A stretch of 64,000 nt of DNA from positions 28,024,001-28,088,000 of the forward strand of contig NW_025964372.1 of NCBI RefSeq assembly GCF_023055435.1, in the 5' to 3' direction. Below, piece after piece: positions 1 to 64,000 of this stretch. The position numbers and the translations under genes were made by a program. Within the stretch, counting starts at the first letter, position 1, and every line of letters begins with the position of its first letter. Source of the DNA: Haliotis rufescens (lineage: Eukaryota). Under the pieces are notes generated by a model. That model was not told the DNA's origin. It saw only the letters and a program-made list of their open reading frames with translations, and did no database searches.

Positions 1-201
1 ACCTATCCCCTTCTGAACGGGACCAGCCACATGACGCCGTTTCTGGGCCTCTCCGACTCACAGGTGGTGGGCAACGACCCGAGGTCTGACAACTGCGCCC
101 TGCTACGTTGCAACGACAACGGGGACTACCTCTGGGACCGACAAAGCTGCAACTCCAAGGAGTACTTCCTTTGTTGCGGTGTTCTTTCCACTGACAATTA
201 A
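1..201 (+). CDS. 3' terminal exon (partial) of a C-type lectin-like domain protein
   Basis: Frame 1 is open from base 1 to TAA at 199-201: TYPLLNGTSHMTPFLGLSDSQVVGNDPRSDNCALLRCNDNGDYLWDRQSCNSKEYFLCCGVLSTDN*. The 'DNC...W-D-x-x-x-C-x5-FLC' pattern matches a CTLD C-terminus. Codons are GC-rich, and AATAAA follows at 349-354. Confidence 0.7.
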   Translation, partial: TYPLLNGTSHMTPFLGLSDSQVVGNDPRSDNCALLRCNDNGDYLWDRQSCNSKEYFLCCGVLSTDN

Positions 202-1178
202 GATAGCATTGTTACCTCCAGCTTCACTTTCGACTCAGTTCTGTATCTCCGTCAGTTTATCTCTTGTGGTTTATCTCTCTCGTACAATATCAGCTAATTT
301 ACTCAGTATATAATGTCCGTACACATTGTCGCTTGAAATGTAATTTGAAATAAATGCTAGCAATTTCAAACTTTGAAGTTTCTTTTATGCTGATATGCTG
401 AATGGATAGTCACGTGATCTGATATTTGGAGTTCACACACCTGTGAACGGACAAAAAGGTTCATTTTTTTGGTGAAATTGATCGTGTGAACTTTTGCCGG
501 AACTACTTCCGGGGTTTCCCCAAATTCTAAATCGGTCTTTACGATCAACTAGTTTTTCAACTTTCTTTTTGATCCTTGCTTGATATATCCTTTTTAAAGC
601 GAACGAAATGTCGTACCTTGCTCAGATGTGGCGGCCGACACAGATCAAATCGACTGCTCCTGGACAATCCCAAACTAAAACCCGATTCACTATCGTATCG
701 GAAAGGAATCCAAGATTTTGAGAAACCATAAAGTATAATAAGGTTAGAAAAGAAACTTAAATCCCACCCCCCCCAAAAAAAAATAAATAAAAAAAATGAA
801 TAAAAATAAAATAAATAAAAAAATTACAGCACACACGACAAATTCCAAACTCCAAACGTAACACAGCCTGACGTTGAAATGATCACAGAACACAAATGTG
901 TCAGTGCATTCAATCCCCACCAGTCCATTCCGCATCGTCCGAATTGGTTTCCGACTGTCCAAACACATCTCCACACATTCATAAATCAGTGATATTCCCA
1001 ATTTGCTAGTTCTATGGAATGGTTCATGCGTTGAGTGTTTTCATTAGTAAGAATAAATCTCATCCTTACATATGCTCCCGTTCGACTCGACATGCACCTC
1101 TTTACAAACTTTTATCACTCATCCGTGAAGAGATAACCCGTTTAATAAACATACGTCGATATTACACATTGTTTTATG

Positions 1179-1462
1179 GACTGTCTCCGTGGTCTAGTGG
1201 TAGAGCGTCCGCAGGGAGACCGGAAGGTCCGGGGTTCGAGACGTTAAAAGATGGTACTTGTTGTTACCCTATCTGGCGCTCGGCATTAAGGGGCTAAAGC
1301 AAGGGCTGGTCGGCTCTGAGTATACTATGTCTGAGTGGGCAACTGTGACATGGTAACTCGGTGATCTAGCACTGTAAATCGGCATCAGCCCGGTCTAGTA
1401 CACAAGCAGTCACACACACACACACACACACACACGTTTGACGCCATTTCACCTCACCTCAC
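1179..1462 (+). mobile_element. tRNA-derived SINE, family B (MetaSINE-like), internally deleted copy
   Basis: A-box/B-box head (GTGGTCTAGTGG...GGTTCGA), central AAAAGATGGTACTTGTTGTTACCC..GCATTAAGGGG, a CA run and a (CACCT)n tail. Other copies at 15265-16145, 19531-19888 and 26831-27118. Confidence 0.75.
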
Positions 1463-1833
1463 CCACATTGTTTAATAACATCACGTGCAAACGGAACTAT
1501 TTTTGGCCGGCCACATGATACATGACATGACCTAACAAAATGGCTACTATAAAAGTGTACCGATTCTCACCAGGGCGTGATTACTAATACTTTTTGTTCA
1601 GATGAATTATGCTGAAATCGAAAAAGTAATATGTTCTAAATATACTGTTGAGAAAAAATCATTAATAAGAAATAATAAACGACATGAAAAAGAATATAGA
1701 GCAGACGATGATTCTATCGTCAAGCGAATGATCCTCACACAATGGCAACCGAAGCCATAAAAGTAAATGACTGTGTCAAAATTGATGGTCAGCTGAAGGG
1801 GCGGGTGCTATCGGTTGTTCAACCTTTTGTTTG

Positions 1834-3673
1834 TTTTCTACTATCAGTGCCTGATGAGATGTTTTCTACTATCGGTGCCTGATGATATGTTTTCTACTAT
1901 CAGTGCCTGTTGAGATGTTTTCTACTATCAGTGCCTGATGAGATGTTTTCTACTATCCTTGCCTGATGTTATGTTTTCTACTATCAGTGCCTGTTGAGAT
2001 GTTTTCTACTATCGGTGCCTGATGAGATGTTTTCTACTATCAGTGCCTGATGAGATGTTTTGTACTATCAGTGCCTGTTGAGATGTTTTCTACTATCGGT
2101 GCCTGATGAGCTGTTTTCTACTATCCTTGCCTGATGTTATGTTTTCTACTATCAGTGTCTGTTGAGATGTTTTCTACTATCGGTGCCTGATGAGATGTTT
2201 TCTACTATCAGTGCCTGATGAGATGTTTTGTACTATCCTTGCCTGATGAGATGTTTTCTACTATCAGTGCCTGTTGAGATGTTTTCTACTATCAGTGCCT
2301 GATGAGATGTTTTCTACTATCAGTGCCTGTTGAGATGTTTTCTACTATCGGTGCCTGATGAGATGTTTTCTACTATCAGTGCCTGATGAGATGTTTTCTA
2401 CTATCAGTGCCTGTTGAGATGTTTTCTACTATCAGTACCTGATGAGATGTTTTCTACTATCGGTGCCTGATGAGATGTTTTCTGATATCAGTACCTGATG
2501 AGATGTTTTCTGATATCAGTGCCTGATGAGATGTTTTCTACTATCAGTGCCTGTTGAGATGTTTTCTACTATCGGTGCCTGATGAGATGTTTTCTACTAT
2601 CAGTGTCTGATGAGATGTTTTCTACTATCAGTGTCTGATGAGATGTTTTCTACTATCAGTACCTGATGAGATGTTTTCTACTATCGGTGCCTGATGAGGT
2701 GGTTTCTACTATCAGTGCCTGATGAGATGTTTTCTACTATCAGTGCCTGTTGAGATGTTTTCTACTATCAGTGCCTGTTGAGATGTTTTCTACTATCGGT
2801 GCCTGATGAGATGTTTTCTACTATCAGTGTCTGATGAGATGTTTTCTACTATCAGTGCCTGATGAGATGTTTTCTACTATCGGTGCCTGATGAGATGTTT
2901 TCTACTATCAGTGCCTGATGAGATGTTTTCTACTATCAGTGCCTGATGAGATGTTTTCTACTATCGGTGCCTGTTGAGATGTTTTCTACTATCCTTGCCT
3001 GATGAGATGTTTTCTACTATCAGTGCCTGATGAGATGTTTTCTGATATCAGTGCCTGATGAGATGTTTTCTGATATCAGTGCCTGATGAGGTGGTTTCTA
3101 CTATCAGTGCCTGATGAGATGTTTTCTACTATCAGTGCCTGATGAGGTGGTTTCTACTATCAGTGTCTGATGAGATGTTTTCTACTATCAGTACCCGGTG
3201 AGATGTTTTCTACTATAAGTGCCTGATGAGATGTTTTCTACTATCAGTTGCCCGATGAAATGCTTTCTACTATCAGTGACTAACGGGGTCGGGTGGTCAG
3301 GCTCGCTGACTTGGTTGTTGCATGTCATCAATCCCAATTGCGTGGATCGATGCTCATGATATGAATCACTGGTCCAGACTCGATTATTTACAGACCGCCG
3401 TCATGTAGCTTGAATAGTGCTGAGTGCGGCGTTAAAAAACCAACCAACCAACCAACTACTATCAGTGCCTGATGAGATGTTTTCTTCTATTAGTGCCTGA
3501 TGGGATATTTCTACTATCAGTGCCTGTTGAGATGTTTTCTACCATCGGTGCCTGTTGAGATGTTTTCCACGTATCAATGCCTGATTAGATGTTTCCTACT
3601 ATCCTTGCCAGATGAGATGTTTTCTACTATCAGTGCCTGATCAGATATTTTCTACTATCAGTGCCTGATGAGA
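1834..3673 (+). repeat. 28-bp minisatellite (GTTTTCTACTATCAGTGCCTGATGAGAT), ~60 units, interrupted by a SINE fragment at ~3280-3455
   Basis: Direct tandem repetition is visible, and the array resumes after the inserted element. Confidence 0.95.
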
Positions 3674-3762
3674 CCGTTAACTCATGAGTGACCGACTACC
3701 AGTAACCATAAGTAATCACACTGAAACATTTTCGTTTTAGTGTATGACAAGCTTCCCATCCT

Positions 3763-4003
3763 CCGTGAAGATCCGGAGTAGAATAACTCTTCTGCAACCC
3801 AGGCTTGCGACCATGCTTGAAGTAAGAGGCGACCAACGGGATCGGATGGTCGGGGTCGATGACTTGGTTGATGCATGTCATCGATCCCAATTGCGCATCG
3901 ATGATATCAATCACTGGATTGTCTGGTCCAGACTCGATTTTCTACAGACCCCCGTCATACAGCGGGAATATTGCTGAGTGCAGGGTAAAACAACAAACCA
4001 ACC
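3763..4003 (+). mobile_element. Abundant SINE-like interspersed repeat, family A
   Basis: Consensus CCGTGAAGATCCGGGGTAGAATAGGTCTTCAGCAACCC...GTCCAGACTCGATTATTTACAGACCGCCGTCATATAGCTGGAATATTGCTGAGTGCGGCGTTAAA(CAAA/CAAC)n. Roughly 15 or more copies or fragments occur in the window. Confidence 0.85.
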
Positions 4004-4221
4004 CATTCTCCGGCTATTTCCTGCTTTGGAATGATGTCAAAGATACATAAACTCAAGTTTTACGTGTGACATTTTATTTGCATACCGAATTACGCAAACT
4101 TTGAGTGAGGTAATCTCAGTAAGTAATTATTGTTATTCACCGTGACAAAATAGAACATGCTGAAATCACGCCATGACCTCCTATGAGTACATTAAAAGAT
4201 AGATAATAGATGAATACCAGT

Positions 4222-4360
4222 NNNNNNNNNNNNNNNNNNNNNNNNNNNNNNNNNNNNNNNNNNNNNNNNNNNNNNNNNNNNNNNNNNNNNNNNNNNNNNN
4301 NNNNNNNNNNNNNNNNNNNNNNNNNNNNNNNNNNNNNNNNNNNNNNNNNNNNNNNNNNNN
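4222..4360. other. Assembly gap (139 N)
   Basis: Run of N just downstream of the gene A stop codon. Confidence 1.
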
Positions 4361-4500
4361 TGCACTGGAACAAAATGTTTGGCATCTACATGTATATTAG
4401 CAAATAATGGCATAAACATCAAGCCAGGACTTGCTGATGCAGACACTCAAAATGTGTTCCAGGGAAAGTAATGGGTCGTCACAAATCAACCATGACTTCT

Positions 4501-7500
4501 TCACTTCTCGTTGAAACCAAAATCAAAGGCAGCATTGACACGACCGATATCTACATTGGTAAGACCAGCGTTGTTTTCAAACGCTGCACGCTGAACGTCA
4601 TCGTCCACAAACTTGTTGGTGACCTCGCTGTGGGAAGCGGACCTTCCGCTGACCTGAACTTCACAGAGAGTTAAGAGGTCGTTGCTGTCGACCATACTGG
4701 TCTTCTGGATCTTGATGAAGCGGCCAACGGCGGGATAGAAGCAGTTGACGGTGAAGTTCGCTCCTGCAGCGACGTTGCCAGTGATGCTACCACAGAGATG
4801 TGGGAACTCCAGGAACTTGAAGGGGTCCTTTATAAGGATCCCGACGTCGATGTTGCGGAGACGCTCGGCTGTTGAAGACAATGACGTCACCGTGTCATAC
4901 AGGCAAAATCACAGGGCACAAATAAATCGTCTTCAGGTCATATTAACAAAGGTATAATTCTCAAAACTATTAAGATAGGATTGGTATGTTGGAAAATCAA
5001 TGTAAATAACGTGGCGCTGTGATGCTAAAGCCCAAGGTAGAGTTACATATTAATTAGATATAACAGGATTTTTATAGTCATAAGCTCAAAGACAGCATGT
5101 CATAACATCCAAACCGTACTGATTCATGAACACACTATCGACCAACAACATGCACAATATTGTGCACGTCGCTAAAACATGTAATGTTATTACATCCAAA
5201 TTAATTCAATAGATTGGTTGGTTGGTTTGTTGTTTTACGCCGCACTCAGCACTATTCCAGCTAAATGACGGCGGTCTGTAGATATCGAGTCTGGACCAGA
5301 CAATCCAGTCACTGATATCATGAGCATCGATCCACGCGAGTCAGCGATCCCGTTAGTCGCCTCTTTCGACAAGCATAGTGGCCTTTTACGGCAAGCATGG
5401 GTTGCTGAAGACCTATTCTACCCCGGATCTTCATGGGTAAAACATGGGACACAACGATGTAATGCTTACCACAACAGTCGCCTCTGTTGGTGACGGTGAC
5501 GGAGCTGATGTAGTAGTAGGCGCCGAGGTCGATGTAGAAGGTGGGAGTTAAATCACCAGTGGTGCTGGAGAAACAGCTCCTTCCGGTGACGAACTGGCTG
5601 TCAAAGTTGCCGTCCACGGCGAGGCCAGGGGAGGCAACCAGGTTGGCGGCAGCGAAAGTAAACTGCGAGGTAGCGCGCGCTGGGCGATTCAGGGCGACGT
5701 TGGTGGGATTGACACCGTTAAATTTCGCTGAAATTGCAGAAATAGAATACAACTTACGTGGTCAATACCACAGCGTATACACTTATAGGCCAAATTGTAA
5801 AGATTATATAAAGTAAAGTACGGTTATAACGAACTCAAAGGGACTACTAATTTTAGTTTGTTATAACCGTAGTTCATTGTAAGCATATATACAGTATAAC
5901 AACAGCAAATAGTCGGGACCAAAACATTTAGTTCGTTATATCCGTCAGTTCGTTATAAGCGTGTTCGTTATAACCGTAGTTTATGTATTCGTGTGCATCC
6001 AAGTCTATTTAGGAATTAGCTGTTGTGATAGTATATACAGAATCTTTTGCTTCAATCAAGCTACTAGTCAATATTGTCCAGAGACTAATCATATAATAAA
6101 ATAGATAAATAAAGTTAAAAAAAAAATATAAAAAATATTGAAAACGATAACATTTATGTTTTTTCGTACAGATAATGTTTACTCGGACAAATTCCACTTG
6201 TTTATCCAATTCGGTCTACTAAAACCTATTATTACCGAATGCTATAAACTGCATTAGGGTCAAACGGATCTGGGCCGACCTCTTTTACACAAACGATCTT
6301 TACAAATAATACAGCATGGGTATTTGGCAAGCATGTTTCCGAATGTCGAAATTCGTGTTTTACGTAAGATAGCATTATGGATAAGATAAATATATAAGAA
6401 CAGGGAAACGATTGATGACCACTGACCACTGTTAGCACATTTATACTCACGTTTGATGTTGCCTCCGGACACAACGACCTCGCAGATGGTGAGAGGGGCG
6501 GTGGCGGAGGGTTTTCTGATACGGACGTAGCGTCCAGTCACCATCGGAGAGCAGGAGAGTGAGACAGTCTGACCAAGGGCCACTCCACCAATGACCGTGG
6601 AGCAGAACTCGGGAGTCTCGGTACTGGTTGTGGGATTGAACTCAAAGACCTCGACTGTCAGACCACTCAGACGATCAGCTGAGACACAGAAGATGCACTT
6701 CTTCACATTTCAATAACACATACATTTGTCGTCCTTAATCATTTGTCTATTTAGTTAAACATATGAATACATTTGCTTTGATTACCGTGAGGCTAAGGCA
6801 TGCGTTCGTCACTATCAGGTCCAGGTTCGAAGCTCTGCGATCAGTGATTTCAAACTAGCTTCAAATGGCGAATGTCGTAAGTAGACGGCAAGTTTTGTAC
6901 AGCTGATAAATACACCTGGCATTGTTGGCTGTGATTATGATAAACCTGTGGGTTTAAATATGGCTTATGGATAAAACTTTGGTATAAATATGGCTTATGG
7001 ATAAAACTTTGGTATAAATATGGCTTATGGATAAAATTTTGGTATCAATATGGCTTATGGATAAAACTTAGGCATAAATATGGCTTATGGATAAAACTGT
7101 GGCATAAAAATGGCTTATGGATAAAATTTTGGTATAAATATGGCTTATGGATAAAACTGTGGCATAAATATGGCTTATGGATAAAACTTTGGTATAAATA
7201 TGGCTTATGGATAAAACGTTGGTATAAATATGGCTTATGGATAAAACTTTGGTATAAATATAGCTTATGGATAAAACTTTTGTATAAATATGGTTTATGG
7301 ATAAAAATGTGGTATAAATATGGCTTATGGATTAAACTTTGGTATAAATATGGTTTATGGATAAAACGGTGCATATAGATACAACTGTTGTTTTTTTTTG
7401 AAAATTGGATAAAACTGTTGGTATAAATAGGGATATGGATATCATTGTTGGAGTGGATGTAAATGTGGATATATATTTGGATATAATTGTAGGTATGGAG

Positions 7501-8406
7501 AAACATAGGAACATAAATATAGGTATGGATAAAACTGTAGATATATATATGGAATTACCTTAAACTGAATTGGTATGAGTTTAGATGTGGATAAAACTGT
7601 GGGCATGGATAATGATAAAATGTGTATATAGATATGGATAAAATGTGTATATGGATATGGATGAAATGGTGGATATGGAACTGGGAATGTGGAATACAAA
7701 TATCGATCTGAATATGGATTATATGTTTATATCTCAAAGTACGAAGGCTCCACTTATATAACTATTAACTCTTTTGAGTATACGATGCATATTGTTCTTA
7801 TGAAAAAAAACATAGAGACGTTTAGTAGAGCTTTCGCATGGTAATGGAACGTTGCTTCCCTTTATATTTTTTGGATGTGCGGGCTGTCTTGCACTGGTGG
7901 TGTATTAAGAATATGGACTATACATGTGTCTAAGGCAATGTAAACTGGTTTGACTGTCGAGTATTTATCTAACTTACCACAACAGTCGCCCCTGTTGGTG
8001 AGGGTGAGGCCGGACACGAATACCCGGGAACCCAGGTCCACGAACCAGAAGGGGTTGGGATCTGTCGCCACATCAGCGCTAGAGAAACATGAGCCGCCAA
8101 AGAAGTCGGAGTTGAAGTTGCCGTCGACGGCGAGGTTTGAGTTGGCGGTGATTGGGGGCACACCGTTGACGAAGACACTGCTCGAGCCGGTGGGGCGGTT
8201 CAGGGCGATGTTTTGGCCTGTAGGTGCAAATAGGCAAATGAAATATGACAAAAACAGTAATATGAATAATATATACTTAGTTGTATTTTATGGGGCATAT
8301 AATATGATGAGTAGATAGCTTCTAAATCAGATGGTACACGTTTCTTACCGAAGTTATTGGCGCTGGCCGCTGCGATCAGAGCTGCTAAACATATGATGAA
8401 AACCAT
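4501..8406 (-). CDS. Secreted tandem F-type lectin (2x fucolectin/FTP domain) protein, paralogue A, 383 aa
   Basis: Exons 8406-8349, 8217-7978, 6678-6451, 5727-5470, 4868-4501 (58/240/228/258/368 nt), all GT-AG and phase 1, frame intact. Signal peptide MVFIICLAALIAAASA. Both domains carry NIAL/NVAL, LAVDGN, DLG, TNRGDCC-A-D/E-R and (L/I)CEV motifs. Confidence 0.92.
5213..5436 (-). mobile_element. SINE-like family A copy in gene A intron 4
   Basis: Reverse complement of the family A consensus. Confidence 0.8.
5814..5983. mobile_element. Short MITE in gene A intron 3
   Basis: Terminal inverted repeats TAAAGTACGGTTATAACGAAC / GTTCGTTATAACCGTAGTTTA, with internal GTTATAA repeats. Confidence 0.65.
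6955..7365 (+). repeat. 30-bp minisatellite (AAATATGGCTTATGGATAAAACTTTGGTAT), ~13 units, decaying to ~7700; gene A intron 2
   Basis: Tandem repetition is visible directly. Confidence 0.93.
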
Positions 8407-8422
8407 TGTGGATGTGGTGATC

Positions 8423-8460
8423 GAATGATGTCCTTAGATCTGAGGTCAAGGCTTATATAG
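8423..8460 (-). promoter_or_regulatory. TATA box + initiator of gene A
   Basis: Minus strand reads CTATATAAG, then TCATTC ~30 nt later and ATG ~20 nt after that. The arrangement is conserved in all six paralogues. Confidence 0.65.
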
Positions 8461-9954
8461 AGACGGTCATTATGTTTGGTCAGATAACATAACATTATGA
8501 CGTCTCGTTAATTAACAACACACTTACATTAAGCCGATCCCGAAGCTATTAAAGAGCAGGTGAGATTATAAATCAATTAAAGGACAGTTAACGCTGAAAC
8601 TGGTAACGCTTACCATTGACAAATGACTGACTGAGGTCACACCTTGTTTGTCAGATACCGATTGTTTCTACATTAGTTCAGTCCCAAAACGCAGAACAGG
8701 AATTGGTCAGGACATGCTGGTCACTCCTAATTAACGAATGGATCATTCCAAAATTATAGATACCGTATGAAGTTTAAATTTCTTGTATTTAGGATAAATG
8801 TATAAGATCGAACGGTTATTATGTTGTGACAACACGAACTGGAGTCGAAAGAGTCAGAGTGGATGACTCGAGGACCTTGAGTCCTTGATGCTGAAGAAAT
8901 TAAAACTTAGGAAATATGAACTAAGAACCTTGAGTTTAAGATATTTGTACTGAGCCACGTTTAAAAATAAATACGTGCTGTACTTTCATTGAATGGTCAC
9001 ATAGCGCTATACAATTGTCAAAATGTCAAATGAAATATTGTAGTAAATTTACAAGTATAAAAACACAAACCTAGGTCCTTGTTTGTTGTCTTTTCACTAA
9101 ACCTGGAAGATATCATTACTAGGACTGAGGATTAGGTTTGAGAATAGTGGTGCACACAACCGTAATAATTGTTCTTTAAAGGTTCAGCGTTTTGGGAGGA
9201 TACCGTTCTCCCTATTAATTCCTGATCATGAACCTAATTTAAAAGTCTTTCCCTAAGGATTACGATAGTGCAAACACTGAACGTTTTATCGTGACGATGG
9301 GTCTGGTATTTTTGTTGACGAAAAAATATTAGTTTGCTCTTCCTTTAAACATGAGCATAGTCTTATGTCTTCGTTGAGAATAATTTGTCTGTTTGGTTTA
9401 AATATTAAAACAGAAATACAATGTTGAAAGTGAGAGTATTTTCCCTGTAGTCTTGATTAGATTATTGGACGTGAAACATTCTGCCCCAGCTTGGACAACG
9501 AAACTCTTGAAGCGGCGACAAGATAATGCGAACCAATGCAAAGTCCAGAGCCTTGGTGACTGACTTGCAACATTAATTCACGACGGACTGGTAACTGTAT
9601 TTCAGAGTTTTGTTGTCTATGTAATACATGTGAAAATGTGTAAAACATGTTCTTTCGGTCAGAAGTAGAGACATAGTTCATTCATATATTGGAACGTAAC
9701 ATCTATGATGACGTCATGATATGACGTCACGTTGCTATGGGCAGGTTCACAAACAATGCAAACAGTTGAACGATTGGAGTAAACTAGCCTATCAACACGA
9801 AGCAAACATTATAATGGTCGGTGAGAATTGCTGAAATGAATGTCCCTGATATATGTACCCATATCCATCTAGTTGCTGTCACAGCAACACACATTACCGA
9901 TACAAACTTTATTTTGTAACATCAAAAGGAAAACATCAAGAGAGATTTGGTTCA

Positions 9955-10402
9955 TGAAATATAGAAGATATTATATGAGTGTTCATGTCATAATATGATT
10001 ACGACACAAGAATCATAATTCCAATATTTCCCCGGCGAGAGAGAGGGAAATACCGGAAGTTAGGCATCAGTGTCCTTAACATAATATGACACGAACACGA
10101 ATATAATGTCCTATTTATTACCGAAGAAGATGTCTACATACAGAGACGAATTTTAGTGTTTACCTATAAGGAGAGCAAGTTGCAACATCAGCGGGACCGT
10201 AACTTGTCGAATGACGTCAGCTATGACGTCGCTTCTAGTGTGACGTCATTCCGACCTCACGTGACAATAAATCTCGAATGACGTCAACAATGCCGTCCGG
10301 ATGACGGAAACAATACACTGTTGTCTCGTGACATGATATGACCTTAGGGCACATATGATTTTTTATGAACCCCTATATGTTTGCCCTCGTAGGTAATAAA
10401 TG
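9955..10402. mobile_element. Non-autonomous palindromic DNA element (long terminal hairpin)
   Basis: An imperfect inverted repeat spans ~9960-10115 (ATATTATATGAGTGTTCATGTCATAATATG / CATAATATGACACGAACACGAATATAAT). TTTATTACC...GGTAATAAA ends enclose a TGACGTCA-rich core. Confidence 0.5.
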
Positions 10403-10431
10403 TGCATATTACACACAGGTGTACAGATAAC

Positions 10432-10801
10432 TTTATCATCCAAAACTGGCTCCCACAGGAGATATCGCTTGGATTAGATCAAGCGATATCTACACTGTAG
10501 ATATCGCTGCAATGAAATTACATCACAATGCTTTGCAGACAATTGTGACGTCACTGGTTACCATGACGTCACAATCAAATGAAATCACTAATGGCTCAGC
10601 TACTGAAGCTGTTAGCAGTACTTTTTACTCTGAAGACACTGCTAATAACTGTCTACAAATTGAAAAAGTTGGAAAAATGATGTTGGATGATAAATAAAAT
10701 CTCACCCTCGTGTCTTTTGATATCAAATATATTTTTCCACTTTTATCAACTCGTGTTGATATATTTGATATCAAAAGACACTCCGGGGAGATTCTCTATT
10801 T
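10432..10801. mobile_element. Non-autonomous palindromic DNA element (inverted ends plus 3' hairpin)
   Basis: TTTATCATCCAA...TTGGATGATAAA inverted ends, followed by the hairpin GTGTCTTTTGATATCAAATATA / TATATTTGATATCAAAAGACAC. Confidence 0.55.
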
Positions 10802-11016
10802 AACATTTCTTTCAATAAATCAGAATAACTAATGTTTTATACTGACTGGCACGTAAATAATTCCATTTTTTGTATTTTTGGCGAAGTGGTTCTTAACAAC
10901 GTGACGTGATATCAACGCATTGCCGCATCGCGTCTTTCATTATTCATGAGGTCACAAACGGTTTCACGTGACGTCGTTCCAACAAGATACTGACTGACAC
11001 AACGCCTCTACAAGTG

Positions 11017-11590
11017 TGTTTGTTTGTTGTTTAACGCTGCATTCAGCAATATTCCAGCTATATGACGGCGGTCTTGAAATAATCGAGTCTGGACCAGACA
11101 ATCCAGTGATTGACATCATGAGCATCGATCCACACAGTTGGGATACAATGACATGCATCAACAAAGTCAGCGAGCCTGATCACACGATCCCGTTAGTCGC
11201 CTCTTACGACAACCATAGTCGGTTTTTACGACAAGCAGGGGTTGCCGAAGATCTATTCTACCCCGGATTTTCACGGGTCAGTTATGATAAGTACCGATAC
11301 ATCTGTCCGAACCTTGAAGTGAGATGATGTTATTCCAAATATTAAGTTCCCAAGGTAAAATATATAGTTTATATATATGACGGCGGTCTGTAAATAATCG
11401 AGTCTGGACAAACAGTCCAGTGATTGATATCATGAGCATCGATTCACGCAATTGGGATCGATGACATGCATCAACCAAGTCAGCGAGCCTGACCACCCGA
11501 TCCCATTAGTCGCCTCTTACGACAAGCAAAGTCGCTTTTTACGGCAAGCATGGGTTGCGGAAGACCTATTCTACCCCGGATCTTTACTGG
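11017..11590 (-). mobile_element. Two adjacent family A SINE-like copies (~11017-11277, ~11377-11590)
   Basis: Both match the reverse complement of the family A consensus. Confidence 0.8.
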
Positions 11591-12140
11591 TCCAAATCTC
11601 TTGAGACTGTGTATGCATTGGAACCGAGTTGTCCGTTAAGGCATATATGATGATCATGGGGTTGTGGCAGCTGCGTAATATTGTCCATTATGTCAACTTT
11701 GGGCGAAATTCCACCCCCACCCCCACTCCAAGACAAACAAATTAATTAACCCGGGACAGATAGTCCTTAATTCCTCTTAGCTCGTTAGGTTTTTCGTTTC
11801 ATATTTTATTGAAGTTTCCTCTTATAAGAACATGTCACAGGTTCTTATAATGGAATCACCGCTACTGCTCATCGAAAAAATTGTCAGAAATATAATTATT
11901 TAATGTGAACAATTAACTTTAAACGTATCTTCTTATAATTATGTGTTTGATCGGTGCCCTGTTTCGTATAATGCACCGAGTCTCAGTTCATGTAACGATA
12001 TAACAGCCCAGGGATTAATATCGGACAGGTCTGGTCTAATGAGCACTTCTGGTCTAAAAACATTAATCCTACTCATTAACAACTCTCAATTACATCACAT
12101 TGCCCAAGAAGCCATTTAACATATGATCGCCTGATACGAA

Positions 12141-12175
12141 TATAAACTGTGATCCACAATCACTGGTCATCATTC
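12141..12175 (+). promoter_or_regulatory. TATA box + initiator of gene B
   Basis: TATAAA at 12141-12146, TCATTC at 12170-12175, ATG at 12192. Confidence 0.65.
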
Positions 12176-12191
12176 GATCCCATCGTCCACA

Positions 12192-14656
12192 ATGGTCTCG
12201 ATTGTTTGCTTGGTGGCTCTCTTAGCAGTGGCGAAAGCCAATAGTTTCGGTAGGCAACTGCTTTCATATGCATCGTATATTAAAAACGTGGTTACAAAGC
12301 CTAGAACTGCTACACCTTGGATATCGTACATACAAAACACGTTGAAGTATCGTTGGCTTTTAAACCAGTTCGTTTCAACACTAATTCTTCTCTTGCATAC
12401 CCAGGCTACAACATCGCACTGAGCCGCCCCACCGGCTCCAGCAGTGTCTTCGTCAACGGTGTGCCCCCCGTCGCCGCCAACTCAAACCTCGCCGTCGACG
12501 GCAACTTCAACCCCGACTTCTTCGGCGGCTCATGTTTCTCCAGCACTGATGTGGCGACAGATCCCAACCCCTTCTGGTTCGTGGACCTTGGTTCCCGCGT
12601 CTTCGTGTCCGGCATCACCCTCACCAACAGGGCCGACTGTTGTGGTATGTAACCTTAAATTGTATGGCTGTCCTGTGCCATAACGTGTCGTTTATCAGGT
12701 TGAGCTGACTGAATAAGAGGCGTGATAGTCGATAAACAGAGCCCTGTTTTACTTTGGCATGGCAGCGTCACTTAGCTGCATGTGCATTGCTATGTGTTTG
12801 AAACGTAAGTGTACACTGTAATTTTTCAATTATCATATCATGACGATATGGCTGAAATACTGCCGATGTGACGTTAAATATTAACTCGCTCACTCATATC
12901 ATGATGAAAGAAAGATACCATTCGAAAGAACAAATAAAATATCATGTGATTTAAATTCACATAAATTGTAATTGTAAACAATGGTGGTTTAAGAGAGGTT
13001 TTCCCAACGTTTTTTTGTGATCATAGAGGTGAACGCAACCCTATTGGAGGCCAATTTGCCATGATTCTCACACATGCATAAACGAACGACATTCAGTATT
13101 TTTTAGAATGTGTTCAAAGATACCCACTTTGAAGTATGTATCATTCCACTGCCACGACACAGGCGATAATACCAGGGTGTATATCCCAGTAATGCAACAC
13201 TGGATCGGTGGTAGCGAGCAGATGATTTTATACACAAAACATATCCCAAGAACCGTATCAACTCATGTCATATAATAAGCAAGTGATGAAGGATGGACAC
13301 ATTGTTCAAAGAAATACACGTTGGAGATTGAACAAGGCATCTACTCTTTTCAGCTGATCGTCTGAGTGGTCTGACAATCGAGGTCTTTGAGTTCAATCCC
13401 ACAAGCAGTTCCGAGACTCCCGAGTTCTGCTCCATGATCATTGGTGGAGTGGCCCTTGGTCAGACTGTTGCACGCTCCTGCTCTCCGATGGTGACTGGAC
13501 GCTACGTCCGAATCAGAAAACCCTCCGCCACCGCCCCTCTCACCATCTGCGAAGTCGTTGTTTCCGGAGGCAACTTCAATAGTAGGTATCCTTTGTCCTA
13601 TATTAAACCATTTATATTACTTTCAGCAATAGTTCTCCAGCAGAGATGGCATTGTAATTCCAATACTTGTTCAGCGTTACATACATATGATTTCATACCA
13701 ATACTTTCAATAAATGTGATATCCAAACTTTTAACATGGTAAACATAGCCGTTAAATTTGATCTTTACAGCATAACAGTAGCCATGAATGCTTCAACACA
13801 AAGTAAAGGTTCATATCAACACTTTCATTTCTTAATTTCAGAAAACTTCCTGAATATTCCTTTCTCCAACGTCGCCAGGAATCGCCCAGTACGCGTCACC
13901 TCTCAGTTTAGTCTCCCTTCCGCCAACTTGATTGCCTCCCCTGGCCTAGCTGTTGACGGCAACTTTGACAGCCAGTTCGTCACCGGAAGAAGCTGTTACT
14001 CCAGCGCCATTGGCAACACAAGTCCCACCTTCTACATCGACCTCGGCGACTACTTCAACATCCAGTCCATCACCCTCACCAACAGGGGCGACTGCTGTGG
14101 TGAGTGTTAGGATGTTGTGTTTTCTACGTCAGAGATGATCCATTAATATTGAGTCAGCCCAATCTGATAAAAAGGCCGTAAAGTTTATACACATCTTATA
14201 CTGCCATATGTTTTGAATAATAAAAGAAAATAATATACATTTAAGGTTCATGTATTTAAGTACAGAGTTACGTATGTCTATTGGCACTAAGAAAGCATGT
14301 TCTTTTCCATTAAAGCTGAACGCCTGCGAAACATCAACATCGGTACTCTTTTGAAAGACCCCTACAGGTACTTGGAGTTCCCTAAACTTTGCGGCACCAT
14401 CACTGGCAACGTCGCTGCTGGAGCTAACGTCACCGTCAGCTGCTTTGCGCCCACTGTAGCCCGCTACATCAAGATCCAGAAGACCAGTATGGTTGACAGC
14501 AATGATCTCTTGACCTTCTGTGAAGTTCAAGTAACCGGAAGGTTCGCATCCCGCAGCGAGGTCACCAACAAATCTGTTGACAACGACGTTTCTCAGGCTC
14601 TGGCTGCCAACGGAATTATTGCCAGAGCTGAAACCAATGATAACTGGAGTGGCTAG
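12192..14656 (+). CDS. Secreted tandem F-type lectin protein, paralogue B, 374 aa
   Basis: Exons 12192-12249, 12405-12644, 13354-13581, 13842-14099, 14316-14656 (58/240/228/258/341 nt), GT-AG, phase 1. Domain 1 has RADCC. AATAAA at 15086-15091. Confidence 0.92.
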
Positions 14657-15264
14657 AGGCAGGCTGTGAAGTGAATTCACAGCAAAAGACAGTGGTAATG
14701 TCTCTGAAACCAACTCAGCGAAAGCATAAGGCACTGGTCATGAAAACAGACCAAGATGATTGATTATCCCCGCAAATATCTTTACCGTATGTTACCCTCC
14801 ACGTTTTGTGTAAAGTATATTCACCATATTAAGAAATATTGCCAATATGAAATTCACTCTCTCACTCACTGTGAGTAATTTGAATTTGTTTATTTTTGTT
14901 TTGTAATGACAAAGGGAGAGTGCCAATTAACCTCGGGAAACTCAAGAGGCATGGCGTAAACATAATCACAAAGGATGCAAGTAAGATTTTAGGCTCAGGA
15001 ATAGGTGCCGAATTAGCGATATCTTGTAAAAAGACTTAAAAACAATCATTTTCTTTACTGTTGTATAGTAGCTTCCATGTGCGTAAATAAAAGTTAAGGT
15101 TTAATCTGATGTCTTTTTTTGTTTTCTTGTTTGTACAATGTTTTTTTAAAGATGCCCGATATTGACCATCTTCGTGATTTGTTTGTATTCCGGGTTAGAA
15201 TTATTCACCAGCAACCTTGACAAAATGAATCGGATTGTCAGGCTCGGTAACTTGGTTGATTATG

Positions 15265-16145
15265 AGGTGAGGTGAGGTGAGGTGGGGTTTAACGTCGCGT
15301 CCAAGATTATTGTGTGTGTGTGGCTGCTTGTACTAGTCCAGACTGATGCCGATTTATAGTGCCAGCTCACTGACATACCCATCTTCCCGAGGCAAGGGAG
15401 TTAACTGACTATAAAAGTCCAGTTTCCATCCTTGCCGAACTAGGCTGGTATTATGGAGTTACATTTTGGCTGGACTAACGAGTCTATGCATAGTCCAATC
15501 AAAATCGCGCACCGAAATCGAAATCCGGTTCGTAAAGCGTCATGCAGATTTCGGTCGACTGCAGAATTTGCAAAACATGTGCACCGCTAACTCGTTGTCA
15601 ACAGATATTTTCTAAATCTTTTCATGTTTCTAATCAAGGTGCTCACGTGATTTGATGCACTTCGCGATGTACGACTCGTTTTATCAAAAATATAGATCTT
15701 GATTATCGATCAGATCGTCTTGACTGGGCGCCACCGTTTTGTTTGAAGCAAATGCAAGTGATACGAGAGGTTGAATCTGATTGGCCAATAGGAGGGGCAT
15801 AGAAAGGACATAACTCGTAACAGCCACTGGTGGCGCTACGATCGAGCCCAGGAATTCCAGCCTAGTTCGGCAAGGGTGGACACTGGACTTTAAAGTCAGT
15901 TAACTCTCTTGCCTCGGGAAGATGTGAGATACCATGCCGTAGTTTAACATGAATACCCCACTCAGACACAGTATACTGACTCCGAGCCGACAAGTCCTTG
16001 TGTTAGCCCCTTAATGCCGAGCCCCAGACAGGGTAACAAACAATTACCACCTTTTAATGTCTTTTGGTATGACGCGGCCGGGGATCGAACCTCGGACCTT
16101 CCGCTCTCCGTGCGGACGCTCTACCACTAGACCACGGAGGCGGTC
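15265..16145 (-). mobile_element. Family B tRNA-SINE interrupted by a MITE
   Basis: Colinear with the intact copy at 19531-19888 once 15380-15924 and one TSD are removed. Confidence 0.85.
15380..15924. mobile_element. MITE, 545 bp, ~70-bp TIRs, 9-bp TSD (Mutator-like)
   Basis: TIR CATCTTCCCGAGGCAAG.GAGTTAACTGACT...CCTTGCCGAACTAGGCTGG at both ends. TSD is TGACATACC (15371-15379) / TGAGATACC (15925-15933). Confidence 0.85.
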
Positions 16146-16936
16146 TGGTTGATTGTGGGCAATCGTACCCCGAAGGTATGGGTGGCTAGTCATGCCTGCC
16201 ACCTGTTGGCAGCTTGGTTCCTGTTTGCAATTACTATATGATTCTTTTATTAATGTAAGTCAATGAAGCGCGAGTGTAAAGTTGAAAACGTCAATGCGAG
16301 ATAAGAACCAGTCTCGATTATCCCCAAAAACCCATTGGGCGTAAAAGATAAAACAACAAATAAATACAAAAATAAATATATGAATGGATCACTCAAAAAC
16401 TGTGATGACACCAGGTGTTCGAGAAACGGGAAAGCATGTCCTGCCCTATCGATATCATCCGCCACATAAAAAAGTAAGTTAAATGTTTCTTGCCGAACAG
16501 CAGTACACCTGAAGTACGAAATAGGCCTGTAAATTAACCAGGAAATCAAACAATGGACCAGAAGACCAACGAGACGAAAGTGCTTTTATATGCTGACAAT
16601 GTTGCTTAATTCTAAATGGTATATTAAAACATGAATACTTTGATCAATCGCTTTAGCTCTGCATCCAGCCACGCCCACCTTTTACAAATTCGGACAAATA
16701 CCCTGTTACTTTACAAGGTGATTTACAATCTACGCTTTCTCTGCAACTACTTTCGGAGACTTATGATGCAAACATTTTCTCCTTGTCCATAAATGCTTTT
16801 CATCTATTCTTCTTCAACAATATGTACATGTGTTCCGTCATACATTAGAGATATTTTGAAAGAATCAAGAGTAAGATACACGGTCATTTGTTGCTGAACA
16901 CAGGTAACTGAATCCCAACTTTTACACTGTGTGTGT

Positions 16937-17158
16937 GTTTGTTTGTTCGTGGTTTAACGCCGCACTCAGCAATATTCAAGCTATACGACAGCGGTCTGTA
17001 AATAATCGACCCAGTGATTGACATCAAGACCATCGATCCACGCAATTGGGATACGATGACATGCATCAACCAAATCAGCGAGCCTGACCTTCCGATCCCG
17101 TTAGTCGCACCTTACGAACATCCTTACGGCAAGAATTAGTTGTTGAAGACCTATTCTA
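16937..17158 (-). mobile_element. Family A SINE-like copy
   Basis: Matches the family A consensus. Confidence 0.75.
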
Positions 17159-17879
17159 CAAAGCACACACATAAATATATAACGTAAGTTTATTTTAGGC
17201 TATATTTCAATAGCTATTTATATCCCATAATCATCATAATTGAAACAGAGTTTATCCATATGCGGTGTAAAGGGACCGAAAGTGGTTCTATCCTACCAGA
17301 CATAAACATGTTATTGAGCAGGACCAGTAGCCCCTTTGGTTGGACCAGGGATTAGAGGAGCTAAAAAAACAAGATATACAGAGCTCTTAGAGGGCATAGA
17401 GATTATATTCAGGAAAAAGTGATTTTAGACAGTTACGGAATTTGAATGAGAATACCTTTAGAATTAAGAAGGAGCAATATTCAAGAAAATAAAGTGTAAT
17501 ACGTCTAGTGGCATTTAACAGTCAATATCTTGTAGCAGGGGATGGATCACTTCATGCTGCCAGTCAATGTACTTCCCCTTGACATCAATGATGAGTTGCG
17601 TCCTTTAACAGAAAGGCCCACTGGAGCGCTCAATCAACCAATCTCTGATCAAGACGTTTTGTTCATATACTTAATGCTGCAAATAACAATTAACCAGGAC
17701 AAGATTGTGCGGCTGCTGATTTTTTAAAAGCTTCTTGAAGTACCTTACCGGACTCACATTTTGAATCACATTAAATCACAGATTCCCCTGTTGCTGGGGT
17801 ATGGGTATTGTGTGTCCTCTTTTCACGTCTGGCTGTTGAAATGACCCCAACAGCTATGGAGGTATTTCTCTCATAGATA

Positions 17880-19525
17880 GACTCAACCTGTAAAGCATTT
17901 ACGTCTTTTTTAAACAGCCATCTACAAAATTGGTGAGAGAATCATAATATTATCAGAGAACAAGCTGGTTTTAGAGCTCATTACTATACCGTTGACAATA
18001 TTTTATTCATTACAGGCTAGAGTTAAAAAATACAGTGGTGGAGAAACAGGCAGAGCTTAATGCCTCTTCATTGACGTTTCCAAGGCATTGGCCACTCTAA
18101 GACATAATGTTCTCCTGCACACTCTGTGTGAAGTTGATATTTAGGGTAAATGTTTGGATAAAGTCACATCAATGTATACAGTATAATACTGTATCTGCTT
18201 GTCTTAGAACCTCTAAAGGTATATCTAACTGGACCCATGAAGATCCGGGGTAGAATAGGTCTTCAACAACCCATGCTTGCCGTAAAAGGCGACCATGCTT
18301 GTCAGGCTCGCTGACTTGTTTGATGCATGTCATCGTATCCCAATTGCGTGGATTGATAGTCATAATGTCAATCACATGATTGTCTGGTCCATACGCAATT
18401 ATTTACAGACCACCGGCATATACATGGAGCTGGGATACTGCGGAGCTCGGCGTTAAACAACAAACTAAACAAACAAACAAATATCTAACTGTTTTACAAT
18501 CACTGGATGGTCTGCTCCAGACTCGATTATTTACACACCGCCGTCATATAGCTGGAATACTTCTAAGTGCGGCGTTAAACAACAAACAAACAAACAGACC
18601 TGTTACATAAGCACCCGTCAATGAAGTGTTTTAAGTCCACAAATACTTATTATATTGATAGACAAGTTAGGTACCCTTATTGAAAGAGAGGTTGGTTAAG
18701 GTAGTACTGTGATATCTTCTATTAATAACTTGTGCTTCCGTATGTTAACTGATGATGTCTCAGCAATGTCTGACACCTGTTCACAACTGCAGAAGGATAA
18801 CTGAACTAGAGTGAGTGAGTGAATGAGTTGGGTTTAACGCCGCTTTTGACAGTATTCCAGTTATATCACGGCGTGTAACTGAACTTGAAGGTTTTTTGTG
18901 AACATATTGGCATGAAAGTAAATTTGAATAAGACTAAGATTATTACTTTTAAAATGGTGGTCCCTTAAGGTCATATGAAAAGTGGTTTTAAGCTGGTACA
19001 ACTATAGAAACAGTATCGTTATATGAATACCTGGGACTTGCATTCACACCAAAGTTAATCTGAAGCAAAGCTCAGACCTGTTGTGTATCCCAAGCAAATA
19101 AGGCAATATTTTCAGTATATATTGATATTATCAGTTGTCCAGATCTATTTATGATATTTGACTGAATAATTTCACCTATTCTATGTTATGGTTCTGAAAT
19201 ATGCGAACCACATATTGTAATACTATAGCTATGGTACGTATTACATTTTGTAAATCTTGTTTCAAGGTTGGGAAATCAACATGTAATAATATGGTTCCAT
19301 TGGAATGTGGAAGAGTGCCTTTGCAGTTTGTATGTGTGACAAAGGCAAATAGGTATTGGTGCAGAATATTACAGGTTATTAGAAAATAACAGGCTATCAA
19401 AACAAAGTTATATTATATTAAAATATTTGGACGCTGTTGGCTGTAATACATTGTCAACACAAATAAGAAATATTCTGTTTAAATTTGGATTTGGCGTTGC
19501 CTGGAATAGTCAAGAATTAAGAAAC
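17880..19525 (+). mobile_element. Decayed non-LTR retrotransposon (LINE RT relic, CR1/L2-like), interrupted by SINEs
   Basis: Broken frames give EQAGFRAHYYTVDNIF, FIDVSKA, LTDDVS, YEYLGLAFT and ECGRVPL. Confidence 0.65.
18233..18597 (+). mobile_element. Family A SINE-like copy plus a second 3' fragment
   Basis: Matches the family A consensus, with (CAAA)n tails. Confidence 0.75.
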
Positions 19526-19530
19526 CAAGG

Positions 19531-19888
19531 AGGTGAGGTGAGGTGAAATTGGGTTTAACGTCGCGTCCAAGATTATTGCACTTATATAGCGACGTGCATG
19601 CACGTGTATGTGTGTGTGTGGCTGCTTGTACTAGTCCGGACTGATGCCGATTTATAGTGCTAGCTCACTGAGATACCATGCCGCAGTTTAACATGAATAC
19701 CCCACTCAGACACAGTATACTGACTCCGAGCCGACCAGTCCTTGTTTAAGCCCCTTAATGCCGAGCGCCAGACAGGGTAACAACAAGTACAATCTTTTAA
19801 CGTCTTTTTGTATGACGCGGCCCGGGATCGAACCCTGGACCTTCCGCTCTCCGGGCGGACGCTCTACCACAAGACCACGGAGGCGGTC
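19531..19888 (-). mobile_element. Full-length family B tRNA-SINE
   Basis: The minus strand starts GACCGCCTCCGTGGTCTTGTGGTAGAGCG...GGTTCGATCCC. It is flanked by the direct repeat AAGAAACCAAGG (TSD) at ~19519 and ~19889. Confidence 0.9.
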
Positions 19889-20489
19889 AAGAAACCAAGG
19901 ACCCTCCATACCACCTTTAAGCAAAACTCATGTGATAATCTCTTCCAGTCATAGCAAAGTAGCAAAGTGATTAAATCGTAGCCTCAGTTGACAGTTCGAT
20001 TCCCTATATGAATCTGAGGTAAAGATACAATAGATAACATTGAAAAGCTTCACTTAAACTTGCTGTAACCAACTGCTGGCCTTCGGCAATCTAAATAAAA
20101 GTTTATGGTGAATTAGGCGCATTCCTTGTTCATATTGCAATATCTAAAAATGTTTACATAATAGTATAATTAAGAACGGTTACTTACCAATTTAGGTTGT
20201 CATCGTTCTTTAAACAATTAGACAGCACTAATACATTCTCTCATAATTTCGACTGGTTACGTCACATTTAGAACAGTCTGTACAACTGTGGTTTAACTTT
20301 GATAATCCTAGTTCTGTATCCAAACAATAGCTAGTTTCTTCGGTGGAGGCCAAAAAGTTCATTTCATACAACAGTTTTAGAGACAATATTAATAAAGTTC
20401 TAAAGGAAATTATTATAAATTGTCAAAAGATGTCCTTATCTTTTGAAATATTTTTTTTTTTTTCTAAATACATTTCATATCCAATTATG

Positions 20490-20597
20490 ACATTTAGGAC
20501 TTTCAACCTTCATTTACCTGTAGATACTGGCCGCTGGAAAAACATACCTAGAGAATTTAGAAGATGTCATCTATGCAACTCGCTAGCGATGGAGTAA
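20490..20597 (+). mobile_element. LINE ORF2 C-terminal relic
   Basis: FRTFNLHLPVDTGRWKNIPREFRRCHLCN is typical of the C-terminal region of invertebrate LINE ORF2. Confidence 0.55.
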
Positions 20598-21097
20598 AGT
20601 TGATCGTACTGATGCATGGTTTGACATGGGCAGATTTCTTCCTCGGTTAACATACTGGAAAAACGTCAAGCGAAAATGCGCTGACATCACGTTTTGATGC
20701 TATGGGATATTTCGCAAAAAATAGAAACAATGGAATGAAATGCACAAGTATGGACAGATTTAAGCCGAATCTTAGAGCACACATGATTTAAGCAAAACAT
20801 ATCATAAATAAGTAAAACACGTTTTATACAGGGTATTTCAATCAGACAACCAATTATTGTATTGATAAAATTAACGTGCTGGGTACATCAACTGTTCTCA
20901 GGGCATCCAAGTAGTTTCCCACACCTCGACATACACTGTTCACTATCTGTTTGGTCACGTGTACCAACACACAATGTAATAAATGGTGATTTAGACACCT
21001 GTATCATGATATTGTTTGCATATGCAAATATATATCTTTAGTTTGTTTTGTGCGGTCACGTTGCTATGGGCCATGGGTCAATGGAACAGTTGGATAA

Positions 21098-21552
21098 TAT
21101 GGTGAAGTAGGTTGTGTTTGTGTAGAGTATATGGTTAAGTAGGCTGCGTTTATCTGGAGTATATGGTGAAGTAGGATGCGTTTATGTGGAGCATATGGTG
21201 AAGTTAACGGCTTTGGTGAGGAGTATATGGAGAAGTCAGTTGTATTTGTGTAGAGTATATGGTTAAGTGGGCTGTGTTTATTAGGAGTATATGGTGAAGT
21301 AGGCTGCTTTTATGTGGAGTATATGGTGAAGTAAGTTCAGTTTGTGTAGAGTATATAGTTAAGTAGGCTGCGTTTATGTGAAATAATATGGTGAAGTAGG
21401 CTGCGTTAATGTGGAATATATGGTTAAGTAGGCTGCGTTTATGTGGCGTTTATGGTGAAGTAGGCTGCTTTTATGTGGAGTATATGGTGAAGTAAGTTGT
21501 GTTTATGGAGAGTACATGGTTAAGTAGACTTTGTTTATGTAGAGGATATGGT
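21098..21552 (+). repeat. 32-bp minisatellite (ATATGGTGAAGTAGGCTGCGTTTATGTGGAGT), ~14 units
   Basis: Tandem repetition ~650 bp upstream of gene C. Confidence 0.92.
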
Positions 21553-22142
21553 CACAAAAAACCGTCATGAAAAATGAAATACTTCAAGTGGTCATGCGTT
21601 GGCTGGGCCTTTTCGCAAACATAAAAACAATGGAATAATTGGCGAGCACACAAGCAACAAAGTGTCGTCATTTCTCAATATTAGTTTATAAAAAAGAAAC
21701 TGTCATGAAATAACACTTAAAGTCCCCCACCCACCAAAAGGCTCTTGGCTTACAACTTAATTATCTCAGGACAGATACTTCTTGATTCCTCGTAGCCCAT
21801 AGGTTATTCTCTACATATTGCAGTGAAGCTTCCTCTCATTAGAACATGTCACTGGTACTAATTACTAATCATCGAACAGAAATCATCGTCAGAAATATCT
21901 TCCAAGTGAACAATTAACTTTACATGAATCTTCTTATATTTAGGAGTTTGATCGGTAGGTAGCCGTGTTCCGTTTAATGCTTCCTTTTAAGTCTCATTTC
22001 ATGTAACGCTATATTAGCCAAGGGGTATGTATGGGGTTGGTCTGTTCTAATGAGCACTTCCTTAATCCTACTTCATCCTTAACAACTCCCAATTACGCCA
22101 TATTGCCTAAGACGTCATTTAACATATGATTGCCTGATACGC

Positions 22143-22178
22143 ATATAAGCCGTGATCCGCAACCACTGATCATCATTC
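22143..22178 (+). promoter_or_regulatory. TATA box + initiator of gene C
   Basis: ATATAAG followed ~30 nt later by TCATTC; ATG in CCACCATGG context. Confidence 0.6.
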
Positions 22179-22194
22179 GATCCCATCTTCCACC

Positions 22195-25075
22195 ATGGTC
22201 TTCATCGTCTGTTTAGCGGCTCTCCTGGTTGTGGCGAAAGCCAATAATTTTGGTAAGTATATTCATGATATGCAGTATATGTTTACAAAGTTGGAACAGA
22301 TCTTGGAACTGTTAGGCTTCAGATATCGTATACACAAAGGCACACTGAAATCCTTGGGTGTCGTACATACAAAAGACGCTTAAGTATCGTTAAAAAATCT
22401 TTAAACCATTTATACTCCCATTCCAATTATGCAAATTTACGATTGTAAAACAGTGCGTTTCAACACTTATTCTTCTTTTGCATACCCAGGATACAACATC
22501 GCCCTGAATCGCCCCACCGGCTCCAGCAGTGTCTTCGTCAACGGTGTGCCCCCTATCACCGCCAACTCAAACCTCGCCGTCGACGGCAACTTCAACTCCG
22601 ACTTCTTTGGCGGCTCATGTTTCTCTAGCGCTGATGTGGCGACAGATCCCAACCCCTTCTGGTTCGTGGATCTGGGTGCCCGCCGCTACGTGTCCGGCCT
22701 CACCCTCACCAACAGGGGCGACTGTTGTGGTAAGCTAAAGACTCTACATCTATACCAGTTTACATTGCCATTCTGGAATCCTTTAGATATATTATAATTC
22801 TAAACACATCCGCCACAAATAATTCCTAACTCACCCATTGATAGAAATAAGCTCAGCAAAATGTTCTTATAAGATTTTGATAATGACAAGAACAAATTCC
22901 AAATATTTAGTGTAGGTGTCTTTCATCAACAATAGCTGTATTTGAACACATGAGTTCCTTATCCACATCCATATCTATGTCCATTTGTCAAGGGGGCACA
23001 GGTGTCCCAGTCGTCTGAGGCGCCACGATTCGCTGTGCAGCGTTGCCTCCCTTGGGCACGTCAGAAACCTATGATTGTGGGTTCGAATTCCGGGTCGCCC
23101 GATTATGTTTCTAGGTTTGTCAGCACCATACCCGTGCTCGTGGGTTTCACCGAAGTGGTAAACGTCTTGACACGCTGTAATATAACTTGAATAATGTTAA
23201 AAGCGGCGTTAAACCCAACTGACTCACTCCCCTTAATTGTCAAACATATATACTTACAAACCCACTTGATGACATCATTTTGCCTCACCAGAACAATGAA
23301 CAATCGATAGACAATCACTTGTCAAATATCCTGCACAAAAACACTTTGGGATGATGCATACCCTCTTGGATATTTTTGTTGTGAAGAATGAGCACGCTAA
23401 CGCATTATGGTCAATATATTGCAAAGTTGTCTTTCAGTCCTTATTTTTAACGTGAGACATTTTACTTTGAGAAGAATGCGCTCCTTGACCACACTAGCAT
23501 CTAGAGACTAGAATCGACATTTAATAAACTATATGTGCAACATGCTGTTGTGCTATTAAAATTTGAAGAAGGGCAGTGTCTGTGTTGCAGCTGATCGTCT
23601 GAGTGGTCTGATGATCGAAGTCTTTGAGTTCAATCCCACAACCAGTACCGAGACTCCCGAGTTCTGCTCCATGGTCATTGGTGGAGTGGCCCTTGGTCAG
23701 ACTGTTTCACTCTCCTGCTCTCCGATGGTGACTGGACGCTACGTCCGTATCAGGAAACCCTCCGCCACCGCCCCTCTCACCATCTGCGAAGTCGTTGTTT
23801 CCGGGGGCAACTTCAATAGTATGTATCCTTTGTCCTATATGAAACCGTTTACATTTAAATTCAGCGATAGTACTACCATAGTATGTTTGCGAGTCCTAAA
23901 ATGTATTTACACGGTAATCAGTAATGTATATTACTCAAACAGAGAGGGAAGAGTAATCTTAAAAATATAATTGTTAACAATATTTTTTTCTTGTACATAT
24001 ATTATCATATGGATGTGATTTCAAAACGTGGAAAACTTGATCAGTCGAATTGGTCCTTCACATCCATTTGAAGTCAGGCATGCTCTACACAAAGCCCGTT
24101 ATTAATATCAACTCTTTTTTTTATATTTCAGATAAATTTAATAAATTTCCCTCCACCAACGTCGCCCTGAATCGCCCAGCGCGTGCTACCTCTCAGTTTA
24201 CTTTTGATGCCGCCAACCTGGTTGCCTCCCCTGGCCTGGCTGTGGACGGCAACTTTGACAGCCAGTTCGTCACCGGAAGAAGCTGTTACTCCAGCGCCAT
24301 TGGCGACACAAACCCAACCTTATACATCGACCTCGGCGCCTACTATTACATCAGCTCCGTCACCGTCACCAACAGAGGCGACTGTTGTGGTGAGCATTTT
24401 CACGTTGTGTTCTTGTGTTCCTTAAGATACATTTCTTCACGCTGGAAATACACATCAAAGTTAGTAAAGAATGCTTATTTAGGTTCAGCAATATGTGTGT
24501 GTTTGAGTTGGGCTTAACGCTGTATTGAGCAGTGTTCAGTCATATCACGGCGTGTCAGCTAAAGATTATAGTGAAGCCCGAAGTGATGCAGGCCTCAGAC
24601 GTTTGCAACTCTCGTGAAACGTGACCATTATGATACATGTTAATATATTTGAGGAGTACACAGTAATAATATACATGTCTTCTGATACGAAATGAGCATT
24701 TTCTTTACAATTCCAGCTGAACGCCTGCGCAACATCAACATCGAAACTCTTCTGAAAGACCCCTACAGGTACCTGGAGTTCCCTAAACTTTGCGGCACCA
24801 TCACTGGCAACGTCGCTGCAGGAGCTAACTTCACCGTCAACTGCTTTGCGCCCACTGCAGCCCGCTACATCAAGATCCAGAAGACCAGTATGGTTGACAG
24901 CAATGATCTCTTGACCCTCTGTGAAGTTCAAGTAACCGGAAGGTTCGCATCCCACAGCGAGGTCACCAACAAATCTGTTGACAACGACGTTTCTCAGGCT
25001 CTGGCTGCCAACGGAATTATTTCCAGTGTTGAAACCAATGATAACTTGAGTGGCGGGAATCGGGCTGTTAATTAA
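22195..25075 (+). CDS. Secreted tandem F-type lectin protein, paralogue C, 380 aa
   Basis: Exons 22195-22252, 22490-22729, 23591-23818, 24132-24389, 24717-25075 (58/240/228/258/359 nt), GT-AG, phase 1, intact frame. Confidence 0.92.
22992..23230 (+). mobile_element. SINE family D (internally deleted) in gene C intron 2
   Basis: Has a GGTTCGAATTCC B-box and a GCGGCGTTAAA/(ACTC)n tail; same intronic position as the copies in D and E. Confidence 0.7.
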
Positions 25076-25621
25076 TCTCAAGTTAACGGTGAAAGTCAGT
25101 TGTAATGTTTAGTTTCTGAAACCAACTCAGCGAAAGCATCATGCCCTACCCATTAAATAATACTAGGAAGACTCAAAAACTAAGACTCAGTCAAAATCTT
25201 CACCGTATGTTACCCTCTCCGTTCTGTGTAAAAGTGTAATCACAACATGGCTGAAATATTGCCGGAGAAAATCACTCACTCACTCACTTTGTACAATCTA
25301 TATTTGTTAATTATTGTTTTGTTATGACAAAGGTAAAGTCTGAATTAATCTGATAAAACACAAGGGACACTAAGGAAGCAAGTCAGATATGCTACTTAGG
25401 TATAATCGCCGAATTGAGAAATTTGATAAAAGAACTGTCCATTAAAATGACCATTATTTATTGTTGTTGCAGCCATGTGCATAAATATATGTGAAGGTTT
25501 GTTTGTTCTCCTATACAAAATTATTAAAGAACCCCGATATTGATAACAGCCATCTTCGTGATTTTTTTTCATCACCCCGTGAGAATCCCGGGCTAGATAT
25601 GTTCACTTGCAGCCTGGTAAA

Positions 25622-25887
25622 CCGTGAAGATCCGGGGTAGAATAGGTCTTCAGCAACCCATGCTTGCCGTAAAAGGCGACTATGCTCGTCGAAAGAGGCG
25701 ACTAACGGGATCGGGTGGTCAGGCTCGCTGACGTGGTTGACGCATGTCATCGATCCCAATTGCGTGGATCGATGTTCATGATGTCAATCACTGGATTGTC
25801 GAGTCCACACTCGGTTATTTACAGACCGCCGTCATAAAGCTGGAATATTGCTGAGTGCGGCGTTAAACAACAAACCAACCAACCAAC
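25622..25887 (+). mobile_element. Family A SINE-like copy
   Basis: Near full-length match to the consensus. Confidence 0.85.
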
Positions 25888-26830
25888 TTGCAACCTGGAC
25901 ATAATGAATCGGGTTGTCGGTAACTTGGTTGATTGTTTGCCATCGTACCCCGAAGGTGTGGGTCATGATATCAATCACTGGTTTGGGGGTTAATGAGTGC
26001 CTGCCACCTGTTGGTATTTTGATTCCTGTTTGCAATTGCTGTATGATTCTTTCATTTATGTAAGTCACTGAAGCGTACGAGTGTAAATTTGAAAACGTCA
26101 ATGCGAGATAAGAACCAGTCTCGATTATCCACAAAAACCCATTGGGCGTGAAAGATAAATCAACAAAGAAATAAGATAAAAATTATATAAATGGAGCACT
26201 CAAAAACAGTGATGACACCAGGTCTTCGAGAAACGGGAAAGGATGTCCTGCCCTATCGATATCACCCTCCACTCACACCATTTGCAGAAAAAAGTAAGTT
26301 ATACTCGAGCTACAAACCTCGATCATCCATCGTAAAAGGCAAAATGGCAGTAAACTTTATATGAATGGATCAGTGATAGCACCTGGTGTTCGCGAATCCT
26401 GCCCAACGGATTCTGCCACTCACAAATGTGCATAAAAGTAAACGTTTGTTGCCCGACGACGCACAGAACGCCTACCATGTGACGCTACTAGCCTCAACAC
26501 AAGCCTGATATGATGGGCCTAGCAATTCAGGAACACGATAGGACATTTACTGATTGATATGCTGACGATGTGACAATGTAAAAAGGATTGCTTGACCCTA
26601 AATTATATATTACAACATGAATACTGTAATCAATCTCATTGGCTCCCCTTCCAGCCACGCCCACTTGCACACATTTGGACAAATACACCGTCACTGTACC
26701 ATTGCAGATGACATAAAGCTATTTGTCTTCAGAGATTTTCTGAGACTTCTGATGCAAACGTGTTCGCTTTGACCATAAATTATAACATGCTTTTGCATGT
26801 ATTCCTTTTCTACAATATACATGTGTTTGT

Positions 26831-27118
26831 AGGTGAGGTGAAAGTGGGTTTAACGTGGCGTCCAAGATTATTGCACTTACATAGCGACGTGCAAGCACGC
26901 GTGTGTGTGTATGTGTGTGGCTGCTTGTACTAGTCCGGACTGATGCCTATTTATAGTGCCAGCTCACTGAGATACCACGCTGCAGTTTAACATGAATACC
27001 CCACTCAGACACAGTATACTGACTCCGAGCGGACCAGTCCTTGTTTTAGCCCCCAATGCCGAGCGCCAGATATGCTGGTACAAAAAGTACCATCTTTTAA
27101 CGTCTGTTGGTATGATCG
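26831..27118 (-). mobile_element. Family B SINE, head truncated
   Basis: Colinear with ~19540-19820. Confidence 0.8.
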
Positions 27119-28249
27119 TGGAAGGTTCCTGGAATTGCAATTTCGTGGCTGTATCGTAATCCATTCGTAATTAATTCAGCAATCTTATGTTCCGTAACAG
27201 CTTCGTAATGGATTCTTTTGCATTCTTGGCTATTCTTAGCGATTCGTGGCTCCCACAATTTCTTGTCCTCAACCCGAAAACATCCCGAAACAGCCACGAA
27301 TGTCTCGAGTCAACTACGAATCATGTAAGAATTTAGTCAGAACAACTTTCGGCATATTCATAACTTAGTCGTAAGTAATCCTTACAATTCGTGTATGATC
27401 CGTACATGAATCTTGTAATTCGTACATGTTTCTTAAGCCATTCCTGGCGTTCTTCATATTTTTCATCCCAATTAACCACGAAAGTTTGCATTATTGGTCA
27501 AATCATCACGAATTTCGAAAGTTTCCGATTCGGGGTGATTCGGGATATTCGTGGTCGTAGTAAAAGTGAAATATCGTTTTCCTCATGTAGTCGAGCGGTG
27601 GCGTAGCCTGGGGGGTCAAAGCACTCACTCGCCACCACACCGAAGTTCACAGTTGGATACAGTTAGCCAATGTCGGATGCTTCCCCACCCCGTGATATTG
27701 TAGGATAGTGTTGTAAAGAGGTAAACATGAAACATTGAATAATATTATGGTCAATCTCATCATCAATCAAATCAATTTGTTTCTTCTCCGATACAACACG
27801 CGTGAAGATCTGAGGACACCCATATAAGAGAAGTGTCGTATCGGAATGAAAGATCTGATTTTAATTTGACGTGACAATCCAAACGATTGGAAATGACGGA
27901 TATTACAAAGTGCGCTTTTCAATAAATATTCATTTTGCTAGCGATAAAAATCATCATTGAGTTTTGCTCACGTGGTTACAATCTGACTGAGGATCGGCAG
28001 TATGGTGACCATGAGCGACTTTTTTAGCAGCGTGTGCAGTGCACGTACATTACAAGCACGAACTGAAATAAACGTACGTGCAGATGTAGTATTTAAAGCG
28101 CTATTGACCAAGGTCACTGCAAAATATAACCGCTCGCAGTCACCTGACTGTCGATTATTACCCAAATTGTAAACATGTGACCAAAACTAAATGATGATAT
28201 TTTTTGCTGAGAAGAGGGACTTTTCTTGAAAAGAGCATTTTGCATTTTT

Positions 28250-28697
28250 TGTCTGGTCCAGACTCGATTATTTACAGACTGCCGTGGTATAGCTGGACTA
28301 TTGCTGAGTGCGGCGTTAAACAAACAAACAAACAAACAAACAAACAAACAAACATTAATATCATTTCTAGCAGTATCACAAGTTACTGACAATTCAGTAT
28401 CACTGAATTGTCTGTACCTTTTCTCTTGCACCCTCTTACATGGGAATACACCCCCTCTGCACTGTTCATCCCTCGATCTGACAAAACGTATGCCACGTAA
28501 TGAACTCGTTTCTTTCTTCTCCTGTCCCCTCATGAATGTTTGTTTGTGTTGTTTAACGCCGCACTCAGCAATATTCCAGCTATCTGTAAATAATCGAGTC
28601 TGGACCAGAAAACAACAACATAGATCTACGCAAATGAGATACGATGACATGCATCAACAAAGTCAGAGAGCCTAACCACACGATACCGTTGGTCGTA
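28250..28697. mobile_element. Two family A fragments in opposite orientation (~28250-28352 +, ~28536-28697 -)
   Basis: Both match the 3' half of the family A consensus. Confidence 0.7.
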
Positions 28698-29362
28698 TCG
28701 TGATGAAAATTGGATGAGTTGTGGACAGAAAATTAGATTCGACCCAAAAATCACAAACTTTATTAAAACGTACCTGGATGAAAAAGGTCGCGGAAACACT
28801 GCAAACTTCAGGTTAATAACACAGTCTGAGGTTTGATACTCGTCCCAAAAACATCACCATCGAATGTCCAATTTCTTTTATCTGTTTTGACATGTTGCCT
28901 GACAGCCATACTATTTTGTGCTTTTCATAACCATGTATGTTAGTTAAAAGAACAAACTATACAATACACACACACAGATGCAATGATATTGTCTCTCTCA
29001 TGTAATGTATCTGCATATAGCTGCAATTCAAACATGATATGATAACAGTTAAATGAAAAGTTATGACGCACCAACTCCGGTGAGTATACACTGAAATGTC
29101 CACATGCGTTTTTGTCTACGATGGAAATCAAGGTCTCGAAATTCGATCAGCTGTATATGGAAGACTAACACATCTGCAATAAGTATGCGCCAATGAAAAA
29201 CAGTAATTAATCACATTTGCCATGTTAACTATTGAATGTAAATTGGTGATGAGTTATCTGGTTTTCGTCTTTCCAACCATACCAGTTCCACCTGCAATAC
29301 CTATTCTATAATCGGTTTATTCTTGAAATCTGAAATCGTCTTGCCCCATTGTCTGGAAACAA

Positions 29363-31660
29363 ATTTGTTACAATACGCTGCCCTGTACCCCACCCTTAAA
29401 TCTACAATCACACAATACGCTTCCCTGTACCCTTACATTGAATCTACGATGTCACAATACCCTCCCCTGTACCCTTCCCCTGAATCTACAAGGTCACAAT
29501 ACGCTCCTCTGTATCCTTCCCTTGAATCTACAATCACACAATACGCTCTCCTGAACCCTTTCATTGAATCTACAATGTCACAATACATTACCGTGTATCC
29601 TTTCCTTGAATTTACAAGGTTATAATACGCTCCCCTGTATCCTTCCCTTGAACTTACAATGTCACAATACGCTCCTCTGGGTCCTTCCCTTGAATCTACA
29701 ATCACACAATACGCTCCCCTGTACCCTTTCATTGAATCTACAATGTCACAATACGCTCCCCTGTACCCTTCCCCTGAATCTACAAGGTCACAATACGCTC
29801 CCCTGTATCCTTCCCTTGAATCTACAATCACACAATACGCTCTCCTGTACCCTTTCATTGAATCGACATTGTCACAATACATCCCTGTGTATCCTTCCCT
29901 TGAAATAGCAAGGTTATAATACGCTCCCCTGTATCCTTCCCTTGAATCTACAATGTCACAATACGCTCCCCTGTACCCTTTCATTGAATCTACAATCACA
30001 CAATACGCTCCCCTGTCTGTTTCCCTTGAATTTACAAGGTCACAATAAGCTCTCCTGTTCTCTTCCCTTGAATCTACATTGACACAATACGCTCCCCTGT
30101 ACCCTTCCCCTGAATCTACAAGGTCACAATACGCTCCTCTGTATCCTTCCCTTGAATCTACAATCACACAATACGCTCTCCTGAACCCTTTCATTGAATC
30201 TACAATGTCACAATACATTACCGTGTATCCTTCCCTTGAATTTACAAGGTTATAATACGCTCCCCTGTATCCTTCCCTTGAACTTACAATGTCACAATAC
30301 GCTCCTCTGGGTCCTTCCCTTGAATCTACAATCACACAATACGCTTCCCTGTACCCTTTCCTTGAATCTACAATGTCACAATACGCTCCCCTGTACCCTT
30401 CCCCTGAATCTACAAGGTCACAATACGCTCCCCTGTATCCTTCCCTTGAATCTACAATCACACAATACGCTCTCCTGTACCCTTTCATTGAATCTACATT
30501 GTCACAATACATCCCTGTGTATCCTTCCCTTGAAATAACAAGGTTATAATACGCTCCCCTGTATCCTTCCCTTGAATCTACAATGTCACAATACGCTCCC
30601 CTGTTCCCTTTCATTGAATCTACAATCACACAATACGCTCCCCTGTCTGTTTCCCTTGAATTTACAAGGTCACAATAAGCTCTCCTGTTCTCTTCCCTTG
30701 AATCTACATTGACACAATACGCTCCCCTGTTCCCTTACCCTGAATCTACAAGGTCACAATACGCTCCTCTGTATCCTTCCCTTGAATCTACAATCACACA
30801 ATACGCTCTCCTGAACCCTTTCATTGAATCTACAATGTCACAATACATTACCGTGTATCCTTCCCTTGAATTTACAAGGTTATAATACGCTCCCCTGTAT
30901 CCTTCCCTTGAACCTACAATGTCACAATACGCTCCTCTGAGTCCTTCCCTTGAATCTACAATCACACAATACGCTCCCCTGTACCCTTTCATTGAATCTA
31001 CAATGTCACAATACGCTCCCCTGTACCCTTCCCCTGAATCTACAAGGTCACAATACGCTCCCCTGTATCCTTCCCTTGAATCTACAATCACACAATACGC
31101 TCTCCTGTACCCTTTCATTGAATCGACATTGTCACAATACATCCCTGTGTATCCTTCCTTTGAAATAACAAGGTTATAATACGCTCCCCTGTATCCTTCC
31201 CTTGAATCTACAATGTCACAATACGCTCCCCTGTACCCTTTCATTGAATCTACAATCACACAATACGCTCCCCTGTCTGTTTCCCTTGAATTTACAAGGT
31301 CACAATAAGCTCTCCTGTTCTCTTTCCTTGAATCTACATTGACACAATACGCTCCCCTGTTCCCTTACCCTGAATCTACAAGGTCACAATACGCTCCCCT
31401 GTATCCTTCCCTTGAATCTACAATCACAAATACGCTCTCCTGTACCCTTTCATTGAATCGACATTGTCACAATACATTCCCGTGTATCCTTCCCTTGAAT
31501 TTACAAGGTTATAATACGCTCCCCTGTATCCTTCCCTTGAATCTACAATGTCACAATACTGTCCCCTGTCTGTTTCCCTTGAATTTACAAGGGCACAATA
31601 CGCTCTCCTGTACCCTTCCCTTGAATCGACAATGTTACAATACTCCCCCCTGTACCCTTC
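29363..31660 (+). repeat. 42-bp minisatellite (CACAATACGCTCCCCTGTATCCTTCCCTTGAATCTACAATGT), ~54 units, with a 630-bp higher-order repeat
   Basis: Tandem units are visible. Diagnostic variants recur every 630 bp (ORF starts at 29659/30289/30919 and 29564/30194). Confidence 0.95.
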
Positions 31661-32143
31661 TATGAGCATACTGCATGTGTGTATGTCACAATGTGCTCCC
31701 CTGTTCCTATGAATTGGTGGACGCATGTTCGATGCTTGGATAGATGAGTGGATTGATGTTTGATGGATGTATTGGTGGGCGAATAGATAGGGAGATTGAT
31801 AAGGGTTAAGCTAAAATGCTGTAACTGTATAGTAATATCAGTATCAGCGTGGAGGATCTCCGGCTTCAGCATGACACTTACACGTATCATATGTAGAATA
31901 TTGCACCTATATCATTACCGATATCTTCTACAAACATCGTCACGATATGGCTGAAATATTGCCGATGTGACATAAAGCATTAACTCACTCACTCACTCTA
32001 CATACCATATTACCACCAGGTAGAAAGCTTTAACGGCTGAAGTAACTTATAATGATCTGTCTGTCACGACATATATCACCTGCAAACTTCCCTCGAGAAG
32101 GCTTTTTTATATGCACTTGTTTTCTCCAATCAATGCGCCCTTA

Positions 32144-32352
32144 AGTAAGGATAAGATATATGGATACAACTTCTTTACAATTATGACGTTTTGGTGTAAG
32201 CTCTTACACCGTAATCAGGCAAGTGCTTGGTTGATAACGGTGTTAGAACCTACACCGAAACGCCGCCCCTAATTGTAACAAAGAAGTTGTTCATCAACAT
32301 ATCGTGATATCCTTACTTAGTACCCAAAAATTCTAAATGCCTAGCAAGGAAG
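32144..32352. mobile_element. Short inverted-repeat insertion with hammerhead-like cores (probable Penelope-like LTR remnant)
   Basis: Imperfect palindrome at 32142-32319, flanked by the direct repeat CAATGCGCCCTTA (32131-32143 / 32353-32365). Confidence 0.55.
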
Positions 32353-32532
32353 CAATGCGCCCTTACCCAGATCCGCATGTCATGATACTGATCACACGTG
32401 CCCTTCCCTAGACCTATCTGTTAGGGTGCACCCTTCCCTGGACCCTGTCATCATGAGCACTTCCTTATTTCACTAATGATAATGACACTAAGTGTATTAC
32501 GCCATTATTACGTTGTGAGGTCGGCTCCTACG

Positions 32533-32572
32533 TATATAAACTGTGATCTGCAATCACTGGTCATCATTATTC
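32533..32572 (+). promoter_or_regulatory. TATA box + initiator of gene D
   Basis: TATATAAA at 32533, TCATT ~30 nt downstream, CCACCATGG start context. Confidence 0.6.
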
Positions 32573-32588
32573 GATCCAATCTTCCACC

Positions 32589-35500
32589 ATGGTCTTCATC
32601 GTGTGCTTGGCGGCTCTCTTCGCAGTGGCGAAAGCCAATAATTTCGGTAAGTATATATACATCATATGCATCATGTCTTAAACTAAGTACCTAAAAAGCT
32701 TAGAATTGCTGAAATTCAGATGTCGTACATACAAACACGCTGAAATATCAATCATTCTCCAATCCAAACATGCAAGTTTGGCTTCAAAACAGTGCGTTTC
32801 AACACTAATTCTTCTTTTGCATACCCAGGCTACAACATCGCCCTGAATCGCCCCACCGGCTCCAGTAGTGTCTTCGTCAACGGTGTGCCCCCCATCACCG
32901 CCAACTCAAACCTCGCCGTCGACGGCAACTTCAACTCGGACTTCTTTGGCGGCTCATGTTTTTCTAGCGCTGATGTGGCGACAGATCCCAACCCCTTCTG
33001 GTTCGTGGATCTGGGTGCCCGCCGCTACGTGTCCGGCCTCACCCTCACCAACAGGGGCGACTGTTGTGGTAAGTTAAAGACTCGACATCTATACCAGTTT
33101 ACATTGCCATTCTTGAACCTATTGGATATATTACAATTCTAAACACATCCACCACAAAGCATTTAAATGAAATAAGCTCAGCAGAAAGTTCTTCTAAGCA
33201 TTGGGTAATGACAAGAATCAAATCCAAATATTCAGTGTAGGTGTTTTTCATCAAATATAGGTGTATTTGAACATATGGGTTCCTTATCAATATCCATATC
33301 TATGTCCATTTGTCAAGGGGGCACATGTGTCCCAGTCGTCTGAGGCCCCACGATTCGCTGTGCAGAGTTGCGTCCCTTGGGTACGTCAGAAACCTATGAT
33401 TGTGGGTTCGAATTCCGGTTCGCCCCGATTATGTTTCTAGGTTTGTCAGCACCATACCCGTGCTCGTGGGTTTCACCGAAGTGGTAAACGTCTGAGACCT
33501 ACATCACTTCGGGCTTTCCTCCCACATTAAGCTGACACGCTGTGATATAATTTGAATAATGTTAAAAGCGGCGTTAAACCCAACTCACTCACTCACTCTA
33601 ACATGGGAAACTTACAACCCCTCTTGTTGACATCCGCCGCTCAACGTCCTCAGTCCACCCATGCCCGACACATTACACACTATCAAACCAGTTTTGTTCA
33701 TTGGATAATGACAGGAATATAATCAAAATATGCCGTATGTTTCTATCATCAAATATAATTGTATGTGAACACTTCAGTTATATCTATGTCACTATGACAA
33801 ACATATTATTCATTATATACTTATAACTACCCTGGGTGATCATATGGCGTCACGAGATCAATCAACCAACACCATTGATAAACGTTCACGTGTCTATATA
33901 TCCTGAACAAAAAAAGTAAAATGTGACAGATTACAAATAAGGATTGAAAATCAACTTTGTAATATATTATATACGTCAGGTGTCATGAATATTTTGGGGG
34001 ATATTTTTTATAGTGAAGACTGAGCACACAATTTCATAAAATACCCGCCACAATATTCATGATTCCCAATGTCCTTTGTTCCATGTATTACAAAGTTGTC
34101 TTTAAATCCTTACTTGTAATCTATTTCATTTTACTTTGAGAAGAAATCTCCCCGAACCTGACAACTCCGAAAGGAAGGATTTGAATGAATACATTCTTCA
34201 GTTTGGGACAAAATGAATCACATAGCCATAGCTTACGACATTCGACTCTAACATTCGTAGCATTTGATCTGCAGATCCCATTGTACATGCCATTAAGTCA
34301 TTCCAAGACCGCACTGTCAAGAGATTTGTTTTACCAAGTGGCTACCTCGGCATACATATAAGAGAATCGACATAGAATAAACTATATGTGTAAATCAAAG
34401 AAACCCTGCTGTTGTGTTATTGTGATTTGAGGAATGACATCTTCTATCGTCTTTTACAGCTGATCGTCTGAGTGGTCTGACAATCGAAGTCTTTGAATTC
34501 AATCCGACCACCAGTTCCGAGACTCCCGAGTTCTGCTCCATGGTCATTGGTGGAGTGGCCCTCGGTCAGACTGTTTCACTCTCCTGCTCTCCGATGGTGA
34601 CTGGACGCTACGTCCGTATCAGGAAACCCGCCGCCACCGCCCCTCTCACCATCTGCGAGGTCGTTGTGTCCGGGGGCAACTTCAATAGTATGTATGAATT
34701 GCCCTATATGAAACCATTTACATTTACATTTAGCGACGGTACTACCATACTATGTGTACGAGTCCTATAATTTATTAGAAAACGGTATTCAGTTATGTAC
34801 ATTACTCATGCAGTAAGGGAAGGGCAGTCCTTAAAATGTTATTTAATTATTATTGTTGGTTTGGGTCTGAGAGCTACATTTGCATTATATAAACATATAG
34901 ATATGGACTCCTAACGTGGTAACCTTGTTCAGTCGTATTAAACATTGAAATCAGTCAGTCCTTCATCTGCAGCCAGGTATACTTTTCATTAAGCTTGTTA
35001 TTCATAATTATTATAAACACTTTTTCTTTACTTTCAGATAAATTCAATACATTTCCCTCCACCAACGTCGCCCTGAATCGCCCAGCGCGCGCTACCTCGC
35101 AGTTTACTTTCGCTGCCGCCAACCTGGTTGCCTCCCCTGGCCTGGCTGTGGACGGCAACTTTGACAGCCAGTTCGTCACCGGAAGAAGCTGTTACTCCAG
35201 CGCCATTGGCGACACAAATCCCACCTTATACATCGACCTCGGCGCCTACTTCTACATCAGCTCCGTCACCGTCACCAACAGGGGCGACTGTTGTGGTGAG
35301 CATTTTCACGTTGTGTTCTTGTGTTCCTTAAGATAAATTTCTCCACCAATATCATATCTCCACATCATAGTTAGTTAAAAATGCTTATTTAGGTTCAGCA
35401 ATATGTGTGTGTTTGAGTTGGGCTTAACGCTGTATTGAACAGTATTCAGTCATATCACGGCGTGTCAGATAAAGTGAGTGAGTGAGTGAGTATGGTTTTA

Positions 35501-36162
35501 CGCCGCTTTTAGCAATATTCCAGCAATATCATGGCGGGGGACACCAGAAATGGGCTTCACACATTGTACCCATGTCGGGAATTGAACCCGGGTCTTCAGC
35601 GTGACGAGCTAACGCTTTAACCACTAGGCTACCCGACCGCCCCGTCAGATAAAGATTGTGGTGAAGCCCCAAGTGATGCAGGCTTCAGACGTTTGCAACT
35701 CTCGTGAAACGTGACCATTATCATATATGTTAATGTATTTGAGGAGTACACTGTAATATATATGTCTTCACGTACTTAATGAGTACTTTCTTTACAATTC
35801 CAGCTGAACGCCTACGCAACATCAACATCGAAACTCTTCTGAAAGACCCCTACAGGTACCTGGAGTTCCCTAAACTTTGCGGCACCATCACTGGCAACGT
35901 CGCTGCAGGGGCTAACTTCACCGTCAACTGCTTTGCGCCTACTGTAGCCCGCTACATCAAGATCCAGAAGACTAGTATGGTTGACAGCAATGATCTCTTG
36001 ACCCTCTGTGAAGTTCAAGTAACAGGAAGGTTCGCATCCCACAGCGAGGTCACCAACAAATCTGTTGACAACGACGTTGCTCAGGCTCTGGCTGCCAACG
36101 GAATTATTTCGAGTTCTGGATCCAACGTTAACATGGTTGGCATGGAAGGGGCTGTGAATTAA
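32589..36162 (+). CDS. Secreted tandem F-type lectin protein, paralogue D, 380 aa
   Basis: Exons 32589-32646, 32829-33068, 34460-34687, 35038-35295, 35804-36162, GT-AG, phase 1. AATAAA at 36297-36302. Confidence 0.92.
33317..33598 (+). mobile_element. SINE family D (V-domain-like ..TTCCTCCCACA) in gene D intron 2
   Basis: B-box, GTGGGTTTCACC...CTTTCCTCCCACA and an (ACTC)n tail. Further copies at 40366-40647 and 62536-62797. Confidence 0.7.
35475..35643 (-). mobile_element. Short tRNA-derived SINE, family C, with 11-bp TSD, in gene D intron 4
   Basis: TSD GTCAGATAAAG at 35464-35474 and 35644-35654. The site is empty in gene E (42498-42508). Confidence 0.92.
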
Positions 36163-37007
36163 TCTGACGAAACTGACGAAGAAGCACATAATAAACTTCA
36201 CCAACGACGAAGGTCTGAAGTCAATTTCGTGAGCGCTTAAAGCACTTTTCATCGAAACAAGCCATGGATTGTTGTGGAGTTTCTGCTATGTGTCAAAATA
36301 AATGTGAAGGTTGAATACTGAAAGCGTTTTCTCGTGTGTAGATAAATTGATATAGAGACCCAGCGTGCGTTTCCGTAGAATAAATATCATACACTAGGAA
36401 GACAAATTGTATTAAGCGAGTCTATAAATATTTATGATACGGAAACAAACGAGGGTAATAAAATCTCTATTACATAATGGCATTCTTAATTTGCTTGTCA
36501 ATGAAGAAACTTCTTACAAATGAAATGTTTGAGTACCTCGTCTCATTTACCAGATAGCACAAATCGATTTGCAGCAATGTTTGTCTACATTATCACCCAC
36601 ACATCAGAAAACAAATATCTACACTAATTGGGAACGTCGGTCAATAATTTAATGAGTAAGCAGATATTAAATCGATGACTGGAGCTTAAAGTAATTCCTG
36701 CTGAATGACTTCATTTGTATATTTATTGAATTATATGACACAAAGTTAATCGATATTGGTTTATTGCATCGATACACATAAAACTTCCATGGAAGAGAAT
36801 AACCAGTCTTGATTATTCTCCGAAACATAGATTCCATTTGGCGTAACTGAAAACACACTATCCATTAAATGATAAACAAAAATCCGGTGTCATTCAAACG
36901 AAACACATACATGTATCTGATTTTGATTTTGTGTATTCAAAAGAGATCCATGTTACATTTACATTTATCTATTGCAAATTCAATTAAGTTACCCCCAACC
37001 TTCAGGT

Positions 37008-37158
37008 AGGGGCTGTCGGGTAGCCTTGTGGTTAAAGCGTTCGCTCGTCACGCCGAAGACCCGGGTTCGATTCCCGACATGGGTACAATGTGTGAAGCCC
37101 ATTTCTGGTGTCCCCCGCCATGATATTGCTGGAAAATTGCTAAAAGCGGCGTAAAACG
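37008..37158 (+). mobile_element. Family C tRNA-SINE
   Basis: GGGTAGCCTTGTGGTTAAAGCGTTCGCTCGTCACGCCGAAGACCCGGGTTCGATTCCC head. Duplicated at 43852-44002. Confidence 0.85.
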
Positions 37159-37359
37159 TTTTATACATTGTTTGTAGAACATTTCAGCCACTCCTAGTTG
37201 AATATCATACAAAATATGGATTCATAACAAACTACTGCAGTGTGTATTTGAATAAATGTTTCTTATGAACAATATTCCTGGTGATTCCCAGCTCTACAGC
37301 ACAAGAAGAACATATAAAATAATAGTCATTAAAGGGAAGAAGTCATAGTGCGCCAAATG

Positions 37360-38870
37360 ATTTGCAGCCATGTTAGTCTACAACGGAACAACAAAACAAC
37401 AGAATCAGTCATTGGTTTGACGAAGAGAACAGTTTATATGAAGAAGAGGCTTGATATAGAAAGGTTATAGAGCCACAGATTATGTTTGGTACTTAGTTAA
37501 AAAGTATTAATTTTGTTCATTGATTCTAAGGCTTTTGACAGTGCACAACATCACCTGTTAAAATATGTACATGTACTTCTACTATTAGAGCATTAATAGC
37601 AAGTGTTTTGGGGTGATTTTATCCGTGTACAGACAACTAAAATCATGTGTACCAGTTGGTAGATATATTAACATAATCCGAGTTCTTTGATGGTAGGTGG
37701 GTCCTAGGCAAGGTTGTATGATCAGGCACACACTATTTACTTTGTTTCTAAATGATCTTGTTAAACTAATACAGCACATAGATGTTTGCTGATGATATTG
37801 TGAATACTAGTTAAACTGTTGTTATATTACAGGAACAGACTGTGAAGCAGGCTTTTGGGACGAATATATTATGAATATACATGTATATTTAGACAAGATA
37901 CAGGTTACTGTGTTTCGCGGAGTAGTCAAACAAACTAAAAATAGTGATTCAAAGGTTAAAAACCTGAAATTGTATAAACATACAAGAATTTGTTTTTCTT
38001 ATTCAAAGTTATCATGGGGTTTCACTAGAAATACTTAAGCACAACAAGCTGAAAAGCCATGACTATTCTGCTCAAATATACTATATAAAATTATGACAAT
38101 CGCTATAATAAAATCTCTGTTTTTGTTTGCCAGAATGATTGTGCCAGTCCTTTTTTATGGATCAGGTTTATGGGGTTATGAAGTCCTATCAGTGGAAAGT
38201 GTACGCATTAAGTTCGTAAGAATAATATTGTCAGTTAACACAAATACAAATAATGCAGCTGTAAATGGTGACACAATAGAATATGTAATATGTGTGTCAG
38301 GATAAATTTCTTAATGTTTGACTCCAGGCAATAAATGTTATTGCGTATGGTGAATGTGGTCGTTGCCCTTTGTATCTTAACGCTCTGTGTAGAGGTGTTA
38401 TTTAACTGAAACTGATAGAGATGTATGATGGTAGGATACTGAGAAAAGCTAACAATATGCTTTCATGATATAATTCTGGATAAAATAATTATGTGGCAAA
38501 TATGTTCGATCTTTGTTATTTTCAAACGGATTTGGATTTGTGTGTTTATCCCAATCAGTTAGTGATAAAGTAGCTTTTCTTAAGGTATTTAAACATGCAC
38601 GGATAAATATGGATTTGCAGTCCTGGAATAACATCTTAAACAATAGTTCCAGGTACAGACTGTATAGACTGGTTTAACTATAAAAAAATATCTATCTGTA
38701 ATCTAAGACAAGAAACATCGTAACATGATCATTTGACTTAGAATATTACACACCGAAAATGTTCTGTCAATATCCAACCCTGAATAAGTGTCAAATGCTA
38801 CTATGTGGAAATTGTGAATTATTTCTGAAGAAACTATGTAAATTTGTGTCGCAAAGAGACAGAGAGTTTA
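37360..38870 (+). mobile_element. Decayed LINE (RT) relic
   Basis: Broken motifs KAFDS, GPRQGC, LFLNDL, MFADDIV and GECGRCPLY. Duplicated at ~44200-45830. Confidence 0.7.
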
Positions 38871-38872
38871 TA

Positions 38873-39468
38873 TACTCAACAACAAAAGTTCCTGTGACAC
38901 CAATAGGTTAGTGTATTTTTTAAACAAGTACAGTTTGGTTTTCAATATTGTAGTACATGTATGGAATCAAGTCACAAAAACGCAACTGCTACAGAAAAGC
39001 ATACATGTACATTCCATGCAAAAGTTGACTTTTATGCAAGCCCCATGCATTTCACTACCCAAGAATGGGTATGCGTTTACTGGATTCCATATGCATTGTT
39101 AAGCATCGCGCTGACAAAAAACACTTAGAAAAACAACAAAATTACGCAATTATTCAACATTACGAAATGCCACGTCTGTCCGAAAATGAGCATCTGCGAG
39201 CTATTGGTATGCTTGAAACAGGATCGAGTCAATGTGATGTTGCAAGGCAATTTAACGTCCACAGAAACACCATTTGGTGTTTATGGCAACGTTGGCAACA
39301 GACGAATGCAGTCAGAGACCATCCTCGGAGTGGCAGGCCACGCTGAACCAGTAATCGACAACACTACTGGATTCGAACAACACACCTACGAAATCGATTC
39401 CAGCCAGCAACAGTGACTGCAAGAAGCATCCCTGGCCTTCGACGAATATCTTCATAAACCGTACGTCT
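38873..39468 (+). mobile_element. 5' fragment of a Tc1-like DNA transposon with transposase pseudogene (ATG 39167)
   Basis: Begins at a TA. Translates as MPRLSENEHLRAIGMLETGSSQCDVARQFNVHRNTIWCLWQRWQQTNAVRDHPRSGRPR*TSNRQHYWIRTTHLRNRFQPATVTA, i.e. the paired-like HTH and GRPR motif of Tc1 transposases. It has in-frame stops and no DDE domain. Confidence 0.85.
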
Positions 39469-39585
39469 TCTGTTGGGTATGCACCCTTCCCTGGACCCTG
39501 TCATCATGAGCACTTCCTTATTTCACTAATGATAATGACACTAAGTGTATTACGCCATTATTACGTTGTGAGGTCGGCTCCTACG

Positions 39586-39622
39586 TATATAAACTGTGAT
39601 TCGCAATCACTGGTCATCATTC
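39586..39622 (+). promoter_or_regulatory. TATA box + initiator of gene E
   Basis: TATATAAA then TCATTC, CCACCATGG start context. Confidence 0.6.
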
Positions 39623-39638
39623 GATCCAATCTTCCACC

Positions 39639-42600
39639 ATGGTCTTCATCGTGTGCTTAGCGGCTCTCTTCGCAGTGGCGAAAGCCAATAATTTCGGTAA
39701 GTATATATACATCATATGCATCATGTCTTAAACTAAGTGCCCAGAAAGCTTAGAATTGTTGAAATTGAGATGTCGTACATACAACACGGTGAAATATCAT
39801 TCATTCTCCAATCCAAATATGCAAGTTTGGCTTTAAAACAGTGCGTTTCAATACTAATTCTTCTCTTGCATACCCAGGCTACAACATCGCCCTGAATCGC
39901 CCCACCGGCTCCAGTAGTGTCTTCGTCAACGGTGTGCCCCCCATCACCGCCAACTCAAACCTCGCCGTCGACGGCAACTTCAACTCGGACTTCTTTGGCG
40001 GCTCATGTTTCTCTAGCGCTGATGTGGCGACAGATCCCAACCCCTTCTGGTTCGTGGATCTGGGTGCCCGCCGCTACGTGTCTGGCCTCACCCTCACCAA
40101 CAGGGGCGACTGTTGTGGTAAGTTAAAGACTCTACATCTATACCAGTTTACATTGCCATTCTTGAACCTATTGGATATATTACAATTCTAAACACATCCA
40201 CCACAAAGCATTTAAATGAAATAAGCTCAGCAGAAAGTTCTTCTAAGCATTGGGTAATGACAAGAATCAAATCCAAATATTCAGTGTAGGTGTTTTTCAT
40301 CAAATATAGGTGTATTTGAACATATGGGTTCCTTATCAATATCCATATCTATGTCAATTGGTCAAGGGGGCACATGTGTCCCAGTCGTCTGAGGCCCCAC
40401 GATTCGCTGTGCAGAGTTGCGTCCCTTGGGCACGTCAGAAACCTATGATTGTGGGTTCGAATTCCAGTTCGCCCCGATTATGTTTCTAGGTTTGTCAGCA
40501 CCATACCCGTGCTCGTGGGTTTCACCGAAGTGGTAAACGTGTGAGACCTAAATCACTTCGGGCTTTCCTCCCACATTAAGCTGACACGCTGTGGTATAAC
40601 TTGAATAATGTTAAAAGCGGCGTTAAACCCAACTCACTCACTCACTCTAACATGGGAAACTTACAACCCCTCTTGTTGACATCCGCCGCTCAACGTCCTC
40701 AGTCCACCCATGCCCGACACATTACAAACTATCAAACCAGTTTTGTTCATTGGATAATGACAGGAATATAATCAAAATATGCCGTATGTTTCTATCATCA
40801 AATATAATTGTATGTGAACACTTCAGTTATATCTATGTCACTATGACAAACAAATTATTCATTATATACTTATAACTACCCTGGGTGATCATATGGCGTC
40901 ACGAGATCAATCAACCAACACCATTGATAAACGTTCACGTGTCTATATATCCTGAACAAAAAAAGTAAAATGTGACAGATTACAAATAAGGATTGAAAGA
41001 CAACTTTGTAATATATTATATACGTCAGGTGTCATGAATATTTTGGGGGATATTTTTTATAGTGAAGACTGAGCACACAATTTCATAAAATACCCGCCAC
41101 AATATTCATGATTCCCAATGTCCTTTGTTCCATGTATTACAAAGTTGTCTTTAAATCCTTACTTGTAATCTATTTCATTTTACTTTGAGAAGAAATCTCC
41201 CCGAACCTGACAACTCCGAAAGGAAGGATTTGAATGAATACATTCTTCAGTTTGGGACAAAATGAATCACATAGCCATAGCTTACGACATTCGACTCTAA
41301 CATTCGTAGCATTTGATCTGCAGATCCCATTGTACATGCCATTAAGTCATTCCAAGACCGCACTGTCAAGAGATTTGTTTTACCAAGTGGCTACCTCGGC
41401 ATACATATAAGAGAATCGACATAGAATAAACTATATGTGTAAATCAAAGAAACCCTGCTGTTGTGTTATTGTGATTTGAGGAATGACATCTTCTATCGTC
41501 TTTTACAGCTGATCGTCTGAGTGGTCTGACAATCGAAGTCTTTGAATTCAATCCGACCACCAGTTCCGAGACTCCCGAGTTCTGCTCCATGGTCATTGGT
41601 GGAGTGGCCCTCGGTCAGACTGTTTCACTCTCCTGCTCTCCGATGGTGACTGGACGCTACGTCCGTATCAGAAAACCCGCCGCCACCGCCCCGCTCACTA
41701 TCTGCGAGGTCGTTGTTTCCGGAGGCAACTTCAATAGTATGTATCCTTTGTCCTATATGAAACCATTTACATTTACATTCAGCGACGGTACTACCGTACT
41801 ATGTGTGCGAGTCCTATGATTTATTAGAAAACGGTATTCAGTTATGTACATTACTCATGCAGTAAGGGAAGGGCAGTTCTTAAAAATGTTACTTAGTTAT
41901 TATTGCTGGTTTGGGTCTGAGAGCTACATTTGTATTATATAAACATATAGATATGGACTCCAAACTTGGTAAACTTGTTCAGTCGTATTAAACATTGAAA
42001 TCAGTCAGTCAGACCTTCATCAGCAGCCAGGTACACTTTTCATTAAGCTTGATATTCATATGAACACGTTCTCTTTACTTTCAGATCAATTCAATAAATT
42101 TCCCTCCACCAACGTCGCCCTGAATCGCCCAGCGCGCGCTACCTCGCAGTTTACTTTCGCTGCCGCCAACCTGGTTGCCTCCCCTGGCCTGGCTGTGGAC
42201 GGCAACTTTGACAGCCAGTTCGTCACCGGAAGAAGCTGTTACTCCAGCGCCATTGGCGACACAAATCCCACCTTATACATCGACCTCGGCGCCTACTTCT
42301 ACATCAGCTCCGTCACCGTCACCAACAGGGGCGACTGTTGTGGTGAGCATTTTCACGTAGTTGTCTTGTGTTCAATTTCTCCACGCTAGAAATACACATC
42401 AAAGTTAGTTAAAAATGCTTATTTAGGTTCAGCATTATGTGTGTGTTTGAGTTGGGCTTAACGCTGTATTGAACAGTATTCAGTCATATCACGGCGTGTC
42501 AGATAAAGATTGTAGTGAAGCCCGAAGTGATGCAGGCCTCAGACGTTTACAACTCTCGTGAAACGTGACCATTATGATACATGTTAATATATTTTAGGAG

Positions 42601-43016
42601 TACACTGTAATTATATAGTCTTCTGATACGAAATGAGCATTTTCTTTACAATTCCAGCTGAACGCCTGCGCAACATCAACATCGAAACTCTTCTGAAAGA
42701 CCCCTACAGGTACCTGGAGTTCCCTAAACTTTGCGGCACCATCACTGGCAACGTCGCTGCAGGGGCTAACTTCACCGTCAACTGCTTTGCGCCCAATGTT
42801 GCCCGCTACATCAAGATCCAGAAGACTAGTATGGTTGACAGCAATGATCTCTTGACCCTCTGTGAAGTTCAAGTAACAGGAAGGTTCGCATCCCACAGCG
42901 AGGTCACCAACAAATCTGTTGACAACGACGTTGCTCAGGCTCTGGCTGCCAACGGAATTATTTCGAGTTCTGGATCCAACGTTAACATGGTTGGCATGGA
43001 AGGGGCTGTGAATTAA
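39639..43016 (+). CDS. Secreted tandem F-type lectin protein, paralogue E, 380 aa (recent duplicate of D)
   Basis: Exons 39639-39696, 39878-40117, 41509-41736, 42085-42342, 42658-43016, GT-AG, phase 1. AATAAA at 43142-43147. Confidence 0.92.
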
Positions 43017-43851
43017 TCTGACGAAACTGACGAAGAAGCACATAATAAACTTCACCAACGACGAAGGTCTGAAGTGAGAGCTTAAAGCACTTTTCATCGA
43101 AACAAGCCATGGATTGTTGTGGAGTTTCTGCTATGCGTCAAAATAAATGTGAAGGTTGAATACTGAAAGCGTTTTCTCGTGTGTAGATAAATTTATATAG
43201 AGACCCCAGCGTGCGTTTCCGTAGAATAAATATCATACATTAGGAAGACAAATTGTATTAAGCGAGTCTATAAATATTTATGATACGGAAACAAACGAGG
43301 GTAATAATATCTCTATCACATAATGGCATTCTTAATTTGCTTGTCAATGAAGAAGCTTCTTACAAATGAAATGTTTGAGTACCTCGTCTCATTTACCAGA
43401 TAGCGCAAAACGTTTTGCAGCAATGTTTGTCTACATAATCACCCACACATCAGAAAACAAATATCTACACTAATTGAGAACGTCGGTCAATAATTTAATG
43501 AGTAAGCAGATATTAAATCGATGACTGGAGCTTAAAGTAATTCCTGCTGAATGACTTCATTTGTATATTTATTGTATTATATGACACAAAGTTTATCGAT
43601 ACTGGTTTATTGCATCGATACACATAAAACGTCCATGGAAGAGAATAACCAGTCTTGATTATTCTCCGAAACAGATTCCATTTGGCGTAACTGAAAACAC
43701 ACTATCCATTAAATGATAAACAAAAGTCCGGTGTCATTCAAACGAAACACATACATGTATCTGATTTTGATTTTGTGTATTCAAAAGAGATCCATGTTAC
43801 ATTTACATTTATCTATTGCAAATTCAATTAAGCTACCCCCAACCTTCAGGT

Positions 43852-44002
43852 AGGGGCGGTCGGGTAGCCTTGTGGTTAAAGCGTTCGCTCGTCACGCCGA
43901 AGACCCGGGTTCGATTCCCGACATGGGTACAATGTGTGAAGCCCATTTCTGGTGTCCCCCGCCATGTTATTGCTGGAAAATTGCTAAAAGCGGCGTAAAA
44001 CG
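43852..44002 (+). mobile_element. Family C tRNA-SINE (duplicate of 37008-37158)
   Basis: Near-identical sequence and flanks. Confidence 0.85.
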
Positions 44003-44199
44003 TTTTATACATTGTTTGTAGAACATTTCAGCCACTCCTAGTTGGATATCATACAAAATATGGATTCATAACAAACTACTGCAGTGTGTATTTACATAAA
44101 TGTTTCTTATGAGCAGTATTCCTGGTGATTCCCAGCTCTACAGCACAAGAAGAACATATAAAATAATAGTCATTAAAGGGAAGAAGTCATAGTGCGCCA

Positions 44200-45830
44200 A
44201 ATGATTTGCAGCCATGTTAGTCTACAACGGAACAACAAAACAACAGAATCAGTCATTGGTTTGATGTAGAGAACAGTTTATATGAAGAACAGGCTTGATA
44301 TAGAAAGGTTATAGAGCCACATGTAATGTTTGGTGCTTAGTTCAAAAGTAGTAATTTTGTTCATTGATTCTAAGGCTTTTGACAGTGCACAGCACCACCT
44401 GTTAAAATATGTACATGTACAAGTATTTTGGGTGTTTCATCCGTGTACAGACAACTAAAATCATGTGTACCTGTTGTTAAATATATTAACATAATCCGAG
44501 TTCCTTGATGGTAAGTGGGTACTAGGCAAGGTTGTATGATCAGGCACACACTATTTACTTTGTTTCTCAATGATCTTGTTAAACTAATACAGCATATTGA
44601 TGTTTGCTGATGATATTGTGAATACTAGTTATACTGTTGTTATATTACAGAAACAGACTGTGAAGCAGGCTTTTGAGACGAATATGGTATGAATATATAT
44701 TTAGACAAGATACAGGTTACTGTGTTTCGCGGAGTAGTCAAACAAACTAAAATTTTTGGTTCAAAGGTAAAAAACTTGAAATTGTATAAACATATGTTTT
44801 TTTTATCCAAAGTTATCATGGGGTTTCGCTAGAAATACATAAGCACAACAAGCTGAAAAGCCATGACTATTCTGCTCAAATCTGTATATACAATTATGAC
44901 AATCGCTATAAAAAAATCTCTGTTTTTGTTTGCCAGAATGATTGTGCCAGTCCTTTATTATGGATCAGGTTTGTGGGGTTATGAAGTCCTATCAGTGGAA
45001 AGTGTACGCATTAAGTTCCTTAGAATAATATTGTCTGTTAACACAAATACAAATAATGCAGCTGTATATGGTAACGCGATAGAATATGTAATATGCGTGT
45101 AAGAATATATTTCTAAATGTTGGACTCCAGGCAATAAATGTTATTGCGTATGGTGAATGTGGTCGTTGCCCTTTATACCTGAACGTTATGTCTACAGGTG
45201 TTATGTAACTGAAATTGATAGAGATGTATGATGGTAGGATACCGAGAAAAGCTAACAATATGCTTTCATGATATAATTCTGGATAAAATAATTATGTGGC
45301 AAATATGTTCGATCTTTGTTATTTTCAAACGGATTTGAATTTGTGTGTTTCTCCCAATCAGTTAGTGATAAAGTAGCTTTTCTTAAGGTATTTAAACATA
45401 CACGGATAAACATTGATTTTCAGTCCTGGCATAACATCTTGAACAATAGTTCCAGGTACAGACTGTATAGACTGGCGTAACTATATTAAACAATTTCTAT
45501 CTGTAATCTCAGACAAGAAACATCGTAACATGATCATTAGCCTTAGAGCCGGATTGTTAAAACAGAAGGTAAATGAAGGTAGATGTTTAGGAATAGAGTT
45601 GTCGCTTCGCACATGTGCTGTATACAAACAGAACATGGTGTAGAACATGTATGACCTCAGGGAATATTACGTACCGAAAATGTACTGTCAATATCCAACC
45701 CTGAATAAGTGTCAAATGCCACTATGTCGAAATCGTGAAATATTTCTGAAGAACCTATGTACATTTGTGTCGCAAAGCTATGCCAAGAGACAGAGAGTTT
45801 ATATATGCAGGTTTACCGTGGCTGAATATG
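44200..45830 (+). mobile_element. Decayed LINE (RT) relic, longer copy
   Basis: Motifs EEQA, GTRQGC, MFADDIV and LRAGLLKQKVNEGR; retains a segment that is deleted in copy 1. Confidence 0.7.
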
Positions 45831-45936
45831 GGCCAATGGCCTTTATACGAAACAAAAACTTTACTTGACTTGACATGGTGAACCGGGTAGACTTCCCATT
45901 CATAGAACCTGCACGTTTAATTTAATAATATATACA

Positions 45937-46091
45937 AGGACGGTGGGGTAGCTGGTAGTTAAAGCGTTCACCCGTCACAAAGAAGACCCGGGTTCGATTC
46001 CCTATATGGGTACAACGTGTAAAACCCATTCTAGTGTTCCCCGCCCCTGCAATAGATGCTAAAAGCGGCGTAAAACCGTACTCACTCACTC
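45937..46091 (+). mobile_element. Family C tRNA-SINE
   Basis: A/B-box head and (ACTC)n tail. Confidence 0.75.
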
Positions 46092-46499
46092 GTTATAATA
46101 GTTGAAACTGTTATATGTCACGTGAAATAATAACATGATTAAATATCAAGTTTTGAAACACAGCAATGGGATTAAATCAATCTCTGTCATTTTATCCGAA
46201 ATTTCAAAAATGCTTCCACAGTGGGGATACATTAAAAAACCAAACTATAACCATTATTTGTATTTCCAAATAAGGGCATCCGATGAGCTTCCACTTTTCT
46301 TTTTGCGCTCTTTGTAATTATCGAAATCTTCACAGATCAAAGGTAACCAACGGGTGTTCAGATGTGCGTATTGATATTGGCTAAAAGTTTTTTTCCGCTG
46401 TCCTAACAAACGGTATCCCGGTCTCAACGCTCACTTGCGTTGGCCTGCAAATCGACTCACGACAGCTGATGAACCCAGCCGGGTAGAAGCCAGAGACAG

Positions 46500-46763
46500 A
46501 GTTTGTTGGTTGGTTGGTTAACTAAGTACTGAGCAATATTCCAGCTTTTGGACGGCGGTCTGTAGATAATCGAGTCTGGACCAGCCAGTCCAGTGATTGA
46601 CATCATGAACATCGACCCACGCAAATGAGATACGATGACATGCATCAACTAAGTTAACGTGTCTGACCAACCGACCCCGTTAGTCACCTCATCCGACAAG
46701 CATAGGTGCCTTTTACGGCAAGCATGGGTTGCTGAAGACCAATTCTAACCCGGATCTTCACGA
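46500..46763 (-). mobile_element. Family A SINE-like copy
   Basis: Matches the family A consensus. Confidence 0.8.
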
Positions 46764-47350
46764 GTGCCAGAGTGTAGTGCCTCTTCATCCGTTTTAGTGT
46801 TATACTATTAATGTAGGCATTTGTCCATCAGTCCGAGGTCTATACCATTTTATTTCAAAGTTGAAAGTAGTACTGAGAAAATCACTGGTGCATAAATGTG
46901 ATTGTTTAACACTGTAGGCATTTGTCACTGTCAGCATTAGTATTATCCTGGCCCGAGTCCTCACAGGGTGTGTATGCATGTAGTGTCGGGATAGGTCCCT
47001 GTCAGAACTACGACAGTCAAGCGATGAGAACATTTCGCAGTTTACAAACACGTAATGTTACATAGGCCCTGCTGATCTATACATTATAATTACTTGTTTT
47101 TAACGCCTACAGCAAGGAAATGCGATAATTAATTACTGTAAGTGTGTGTGTGACCACGTCCTGGGGGCTTGACGTCGCCTCCAAGAGTAATACATGCACG
47201 TGTGCGAGTGTGTGCGTGTGTGCGTGTGCGTGTGCGTGTGCGTGTGCGTGTGCGTGTATGGTTCCGTGTAGTAGTCCCGACTAATGCTGTTTTATAGTGT
47301 TGACCCTAGTGAGATATCATTCCGCAGTTTACATGGATACAACACAGACA

Positions 47351-47550
47351 TCGTAAGAGGCGACTAACGGGATCGGGTGGTCAGGTTCGGTGACTTGGTT
47401 GAAGCATGTCATCGTATTCCAATTGCGTGGATCGATGCTCATGATGTTAAGCAGTGGATTTTCTGGTCCAGACTCGATTATTTACAGACCGCCGTCATAC
47501 AGATGGAATATTGCAGAGTGCGGCGTTAAACAACAAACAAACAAACAGAT

Positions 47551-47606
<56 letters not shown>
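47351..47606 (+). mobile_element. Family A fragment followed by a (TG)n microsatellite (~47554-47606)
   Basis: Matches the consensus; pure TG run follows. Confidence 0.8.
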
Positions 47607-47611
<5 letters not shown>

Positions 47612-47769
47612 CGGCATATACTACGTAACATATATTTTTTTATTGTACATGTATACACATTAAGAGCGATATATTGGGCAAGTGTGTAATGCATACGTCA
47701 CAAACTTGATATATTGTATACACCAATTAGCTCAGTGAGCTTGAAACTGAAACTGAATCAGATTTGCTA

Positions 47770-49310
47770 TTGCCAACGCTAATCACACAAAATGTATATG
47801 TAATGCCCACAAACGTCAAAAAGAACGTTTTTGTTAGGAAACATTTATATTGTGAGCAGCCTCTTACAAAATGGAATCACAACTTTAAAATCATTATGGA
47901 TGCTGTCGAAGCATAGGCCCAAAAAATGACAAAAAGAGACGAGGAAGCTGTTGAAAGTCTTCCAAAGTGGTTTGAGTCAACGTATGATGTCCTTGGTAGA
48001 ATGGACAACCTGAAAAAGCGGAAACACAATGGGAATAAACCCACTCTGTCCCAGCCAGCTTTCATCCAAAGTCTGACATGCTCTACATGAAAAGTTTGCA
48101 GTTGTTCCAACTGACAAGGCTTCAAATAACGTAACCATTATATGTAAGAGTCACTACAGTGATATTGTGTGATCAAAGAACAATGTATAAGTGGCATTCC
48201 AAATAATATAACATGTTAAGCCAGTGTGTTAAATGAGTTGAAATCTGCCAAAACCACGCATCATTACTATCAACTTTTGACTTTTGAAAACCTAAAGACA
48301 TGTCCATTACTCATTTGTGCTGGATTCCAAAGCTCCATAAAAGTGCGTACAAAGAGCGATATATTGCTGGGTCACGCAAATGTACCATCCAATCCCTGTC
48401 TCAAACACTAACAATAATCCCTAATGCAATCAAGGAAAGACTTTCATTAATGGAATTCATATCATGTGGATTCTCAAAATCTCAAAAGATTTGTTTGCAT
48501 TTTTGCAATCTAAAAAAGAAGAAAGTTTATTTCTGTCAAATTTTTTTTTTGATATTTGCACACCATTATTCCACATGATAAACTTTAGGAAAAACTTCAT
48601 TCCATGATACATGAGGCATTTATTATTAAATATGTTGACCACAGATATAGTTAGTTACATGTCTATCTTCAGAGCGTCAGGCCAATTTGTCAAGCATTAA
48701 CGCTAATGTCATTTGACGTTTACTGAGAAAACATAGGTGAAATGCTGGACTTCCTCATTGATAACGTACATGTAGAATATGGGGGTAAGAGATTTACTCA
48801 AGAATTAGGCATCCCAATTGGAAGCAATTTTTCTCCTCTTCTTGCTTATCTGTTCCTTTATGCATATGAACAGGAATTTCTGCTCTGATTGGCAAAGTCA
48901 AAACAAAGCAAGTGTAACTAAAGCTTCAGGTTTATCGATGATCTGATATAGCCAATTCGCTTTTATTGATTTACTCACCTGAACTAGAAATTAAGGAGAC
49001 CAGTGACTCCGCCTCGTCTATTTCATATTGCGATCTATACATAAAGATTCAGTGTGACAAAACACTCTCCACGAGACTGTATGACAAGAGGGATCACGAC
49101 TTTCCAATAGTTAACTTTTTCTTTATATTGAGCAATATTCTACCAACCCCCGCCGTTGGTGTCTTCAAATTCACAATTAAAAGTACAATCGAGCATGTTC
49201 TTTGCACGAAGATTTCAAAGAGCGTACCACGACTCTAGCACAGAATCTCCATAACTATCAGGGCTAAAAGACCCCAGTAAAGCTTTCAGAAAGGTTTATA
49301 ACCAACAATT
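47770..49310 (+). mobile_element. Decayed Penelope-like retroelement RT region
   Basis: Broken frames give YIAGSRKCTIQSLS, FLIDNVHVEYG, GIPIGSNFSPLLAYLFLYAYE, FRFIDDL and IYSPELEIKET...LSTRLYDKRDHDFPIVNF. Confidence 0.75.
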
Positions 49311-49400
49311 ACAAAAGAAAAGTTATCAACATGCTCCTGGGCTGAAACCTGGTCATTTTATTCCTCATTGTAGGTCTACAGTATTTTGAAAGGAAAAGTG

Positions 49401-49555
49401 ACCCGTGAAGATCCGCTGTAGAATAGGTCTTCAGCAACCCATACTTGCCGTCAATGTCAATCACTGGTTTGTCTCGTCCAGACTCGATTATTTACAGACC
49501 ACCGTCATATAGCTGGAATATCGCTGAGTGCGGCGTTAAACAACAAACAAACAAA
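49401..49555 (+). mobile_element. Family A SINE-like copy (internally deleted)
   Basis: Both consensus ends are present. Confidence 0.75.
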
Positions 49556-49772
49556 CGATAAGAATAAAGTGAAGAATGACTTTCCTTTCAACTCCATAAT
49601 TTAAATAGACATCAAGATAGCCTATATATTCCATTTCAATATCATCATAATTTGTCAGTTATCCATAAGTCCATATAAATAAAGAATATGTAGTATATAT
49701 ATATGAAAGATTTCTTATCACTATTTAAAGGGGGACAAAGCAAAATATCTCAGTTTGTCGCATTGTACAAAC

Positions 49773-50041
49773 TGCATCGTCTTGACCTGCACTTGAAAGG
49801 GACACAAGGCTATGGTGCATCGTCTTGACCTAAACTTGAAAGGGACACAAGGCTATGGTGCATCGTCTTGACCTACACTTGAAAGGGACACAAGGATATG
49901 GTGCATGGTCTTGACCTACACTTGAAAGGGACACAAGGCTATGGTGCATCGTCTTGACCTACACTTGAAAGGGACACAAGGCTATGGTGCATCGTCTTGA
50001 CCTACACTTGAAAGGGACACAAGGCTATGGTGCATCGTCTT
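49773..50041 (+). repeat. 43-bp minisatellite (TATGGTGCATCGTCTTGACCTACACTTGAAAGGGACACAAGGC), ~6 units
   Basis: Near-perfect tandem units. Confidence 0.93.
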
Positions 50042-50585
50042 CCTTTCATTGCCGACCCTTTCGACCCTACAAGCTACGTTTGATGTAGAATCAATTGTAA
50101 CGCGGTATACCCTGTGCAGAAACCCAAGTAATAAGAAAATAATAGAAAATGACATTTTGGACAAAACGACATTGCCTCTATGGTTCGTGTTTGTTGATTT
50201 GACACATGCATCAGAGATGAGAGGCGATAATAAGTGCTTAACTAGCAATGTGCTTACACACTAGTATTTATTTGTTCTTCGGAACCTGTAGTGCAAATAT
50301 GGTGGACGAATATGTCTTTGAAAGTCCGCATTTGTACACCGTTGTGAACAGTGTTTCAGTACCTGCACGGCGGGCCAGCCTTTTGGATAAAACAACAAAG
50401 TGACGCAGATTGTCGAGTTCCCATTTAGCCGAAACCCAGGTACATTGTATGCTGCTGACAAACTTCGACACATTACCAGGGCGTATTTGAGACACGAACC
50501 AACTACAAGGAGACCAATGTAGGACTAGTGGAGCCAACCTAGATCGTAAGGTTATCTGTATCAGGATAACTCATTACTGATGAAA

Positions 50586-50805
50586 CCCGTGACGAACCGG
50601 GTAGAATTGGTCTTCAGTAACCCAATGCATGCTTGTCGTAAGAGGCGACTGACAGGATCGGGAGGTCAGGCTCGATGACTTATCTCAATTGTGGAGATCG
50701 ATGCTCATGATATCAATCACTGGGTTGTTTTGTCCAGACTCGACTATTTACAGACCGACGTCATATAGTTTGGATATTGCTGAGTGCGGCATTCAACGAC
50801 AAACA
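50586..50805 (+). mobile_element. Family A SINE-like copy
   Basis: Diverged match to the consensus. Confidence 0.7.
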
Positions 50806-51527
50806 ATTGATCAAATGTTCTTCGAAACTTCTATCCCATAGTGCAAATATGGTTGACGAATGACGTATGGAAGAAAAGAAAAATATCTCTTTGAAAATAG
50901 GCATTTTTTAACCGCTGTGAACAGTTTTTCAGTTACATCATGTGTGAGCATATTAGAGAAAACGCGAAAGTGACGCAGATTGTAGAGTTGCCATTTAGGC
51001 GAAACTCTGTTACAGTGTATACTCCTGACTTAAAAATGACTATAACAAAGGCGATTACACGACCATCAAACCCTTGCACGACGAGTTGGTCCACCTTAGA
51101 TCACAAGGAAATTTATAAGGGGATAACACATTACCAACGAAAACTGTACTAGATTCTTAAAAAACAACTCCAGTCAATGATTATAATCAATATTTATTCC
51201 CTTCAGCAGCATGTTATATGTTATGCAAACAGTAAACATGGAAATACACACTAGTCGTTTTAATTTCTGGATAACAGAAGAAAGAAACGTTCTTATATAT
51301 ACGTTCGTATACACACTGAGAAACGCTGGCGAGGTATATTAAATGCTGTGAATTCAAAACTCTGTAAAATAGCCTGATTTTTAATAATAATACGCTTTCT
51401 TGCGTTTTATAAAACATGTCTATAAGTCATAACAAGGTAAACTGCGAAATTGTGTTCACTGAATGACATAAATATATTTTAAAGAAATATCTTTGATTTA
51501 GTCAACGGACACGTTGATCAGGCCTCC

Positions 51528-54500
51528 TTATTTGCCAGAACCCCTCTCGGAAGTGATTTGAACAGGTGAGGGCAGCATGGCAACGTTTCCTTTGTTCACA
51601 GAAATGCCATTGGCTACCAGAGCCAGAGCAACGTCGTTGTCAACAGATTTGTTGGTGACCTCGCTGTGGGATGCGAACCTCCCGGTTACTTGAACTTCAC
51701 AGAGGGTCAAGAGATCATTGCTGTCAACCATACTGGTTTTCCGGATCTGGATGTAGCGGGCTACAGTAGGCTGGTTGCAGTTGACGGTTGTGTCAGCTCC
51801 TGCGGCGACGTTGCCAGTGATGGTGCCGCACAGTTTAGGGTACTCCAGGTACCGGAAGGGGTCTTTCAGAAGTGTACTGACGTTGATGTTGCGCAGGCGT
51901 TCGGCTGAAACATTAACAATTATTTTTATTCCACATTGACGGACGTGTTAGTCTTCAATTAAGGGGATGAAAATAATTTGGAGCATACGCCGTTACTTTC
52001 AAAATGGTCAGACTTTATTTATTCTATGCATTGGTATACCTATATAAGACTCGTCAGTTAAAAGTATTTTAAGTATGACACTTGTCTGCAGTTTTACAAC
52101 GGCCTAAATCGTCGGATCTCACCAACAAGTCTTCTCTGACGTGTGTGAGTGAGTCAGCCAGTGAGTGAGTGAGTGAGTTAGTAAGTTTCAACGCAGGTTT
52201 AAACATGTTGTTGTAACTGACATTAAATAATAAATTATTTTATTATTAATAACAGATGTTTCTAATTGCATATAACATTTTGAAACAGATATAACGTCCC
52301 CCTTAAACAGTATTTTTGTCACATCACGACGTCAGCTTAGTGAGGGACGGTGGGGTAGCCAATTGGTTAAAGCGTTCGCTCGTCACGCCGCAGACCAAGG
52401 TTTGATTCCCCACATTGGTAGAATGTGTGAAGCTCATTTCTGGTGTTCCTCGCCTTGATATTGCTGGAATATTGCTCCAATCGGTGTATATAATCGGATC
52501 GAGGGACGGGATTCGAAAACACGATCATCTGATCCTGGCACGACGAAGGGAGATAATACTTCACACTTAATCACAGCGTGTTCATGCCACTGGGCCATAG
52601 TCTCCTATAATTGCGGGGATTGATTACATCGACATTGTACTTACCACAGCAGTCGCCCCTGTTGGTGATAATGACGGAGTTGATGTAGTAGTAGGCGCCG
52701 AGGTCGATGTATAAGGTGGGATTTAAGTCACCAGTGGCGCTGGAGTAACAGCTTCTTCCGGTGACGAACTGGTTGTCAAAGTTGCCGTCAACAGCTAGGC
52801 CAGGGGAGGCAATCAGGTTGGCGGCCTCGAAATTAAACTGCGAGGTAGCGCGCACTGGGCGATTCAGGGCGACGTTGGTTGTTGGTGGAATATTAGGGTC
52901 TGAAATAAACAATTTTTGCCAACATTTTAACTTCCGTGAGCAAAACTAAATTTATTTGGTTGTGAAATTTACCAATAGTTGCAAAAACTACAGAAAGCAG
53001 TTACGGAGGAGGTTGGCGTGGTGAAACTGTGATCGAGTCGGTCCAGTGATTTACACCATGAACATCGAACTGTGATCAGGAGAAAAAGTTTTCACTTTGC
53101 GGAGCTTAGAATCCCGAGTTCAAATAATTCTGTGACGTCAGGATCAATGTCAGAATAGGTTAGAATAGACTCCCGTCGCATTCGTCGGTCATAAGTGGCG
53201 ATCTAATTAATGGAGTTGTCAGACTCGGTGACTTGGCTCATAATTTCAATCACTGGATTGTCTGCACCAGAGTCGATTCTTTATAAGCCGACAACATACA
53301 GCTGGAATATTGTTGAGAGCGACGTTAAATAGAAATACCCAAAATACGCAATTATTCATGCGCATGACAAGCCTATAGCATATATACATTTATGTAAAGG
53401 CTATTCTTGTATATGCATATGGCAATATTTGTATGATAATAGCACACAGGATTCATCACATTACTCACGGTAAAAGTTGCCACCGGAAACAACGACCTCG
53501 CAAAGTGTGAGCGGGGCGGTGGCAGAGGGCTTGCTGATTCGGAGGTAGCGTCCAGTGGTCAAAGGAGAACATGCGAGTCCGATTGACTGACCAAGGGCCA
53601 CCCCGCCACTTAACGTTGTGCACAATTCAGGCGTCTCAGCGCTTGTAGTAGGATTCATCTCAAACACCTCGACTCTCAAACCACTCAGTCGGTCAGCTGA
53701 AATGAAAGAAATACATGATGATAACAAACTGCCGGGCACATGAGATTCGGCCATGAATTTGGAAAATACCAGATTCTGATTGGTAAATCAGAGATTATCA
53801 AATCACAATAAACCCCATCTGATTGAAATAGCCGATTTGACGGCCGTATAGCCGCGGAAGCTTATAGCTATAGAAGAGTACTTTTTTCAGTTATTGTCAG
53901 GCATATTTAAATAATCATATGTGCAGTTATAGGCTACAAAATGCAAAGATGCCGGTACTATAATATTCAAAGAAAGTGTGGCAATACATTTCGTGCAGAA
54001 AACACAATTATCTACAAAAAGAATGAATTTAAAGCATTAGATTCCAATTCAATTTAATGCGGTTAAATCTACAGGTGCTCCACAGAGCCCTACATTGAAA
54101 ACACGGTATGTTTATTTCCAAGGTATACACTCTTGATTGGTGGAGTCTAAAAATCAAACAAACAAGTGCAAGACACTTTATAAAACACAAACTCTTGAAG
54201 TGCGGTGGTATTTATTTGGACTGAGGGTTGTGTTTTCTTTGTTTGCATTCTGGCGAATAATGTTTGTTTAATTCATGCATACTATAATGAAAGATCAGGT
54301 AAATGTCTGTCCACATTACGGTGAGTGAATTATTGGTTTTACTGCCGCCTTACACTATTTCAGTAATATCACGACGTGTCAGCTTGGTGTGGGAGGAAAA
54401 CCCGAAGCGATGCATTTCTCAGACGTTTACCGCTTTAAAGAAACACAGGAGCCCACAAAGCTAGAAACATAATCGGGTCAATCCCCATTACAAATCATGG

Positions 54501-55543
54501 ACTGAGATAAACGGATACTCGCACAGGCAAGGGACCCTACTTTTTAAAAAAAAATTTTTTTTATTCAATTCAGTATAAGATATTACAGAGTTATACATTG
54601 AGTATACTGTGGTATACTCATTAAGTATAGGTTACAAACCTATACAGCAGACAGCAAATCGGCACTACTTCTTTACTGATGCAACGGTAACACACGAACA
54701 TAAAGAAACATTACTGTCTACGCATTCGCTAAGCCGGACGATGTTACTGGAAACGCTATGGTTCAGATAAACGGGGTTCGTATAATGTATATTTGTTACC
54801 GAAATAAACAGATGGGATTTTCAAAATGGGATAATCTTCGAGATAAGTCGTATTTCGAAACACTAGGCTGTTTAATACATCACATTAACTTACCGCAACA
54901 GTCGCCTCTGTTGGTGATGGTGACGCCTGAGACGTAGACGCGAGACCCCAGGTCCACGTACCAGAAGGGGTTAGGATCTGTCGCCACATCAGCGCTGGAG
55001 AAACATGAGCCGCCAAAGAAGTTGGAGTTGAAGTTGCCGTCGACGGCGAGATTAGAGTTCGCGGTGAGGGGGGGCACACCGTTGACGAAGACGCTGCTGG
55101 AGCCGGTGGGGCGGTTCTGCGCGATGTTGGAGCCTAAAGGTTCAAGGAGATGATATGTGTTAAAACGCAGTTTTATAAGAATTAATTCAATATCAGCACA
55201 TATGCATTAGAATCAGGCTAGAACGCCAATACATAATTAAATGGATTTTACGAAGGAACCGTGATTCAGTTATCACACTTGTTAATCCGGACGTTCTCAC
55301 AAGGAACCGCATTACCAGGATTTACAGGATTAACAGAGCTCAGCGTACTAAAAACATGTTAGAAAGTACTTGACGATACGGAAAGGCATACTTTCCAATA
55401 CGTCGGCTCTATAATTGTATCTAGTAGTTAATGTAAATCTTAAACTTTCGGATAAATTTATGTCAAATCTTCACTTCCTACTTACCGAAGTTATTGGCGC
55501 TTGCCACTGCTACGAGAGCTGCTAAACACACGACGAAGACCAT
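51528..55543 (-). CDS. Secreted tandem F-type lectin protein, paralogue F, 385 aa (most divergent)
   Basis: Exons 55543-55486, 55133-54894, 53696-53469, 52899-52645, 51904-51528 (58/240/228/255/377 nt), GT-AG, phase 1. Signal peptide MVFVVCLAALVAVASA. Minus-strand AATAAA at 51193-51198. Confidence 0.92.
52343..52480 (+). mobile_element. Family C tRNA-SINE in gene F intron 4
   Basis: Head GGGGTAGCCAATTGGTTAAAGCGTTCGCTCGTCACGCC. Confidence 0.7.
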
Positions 55544-55562
55544 GGTGGATGAGGTAGCGATC

Positions 55563-55599
55563 GAATGATGGTTGGACCTGAAACTCGAGGCTTATATAC
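55563..55599 (-). promoter_or_regulatory. TATA box + initiator of gene F
   Basis: Minus strand reads GTATATAAG...TCATTC...CCACCATGG. Confidence 0.6.
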
Positions 55600-56059
55600 G
55601 AATAGACAGTAAATGCAAATTACTTATTATGTAATGCAAGGTAGGGTGATCAGCAAATCAATGTCTCGGGGTTTTCGGTAATGTACAGGCGCGTCAATGA
55701 GAGAGGGCTGGGAAGAGCCCGCGGACAAATCACAGTATTCACGTTGTCAGATTATGCTAATTATATCCAGCGGGTAAACTGTGTTTGATTATATTTATTC
55801 AGCACTGACGACGCATGATAACTGTGATTACACTGATAGTAATGTTCGCATACGTAAACTTACGTACGTTTTCTATTGCAACGTTCGTAAAGCTACCGTG
55901 AACGTTCCCACACCGTCACGCCTGTAGATCTTTCTAGCACACTCTTTTTCTCTCATCAGGCAAAACATGAAATAATTCTCTGGCATCTGTCACATTTAAT
56001 CCAACGCATCAGTTTTGAGGAAGAATGGGGTGTGTTTTAAGTTCTGGAAACTAAGGATG

Positions 56060-56530
56060 TAGTTGAAGTTGAGAAAGTAGAGATATGTTTGACGTTTGAG
56101 AGAGTAGGGATGTTTTTTAAGTTTGGGAAAGTAGGGATGTACTTTAAGTTAGGAAAGTAGGTATGTGCTTGAAGTTTGAGAAAGTAGGGATGTGATTGAA
56201 GTTTGGAAAAGTAGGGATGTGATTGAAGTTTGGGCAAGTAGGGATGTGTTTGATGTTTGGGAAAGTATATGTGTTTTAAGTTTGAGATTTGAGAGAGTTG
56301 AGATGTGTTTTTAGTTTGGGAAAGTAGGGATGTACTTTAAGTTGAGAAAGTAGGGATGTGTTTGAAGTTTGAGAACGTAGCGATGTGTTTTCAGTTTTAG
56401 AGAGTTGGGATGTGTTTAAAGTTTGAGAGATTAGGGATGTGTTTTATGTTTGGGAAAGTAGGGATGTGTTAACTTTGAAGTTTGGGAAAGTAGGGATGTC
56501 TTTGAAATTTGAGAAACTAGGGATGTGATT
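56060..56530 (+). repeat. 27-bp minisatellite (GAAGTTTGGGAAAGTAGGGATGTGTTT), ~17 diverged units, upstream of gene F
   Basis: Tandem repetition. Confidence 0.88.
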
Positions 56531-57699
56531 GTGCAATTTTATAGCACATGCATATGCAAGTAAATGTCGATGGTTTTGGGATTATAAATATCTTGTAGTT
56601 ATTTTTGTGTCCTTTTATTTTTACATTTGTTTCAAATACAGACATTGTGCAATGGAAGTATAACTAAATAACACATAAGGCGTGTTTAAGTGTATGAGTA
56701 TTACTTCATAGTACATAGGCAACATAAGGCACAAGTATTTACTTTCTACATTTATTAAATATTCTACATATTTTGTCCTTGTAGCTATTCAGTGCTTAAT
56801 TTAAAGATTACAGGTATGTTTATCATATCAAAGTTTCAAACTTCCCAACACTCAAAACTTCAGCTGCTTTTAATTGACCCCAATGCATTTTGAATTCAAC
56901 CTTTTCGTAGCAATGTGTGATTTTTGACAATTAATGTCATCATGTCTGGTCATATTCCTTCTCCACCAGCACAAGGTGACGTCATTTATTGGCCAGTCTG
57001 TCTAGATAAGTCAACAGTTACAACGCTTCATGTGAACCCAATCTTCCTTTAAGATGTGGCGATAAGACAAATGATAACCAGGGCTTTCTGTACAAGCATT
57101 TTAGTCACACTACGACGCATTAAAAAGATCGCAAAATTTCAAACTGCTGCGGATTATTCGTGGACTTTTGAGAAACTAATTACCCCTTTCTTGAACTAAT
57201 TAGTTTTGTTGCCCTCGGGCGTCGGTACAAGCGTCGTGTAGGATGAGGTATGTGTACTCCAACGTGTAAACATGGGCTAAGATTAACATTTGAATGTGTT
57301 TCGCCATTATTCCTCCTTGAATCTTATATAAAATTAGATAACTAGAACAAATATTGAATTACCTACAATGTATGCTATAAGACACGGTTGTCTGAGGGGC
57401 AGGAATGTCCTGCGTCCCTCAGACGTGCCAGAAGCCTGTTATCGTGGATTTTTATTTCGGCTTGTCCTGATAATGCTTTTGGGTTTGTCATCAATGTATC
57501 CGTGCTCCAGGGTTTCACCAATGTGGTAAACGTCTGAGATCTGCACCAAGCTGACATGCCATGATATAACTGATATACTGTTAAAAAAAATAAAAGCGAC
57601 AAACCCCTTTCCATGCATATTCAATAGAACTCTGGACTAGAGTCGATTGTACGATTCCGGCTTCGAGTATATCATGAGCTTGTGTTTCTGAATCACAAT

Positions 57700-58125
57700 C
57701 AAATAGTGATGATACCAGGTGTTCGCGAAAAGGTGAGCATACCCTGCCACACCAGTTGCACCCGTCACAAACACATGCAAAGGCAAGTCAATTGTTTACC
57801 TGACAAAACACGGGAACATATGACACAAGTCAAAATATGGAATTGCATCAGGCATCATATTTGTCACTGATGCGTCAATATTGGAAATGTCCTCCACATG
57901 TCTACCATAAAACGTTTTGAAAGCTTTACTGAGGCCTTGAATGTTGTAACCTTGATCAAACAAATTCTGAGCAAGAGTCGTATGACGCTCTTTGAAATTT
58001 GGTAGATTGAATCTTGGTAGTTGTGAAATGTAAACACCAAAGGCTGGAGCTGCTGAAAATTGCTCGACCTCAAGGGAAAATTGACTATTGGAAAGTTGAA
58101 GTCATCCCTATGTGTCACACAGTCT
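57700..58125 (-). mobile_element. Penelope-like element 3' fragment
   Basis: RDDFNFPIVNFPLRSSN matches the motif seen at ~49090. Confidence 0.6.
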
Positions 58126-58469
58126 TTTGGAGAGTGTTTTGTCTGAGTGAGCACATGTTCGTAACTCGTTCGATGAACAGGAGAATCCGAGCTGAAAAAG
58201 ACTAATGTAATTAGTGTATCGCGAAATCGATCTCAAATATCTACCAAATTATGCTGCCTCGGGGAATGGTAACAAGATACGATTATATTGTGATAATATC
58301 ATGGGGCACTTTCCTGATAGGCAGGTGTCCTTGGGTGGGAAGTGTTCCGAGGGCATGTGGCCTGGGGGTAGACGTCCTGGGGACTGTAGTCCTGATAGCA
58401 ACTGTTACACTTGAAACCTTTGACCTGAACCATGTGAAGTACCCGTGAGCTAAAGATTTTGTTTTGTTT

Positions 58470-58705
58470 ATGTGTTTGTTGTTTAACGCCGCACTCAGCA
58501 ATATTTCAGCGGTCTGTAAATAATCGAGCCTAGACCAGACATTCCAGTGATTGACATCATGAGCATCGATCCACGCGATTTGGATCAATGAAATTCATCA
58601 ACCAAGTCAGCGAGCCTGACCACCCGATCCTGTTAGTCGCCTTTTACGACAAGCATAGTCGCCTTTCACATGGGCTGCTGAAGACCTATTCTACCCCGGA
58701 CGGGT
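58470..58705 (-). mobile_element. Family A SINE-like copy
   Basis: Matches the family A consensus. Confidence 0.8.
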
Positions 58706-60344
58706 CCATGAGCTAAAGAACGTCGAGATCGTGTTTATTATATGTGATCACTGCAGATATGGTTTCCTCATTTACAGGCCATGTCAAATAATTACGGACA
58801 CGTCAGAGTTGATGATAGTAAAGCATCGCACTTTGGGCCTTGGTATTGTGGAAAGGAAATGTTAAGAATCATTTTCTCATCAAGAGAATAAGCTGCTCGA
58901 GGATACCTTACACATCAAATCAGATCAGTGATGTGAGTAAGTGTATGTTGATTAACGCCGCAGTTACACATTGGCGGTTCAGGTTACAGATGGAGAAAGG
59001 GATGCAGGTCTTAGACGCTTACCACATTGGCGAAACTCACAAACACAGGTGTAATGCCGACAGAACAAGAAGCATAATCGCCATTTCAGAACACCCGATC
59101 CATTAAGATACCAACATAGGGCTATAAGGAACCACAGCAAGGCCACAAGACCAACAAACACATGCTCATGAGACAACTGAAATATCAATATGCACTACGT
59201 TTTGACACATATATTAGAGATCGGATAACATTATAATCAATATAGTGTTTCCAAAATGAAGAAAAAAGCAGGAAAAAGCGGAAAATCCTCTCCATAACCA
59301 TAAACAGTCTCAATGTACGATTCCGACTATGTTATCAGCATACGTAATTAATCACAATCAAATAGTAATGATACCAGGGGTTCGGGGAAAGGTAAGTGTT
59401 ATCCTGGCTCACAGGTGGAATCCGTACGATTAATTAATCGTTAAAATATCAATTTTAACAACATCACTCGATGAGAAGTAGAAACAATGAAAACTTATTC
59501 CACTTTAAGAAAAATATATTTTTAATGAGTTTTAAGATATATTCTGTATTGAAACCTCAGAAATTACTTTCTCCGCCACGTATAGCACCTCTCTCGTAAA
59601 TGCACACATTTTATTCTGACATCACTAAATATACAAGAAGTTCGCAAACTTTCTCTCAATCCTTGACATAAATATGAAATAAACAACTAATATGTGATTT
59701 ATTTATACTCCTGCATACCCTCATGGTATATGAGCCAGTGTGTTCTCTCGCCATTGATTCTCTTATGATTTGTTATGTTTAAGGTAATACATTGTAAATA
59801 ATCATAACTAATTACGTATGTATGAATAATCAATGAAAGACATGTATGTGAAATGTGCATTACTTTATATCTAATTATTTTGTCAATTTTTTAAACTTTT
59901 CTCTTTTACCAATGCGGGTGGTTTCTCAAGAATAATTTGAGCTGAGATGAGTTAGCACATAGAAATTACTGTGTTAAATTCAGAATACCCGAATTTAGAA
60001 ATGCATCTGGTATTTTGCGAACGCCACGTAAGACTAAAAACAGAAAAAAATATTTGCATATAGCGTACTGTTTTCCCTATAAAACTGTTACGCCCTGTGA
60101 TAATTGATCATAAAAAATGTAAAATATATTCGTTTAGTGTCCTGTCAGTGTTGTGTTCGTGTCCGGAATCTGTCGTGAAAGCATTGTGTTTGTATCGAAA
60201 CTGTCTTGTGATTGTGATGTGACATTGTTGTGTGACTGGTGGTTTTCTTGTGATAGTGTCGTGTAAACGTTATGTTATGTAGGTTATTAGGTTACATTGT
60301 TAACAAATTGAAATTGGCGCACATATACTTTGCAACCTTTAACC

Positions 60345-60800
60345 CAACACTGAAGTTGCTACCCTCACTGTGCGATTACACTGAAGATGCAATCAACCCT
60401 ATGTCCTTTCCTTCAAGATGCTACCAACAGTGTGCCCTTACATTGAAGATGAAACCAACCCTATGTCCATGCCTTAGGATTCTACCCACACTGTGCCCTA
60501 ACATTGAAGATAAAACCAACCCAATGTCCTTTCCTTCAAGATGCTACCCACACTGTGCCCTTACATTGAAGATGAAACCAACCCTATGTCCTTTCCTTCA
60601 AGATGCTACCCGCACTCTACCCTTACATTGAATATAAAACCAACCCTATGTCCTTTCCTTCAAGATGCTACCGACACTGTGCCCTAACATTGAAGATAAA
60701 ACCAACCCAATGTCCATACCTTGGGATTCTATCCACACTGTTCTCTTACCTTGAGATGCTATCATCAATGTGCCTTACACTGAAGATACTAACCCTATTG
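60345..60800 (+). repeat. 62-bp minisatellite built from two ~31-bp subunits, ~7 units
   Basis: AACCCTATGTCC recurs at 60395, 60457 and onward. Confidence 0.85.
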
Positions 60801-61310
60801 AAGTCCTTTGCCACATTAATAATGAAGGTTTACTCAAAATCAATAGGTCCATTATAGCTGTCTGGAAACGTTGCAAATATTCCAAATAATTCATTTAGTT
60901 ATTTAATTAGTTAATCTATTAGAGGGTTGTTTACCTTTTTACATACAAGGTGTAATAAAAAGACAACACAATAACGTTGAACACTTAAACATTTATATGT
61001 CAGTATTTTCTCCACAAAGACAGTTATGGATGCATTTATATTTTTGAGAATATTCCCTTAAATGTTTACAATAAATGATACAGCACAAGTCGCCTTCATT
61101 GTTAAGATCGGATATAATATAAGGGTAATGCTATATTCTGAGGCATTTGTATTTGCAGAAGTCAGAATGCTGCCGTTGATGAGTAAGGAAACATTTAACG
61201 TCTCATCGGCAGCATTCCAACCATATAGCGACGAGAAAGGTTTATATATGTACAAGTACAGCATAAATACAAAGTTCATTTAAAAGCAAATTTGACAAAC
61301 ATATTTTTGC

Positions 61311-61478
61311 ATAAGGAAGAAAATTTATGGATGTCATAAGGAGTATGTACTTATGCCTTCCACCTGATGAAGGCGTAAAAGTATAGACTGCGAAACGTTG
61401 TGTTCCTCATAATAAGAAGCTGACATCAATAAATTCTCTTCCTTATGTGTATCACTCCTAAATGCCTATCAAAGACCT
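61311..61478 (+). mobile_element. Inverted-repeat element enclosing a hammerhead-like core
   Basis: 26-bp IR ATAAGGAAGAAAATTTATGGATGTCA / TGACATCAATAAATTCTCTTCCTTAT around CTGATGA...GAAAC. Confidence 0.5.
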
Positions 61479-62199
61479 CATATTTAAACATAAAAAAAGA
61501 ATATTTACAACTATTTGAAACACGGGCTATAAGCCACCAACAACCAAAGCTAGACCACCTCACTGGGGATCATAGGGACTAACGGGAATTCTGCAATGAA
61601 TTGCCCGATGAAGGACGTCATTTGAACAGACTGACTGCTTCTGCAAATAATAATCCACCCCCCCAAAAAAAACCACCAAAAACCAAACGCTGTCGTTTTT
61701 GTATTATAATGGATAGAACATGATAATATCCCTAAATGAACTCCATTAAAAACAAACAAAAGTTCATTCACACCAAGAACACAACAGAGGTCAATGTTAC
61801 ATGAATTACGTCACGATAACTTGCGTGACGACCATGGCTAACATTTTGCGAGCTATTCGAAGCTGAGTTTGCTGGACAATGACGTCTTAATTGATATTAC
61901 AATCAGTGCCGTCATACACACTTTACAGTTATATAAAATCGGTAATAACATGATGGAATACATAAACCGGTAACACTAATAGGACATTACAGATGACAGA
62001 GATATACAAGTATCACTTAAGATGCATTGAGAAGGCTGGCGTCCATTTCTAAAACTACCCCTCGCAATGCTGGAACACTACCTTTCAGAAAAAAAACCAC
62101 GTTGCTATAGTTAAACCCCATTGTTCTGGTCCACCATACGTTCCCATCATCAATGTAGATATTCTGAACATGTTTTGTTTCCAAATACGTTGAAAGCAT

Positions 62200-62495
62200 G
62201 AACAGGTTCATAATCTAAACATGTTTAAGTCATGAAATTCAACATAATTCTAAACAGTATATAATTATGATTAGGCATCTAAATGTGGTTAGATCATGAA
62301 ACTCAACATAATTCTAAACAGTATATAATCATGATTAGGCATCTAATTGTGGTTACATCATGAAATTCAACATAATTCTAAACAGTATATAATTATGATT
62401 AGGCATCTAAATGTCACAGTGGTTACATCATGAAATTCAACGCAATTCTAAATTGGATAAAACCATGAATAGGCATCTAATTGTGGTTATGATCA
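62200..62495 (+). repeat. 64-bp minisatellite, ~4 units
   Basis: CATGAAA(T/C)TCAACATAATTCTAAACAG recurs at 62231, 62295 and 62359. Confidence 0.88.
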
Positions 62496-62535
62496 TACAT
62501 GTATATATGACATTTGCTTAATATGTACATGATCG

Positions 62536-62797
62536 GGGCCACATGGGCAGTCGTCAAGAGCGCCGCAATGCCCTGTGCATTGCGTAAGACCCAAACCTAT
62601 GATCTTGTCTACGAAGCCCAGATCGACCTGATTCTGTTTCTACGTTCGTCAGCACCATATCCGTGCTCGTGGGTTCACCAAAGTGGCATACGTCGGAGAC
62701 AAACACCACTTCGGGTTTTCCCCACATACCAAACTGACACATCGCGATATGACTTAAATTCTATTCAAAGCGGCATTGAACCAACCTCACTCACTCC
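62536..62797 (+). mobile_element. SINE family D, diverged copy
   Basis: Shares GTCAGCACCATA.CCGTGCTCGTGGGTT and the tail with 33317-33598. Confidence 0.7.
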
Positions 62798-63320
62798 CAA
62801 TATCTGATCCTTAATCTTTTGTTTAGAAGGGGAAGTTTCCAGTACTGATCAATGAGGTGAGCTGCATTATAATTGTTTCACAAAGTCTGAATGGTCTGCG
62901 GACGGTTGCCCTGAGGGCTGTCAACACCGAATGAAACGGCGACAATATTCAAGTCGTGCGGAAAGTCGTGTTTTTTGCAGTATCCTCAAAGTAACAAATA
63001 GTATATTTGGGATTATACTTAGTAAGTACAACTTTTAGCACTTTTGTTGGGAGAGACCCATCCTGGGTTGGAACCCACACACTCAGAGTAAAGCTCCTAA
63101 GCGATAACACAAACAGGAGAGTGTGGGTTCGAATCCTGGATTGGACTCCACCCCAAAACGTACTAGTATATGTAGAGTGTAAGAAAATGTAATCCCAAAT
63201 ATTTGTAACTTTTGAACACTTTCTGAAAGTCATTGTCTATCTATAAACTGCAAGATATCAAAAGTTGCATATATAGCGAATGAAGGTTCAATACAGGTTA
63301 ATAACAGGAGACAAAAACTG

Positions 63321-63633
63321 CTAGAAATATGACCGTGGAAGCTGGGCCTTGGGGCGAGTCTGCTCCGACACGGGGGTCATGTTGGAGGACCACGGTGCAA
63401 AGCTTGCTGCTCCGATAGGGGTGTAGTATATCCCTCCCTGATCATAAACCTCGTCTTCTACATCTGTGTATATACCAGATGAACTGGTTGGACGATATGG
63501 GTCATCGAAATCCACGGGAGGGTGGGGGTACGGAGGGCGGTGGGTAGGTCTTTGCTTCCAGTGTTGACCCATTTGGTTGACCTTTATCCCATTAACGTGG
63601 CGTTTGTTGATGTTGGTTACCTTGGTGGATTTT
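63321..63633 (-). CDS. Possible terminal exon of an unidentified gene (Pro/Tyr/acidic-rich C-terminus)
   Basis: A minus-strand acceptor ttttcag precedes 63633. The frame is then open for ~103 codons (KSTKVTNINKRHVNGIKVNQMGQHW...IYTDVEDEVYDQGGIYYTP...PKAQLPRSYF*), with higher GC than the flanks. The nearest upstream candidate exon does not join cleanly in frame. Confidence 0.45.
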
Positions 63634-64000
63634 CTGAAAAATAGTTATTGCATATTTTTTTTAATCAGTGTTTATGACAATAATGAGAGATACACTTACA
63701 GGCTTGAAATCCCACTTCATAATGGAACACAGTTAATCCGGGCGGTTGCGTTTTCCTGTGAAATCGGTGGGATTTGCGAGTGTCTGGATAAAAGAATCAG
63801 GATACAGACTCTGAGTAATGTCCCTTTATACATGTGGAAACCTTCAGAGCGGTCAGACAGACAGACAAACAGGTTTGTTCAGTATTATGGCCATATAGCC
63901 TAAAGTACAAATGATATGACTCAAAATATGTTGTCACGTGAATATACAGAAATTATATCTTCTTGAAATTGATATTAAAACATGTTTTATATTAGTACGC

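What the first reader, a model, noticed from the sequence alone, without database searches (positions are those of the whole stretch)
4501..55543. Six-gene cluster of secreted double F-type lectins that all lack the fucose-binding histidine
Seen: six intact genes, each a signal peptide + 2 FTP domains + tail. All 12 domains read SC(F/Y)SS where canonical fucolectins such as eel AAA read C-x-H-T. They keep RxDCC-A-(D/E)-R, the LAVDGN Ca site and six Cys. The Ser-to-Arg spacing is 29 residues in domain 1 and 27 in domain 2, against the canonical H-x26-R. Known: the His/Arg/Arg triad of H-x26-RxD-x4-R/K binds fucose. Inference: this is an expanded, purifying-selected family with a remodelled pocket that binds a different glycan or has a non-lectin role (mucus or adhesive, shell matrix, gamete recognition or immunity). 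It is the best candidate in the window for an undescribed system.
Basis: partly seen in the sequence, partly recalled or inferred. Interest (0 to 1): 0.8.

Follow-up and report, generated by a model that had tools for sequence, protein, structure and literature searches.

The report
Abalone double F-type lectins lacking histidine
Six neighbouring, expressed red-abalone genes encode secreted proteins with two fucose-lectin-type domains whose sugar pocket has a serine in place of the usual histidine; this is a real but uncharacterised abalone branch of a well-known lectin family in which such pocket changes are common.

Summary
The window is Haliotis rufescens DNA. It holds six intact five-exon genes (374-385 aa). 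Each encodes a signal peptide, two F-type lectin domains (FTLDs) and a variable tail of about 45 aa. All six spliced models are identical to RefSeq "uncharacterized protein" records (LOC124143476-79, -515, -516).

All 12 domains read SC(F/Y)SS. HMMER alignments to eel agglutinin put the first of the two serines at His52. Arg79, Arg86, the Cys82-Cys83 pair, the Ca2+ ligands and all six cysteines are kept. Several family members contain no histidine at all.

The genes are spliced and transcribed, and pairwise dN/dS is 0.08-0.47. Close relatives were found only in four Haliotis species.

- About 40% of RxDCC domains in the nearest 150 FTLD proteins also lack the His.
- Ser-Arg-Arg domains occur in acorn worm, gar and nemertean proteins.
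- Reviews already note such deviations, and a frog fucolectin-like protein binds galactose.
- The six genes are one end of a roughly 600-kb super-cluster of His-less FTLD genes.

Ligand and tissue remain unknown. Other windows of this genome hold other FTLD clusters, not this family.

The parts
4501..8406 (-). Gene g1 (LOC124143476, 383 aa): signal peptide + 2 FTLDs + tail. Exons 8349-8406, 7978-8217, 6451-6678, 5470-5727, 4501-4868. SCFSS at 8078-8092 and 5564-5578.
   Evidence: Identical to P0273 / XP_046368429.1. An assembly gap (N, 4222-4360) lies about 140 nt past the stop codon.
12192..14656 (+). Gene g2 (LOC124143479, 374 aa). Exons 12192-12249, 12405-12644, 13354-13581, 13842-14099, 14316-14656. 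SCFSS at 12530-12544, SCYSS at 13991-14005. Domain 1 has RADCC.
   Evidence: Identical to P0156.
22195..25075 (+). Gene g3 (LOC124143477, 380 aa). Exons 22195-22252, 22490-22729, 23591-23818, 24132-24389, 24717-25075. SCFSS at 22615-22629, SCYSS at 24281-24295.
   Evidence: Identical to P0269. Transcript contigs join exactly at 22728/23590 (+1), 23818/24132 and 24388/24716 (+1).
32589..36162 (+). Gene g4 (LOC124143478, 380 aa). Exons 32589-32646, 32829-33068, 34460-34687, 35038-35295, 35804-36162. SCFSS at 32954-32968, SCYSS at 35187-35201.
   Evidence: Identical to P0272.
39639..43016 (+). Gene g5 (LOC124143515, 380 aa). Exons 39639-39696, 39878-40117, 41509-41736, 42085-42342, 42658-43016. 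SCFSS at 40003-40017, SCYSS at 42234-42248.
   Evidence: Identical to P0271. 99.2% amino-acid identity to g4, dS 0.04.
51528..55543 (-). Gene g6 (LOC124143516, 385 aa). Exons 55486-55543, 54894-55133, 53469-53696, 52645-52899, 51528-51904. SCFSS at 54994-55008, SCYSS at 52739-52753.
   Evidence: Identical to P0005 / XP_046368473.2. g6-type exon junctions appear as loose ends in run X1.
32417..45547 (+). Recent tandem duplication of about 7.05 kb that made g4 and g5. Units are 32417-38742 and 39469-45547, 94-97% identical including introns.
   Evidence: Self-BLAST.

Best explanation
This is a Haliotis-lineage tandem cluster of six transcribed genes. Each encodes a secreted, acidic protein of about 39 kDa made of two tandem F-type lectin domains and a poorly conserved, probably disordered C-terminal tail.

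Each domain keeps the F-type jelly-roll fold, the three disulfides including the vicinal Cys-Cys, the Ca2+ site and two of the three basic pocket residues (Arg79 and Arg86 equivalents). The third, His52, is a strictly conserved Ser. The loop that follows it is longer by 3 residues in domain 1 and by 1 residue in domain 2.

Most likely (inferred, not shown) the proteins still bind a carbohydrate in the same shallow pocket, and work as soluble bivalent or multivalent lectins that cross-link glycans on microbes, food or the animal's own secretions. Their specificity would be shifted away from plain alpha-L-fucose, because the hydrogen bond from His to the axial 4-OH is gone and the neighbouring loop is remodelled.

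Shown: gene structure, expression, fold, motif state, purifying selection, restriction to Haliotis among available sequences. Inferred: sugar binding, changed specificity, biological role.
For: Gene models and identity to RefSeq proteins.

Spliced transcripts: they are present in three of four runs, and a 961-nt contig spans exons 2-5.

Family membership: Pfam PF22633 scores 110 bits and PF00754 71 bits, both above cut-off. HMMER gives FBP32 E 1e-28 and AAA E 1.5e-20, with Ser aligned to His52 and R-G-D-C-C-x-x-R aligned.

Fold: AF2 model with pLDDT 81 and the tail below 50. Foldseek gives 3CQO E 2e-25 and 1K12 TM 0.83 with rmsd 2.0 A.

Constraint on the pocket: the SS pair, RxDCC and the following Arg are invariant in all domains of 12 proteins from 4 species, and between domains only about 50% identical. 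The same SCFSS + RGDCC is present in six further single-domain genes upstream. Domain entropy is 0.37-0.42 against 1.3-1.6 for linker and tail, and dN/dS is 0.08-0.47. A dead pocket would be expected to drift.

Precedent: a frog fucolectin-like lectin binds galactose, not fucose (PMC2674504). A review states that motif deviations may mean a different specificity or a loss of binding (PMC5712786).

Role of the triad and of the Cys-Cys pair in fucose contact: PMC12221842.
Against: No binding data exist, and the tools return no model coordinates, so the pocket could not be inspected.

Ser is shorter than His and cannot reach the same atoms without a water molecule or loop movement.

The proteins are acidic (pI 5.0-5.7), which gives no support to a polyanionic ligand.

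The tissue of expression is unknown, so an immune, digestive, mucus or gamete role cannot be ranked.

Conservation of the motif could equally reflect a structural need (the Cys-Cys pair and Arg residues packing the loop).
Confidence: 0.5

Rival explanations
1. These are ordinary fucose-binding lectins. Ser plus a bound water, or the two arginines alone, are enough to hold fucose, so the His loss has little functional consequence.
For: Arg79, Arg86, the Cys-Cys pair and, in domain 1, the aromatic pair aligned to Phe45/Tyr46 are all kept. Ser can donate and accept hydrogen bonds. The Ser-Arg-Arg combination recurs in unrelated animals (Saccoglossus, Lepisosteus, Tubulanus, Gigantopelta), which suggests it is a viable pocket.
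Against: The His is one of three residues that bind the axial 4-OH (PMC12221842). Reviews treat such replacements as a likely change or loss of binding. The loop next to the site is lengthened in both domains. In domain 2 the residue aligned to Tyr46 is Val/Thr.
Confidence: 0.2
2. These are non-lectin proteins. The F-type fold has been co-opted, as in factor V/VIII C domains, for protein, lipid or mineral binding or as a structural, adhesive or matrix component. The conserved motif then serves only fold stability.
For: The defining triad is incomplete. All six introns are phase 1, the tail is variable, and transcript contig depth is very high in some libraries but not others, as is seen for secreted structural proteins. 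The neighbouring array (P0084 type) has also lost Cys50.
Against: Co-opted discoidin-type domains lose the RxDCC..R motif, whereas here it is invariant together with the rare vicinal disulfide. No family peptide occurs in the H. laevigata nacre/prismatic shell proteome supplements. There are no low-complexity or repeat regions typical of matrix or adhesive proteins.
Confidence: 0.2
3. The cluster is a decaying or annotation-only gene family without function.
For: All members are annotated only as 'uncharacterized protein'.
Against: All six reading frames are intact with canonical splice sites. dN/dS is below 0.5. Spliced transcripts exist. The orthologous lineages g1 and g6 are kept in H. asinina, H. 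rubra and H. cracherodii.
Confidence: 0.02

Closest known systems
Anguilla anguilla agglutinin (AAA, PDB 1K12), the prototype F-type lectin
   Same: Same fold (TM 0.83, rmsd 2.0 A, 33% identity). It shares the Ca2+ ligands, three disulfides including Cys82-Cys83, Arg79, Arg86 and the aromatic residue at position 45.
   Different: His52 is Ser. There are 3 (domain 1) or 1 (domain 2) extra residues in the loop after it. The abalone proteins have two domains per chain plus a tail. The W-W of NPWWRVDL is F-W or L-Y. Ligand unknown.
Morone saxatilis FBP32 (PDB 3CQO), a binary tandem F-type lectin
   Same: It is the best sequence and structure match (E 1e-28; Foldseek E 2e-25). The secreted two-FTLD architecture is the same.
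   Different: FBP32 keeps the His-Arg-Arg triad in both domains and has lost the Cys-Cys pair in one domain (PMC5712786). The abalone proteins keep Cys-Cys in both domains and lack His in both.
Ranaspumins Rsn-3/-4/-5 of tungara frog foam nests (fucolectin-like)
   Same: They are secreted fucolectin-family proteins with altered pocket residues. Rsn-4 agglutinates erythrocytes but is inhibited by galactose and lactose, not fucose (PMC2674504). This is a precedent for changed specificity.
   Different: They are single-domain vertebrate proteins with different substitutions: Rsn-4 keeps His but lacks CC, and Rsn-5 has Leu at the His site. They are not orthologous.
Non-canonical FTLDs noted in reviews: Drosophila CG9095 (furrowed) and five Crassostrea gigas FTL isoforms lacking the basic triad
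   Same: They are FTLDs that deviate from H-x26-RxD-x4-R/K, interpreted as changed specificity or loss of binding (PMC5712786).
   Different: Those lose two or all three basic residues. The abalone family loses only the His and conserves its replacement strictly.
Ser-Arg-Arg FTLDs in other animals: Saccoglossus XP_006824724 (4 domains C-T-S-T...RLDCCETR), Lepisosteus, Tubulanus, Gigantopelta
   Same: They have the same triad state, Ser + Arg + Arg with CC kept.
   Different: They mostly have the canonical x26 spacing with no loop insertion, different architectures, and at most 35% identity. All are uncharacterised as well.

Membership tests
F-type lectin domain (FTLD / fucolectin-tachylectin-4-pentraxin-1) | Significant profile match to the family | tested here: met
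   PF22633 scores 109.9 bits (cut-off 27.8) and PF00754 70.7 bits (cut-off 28.2), two stretches each. phmmer against PDB gives FBP32 1.2e-28 and AAA 1.5e-20.
F-type lectin domain (FTLD / fucolectin-tachylectin-4-pentraxin-1) | F-type beta jelly-roll fold | tested here: met
   AF2 model with mean pLDDT 80.9, domains mostly above 85. Foldseek gives 1K12 TMt 0.83 with rmsd 2.0 A, and 3CQO E 2.4e-25.
F-type lectin domain (FTLD / fucolectin-tachylectin-4-pentraxin-1) | Ca2+-binding residues (AAA Asn35, Asp38, Asn40, Ser49, Cys50, Glu147) | tested here: met
   By alignment, D, N, S-C and the E of CEV are invariant in all 12 domains. The Asn35 position is Leu, a backbone ligand in AAA by my recollection. 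Metal binding itself was not tested.
F-type lectin domain (FTLD / fucolectin-tachylectin-4-pentraxin-1) | Three disulfides including the vicinal Cys82-Cys83 | tested here: met
   Six Cys per domain at the aligned positions, 12 per mature protein. The bonds themselves are inferred.
F-type lectin domain (FTLD / fucolectin-tachylectin-4-pentraxin-1) | Fucose-binding motif H-x26-R-x-D-x4-(R/K) | tested here: not met
   Ser stands at the His position in 12 of 12 domains. Spacing is x29 and x27. R-x-D-C-C-x-x-R is kept. No His lies inside the domains.
F-type lectin domain (FTLD / fucolectin-tachylectin-4-pentraxin-1) | Binding of alpha-L-fucose or fucosylated glycans | not testable with these tools
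   This needs recombinant protein, a glycan array and haemagglutination inhibition.
Binary tandem F-type lectins (FBP32-like) | Secreted chain with two tandem FTLDs | tested here: met
   Signal peptide plus two FTLDs. The domain tree shows that d1 and d2 are each monophyletic across Haliotis species, so the architecture arose independently of the fish proteins.
Discoidin / F5-F8 type C non-lectin domains | Loss of the basic triad and of the Cys-Cys pair, with membrane or protein binding | tested here: not met
   Arg79, Arg86 and Cys-Cys are invariant. Matches to factor V/VIII and neuropilin are much weaker than those to FTLs.

The most novel reading that the evidence does not exclude
The strictly conserved Ser-for-His pocket with a lengthened flanking loop would define a new carbohydrate-specificity class of the F-type fold. 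It would have arisen once in the abalone lineage and then expanded to 25 or more genes in three architectures in one roughly 600-kb locus. Its ligand would be a glycan that matters specifically to abalone, for example a substituted or sulfated fucose of their brown-algal diet, or a microbial or gamete glycan.
Probability: 0.2. Interest if true: 0.55.

Novelty: new variant of a known kind. Interest (0 to 1): 0.3.

Why it matters
F-type lectins are defined by one short fucose-binding motif, so natural families that change a single triad residue and then conserve it strictly are useful natural experiments on how the fold is retuned.

This abalone locus offers at least 18 SCFSS-type domains plus a sister array of about 15 genes, all derived from one ancestor. 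That is a compact set for glycan-array work. It may also point to a ligand relevant to abalone immunity, feeding or reproduction, in species that are farmed and, for some, endangered.

The practical gain is modest. The genes are already annotated, similar deviations are known in other phyla, and nothing here points to a new mechanism.

Tried and rejected
1. Another His filling the pocket: rejected. P0151, P0152, P0156 and P0157 have no His at all, and most others have His only in the linker or tail.
2. Exon skipping that would make hybrid single domains (all introns are phase 1): rejected as unsupported. The joint 22729->24719 with 'CC' between fits a g1/g6-type exon 4-5 junction laid on the near-identical end of exon 2. 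The joint with '486 letters between' equals exons 3+4 (228+258) of a diverged paralogue. So there is no evidence for skipping.
3. Shell-matrix role: motif and tryptic-peptide strings were searched in the 28 supplement files of the H. laevigata shell proteome. Only an unrelated large FTLD protein matched.
4. Limpet adhesive-mucus paper: it contains no F-type lectin.
5. Literature searches by LOC or XP numbers and by family peptide motifs: no papers. Searches for 'fucolectin' or 'F-type lectin' with abalone or Haliotis found nothing on this family.
6. Bishnoi et al. 2015 (Glycobiology) is not held in the library.
7. Tissue of expression: run, sample and study names are coded, so it could not be learned.
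10. A sulfated-glycan ligand inferred from charge: not supported, because the proteins are acidic.
Full report
WHAT IS THERE

The window is eukaryotic DNA with about 40% G+C. A six-frame motif scan finds exactly twelve N-terminal half-domains carrying A-V-D-G-N, SC(F/Y)SS and R(G/A)DCC, and twelve C-terminal half-domains carrying CEV(V/Q)V. They group into six genes: g1 and g6 on the minus strand, g2 to g5 on the plus strand.

Nucleotide context at each boundary gives six five-exon models:
- Exon 1 is a signal peptide, preceded by a TATA-like box about 50 nt upstream of the ATG.
- Exons 2+3 make FTLD 1.
- Exons 4+5 make FTLD 2 plus the tail.

All introns are GT-AG and phase 1. The intron inside each domain sits between CC and A-(D/E)-R. 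All six frames are intact, at 374-385 aa. The finding's coordinates, 4501 and 55543, are the stop of g1 and the ATG of g6.

HOW THE SEARCHES WERE DONE

I searched exon translations. After that I used full-length database proteins that those searches returned.

IDENTITY OF THE GENES

A profile of the 12 exon-encoded N-halves, run against 1.84 billion representatives, returned one protein with two very strong stretches (140 and 153 bits). The next best stretch in any other protein scores 65 bits. That protein, P0005, is XP_046368473.2, 'uncharacterized protein LOC124143516 [Haliotis rufescens]', and equals my g6 model.

All six models equal RefSeq proteins:

| Gene | RefSeq locus |
|---|---|
| g1 | LOC124143476 |
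| g2 | LOC124143479 |
| g3 | LOC124143477 |
| g4 | LOC124143478 |
| g5 | LOC124143515 |
| g6 | LOC124143516 |

So the genes are already annotated, but unnamed.

Relatives at 70-100% identity exist only in H. rufescens, H. cracherodii, H. asinina and H. rubra. The next hits are generic fucolectin-domain proteins at 40% identity or less.

THE DOMAINS

Pfam places both domains in PF22633 and PF00754, above cut-off. HMMER against PDB sequences gives FBP32 (3CQO, 1e-28) and eel agglutinin AAA (1K12, 1.5e-20).

In those alignments C-F-S-S lies on C-T-H-S of AAA. This means His52 is Ser. RGDCCADR lies on RGDCCGER, so Arg79, Cys82-Cys83 and Arg86 are kept. Three extra residues follow the SS in domain 1 and one in domain 2. 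The Ca2+ ligands and all six Cys are kept.

An AF2 model of P0005 (pLDDT 81) shows two jelly-roll domains and a disordered tail from about residue 346. Foldseek matches 3CQO (E 2e-25) and 1K12 (TM 0.83, rmsd 2.0 A).

No other His can substitute. Four family proteins have no His at all, and most others have His only in the linker or tail.

SELECTION AND AGE

Pairwise dN/dS over pooled exons is 0.08-0.47. dS runs from 0.04 (g4/g5, a 7-kb tandem duplication that is 94-97% identical including introns) to 0.56 (g1/g6).

Column entropy across 12 proteins of four species:

| Region | Entropy |
|---|---|
| Domains | 0.37-0.42 |
| Linker | 1.6 |
| Tail | 1.3 |
| Loops just after the SS | 0.8-1.0 |

The loops just after the SS are the most variable parts inside the domains.

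A protein tree groups g1 with an H. asinina gene (100/99). g6 is 81-84% identical to H. asinina and H. rubra proteins but only 73-83% identical to the proteins of the g1-g5 type. Several lineages therefore predate the divergence of these species.

A domain tree puts d1 and d2 of this family, plus both domains of a neighbouring 2xFTLD-C-type-lectin family, in one clade (100/99). d1 and d2 are each monophyletic across species (long branches were flagged, so the deeper joins are uncertain). This fits a single loss of the His in the abalone lineage, followed by expansion.

EXPRESSION

Four runs were laid on g3. Three of them (X1, X2, X4) hold contigs that cover only the exons. The joints fall exactly at the predicted sites: 22728/23590 (+1), 23818/24132 and 24388/24716 (+1). 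One 961-nt contig in X4 spans exons 2 to 5. Loose ends in X1 match g6-type exon junctions, so at least two paralogue types are transcribed.

Contig word depth is in the thousands in X1 and X2 but 0-3 in X10, which belongs to the same study as X1. This hints at library-specific expression, but the tool warns that depth is a poor measure. Run names are coded, so the tissue is unknown.

HOW UNUSUAL IS THE HIS LOSS?

Among 480 R-x-(D/E)-C-C motifs in the 150 best relatives, 273 have a His near the canonical place and 207 do not. At the C-x-H position there are 36 Gln, 19 Ser and 14 Ala. This sample is biased toward sequences resembling the query profile.

Eleven non-abalone domains combine Ser with both Arg. 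They come from Saccoglossus, Lepisosteus, Tubulanus, Gigantopelta, Protopterus and one unnamed JGI/IMG protein. A frog protein even reads SCFSS, but it lacks the second Arg.

Elsewhere in the H. rufescens genome I found one canonical N-C-T-H-T domain and others reading SCFAT, SCFLS and SCFAS.

The literature already covers such cases:
- The 2017 review states that some FTLDs deviate from the motif, which may mean a different specificity or a loss of binding. It cites Drosophila CG9095 and five oyster isoforms (PMC5712786).
- Frog ranaspumin-4, a fucolectin-like lectin, binds galactose and lactose, not fucose (PMC2674504).

The phenomenon is therefore known. This particular family is not characterised: no paper names its loci or motifs.

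THE CLUSTER IS LARGER THAN THE FINDING

The window is C594:28,024,001-28,088,000. Two further groups lie upstream:
- Directly upstream (27.978-28.019 Mb) are six more genes, each with a single FTLD that also reads SCFSS...RGDCC. Four of them repeat at about 6.7 kb spacing, and the one nearest the window is probably followed by a C-type lectin exon.
- At 27.47-27.68 Mb there is an array of about 15 genes of the P0084 type (2xFTLD + C-type lectin). Its domains read N-T-T-F-A-T-A at this site, with neither Cys50 nor His, but keep RGDCC-x-x-R.

MECHANISM

The SS pair, both Arg residues and the rare vicinal disulfide are invariant across domains only about 50% identical, in four species. The rest of the chain drifts. 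The simplest reading is therefore that the pocket is still used.

Removing the His imidazole, one of three donors to the axial 4-OH of fucose (PMC12221842), and lengthening the adjacent loop should change what fits. I therefore favour secreted bivalent lectins with altered specificity (0.5). The rivals are ordinary fucose binding (0.2) and a non-lectin co-option (0.2).

The proteins are acidic. They have 0-4 N-glycosylation sequons and no free Cys.

The only role I could test, shell matrix, found no family peptides.

VERDICT

This is a real, expressed, conserved but uncharacterised abalone subfamily of a well-known lectin family. It carries a pocket variant of a kind that is already documented elsewhere.

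Noticed in passing
G000:C594:27978000-28019000 (loci L001-L005), just upstream of the window: Six further genes have a signal peptide, ONE F-type lectin domain that also reads SCFSS...RGDCC, and a Pro/Gln-rich tail. Four copies repeat at about 6.7 kb spacing. The copy nearest the window (L005, about 4480-5800) is followed by an ORF that looks like the start of a C-type lectin domain (8219-8476).
   Followed up: partly
G000:C594:27469000-27678000 and about 27953000-27959000: An array of about 15 genes of the P0084 type (LOC124143504-like: 2 FTLDs + C-type lectin, 476 aa). Their domains have N-T-T-F-A-T-A where Cys50 and His52 should be, but keep RGDCC-x-x-R. In the domain tree they form one clade with the window family.
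   Followed up: partly
window 29366-31660: A minisatellite of 42-bp units, about 55 copies at 79% match. It produces long artefactual ORFs on both strands (for example 29433-30629).
   Followed up: partly
window 1832-3278: A second tandem array with a period of about 28 bp, copies about 92% identical, seen in the self-BLAST.
   Followed up: no
window 22913-23239 and 24548-24656 (introns 2 and 4 of g3): Interspersed repeats, one with a tRNA-like GGTTCGAATCCCGG box. Contig word depth is enormous in all four runs (up to about 8e5). These are SINE-like elements that are transcribed or abundant genome-wide.
   Followed up: no
window 39065-39346: An ORF with a helix-turn-helix, transposase-like N-terminus (Tc1/mariner-like fragment). 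It lies just before the start of the second 7-kb duplication unit (39469). A similar fragment is in L002 (4737-5033).
   Followed up: partly
window 4222-4360: An assembly gap (139 N) about 140 nt downstream of the g1 stop codon, so the 3' UTR of g1 is incomplete in this assembly. I left it as it is.
   Followed up: no
L007, L008, L010 (other chromosomes/regions of G000): Other abalone FTLD exons read SCFAT, SCFLS and SCFAS at the His site, while L006 reads the canonical N-C-T-H-T. His-less 'SCF-x-x' domains are therefore widespread in this genome.
   Followed up: partly
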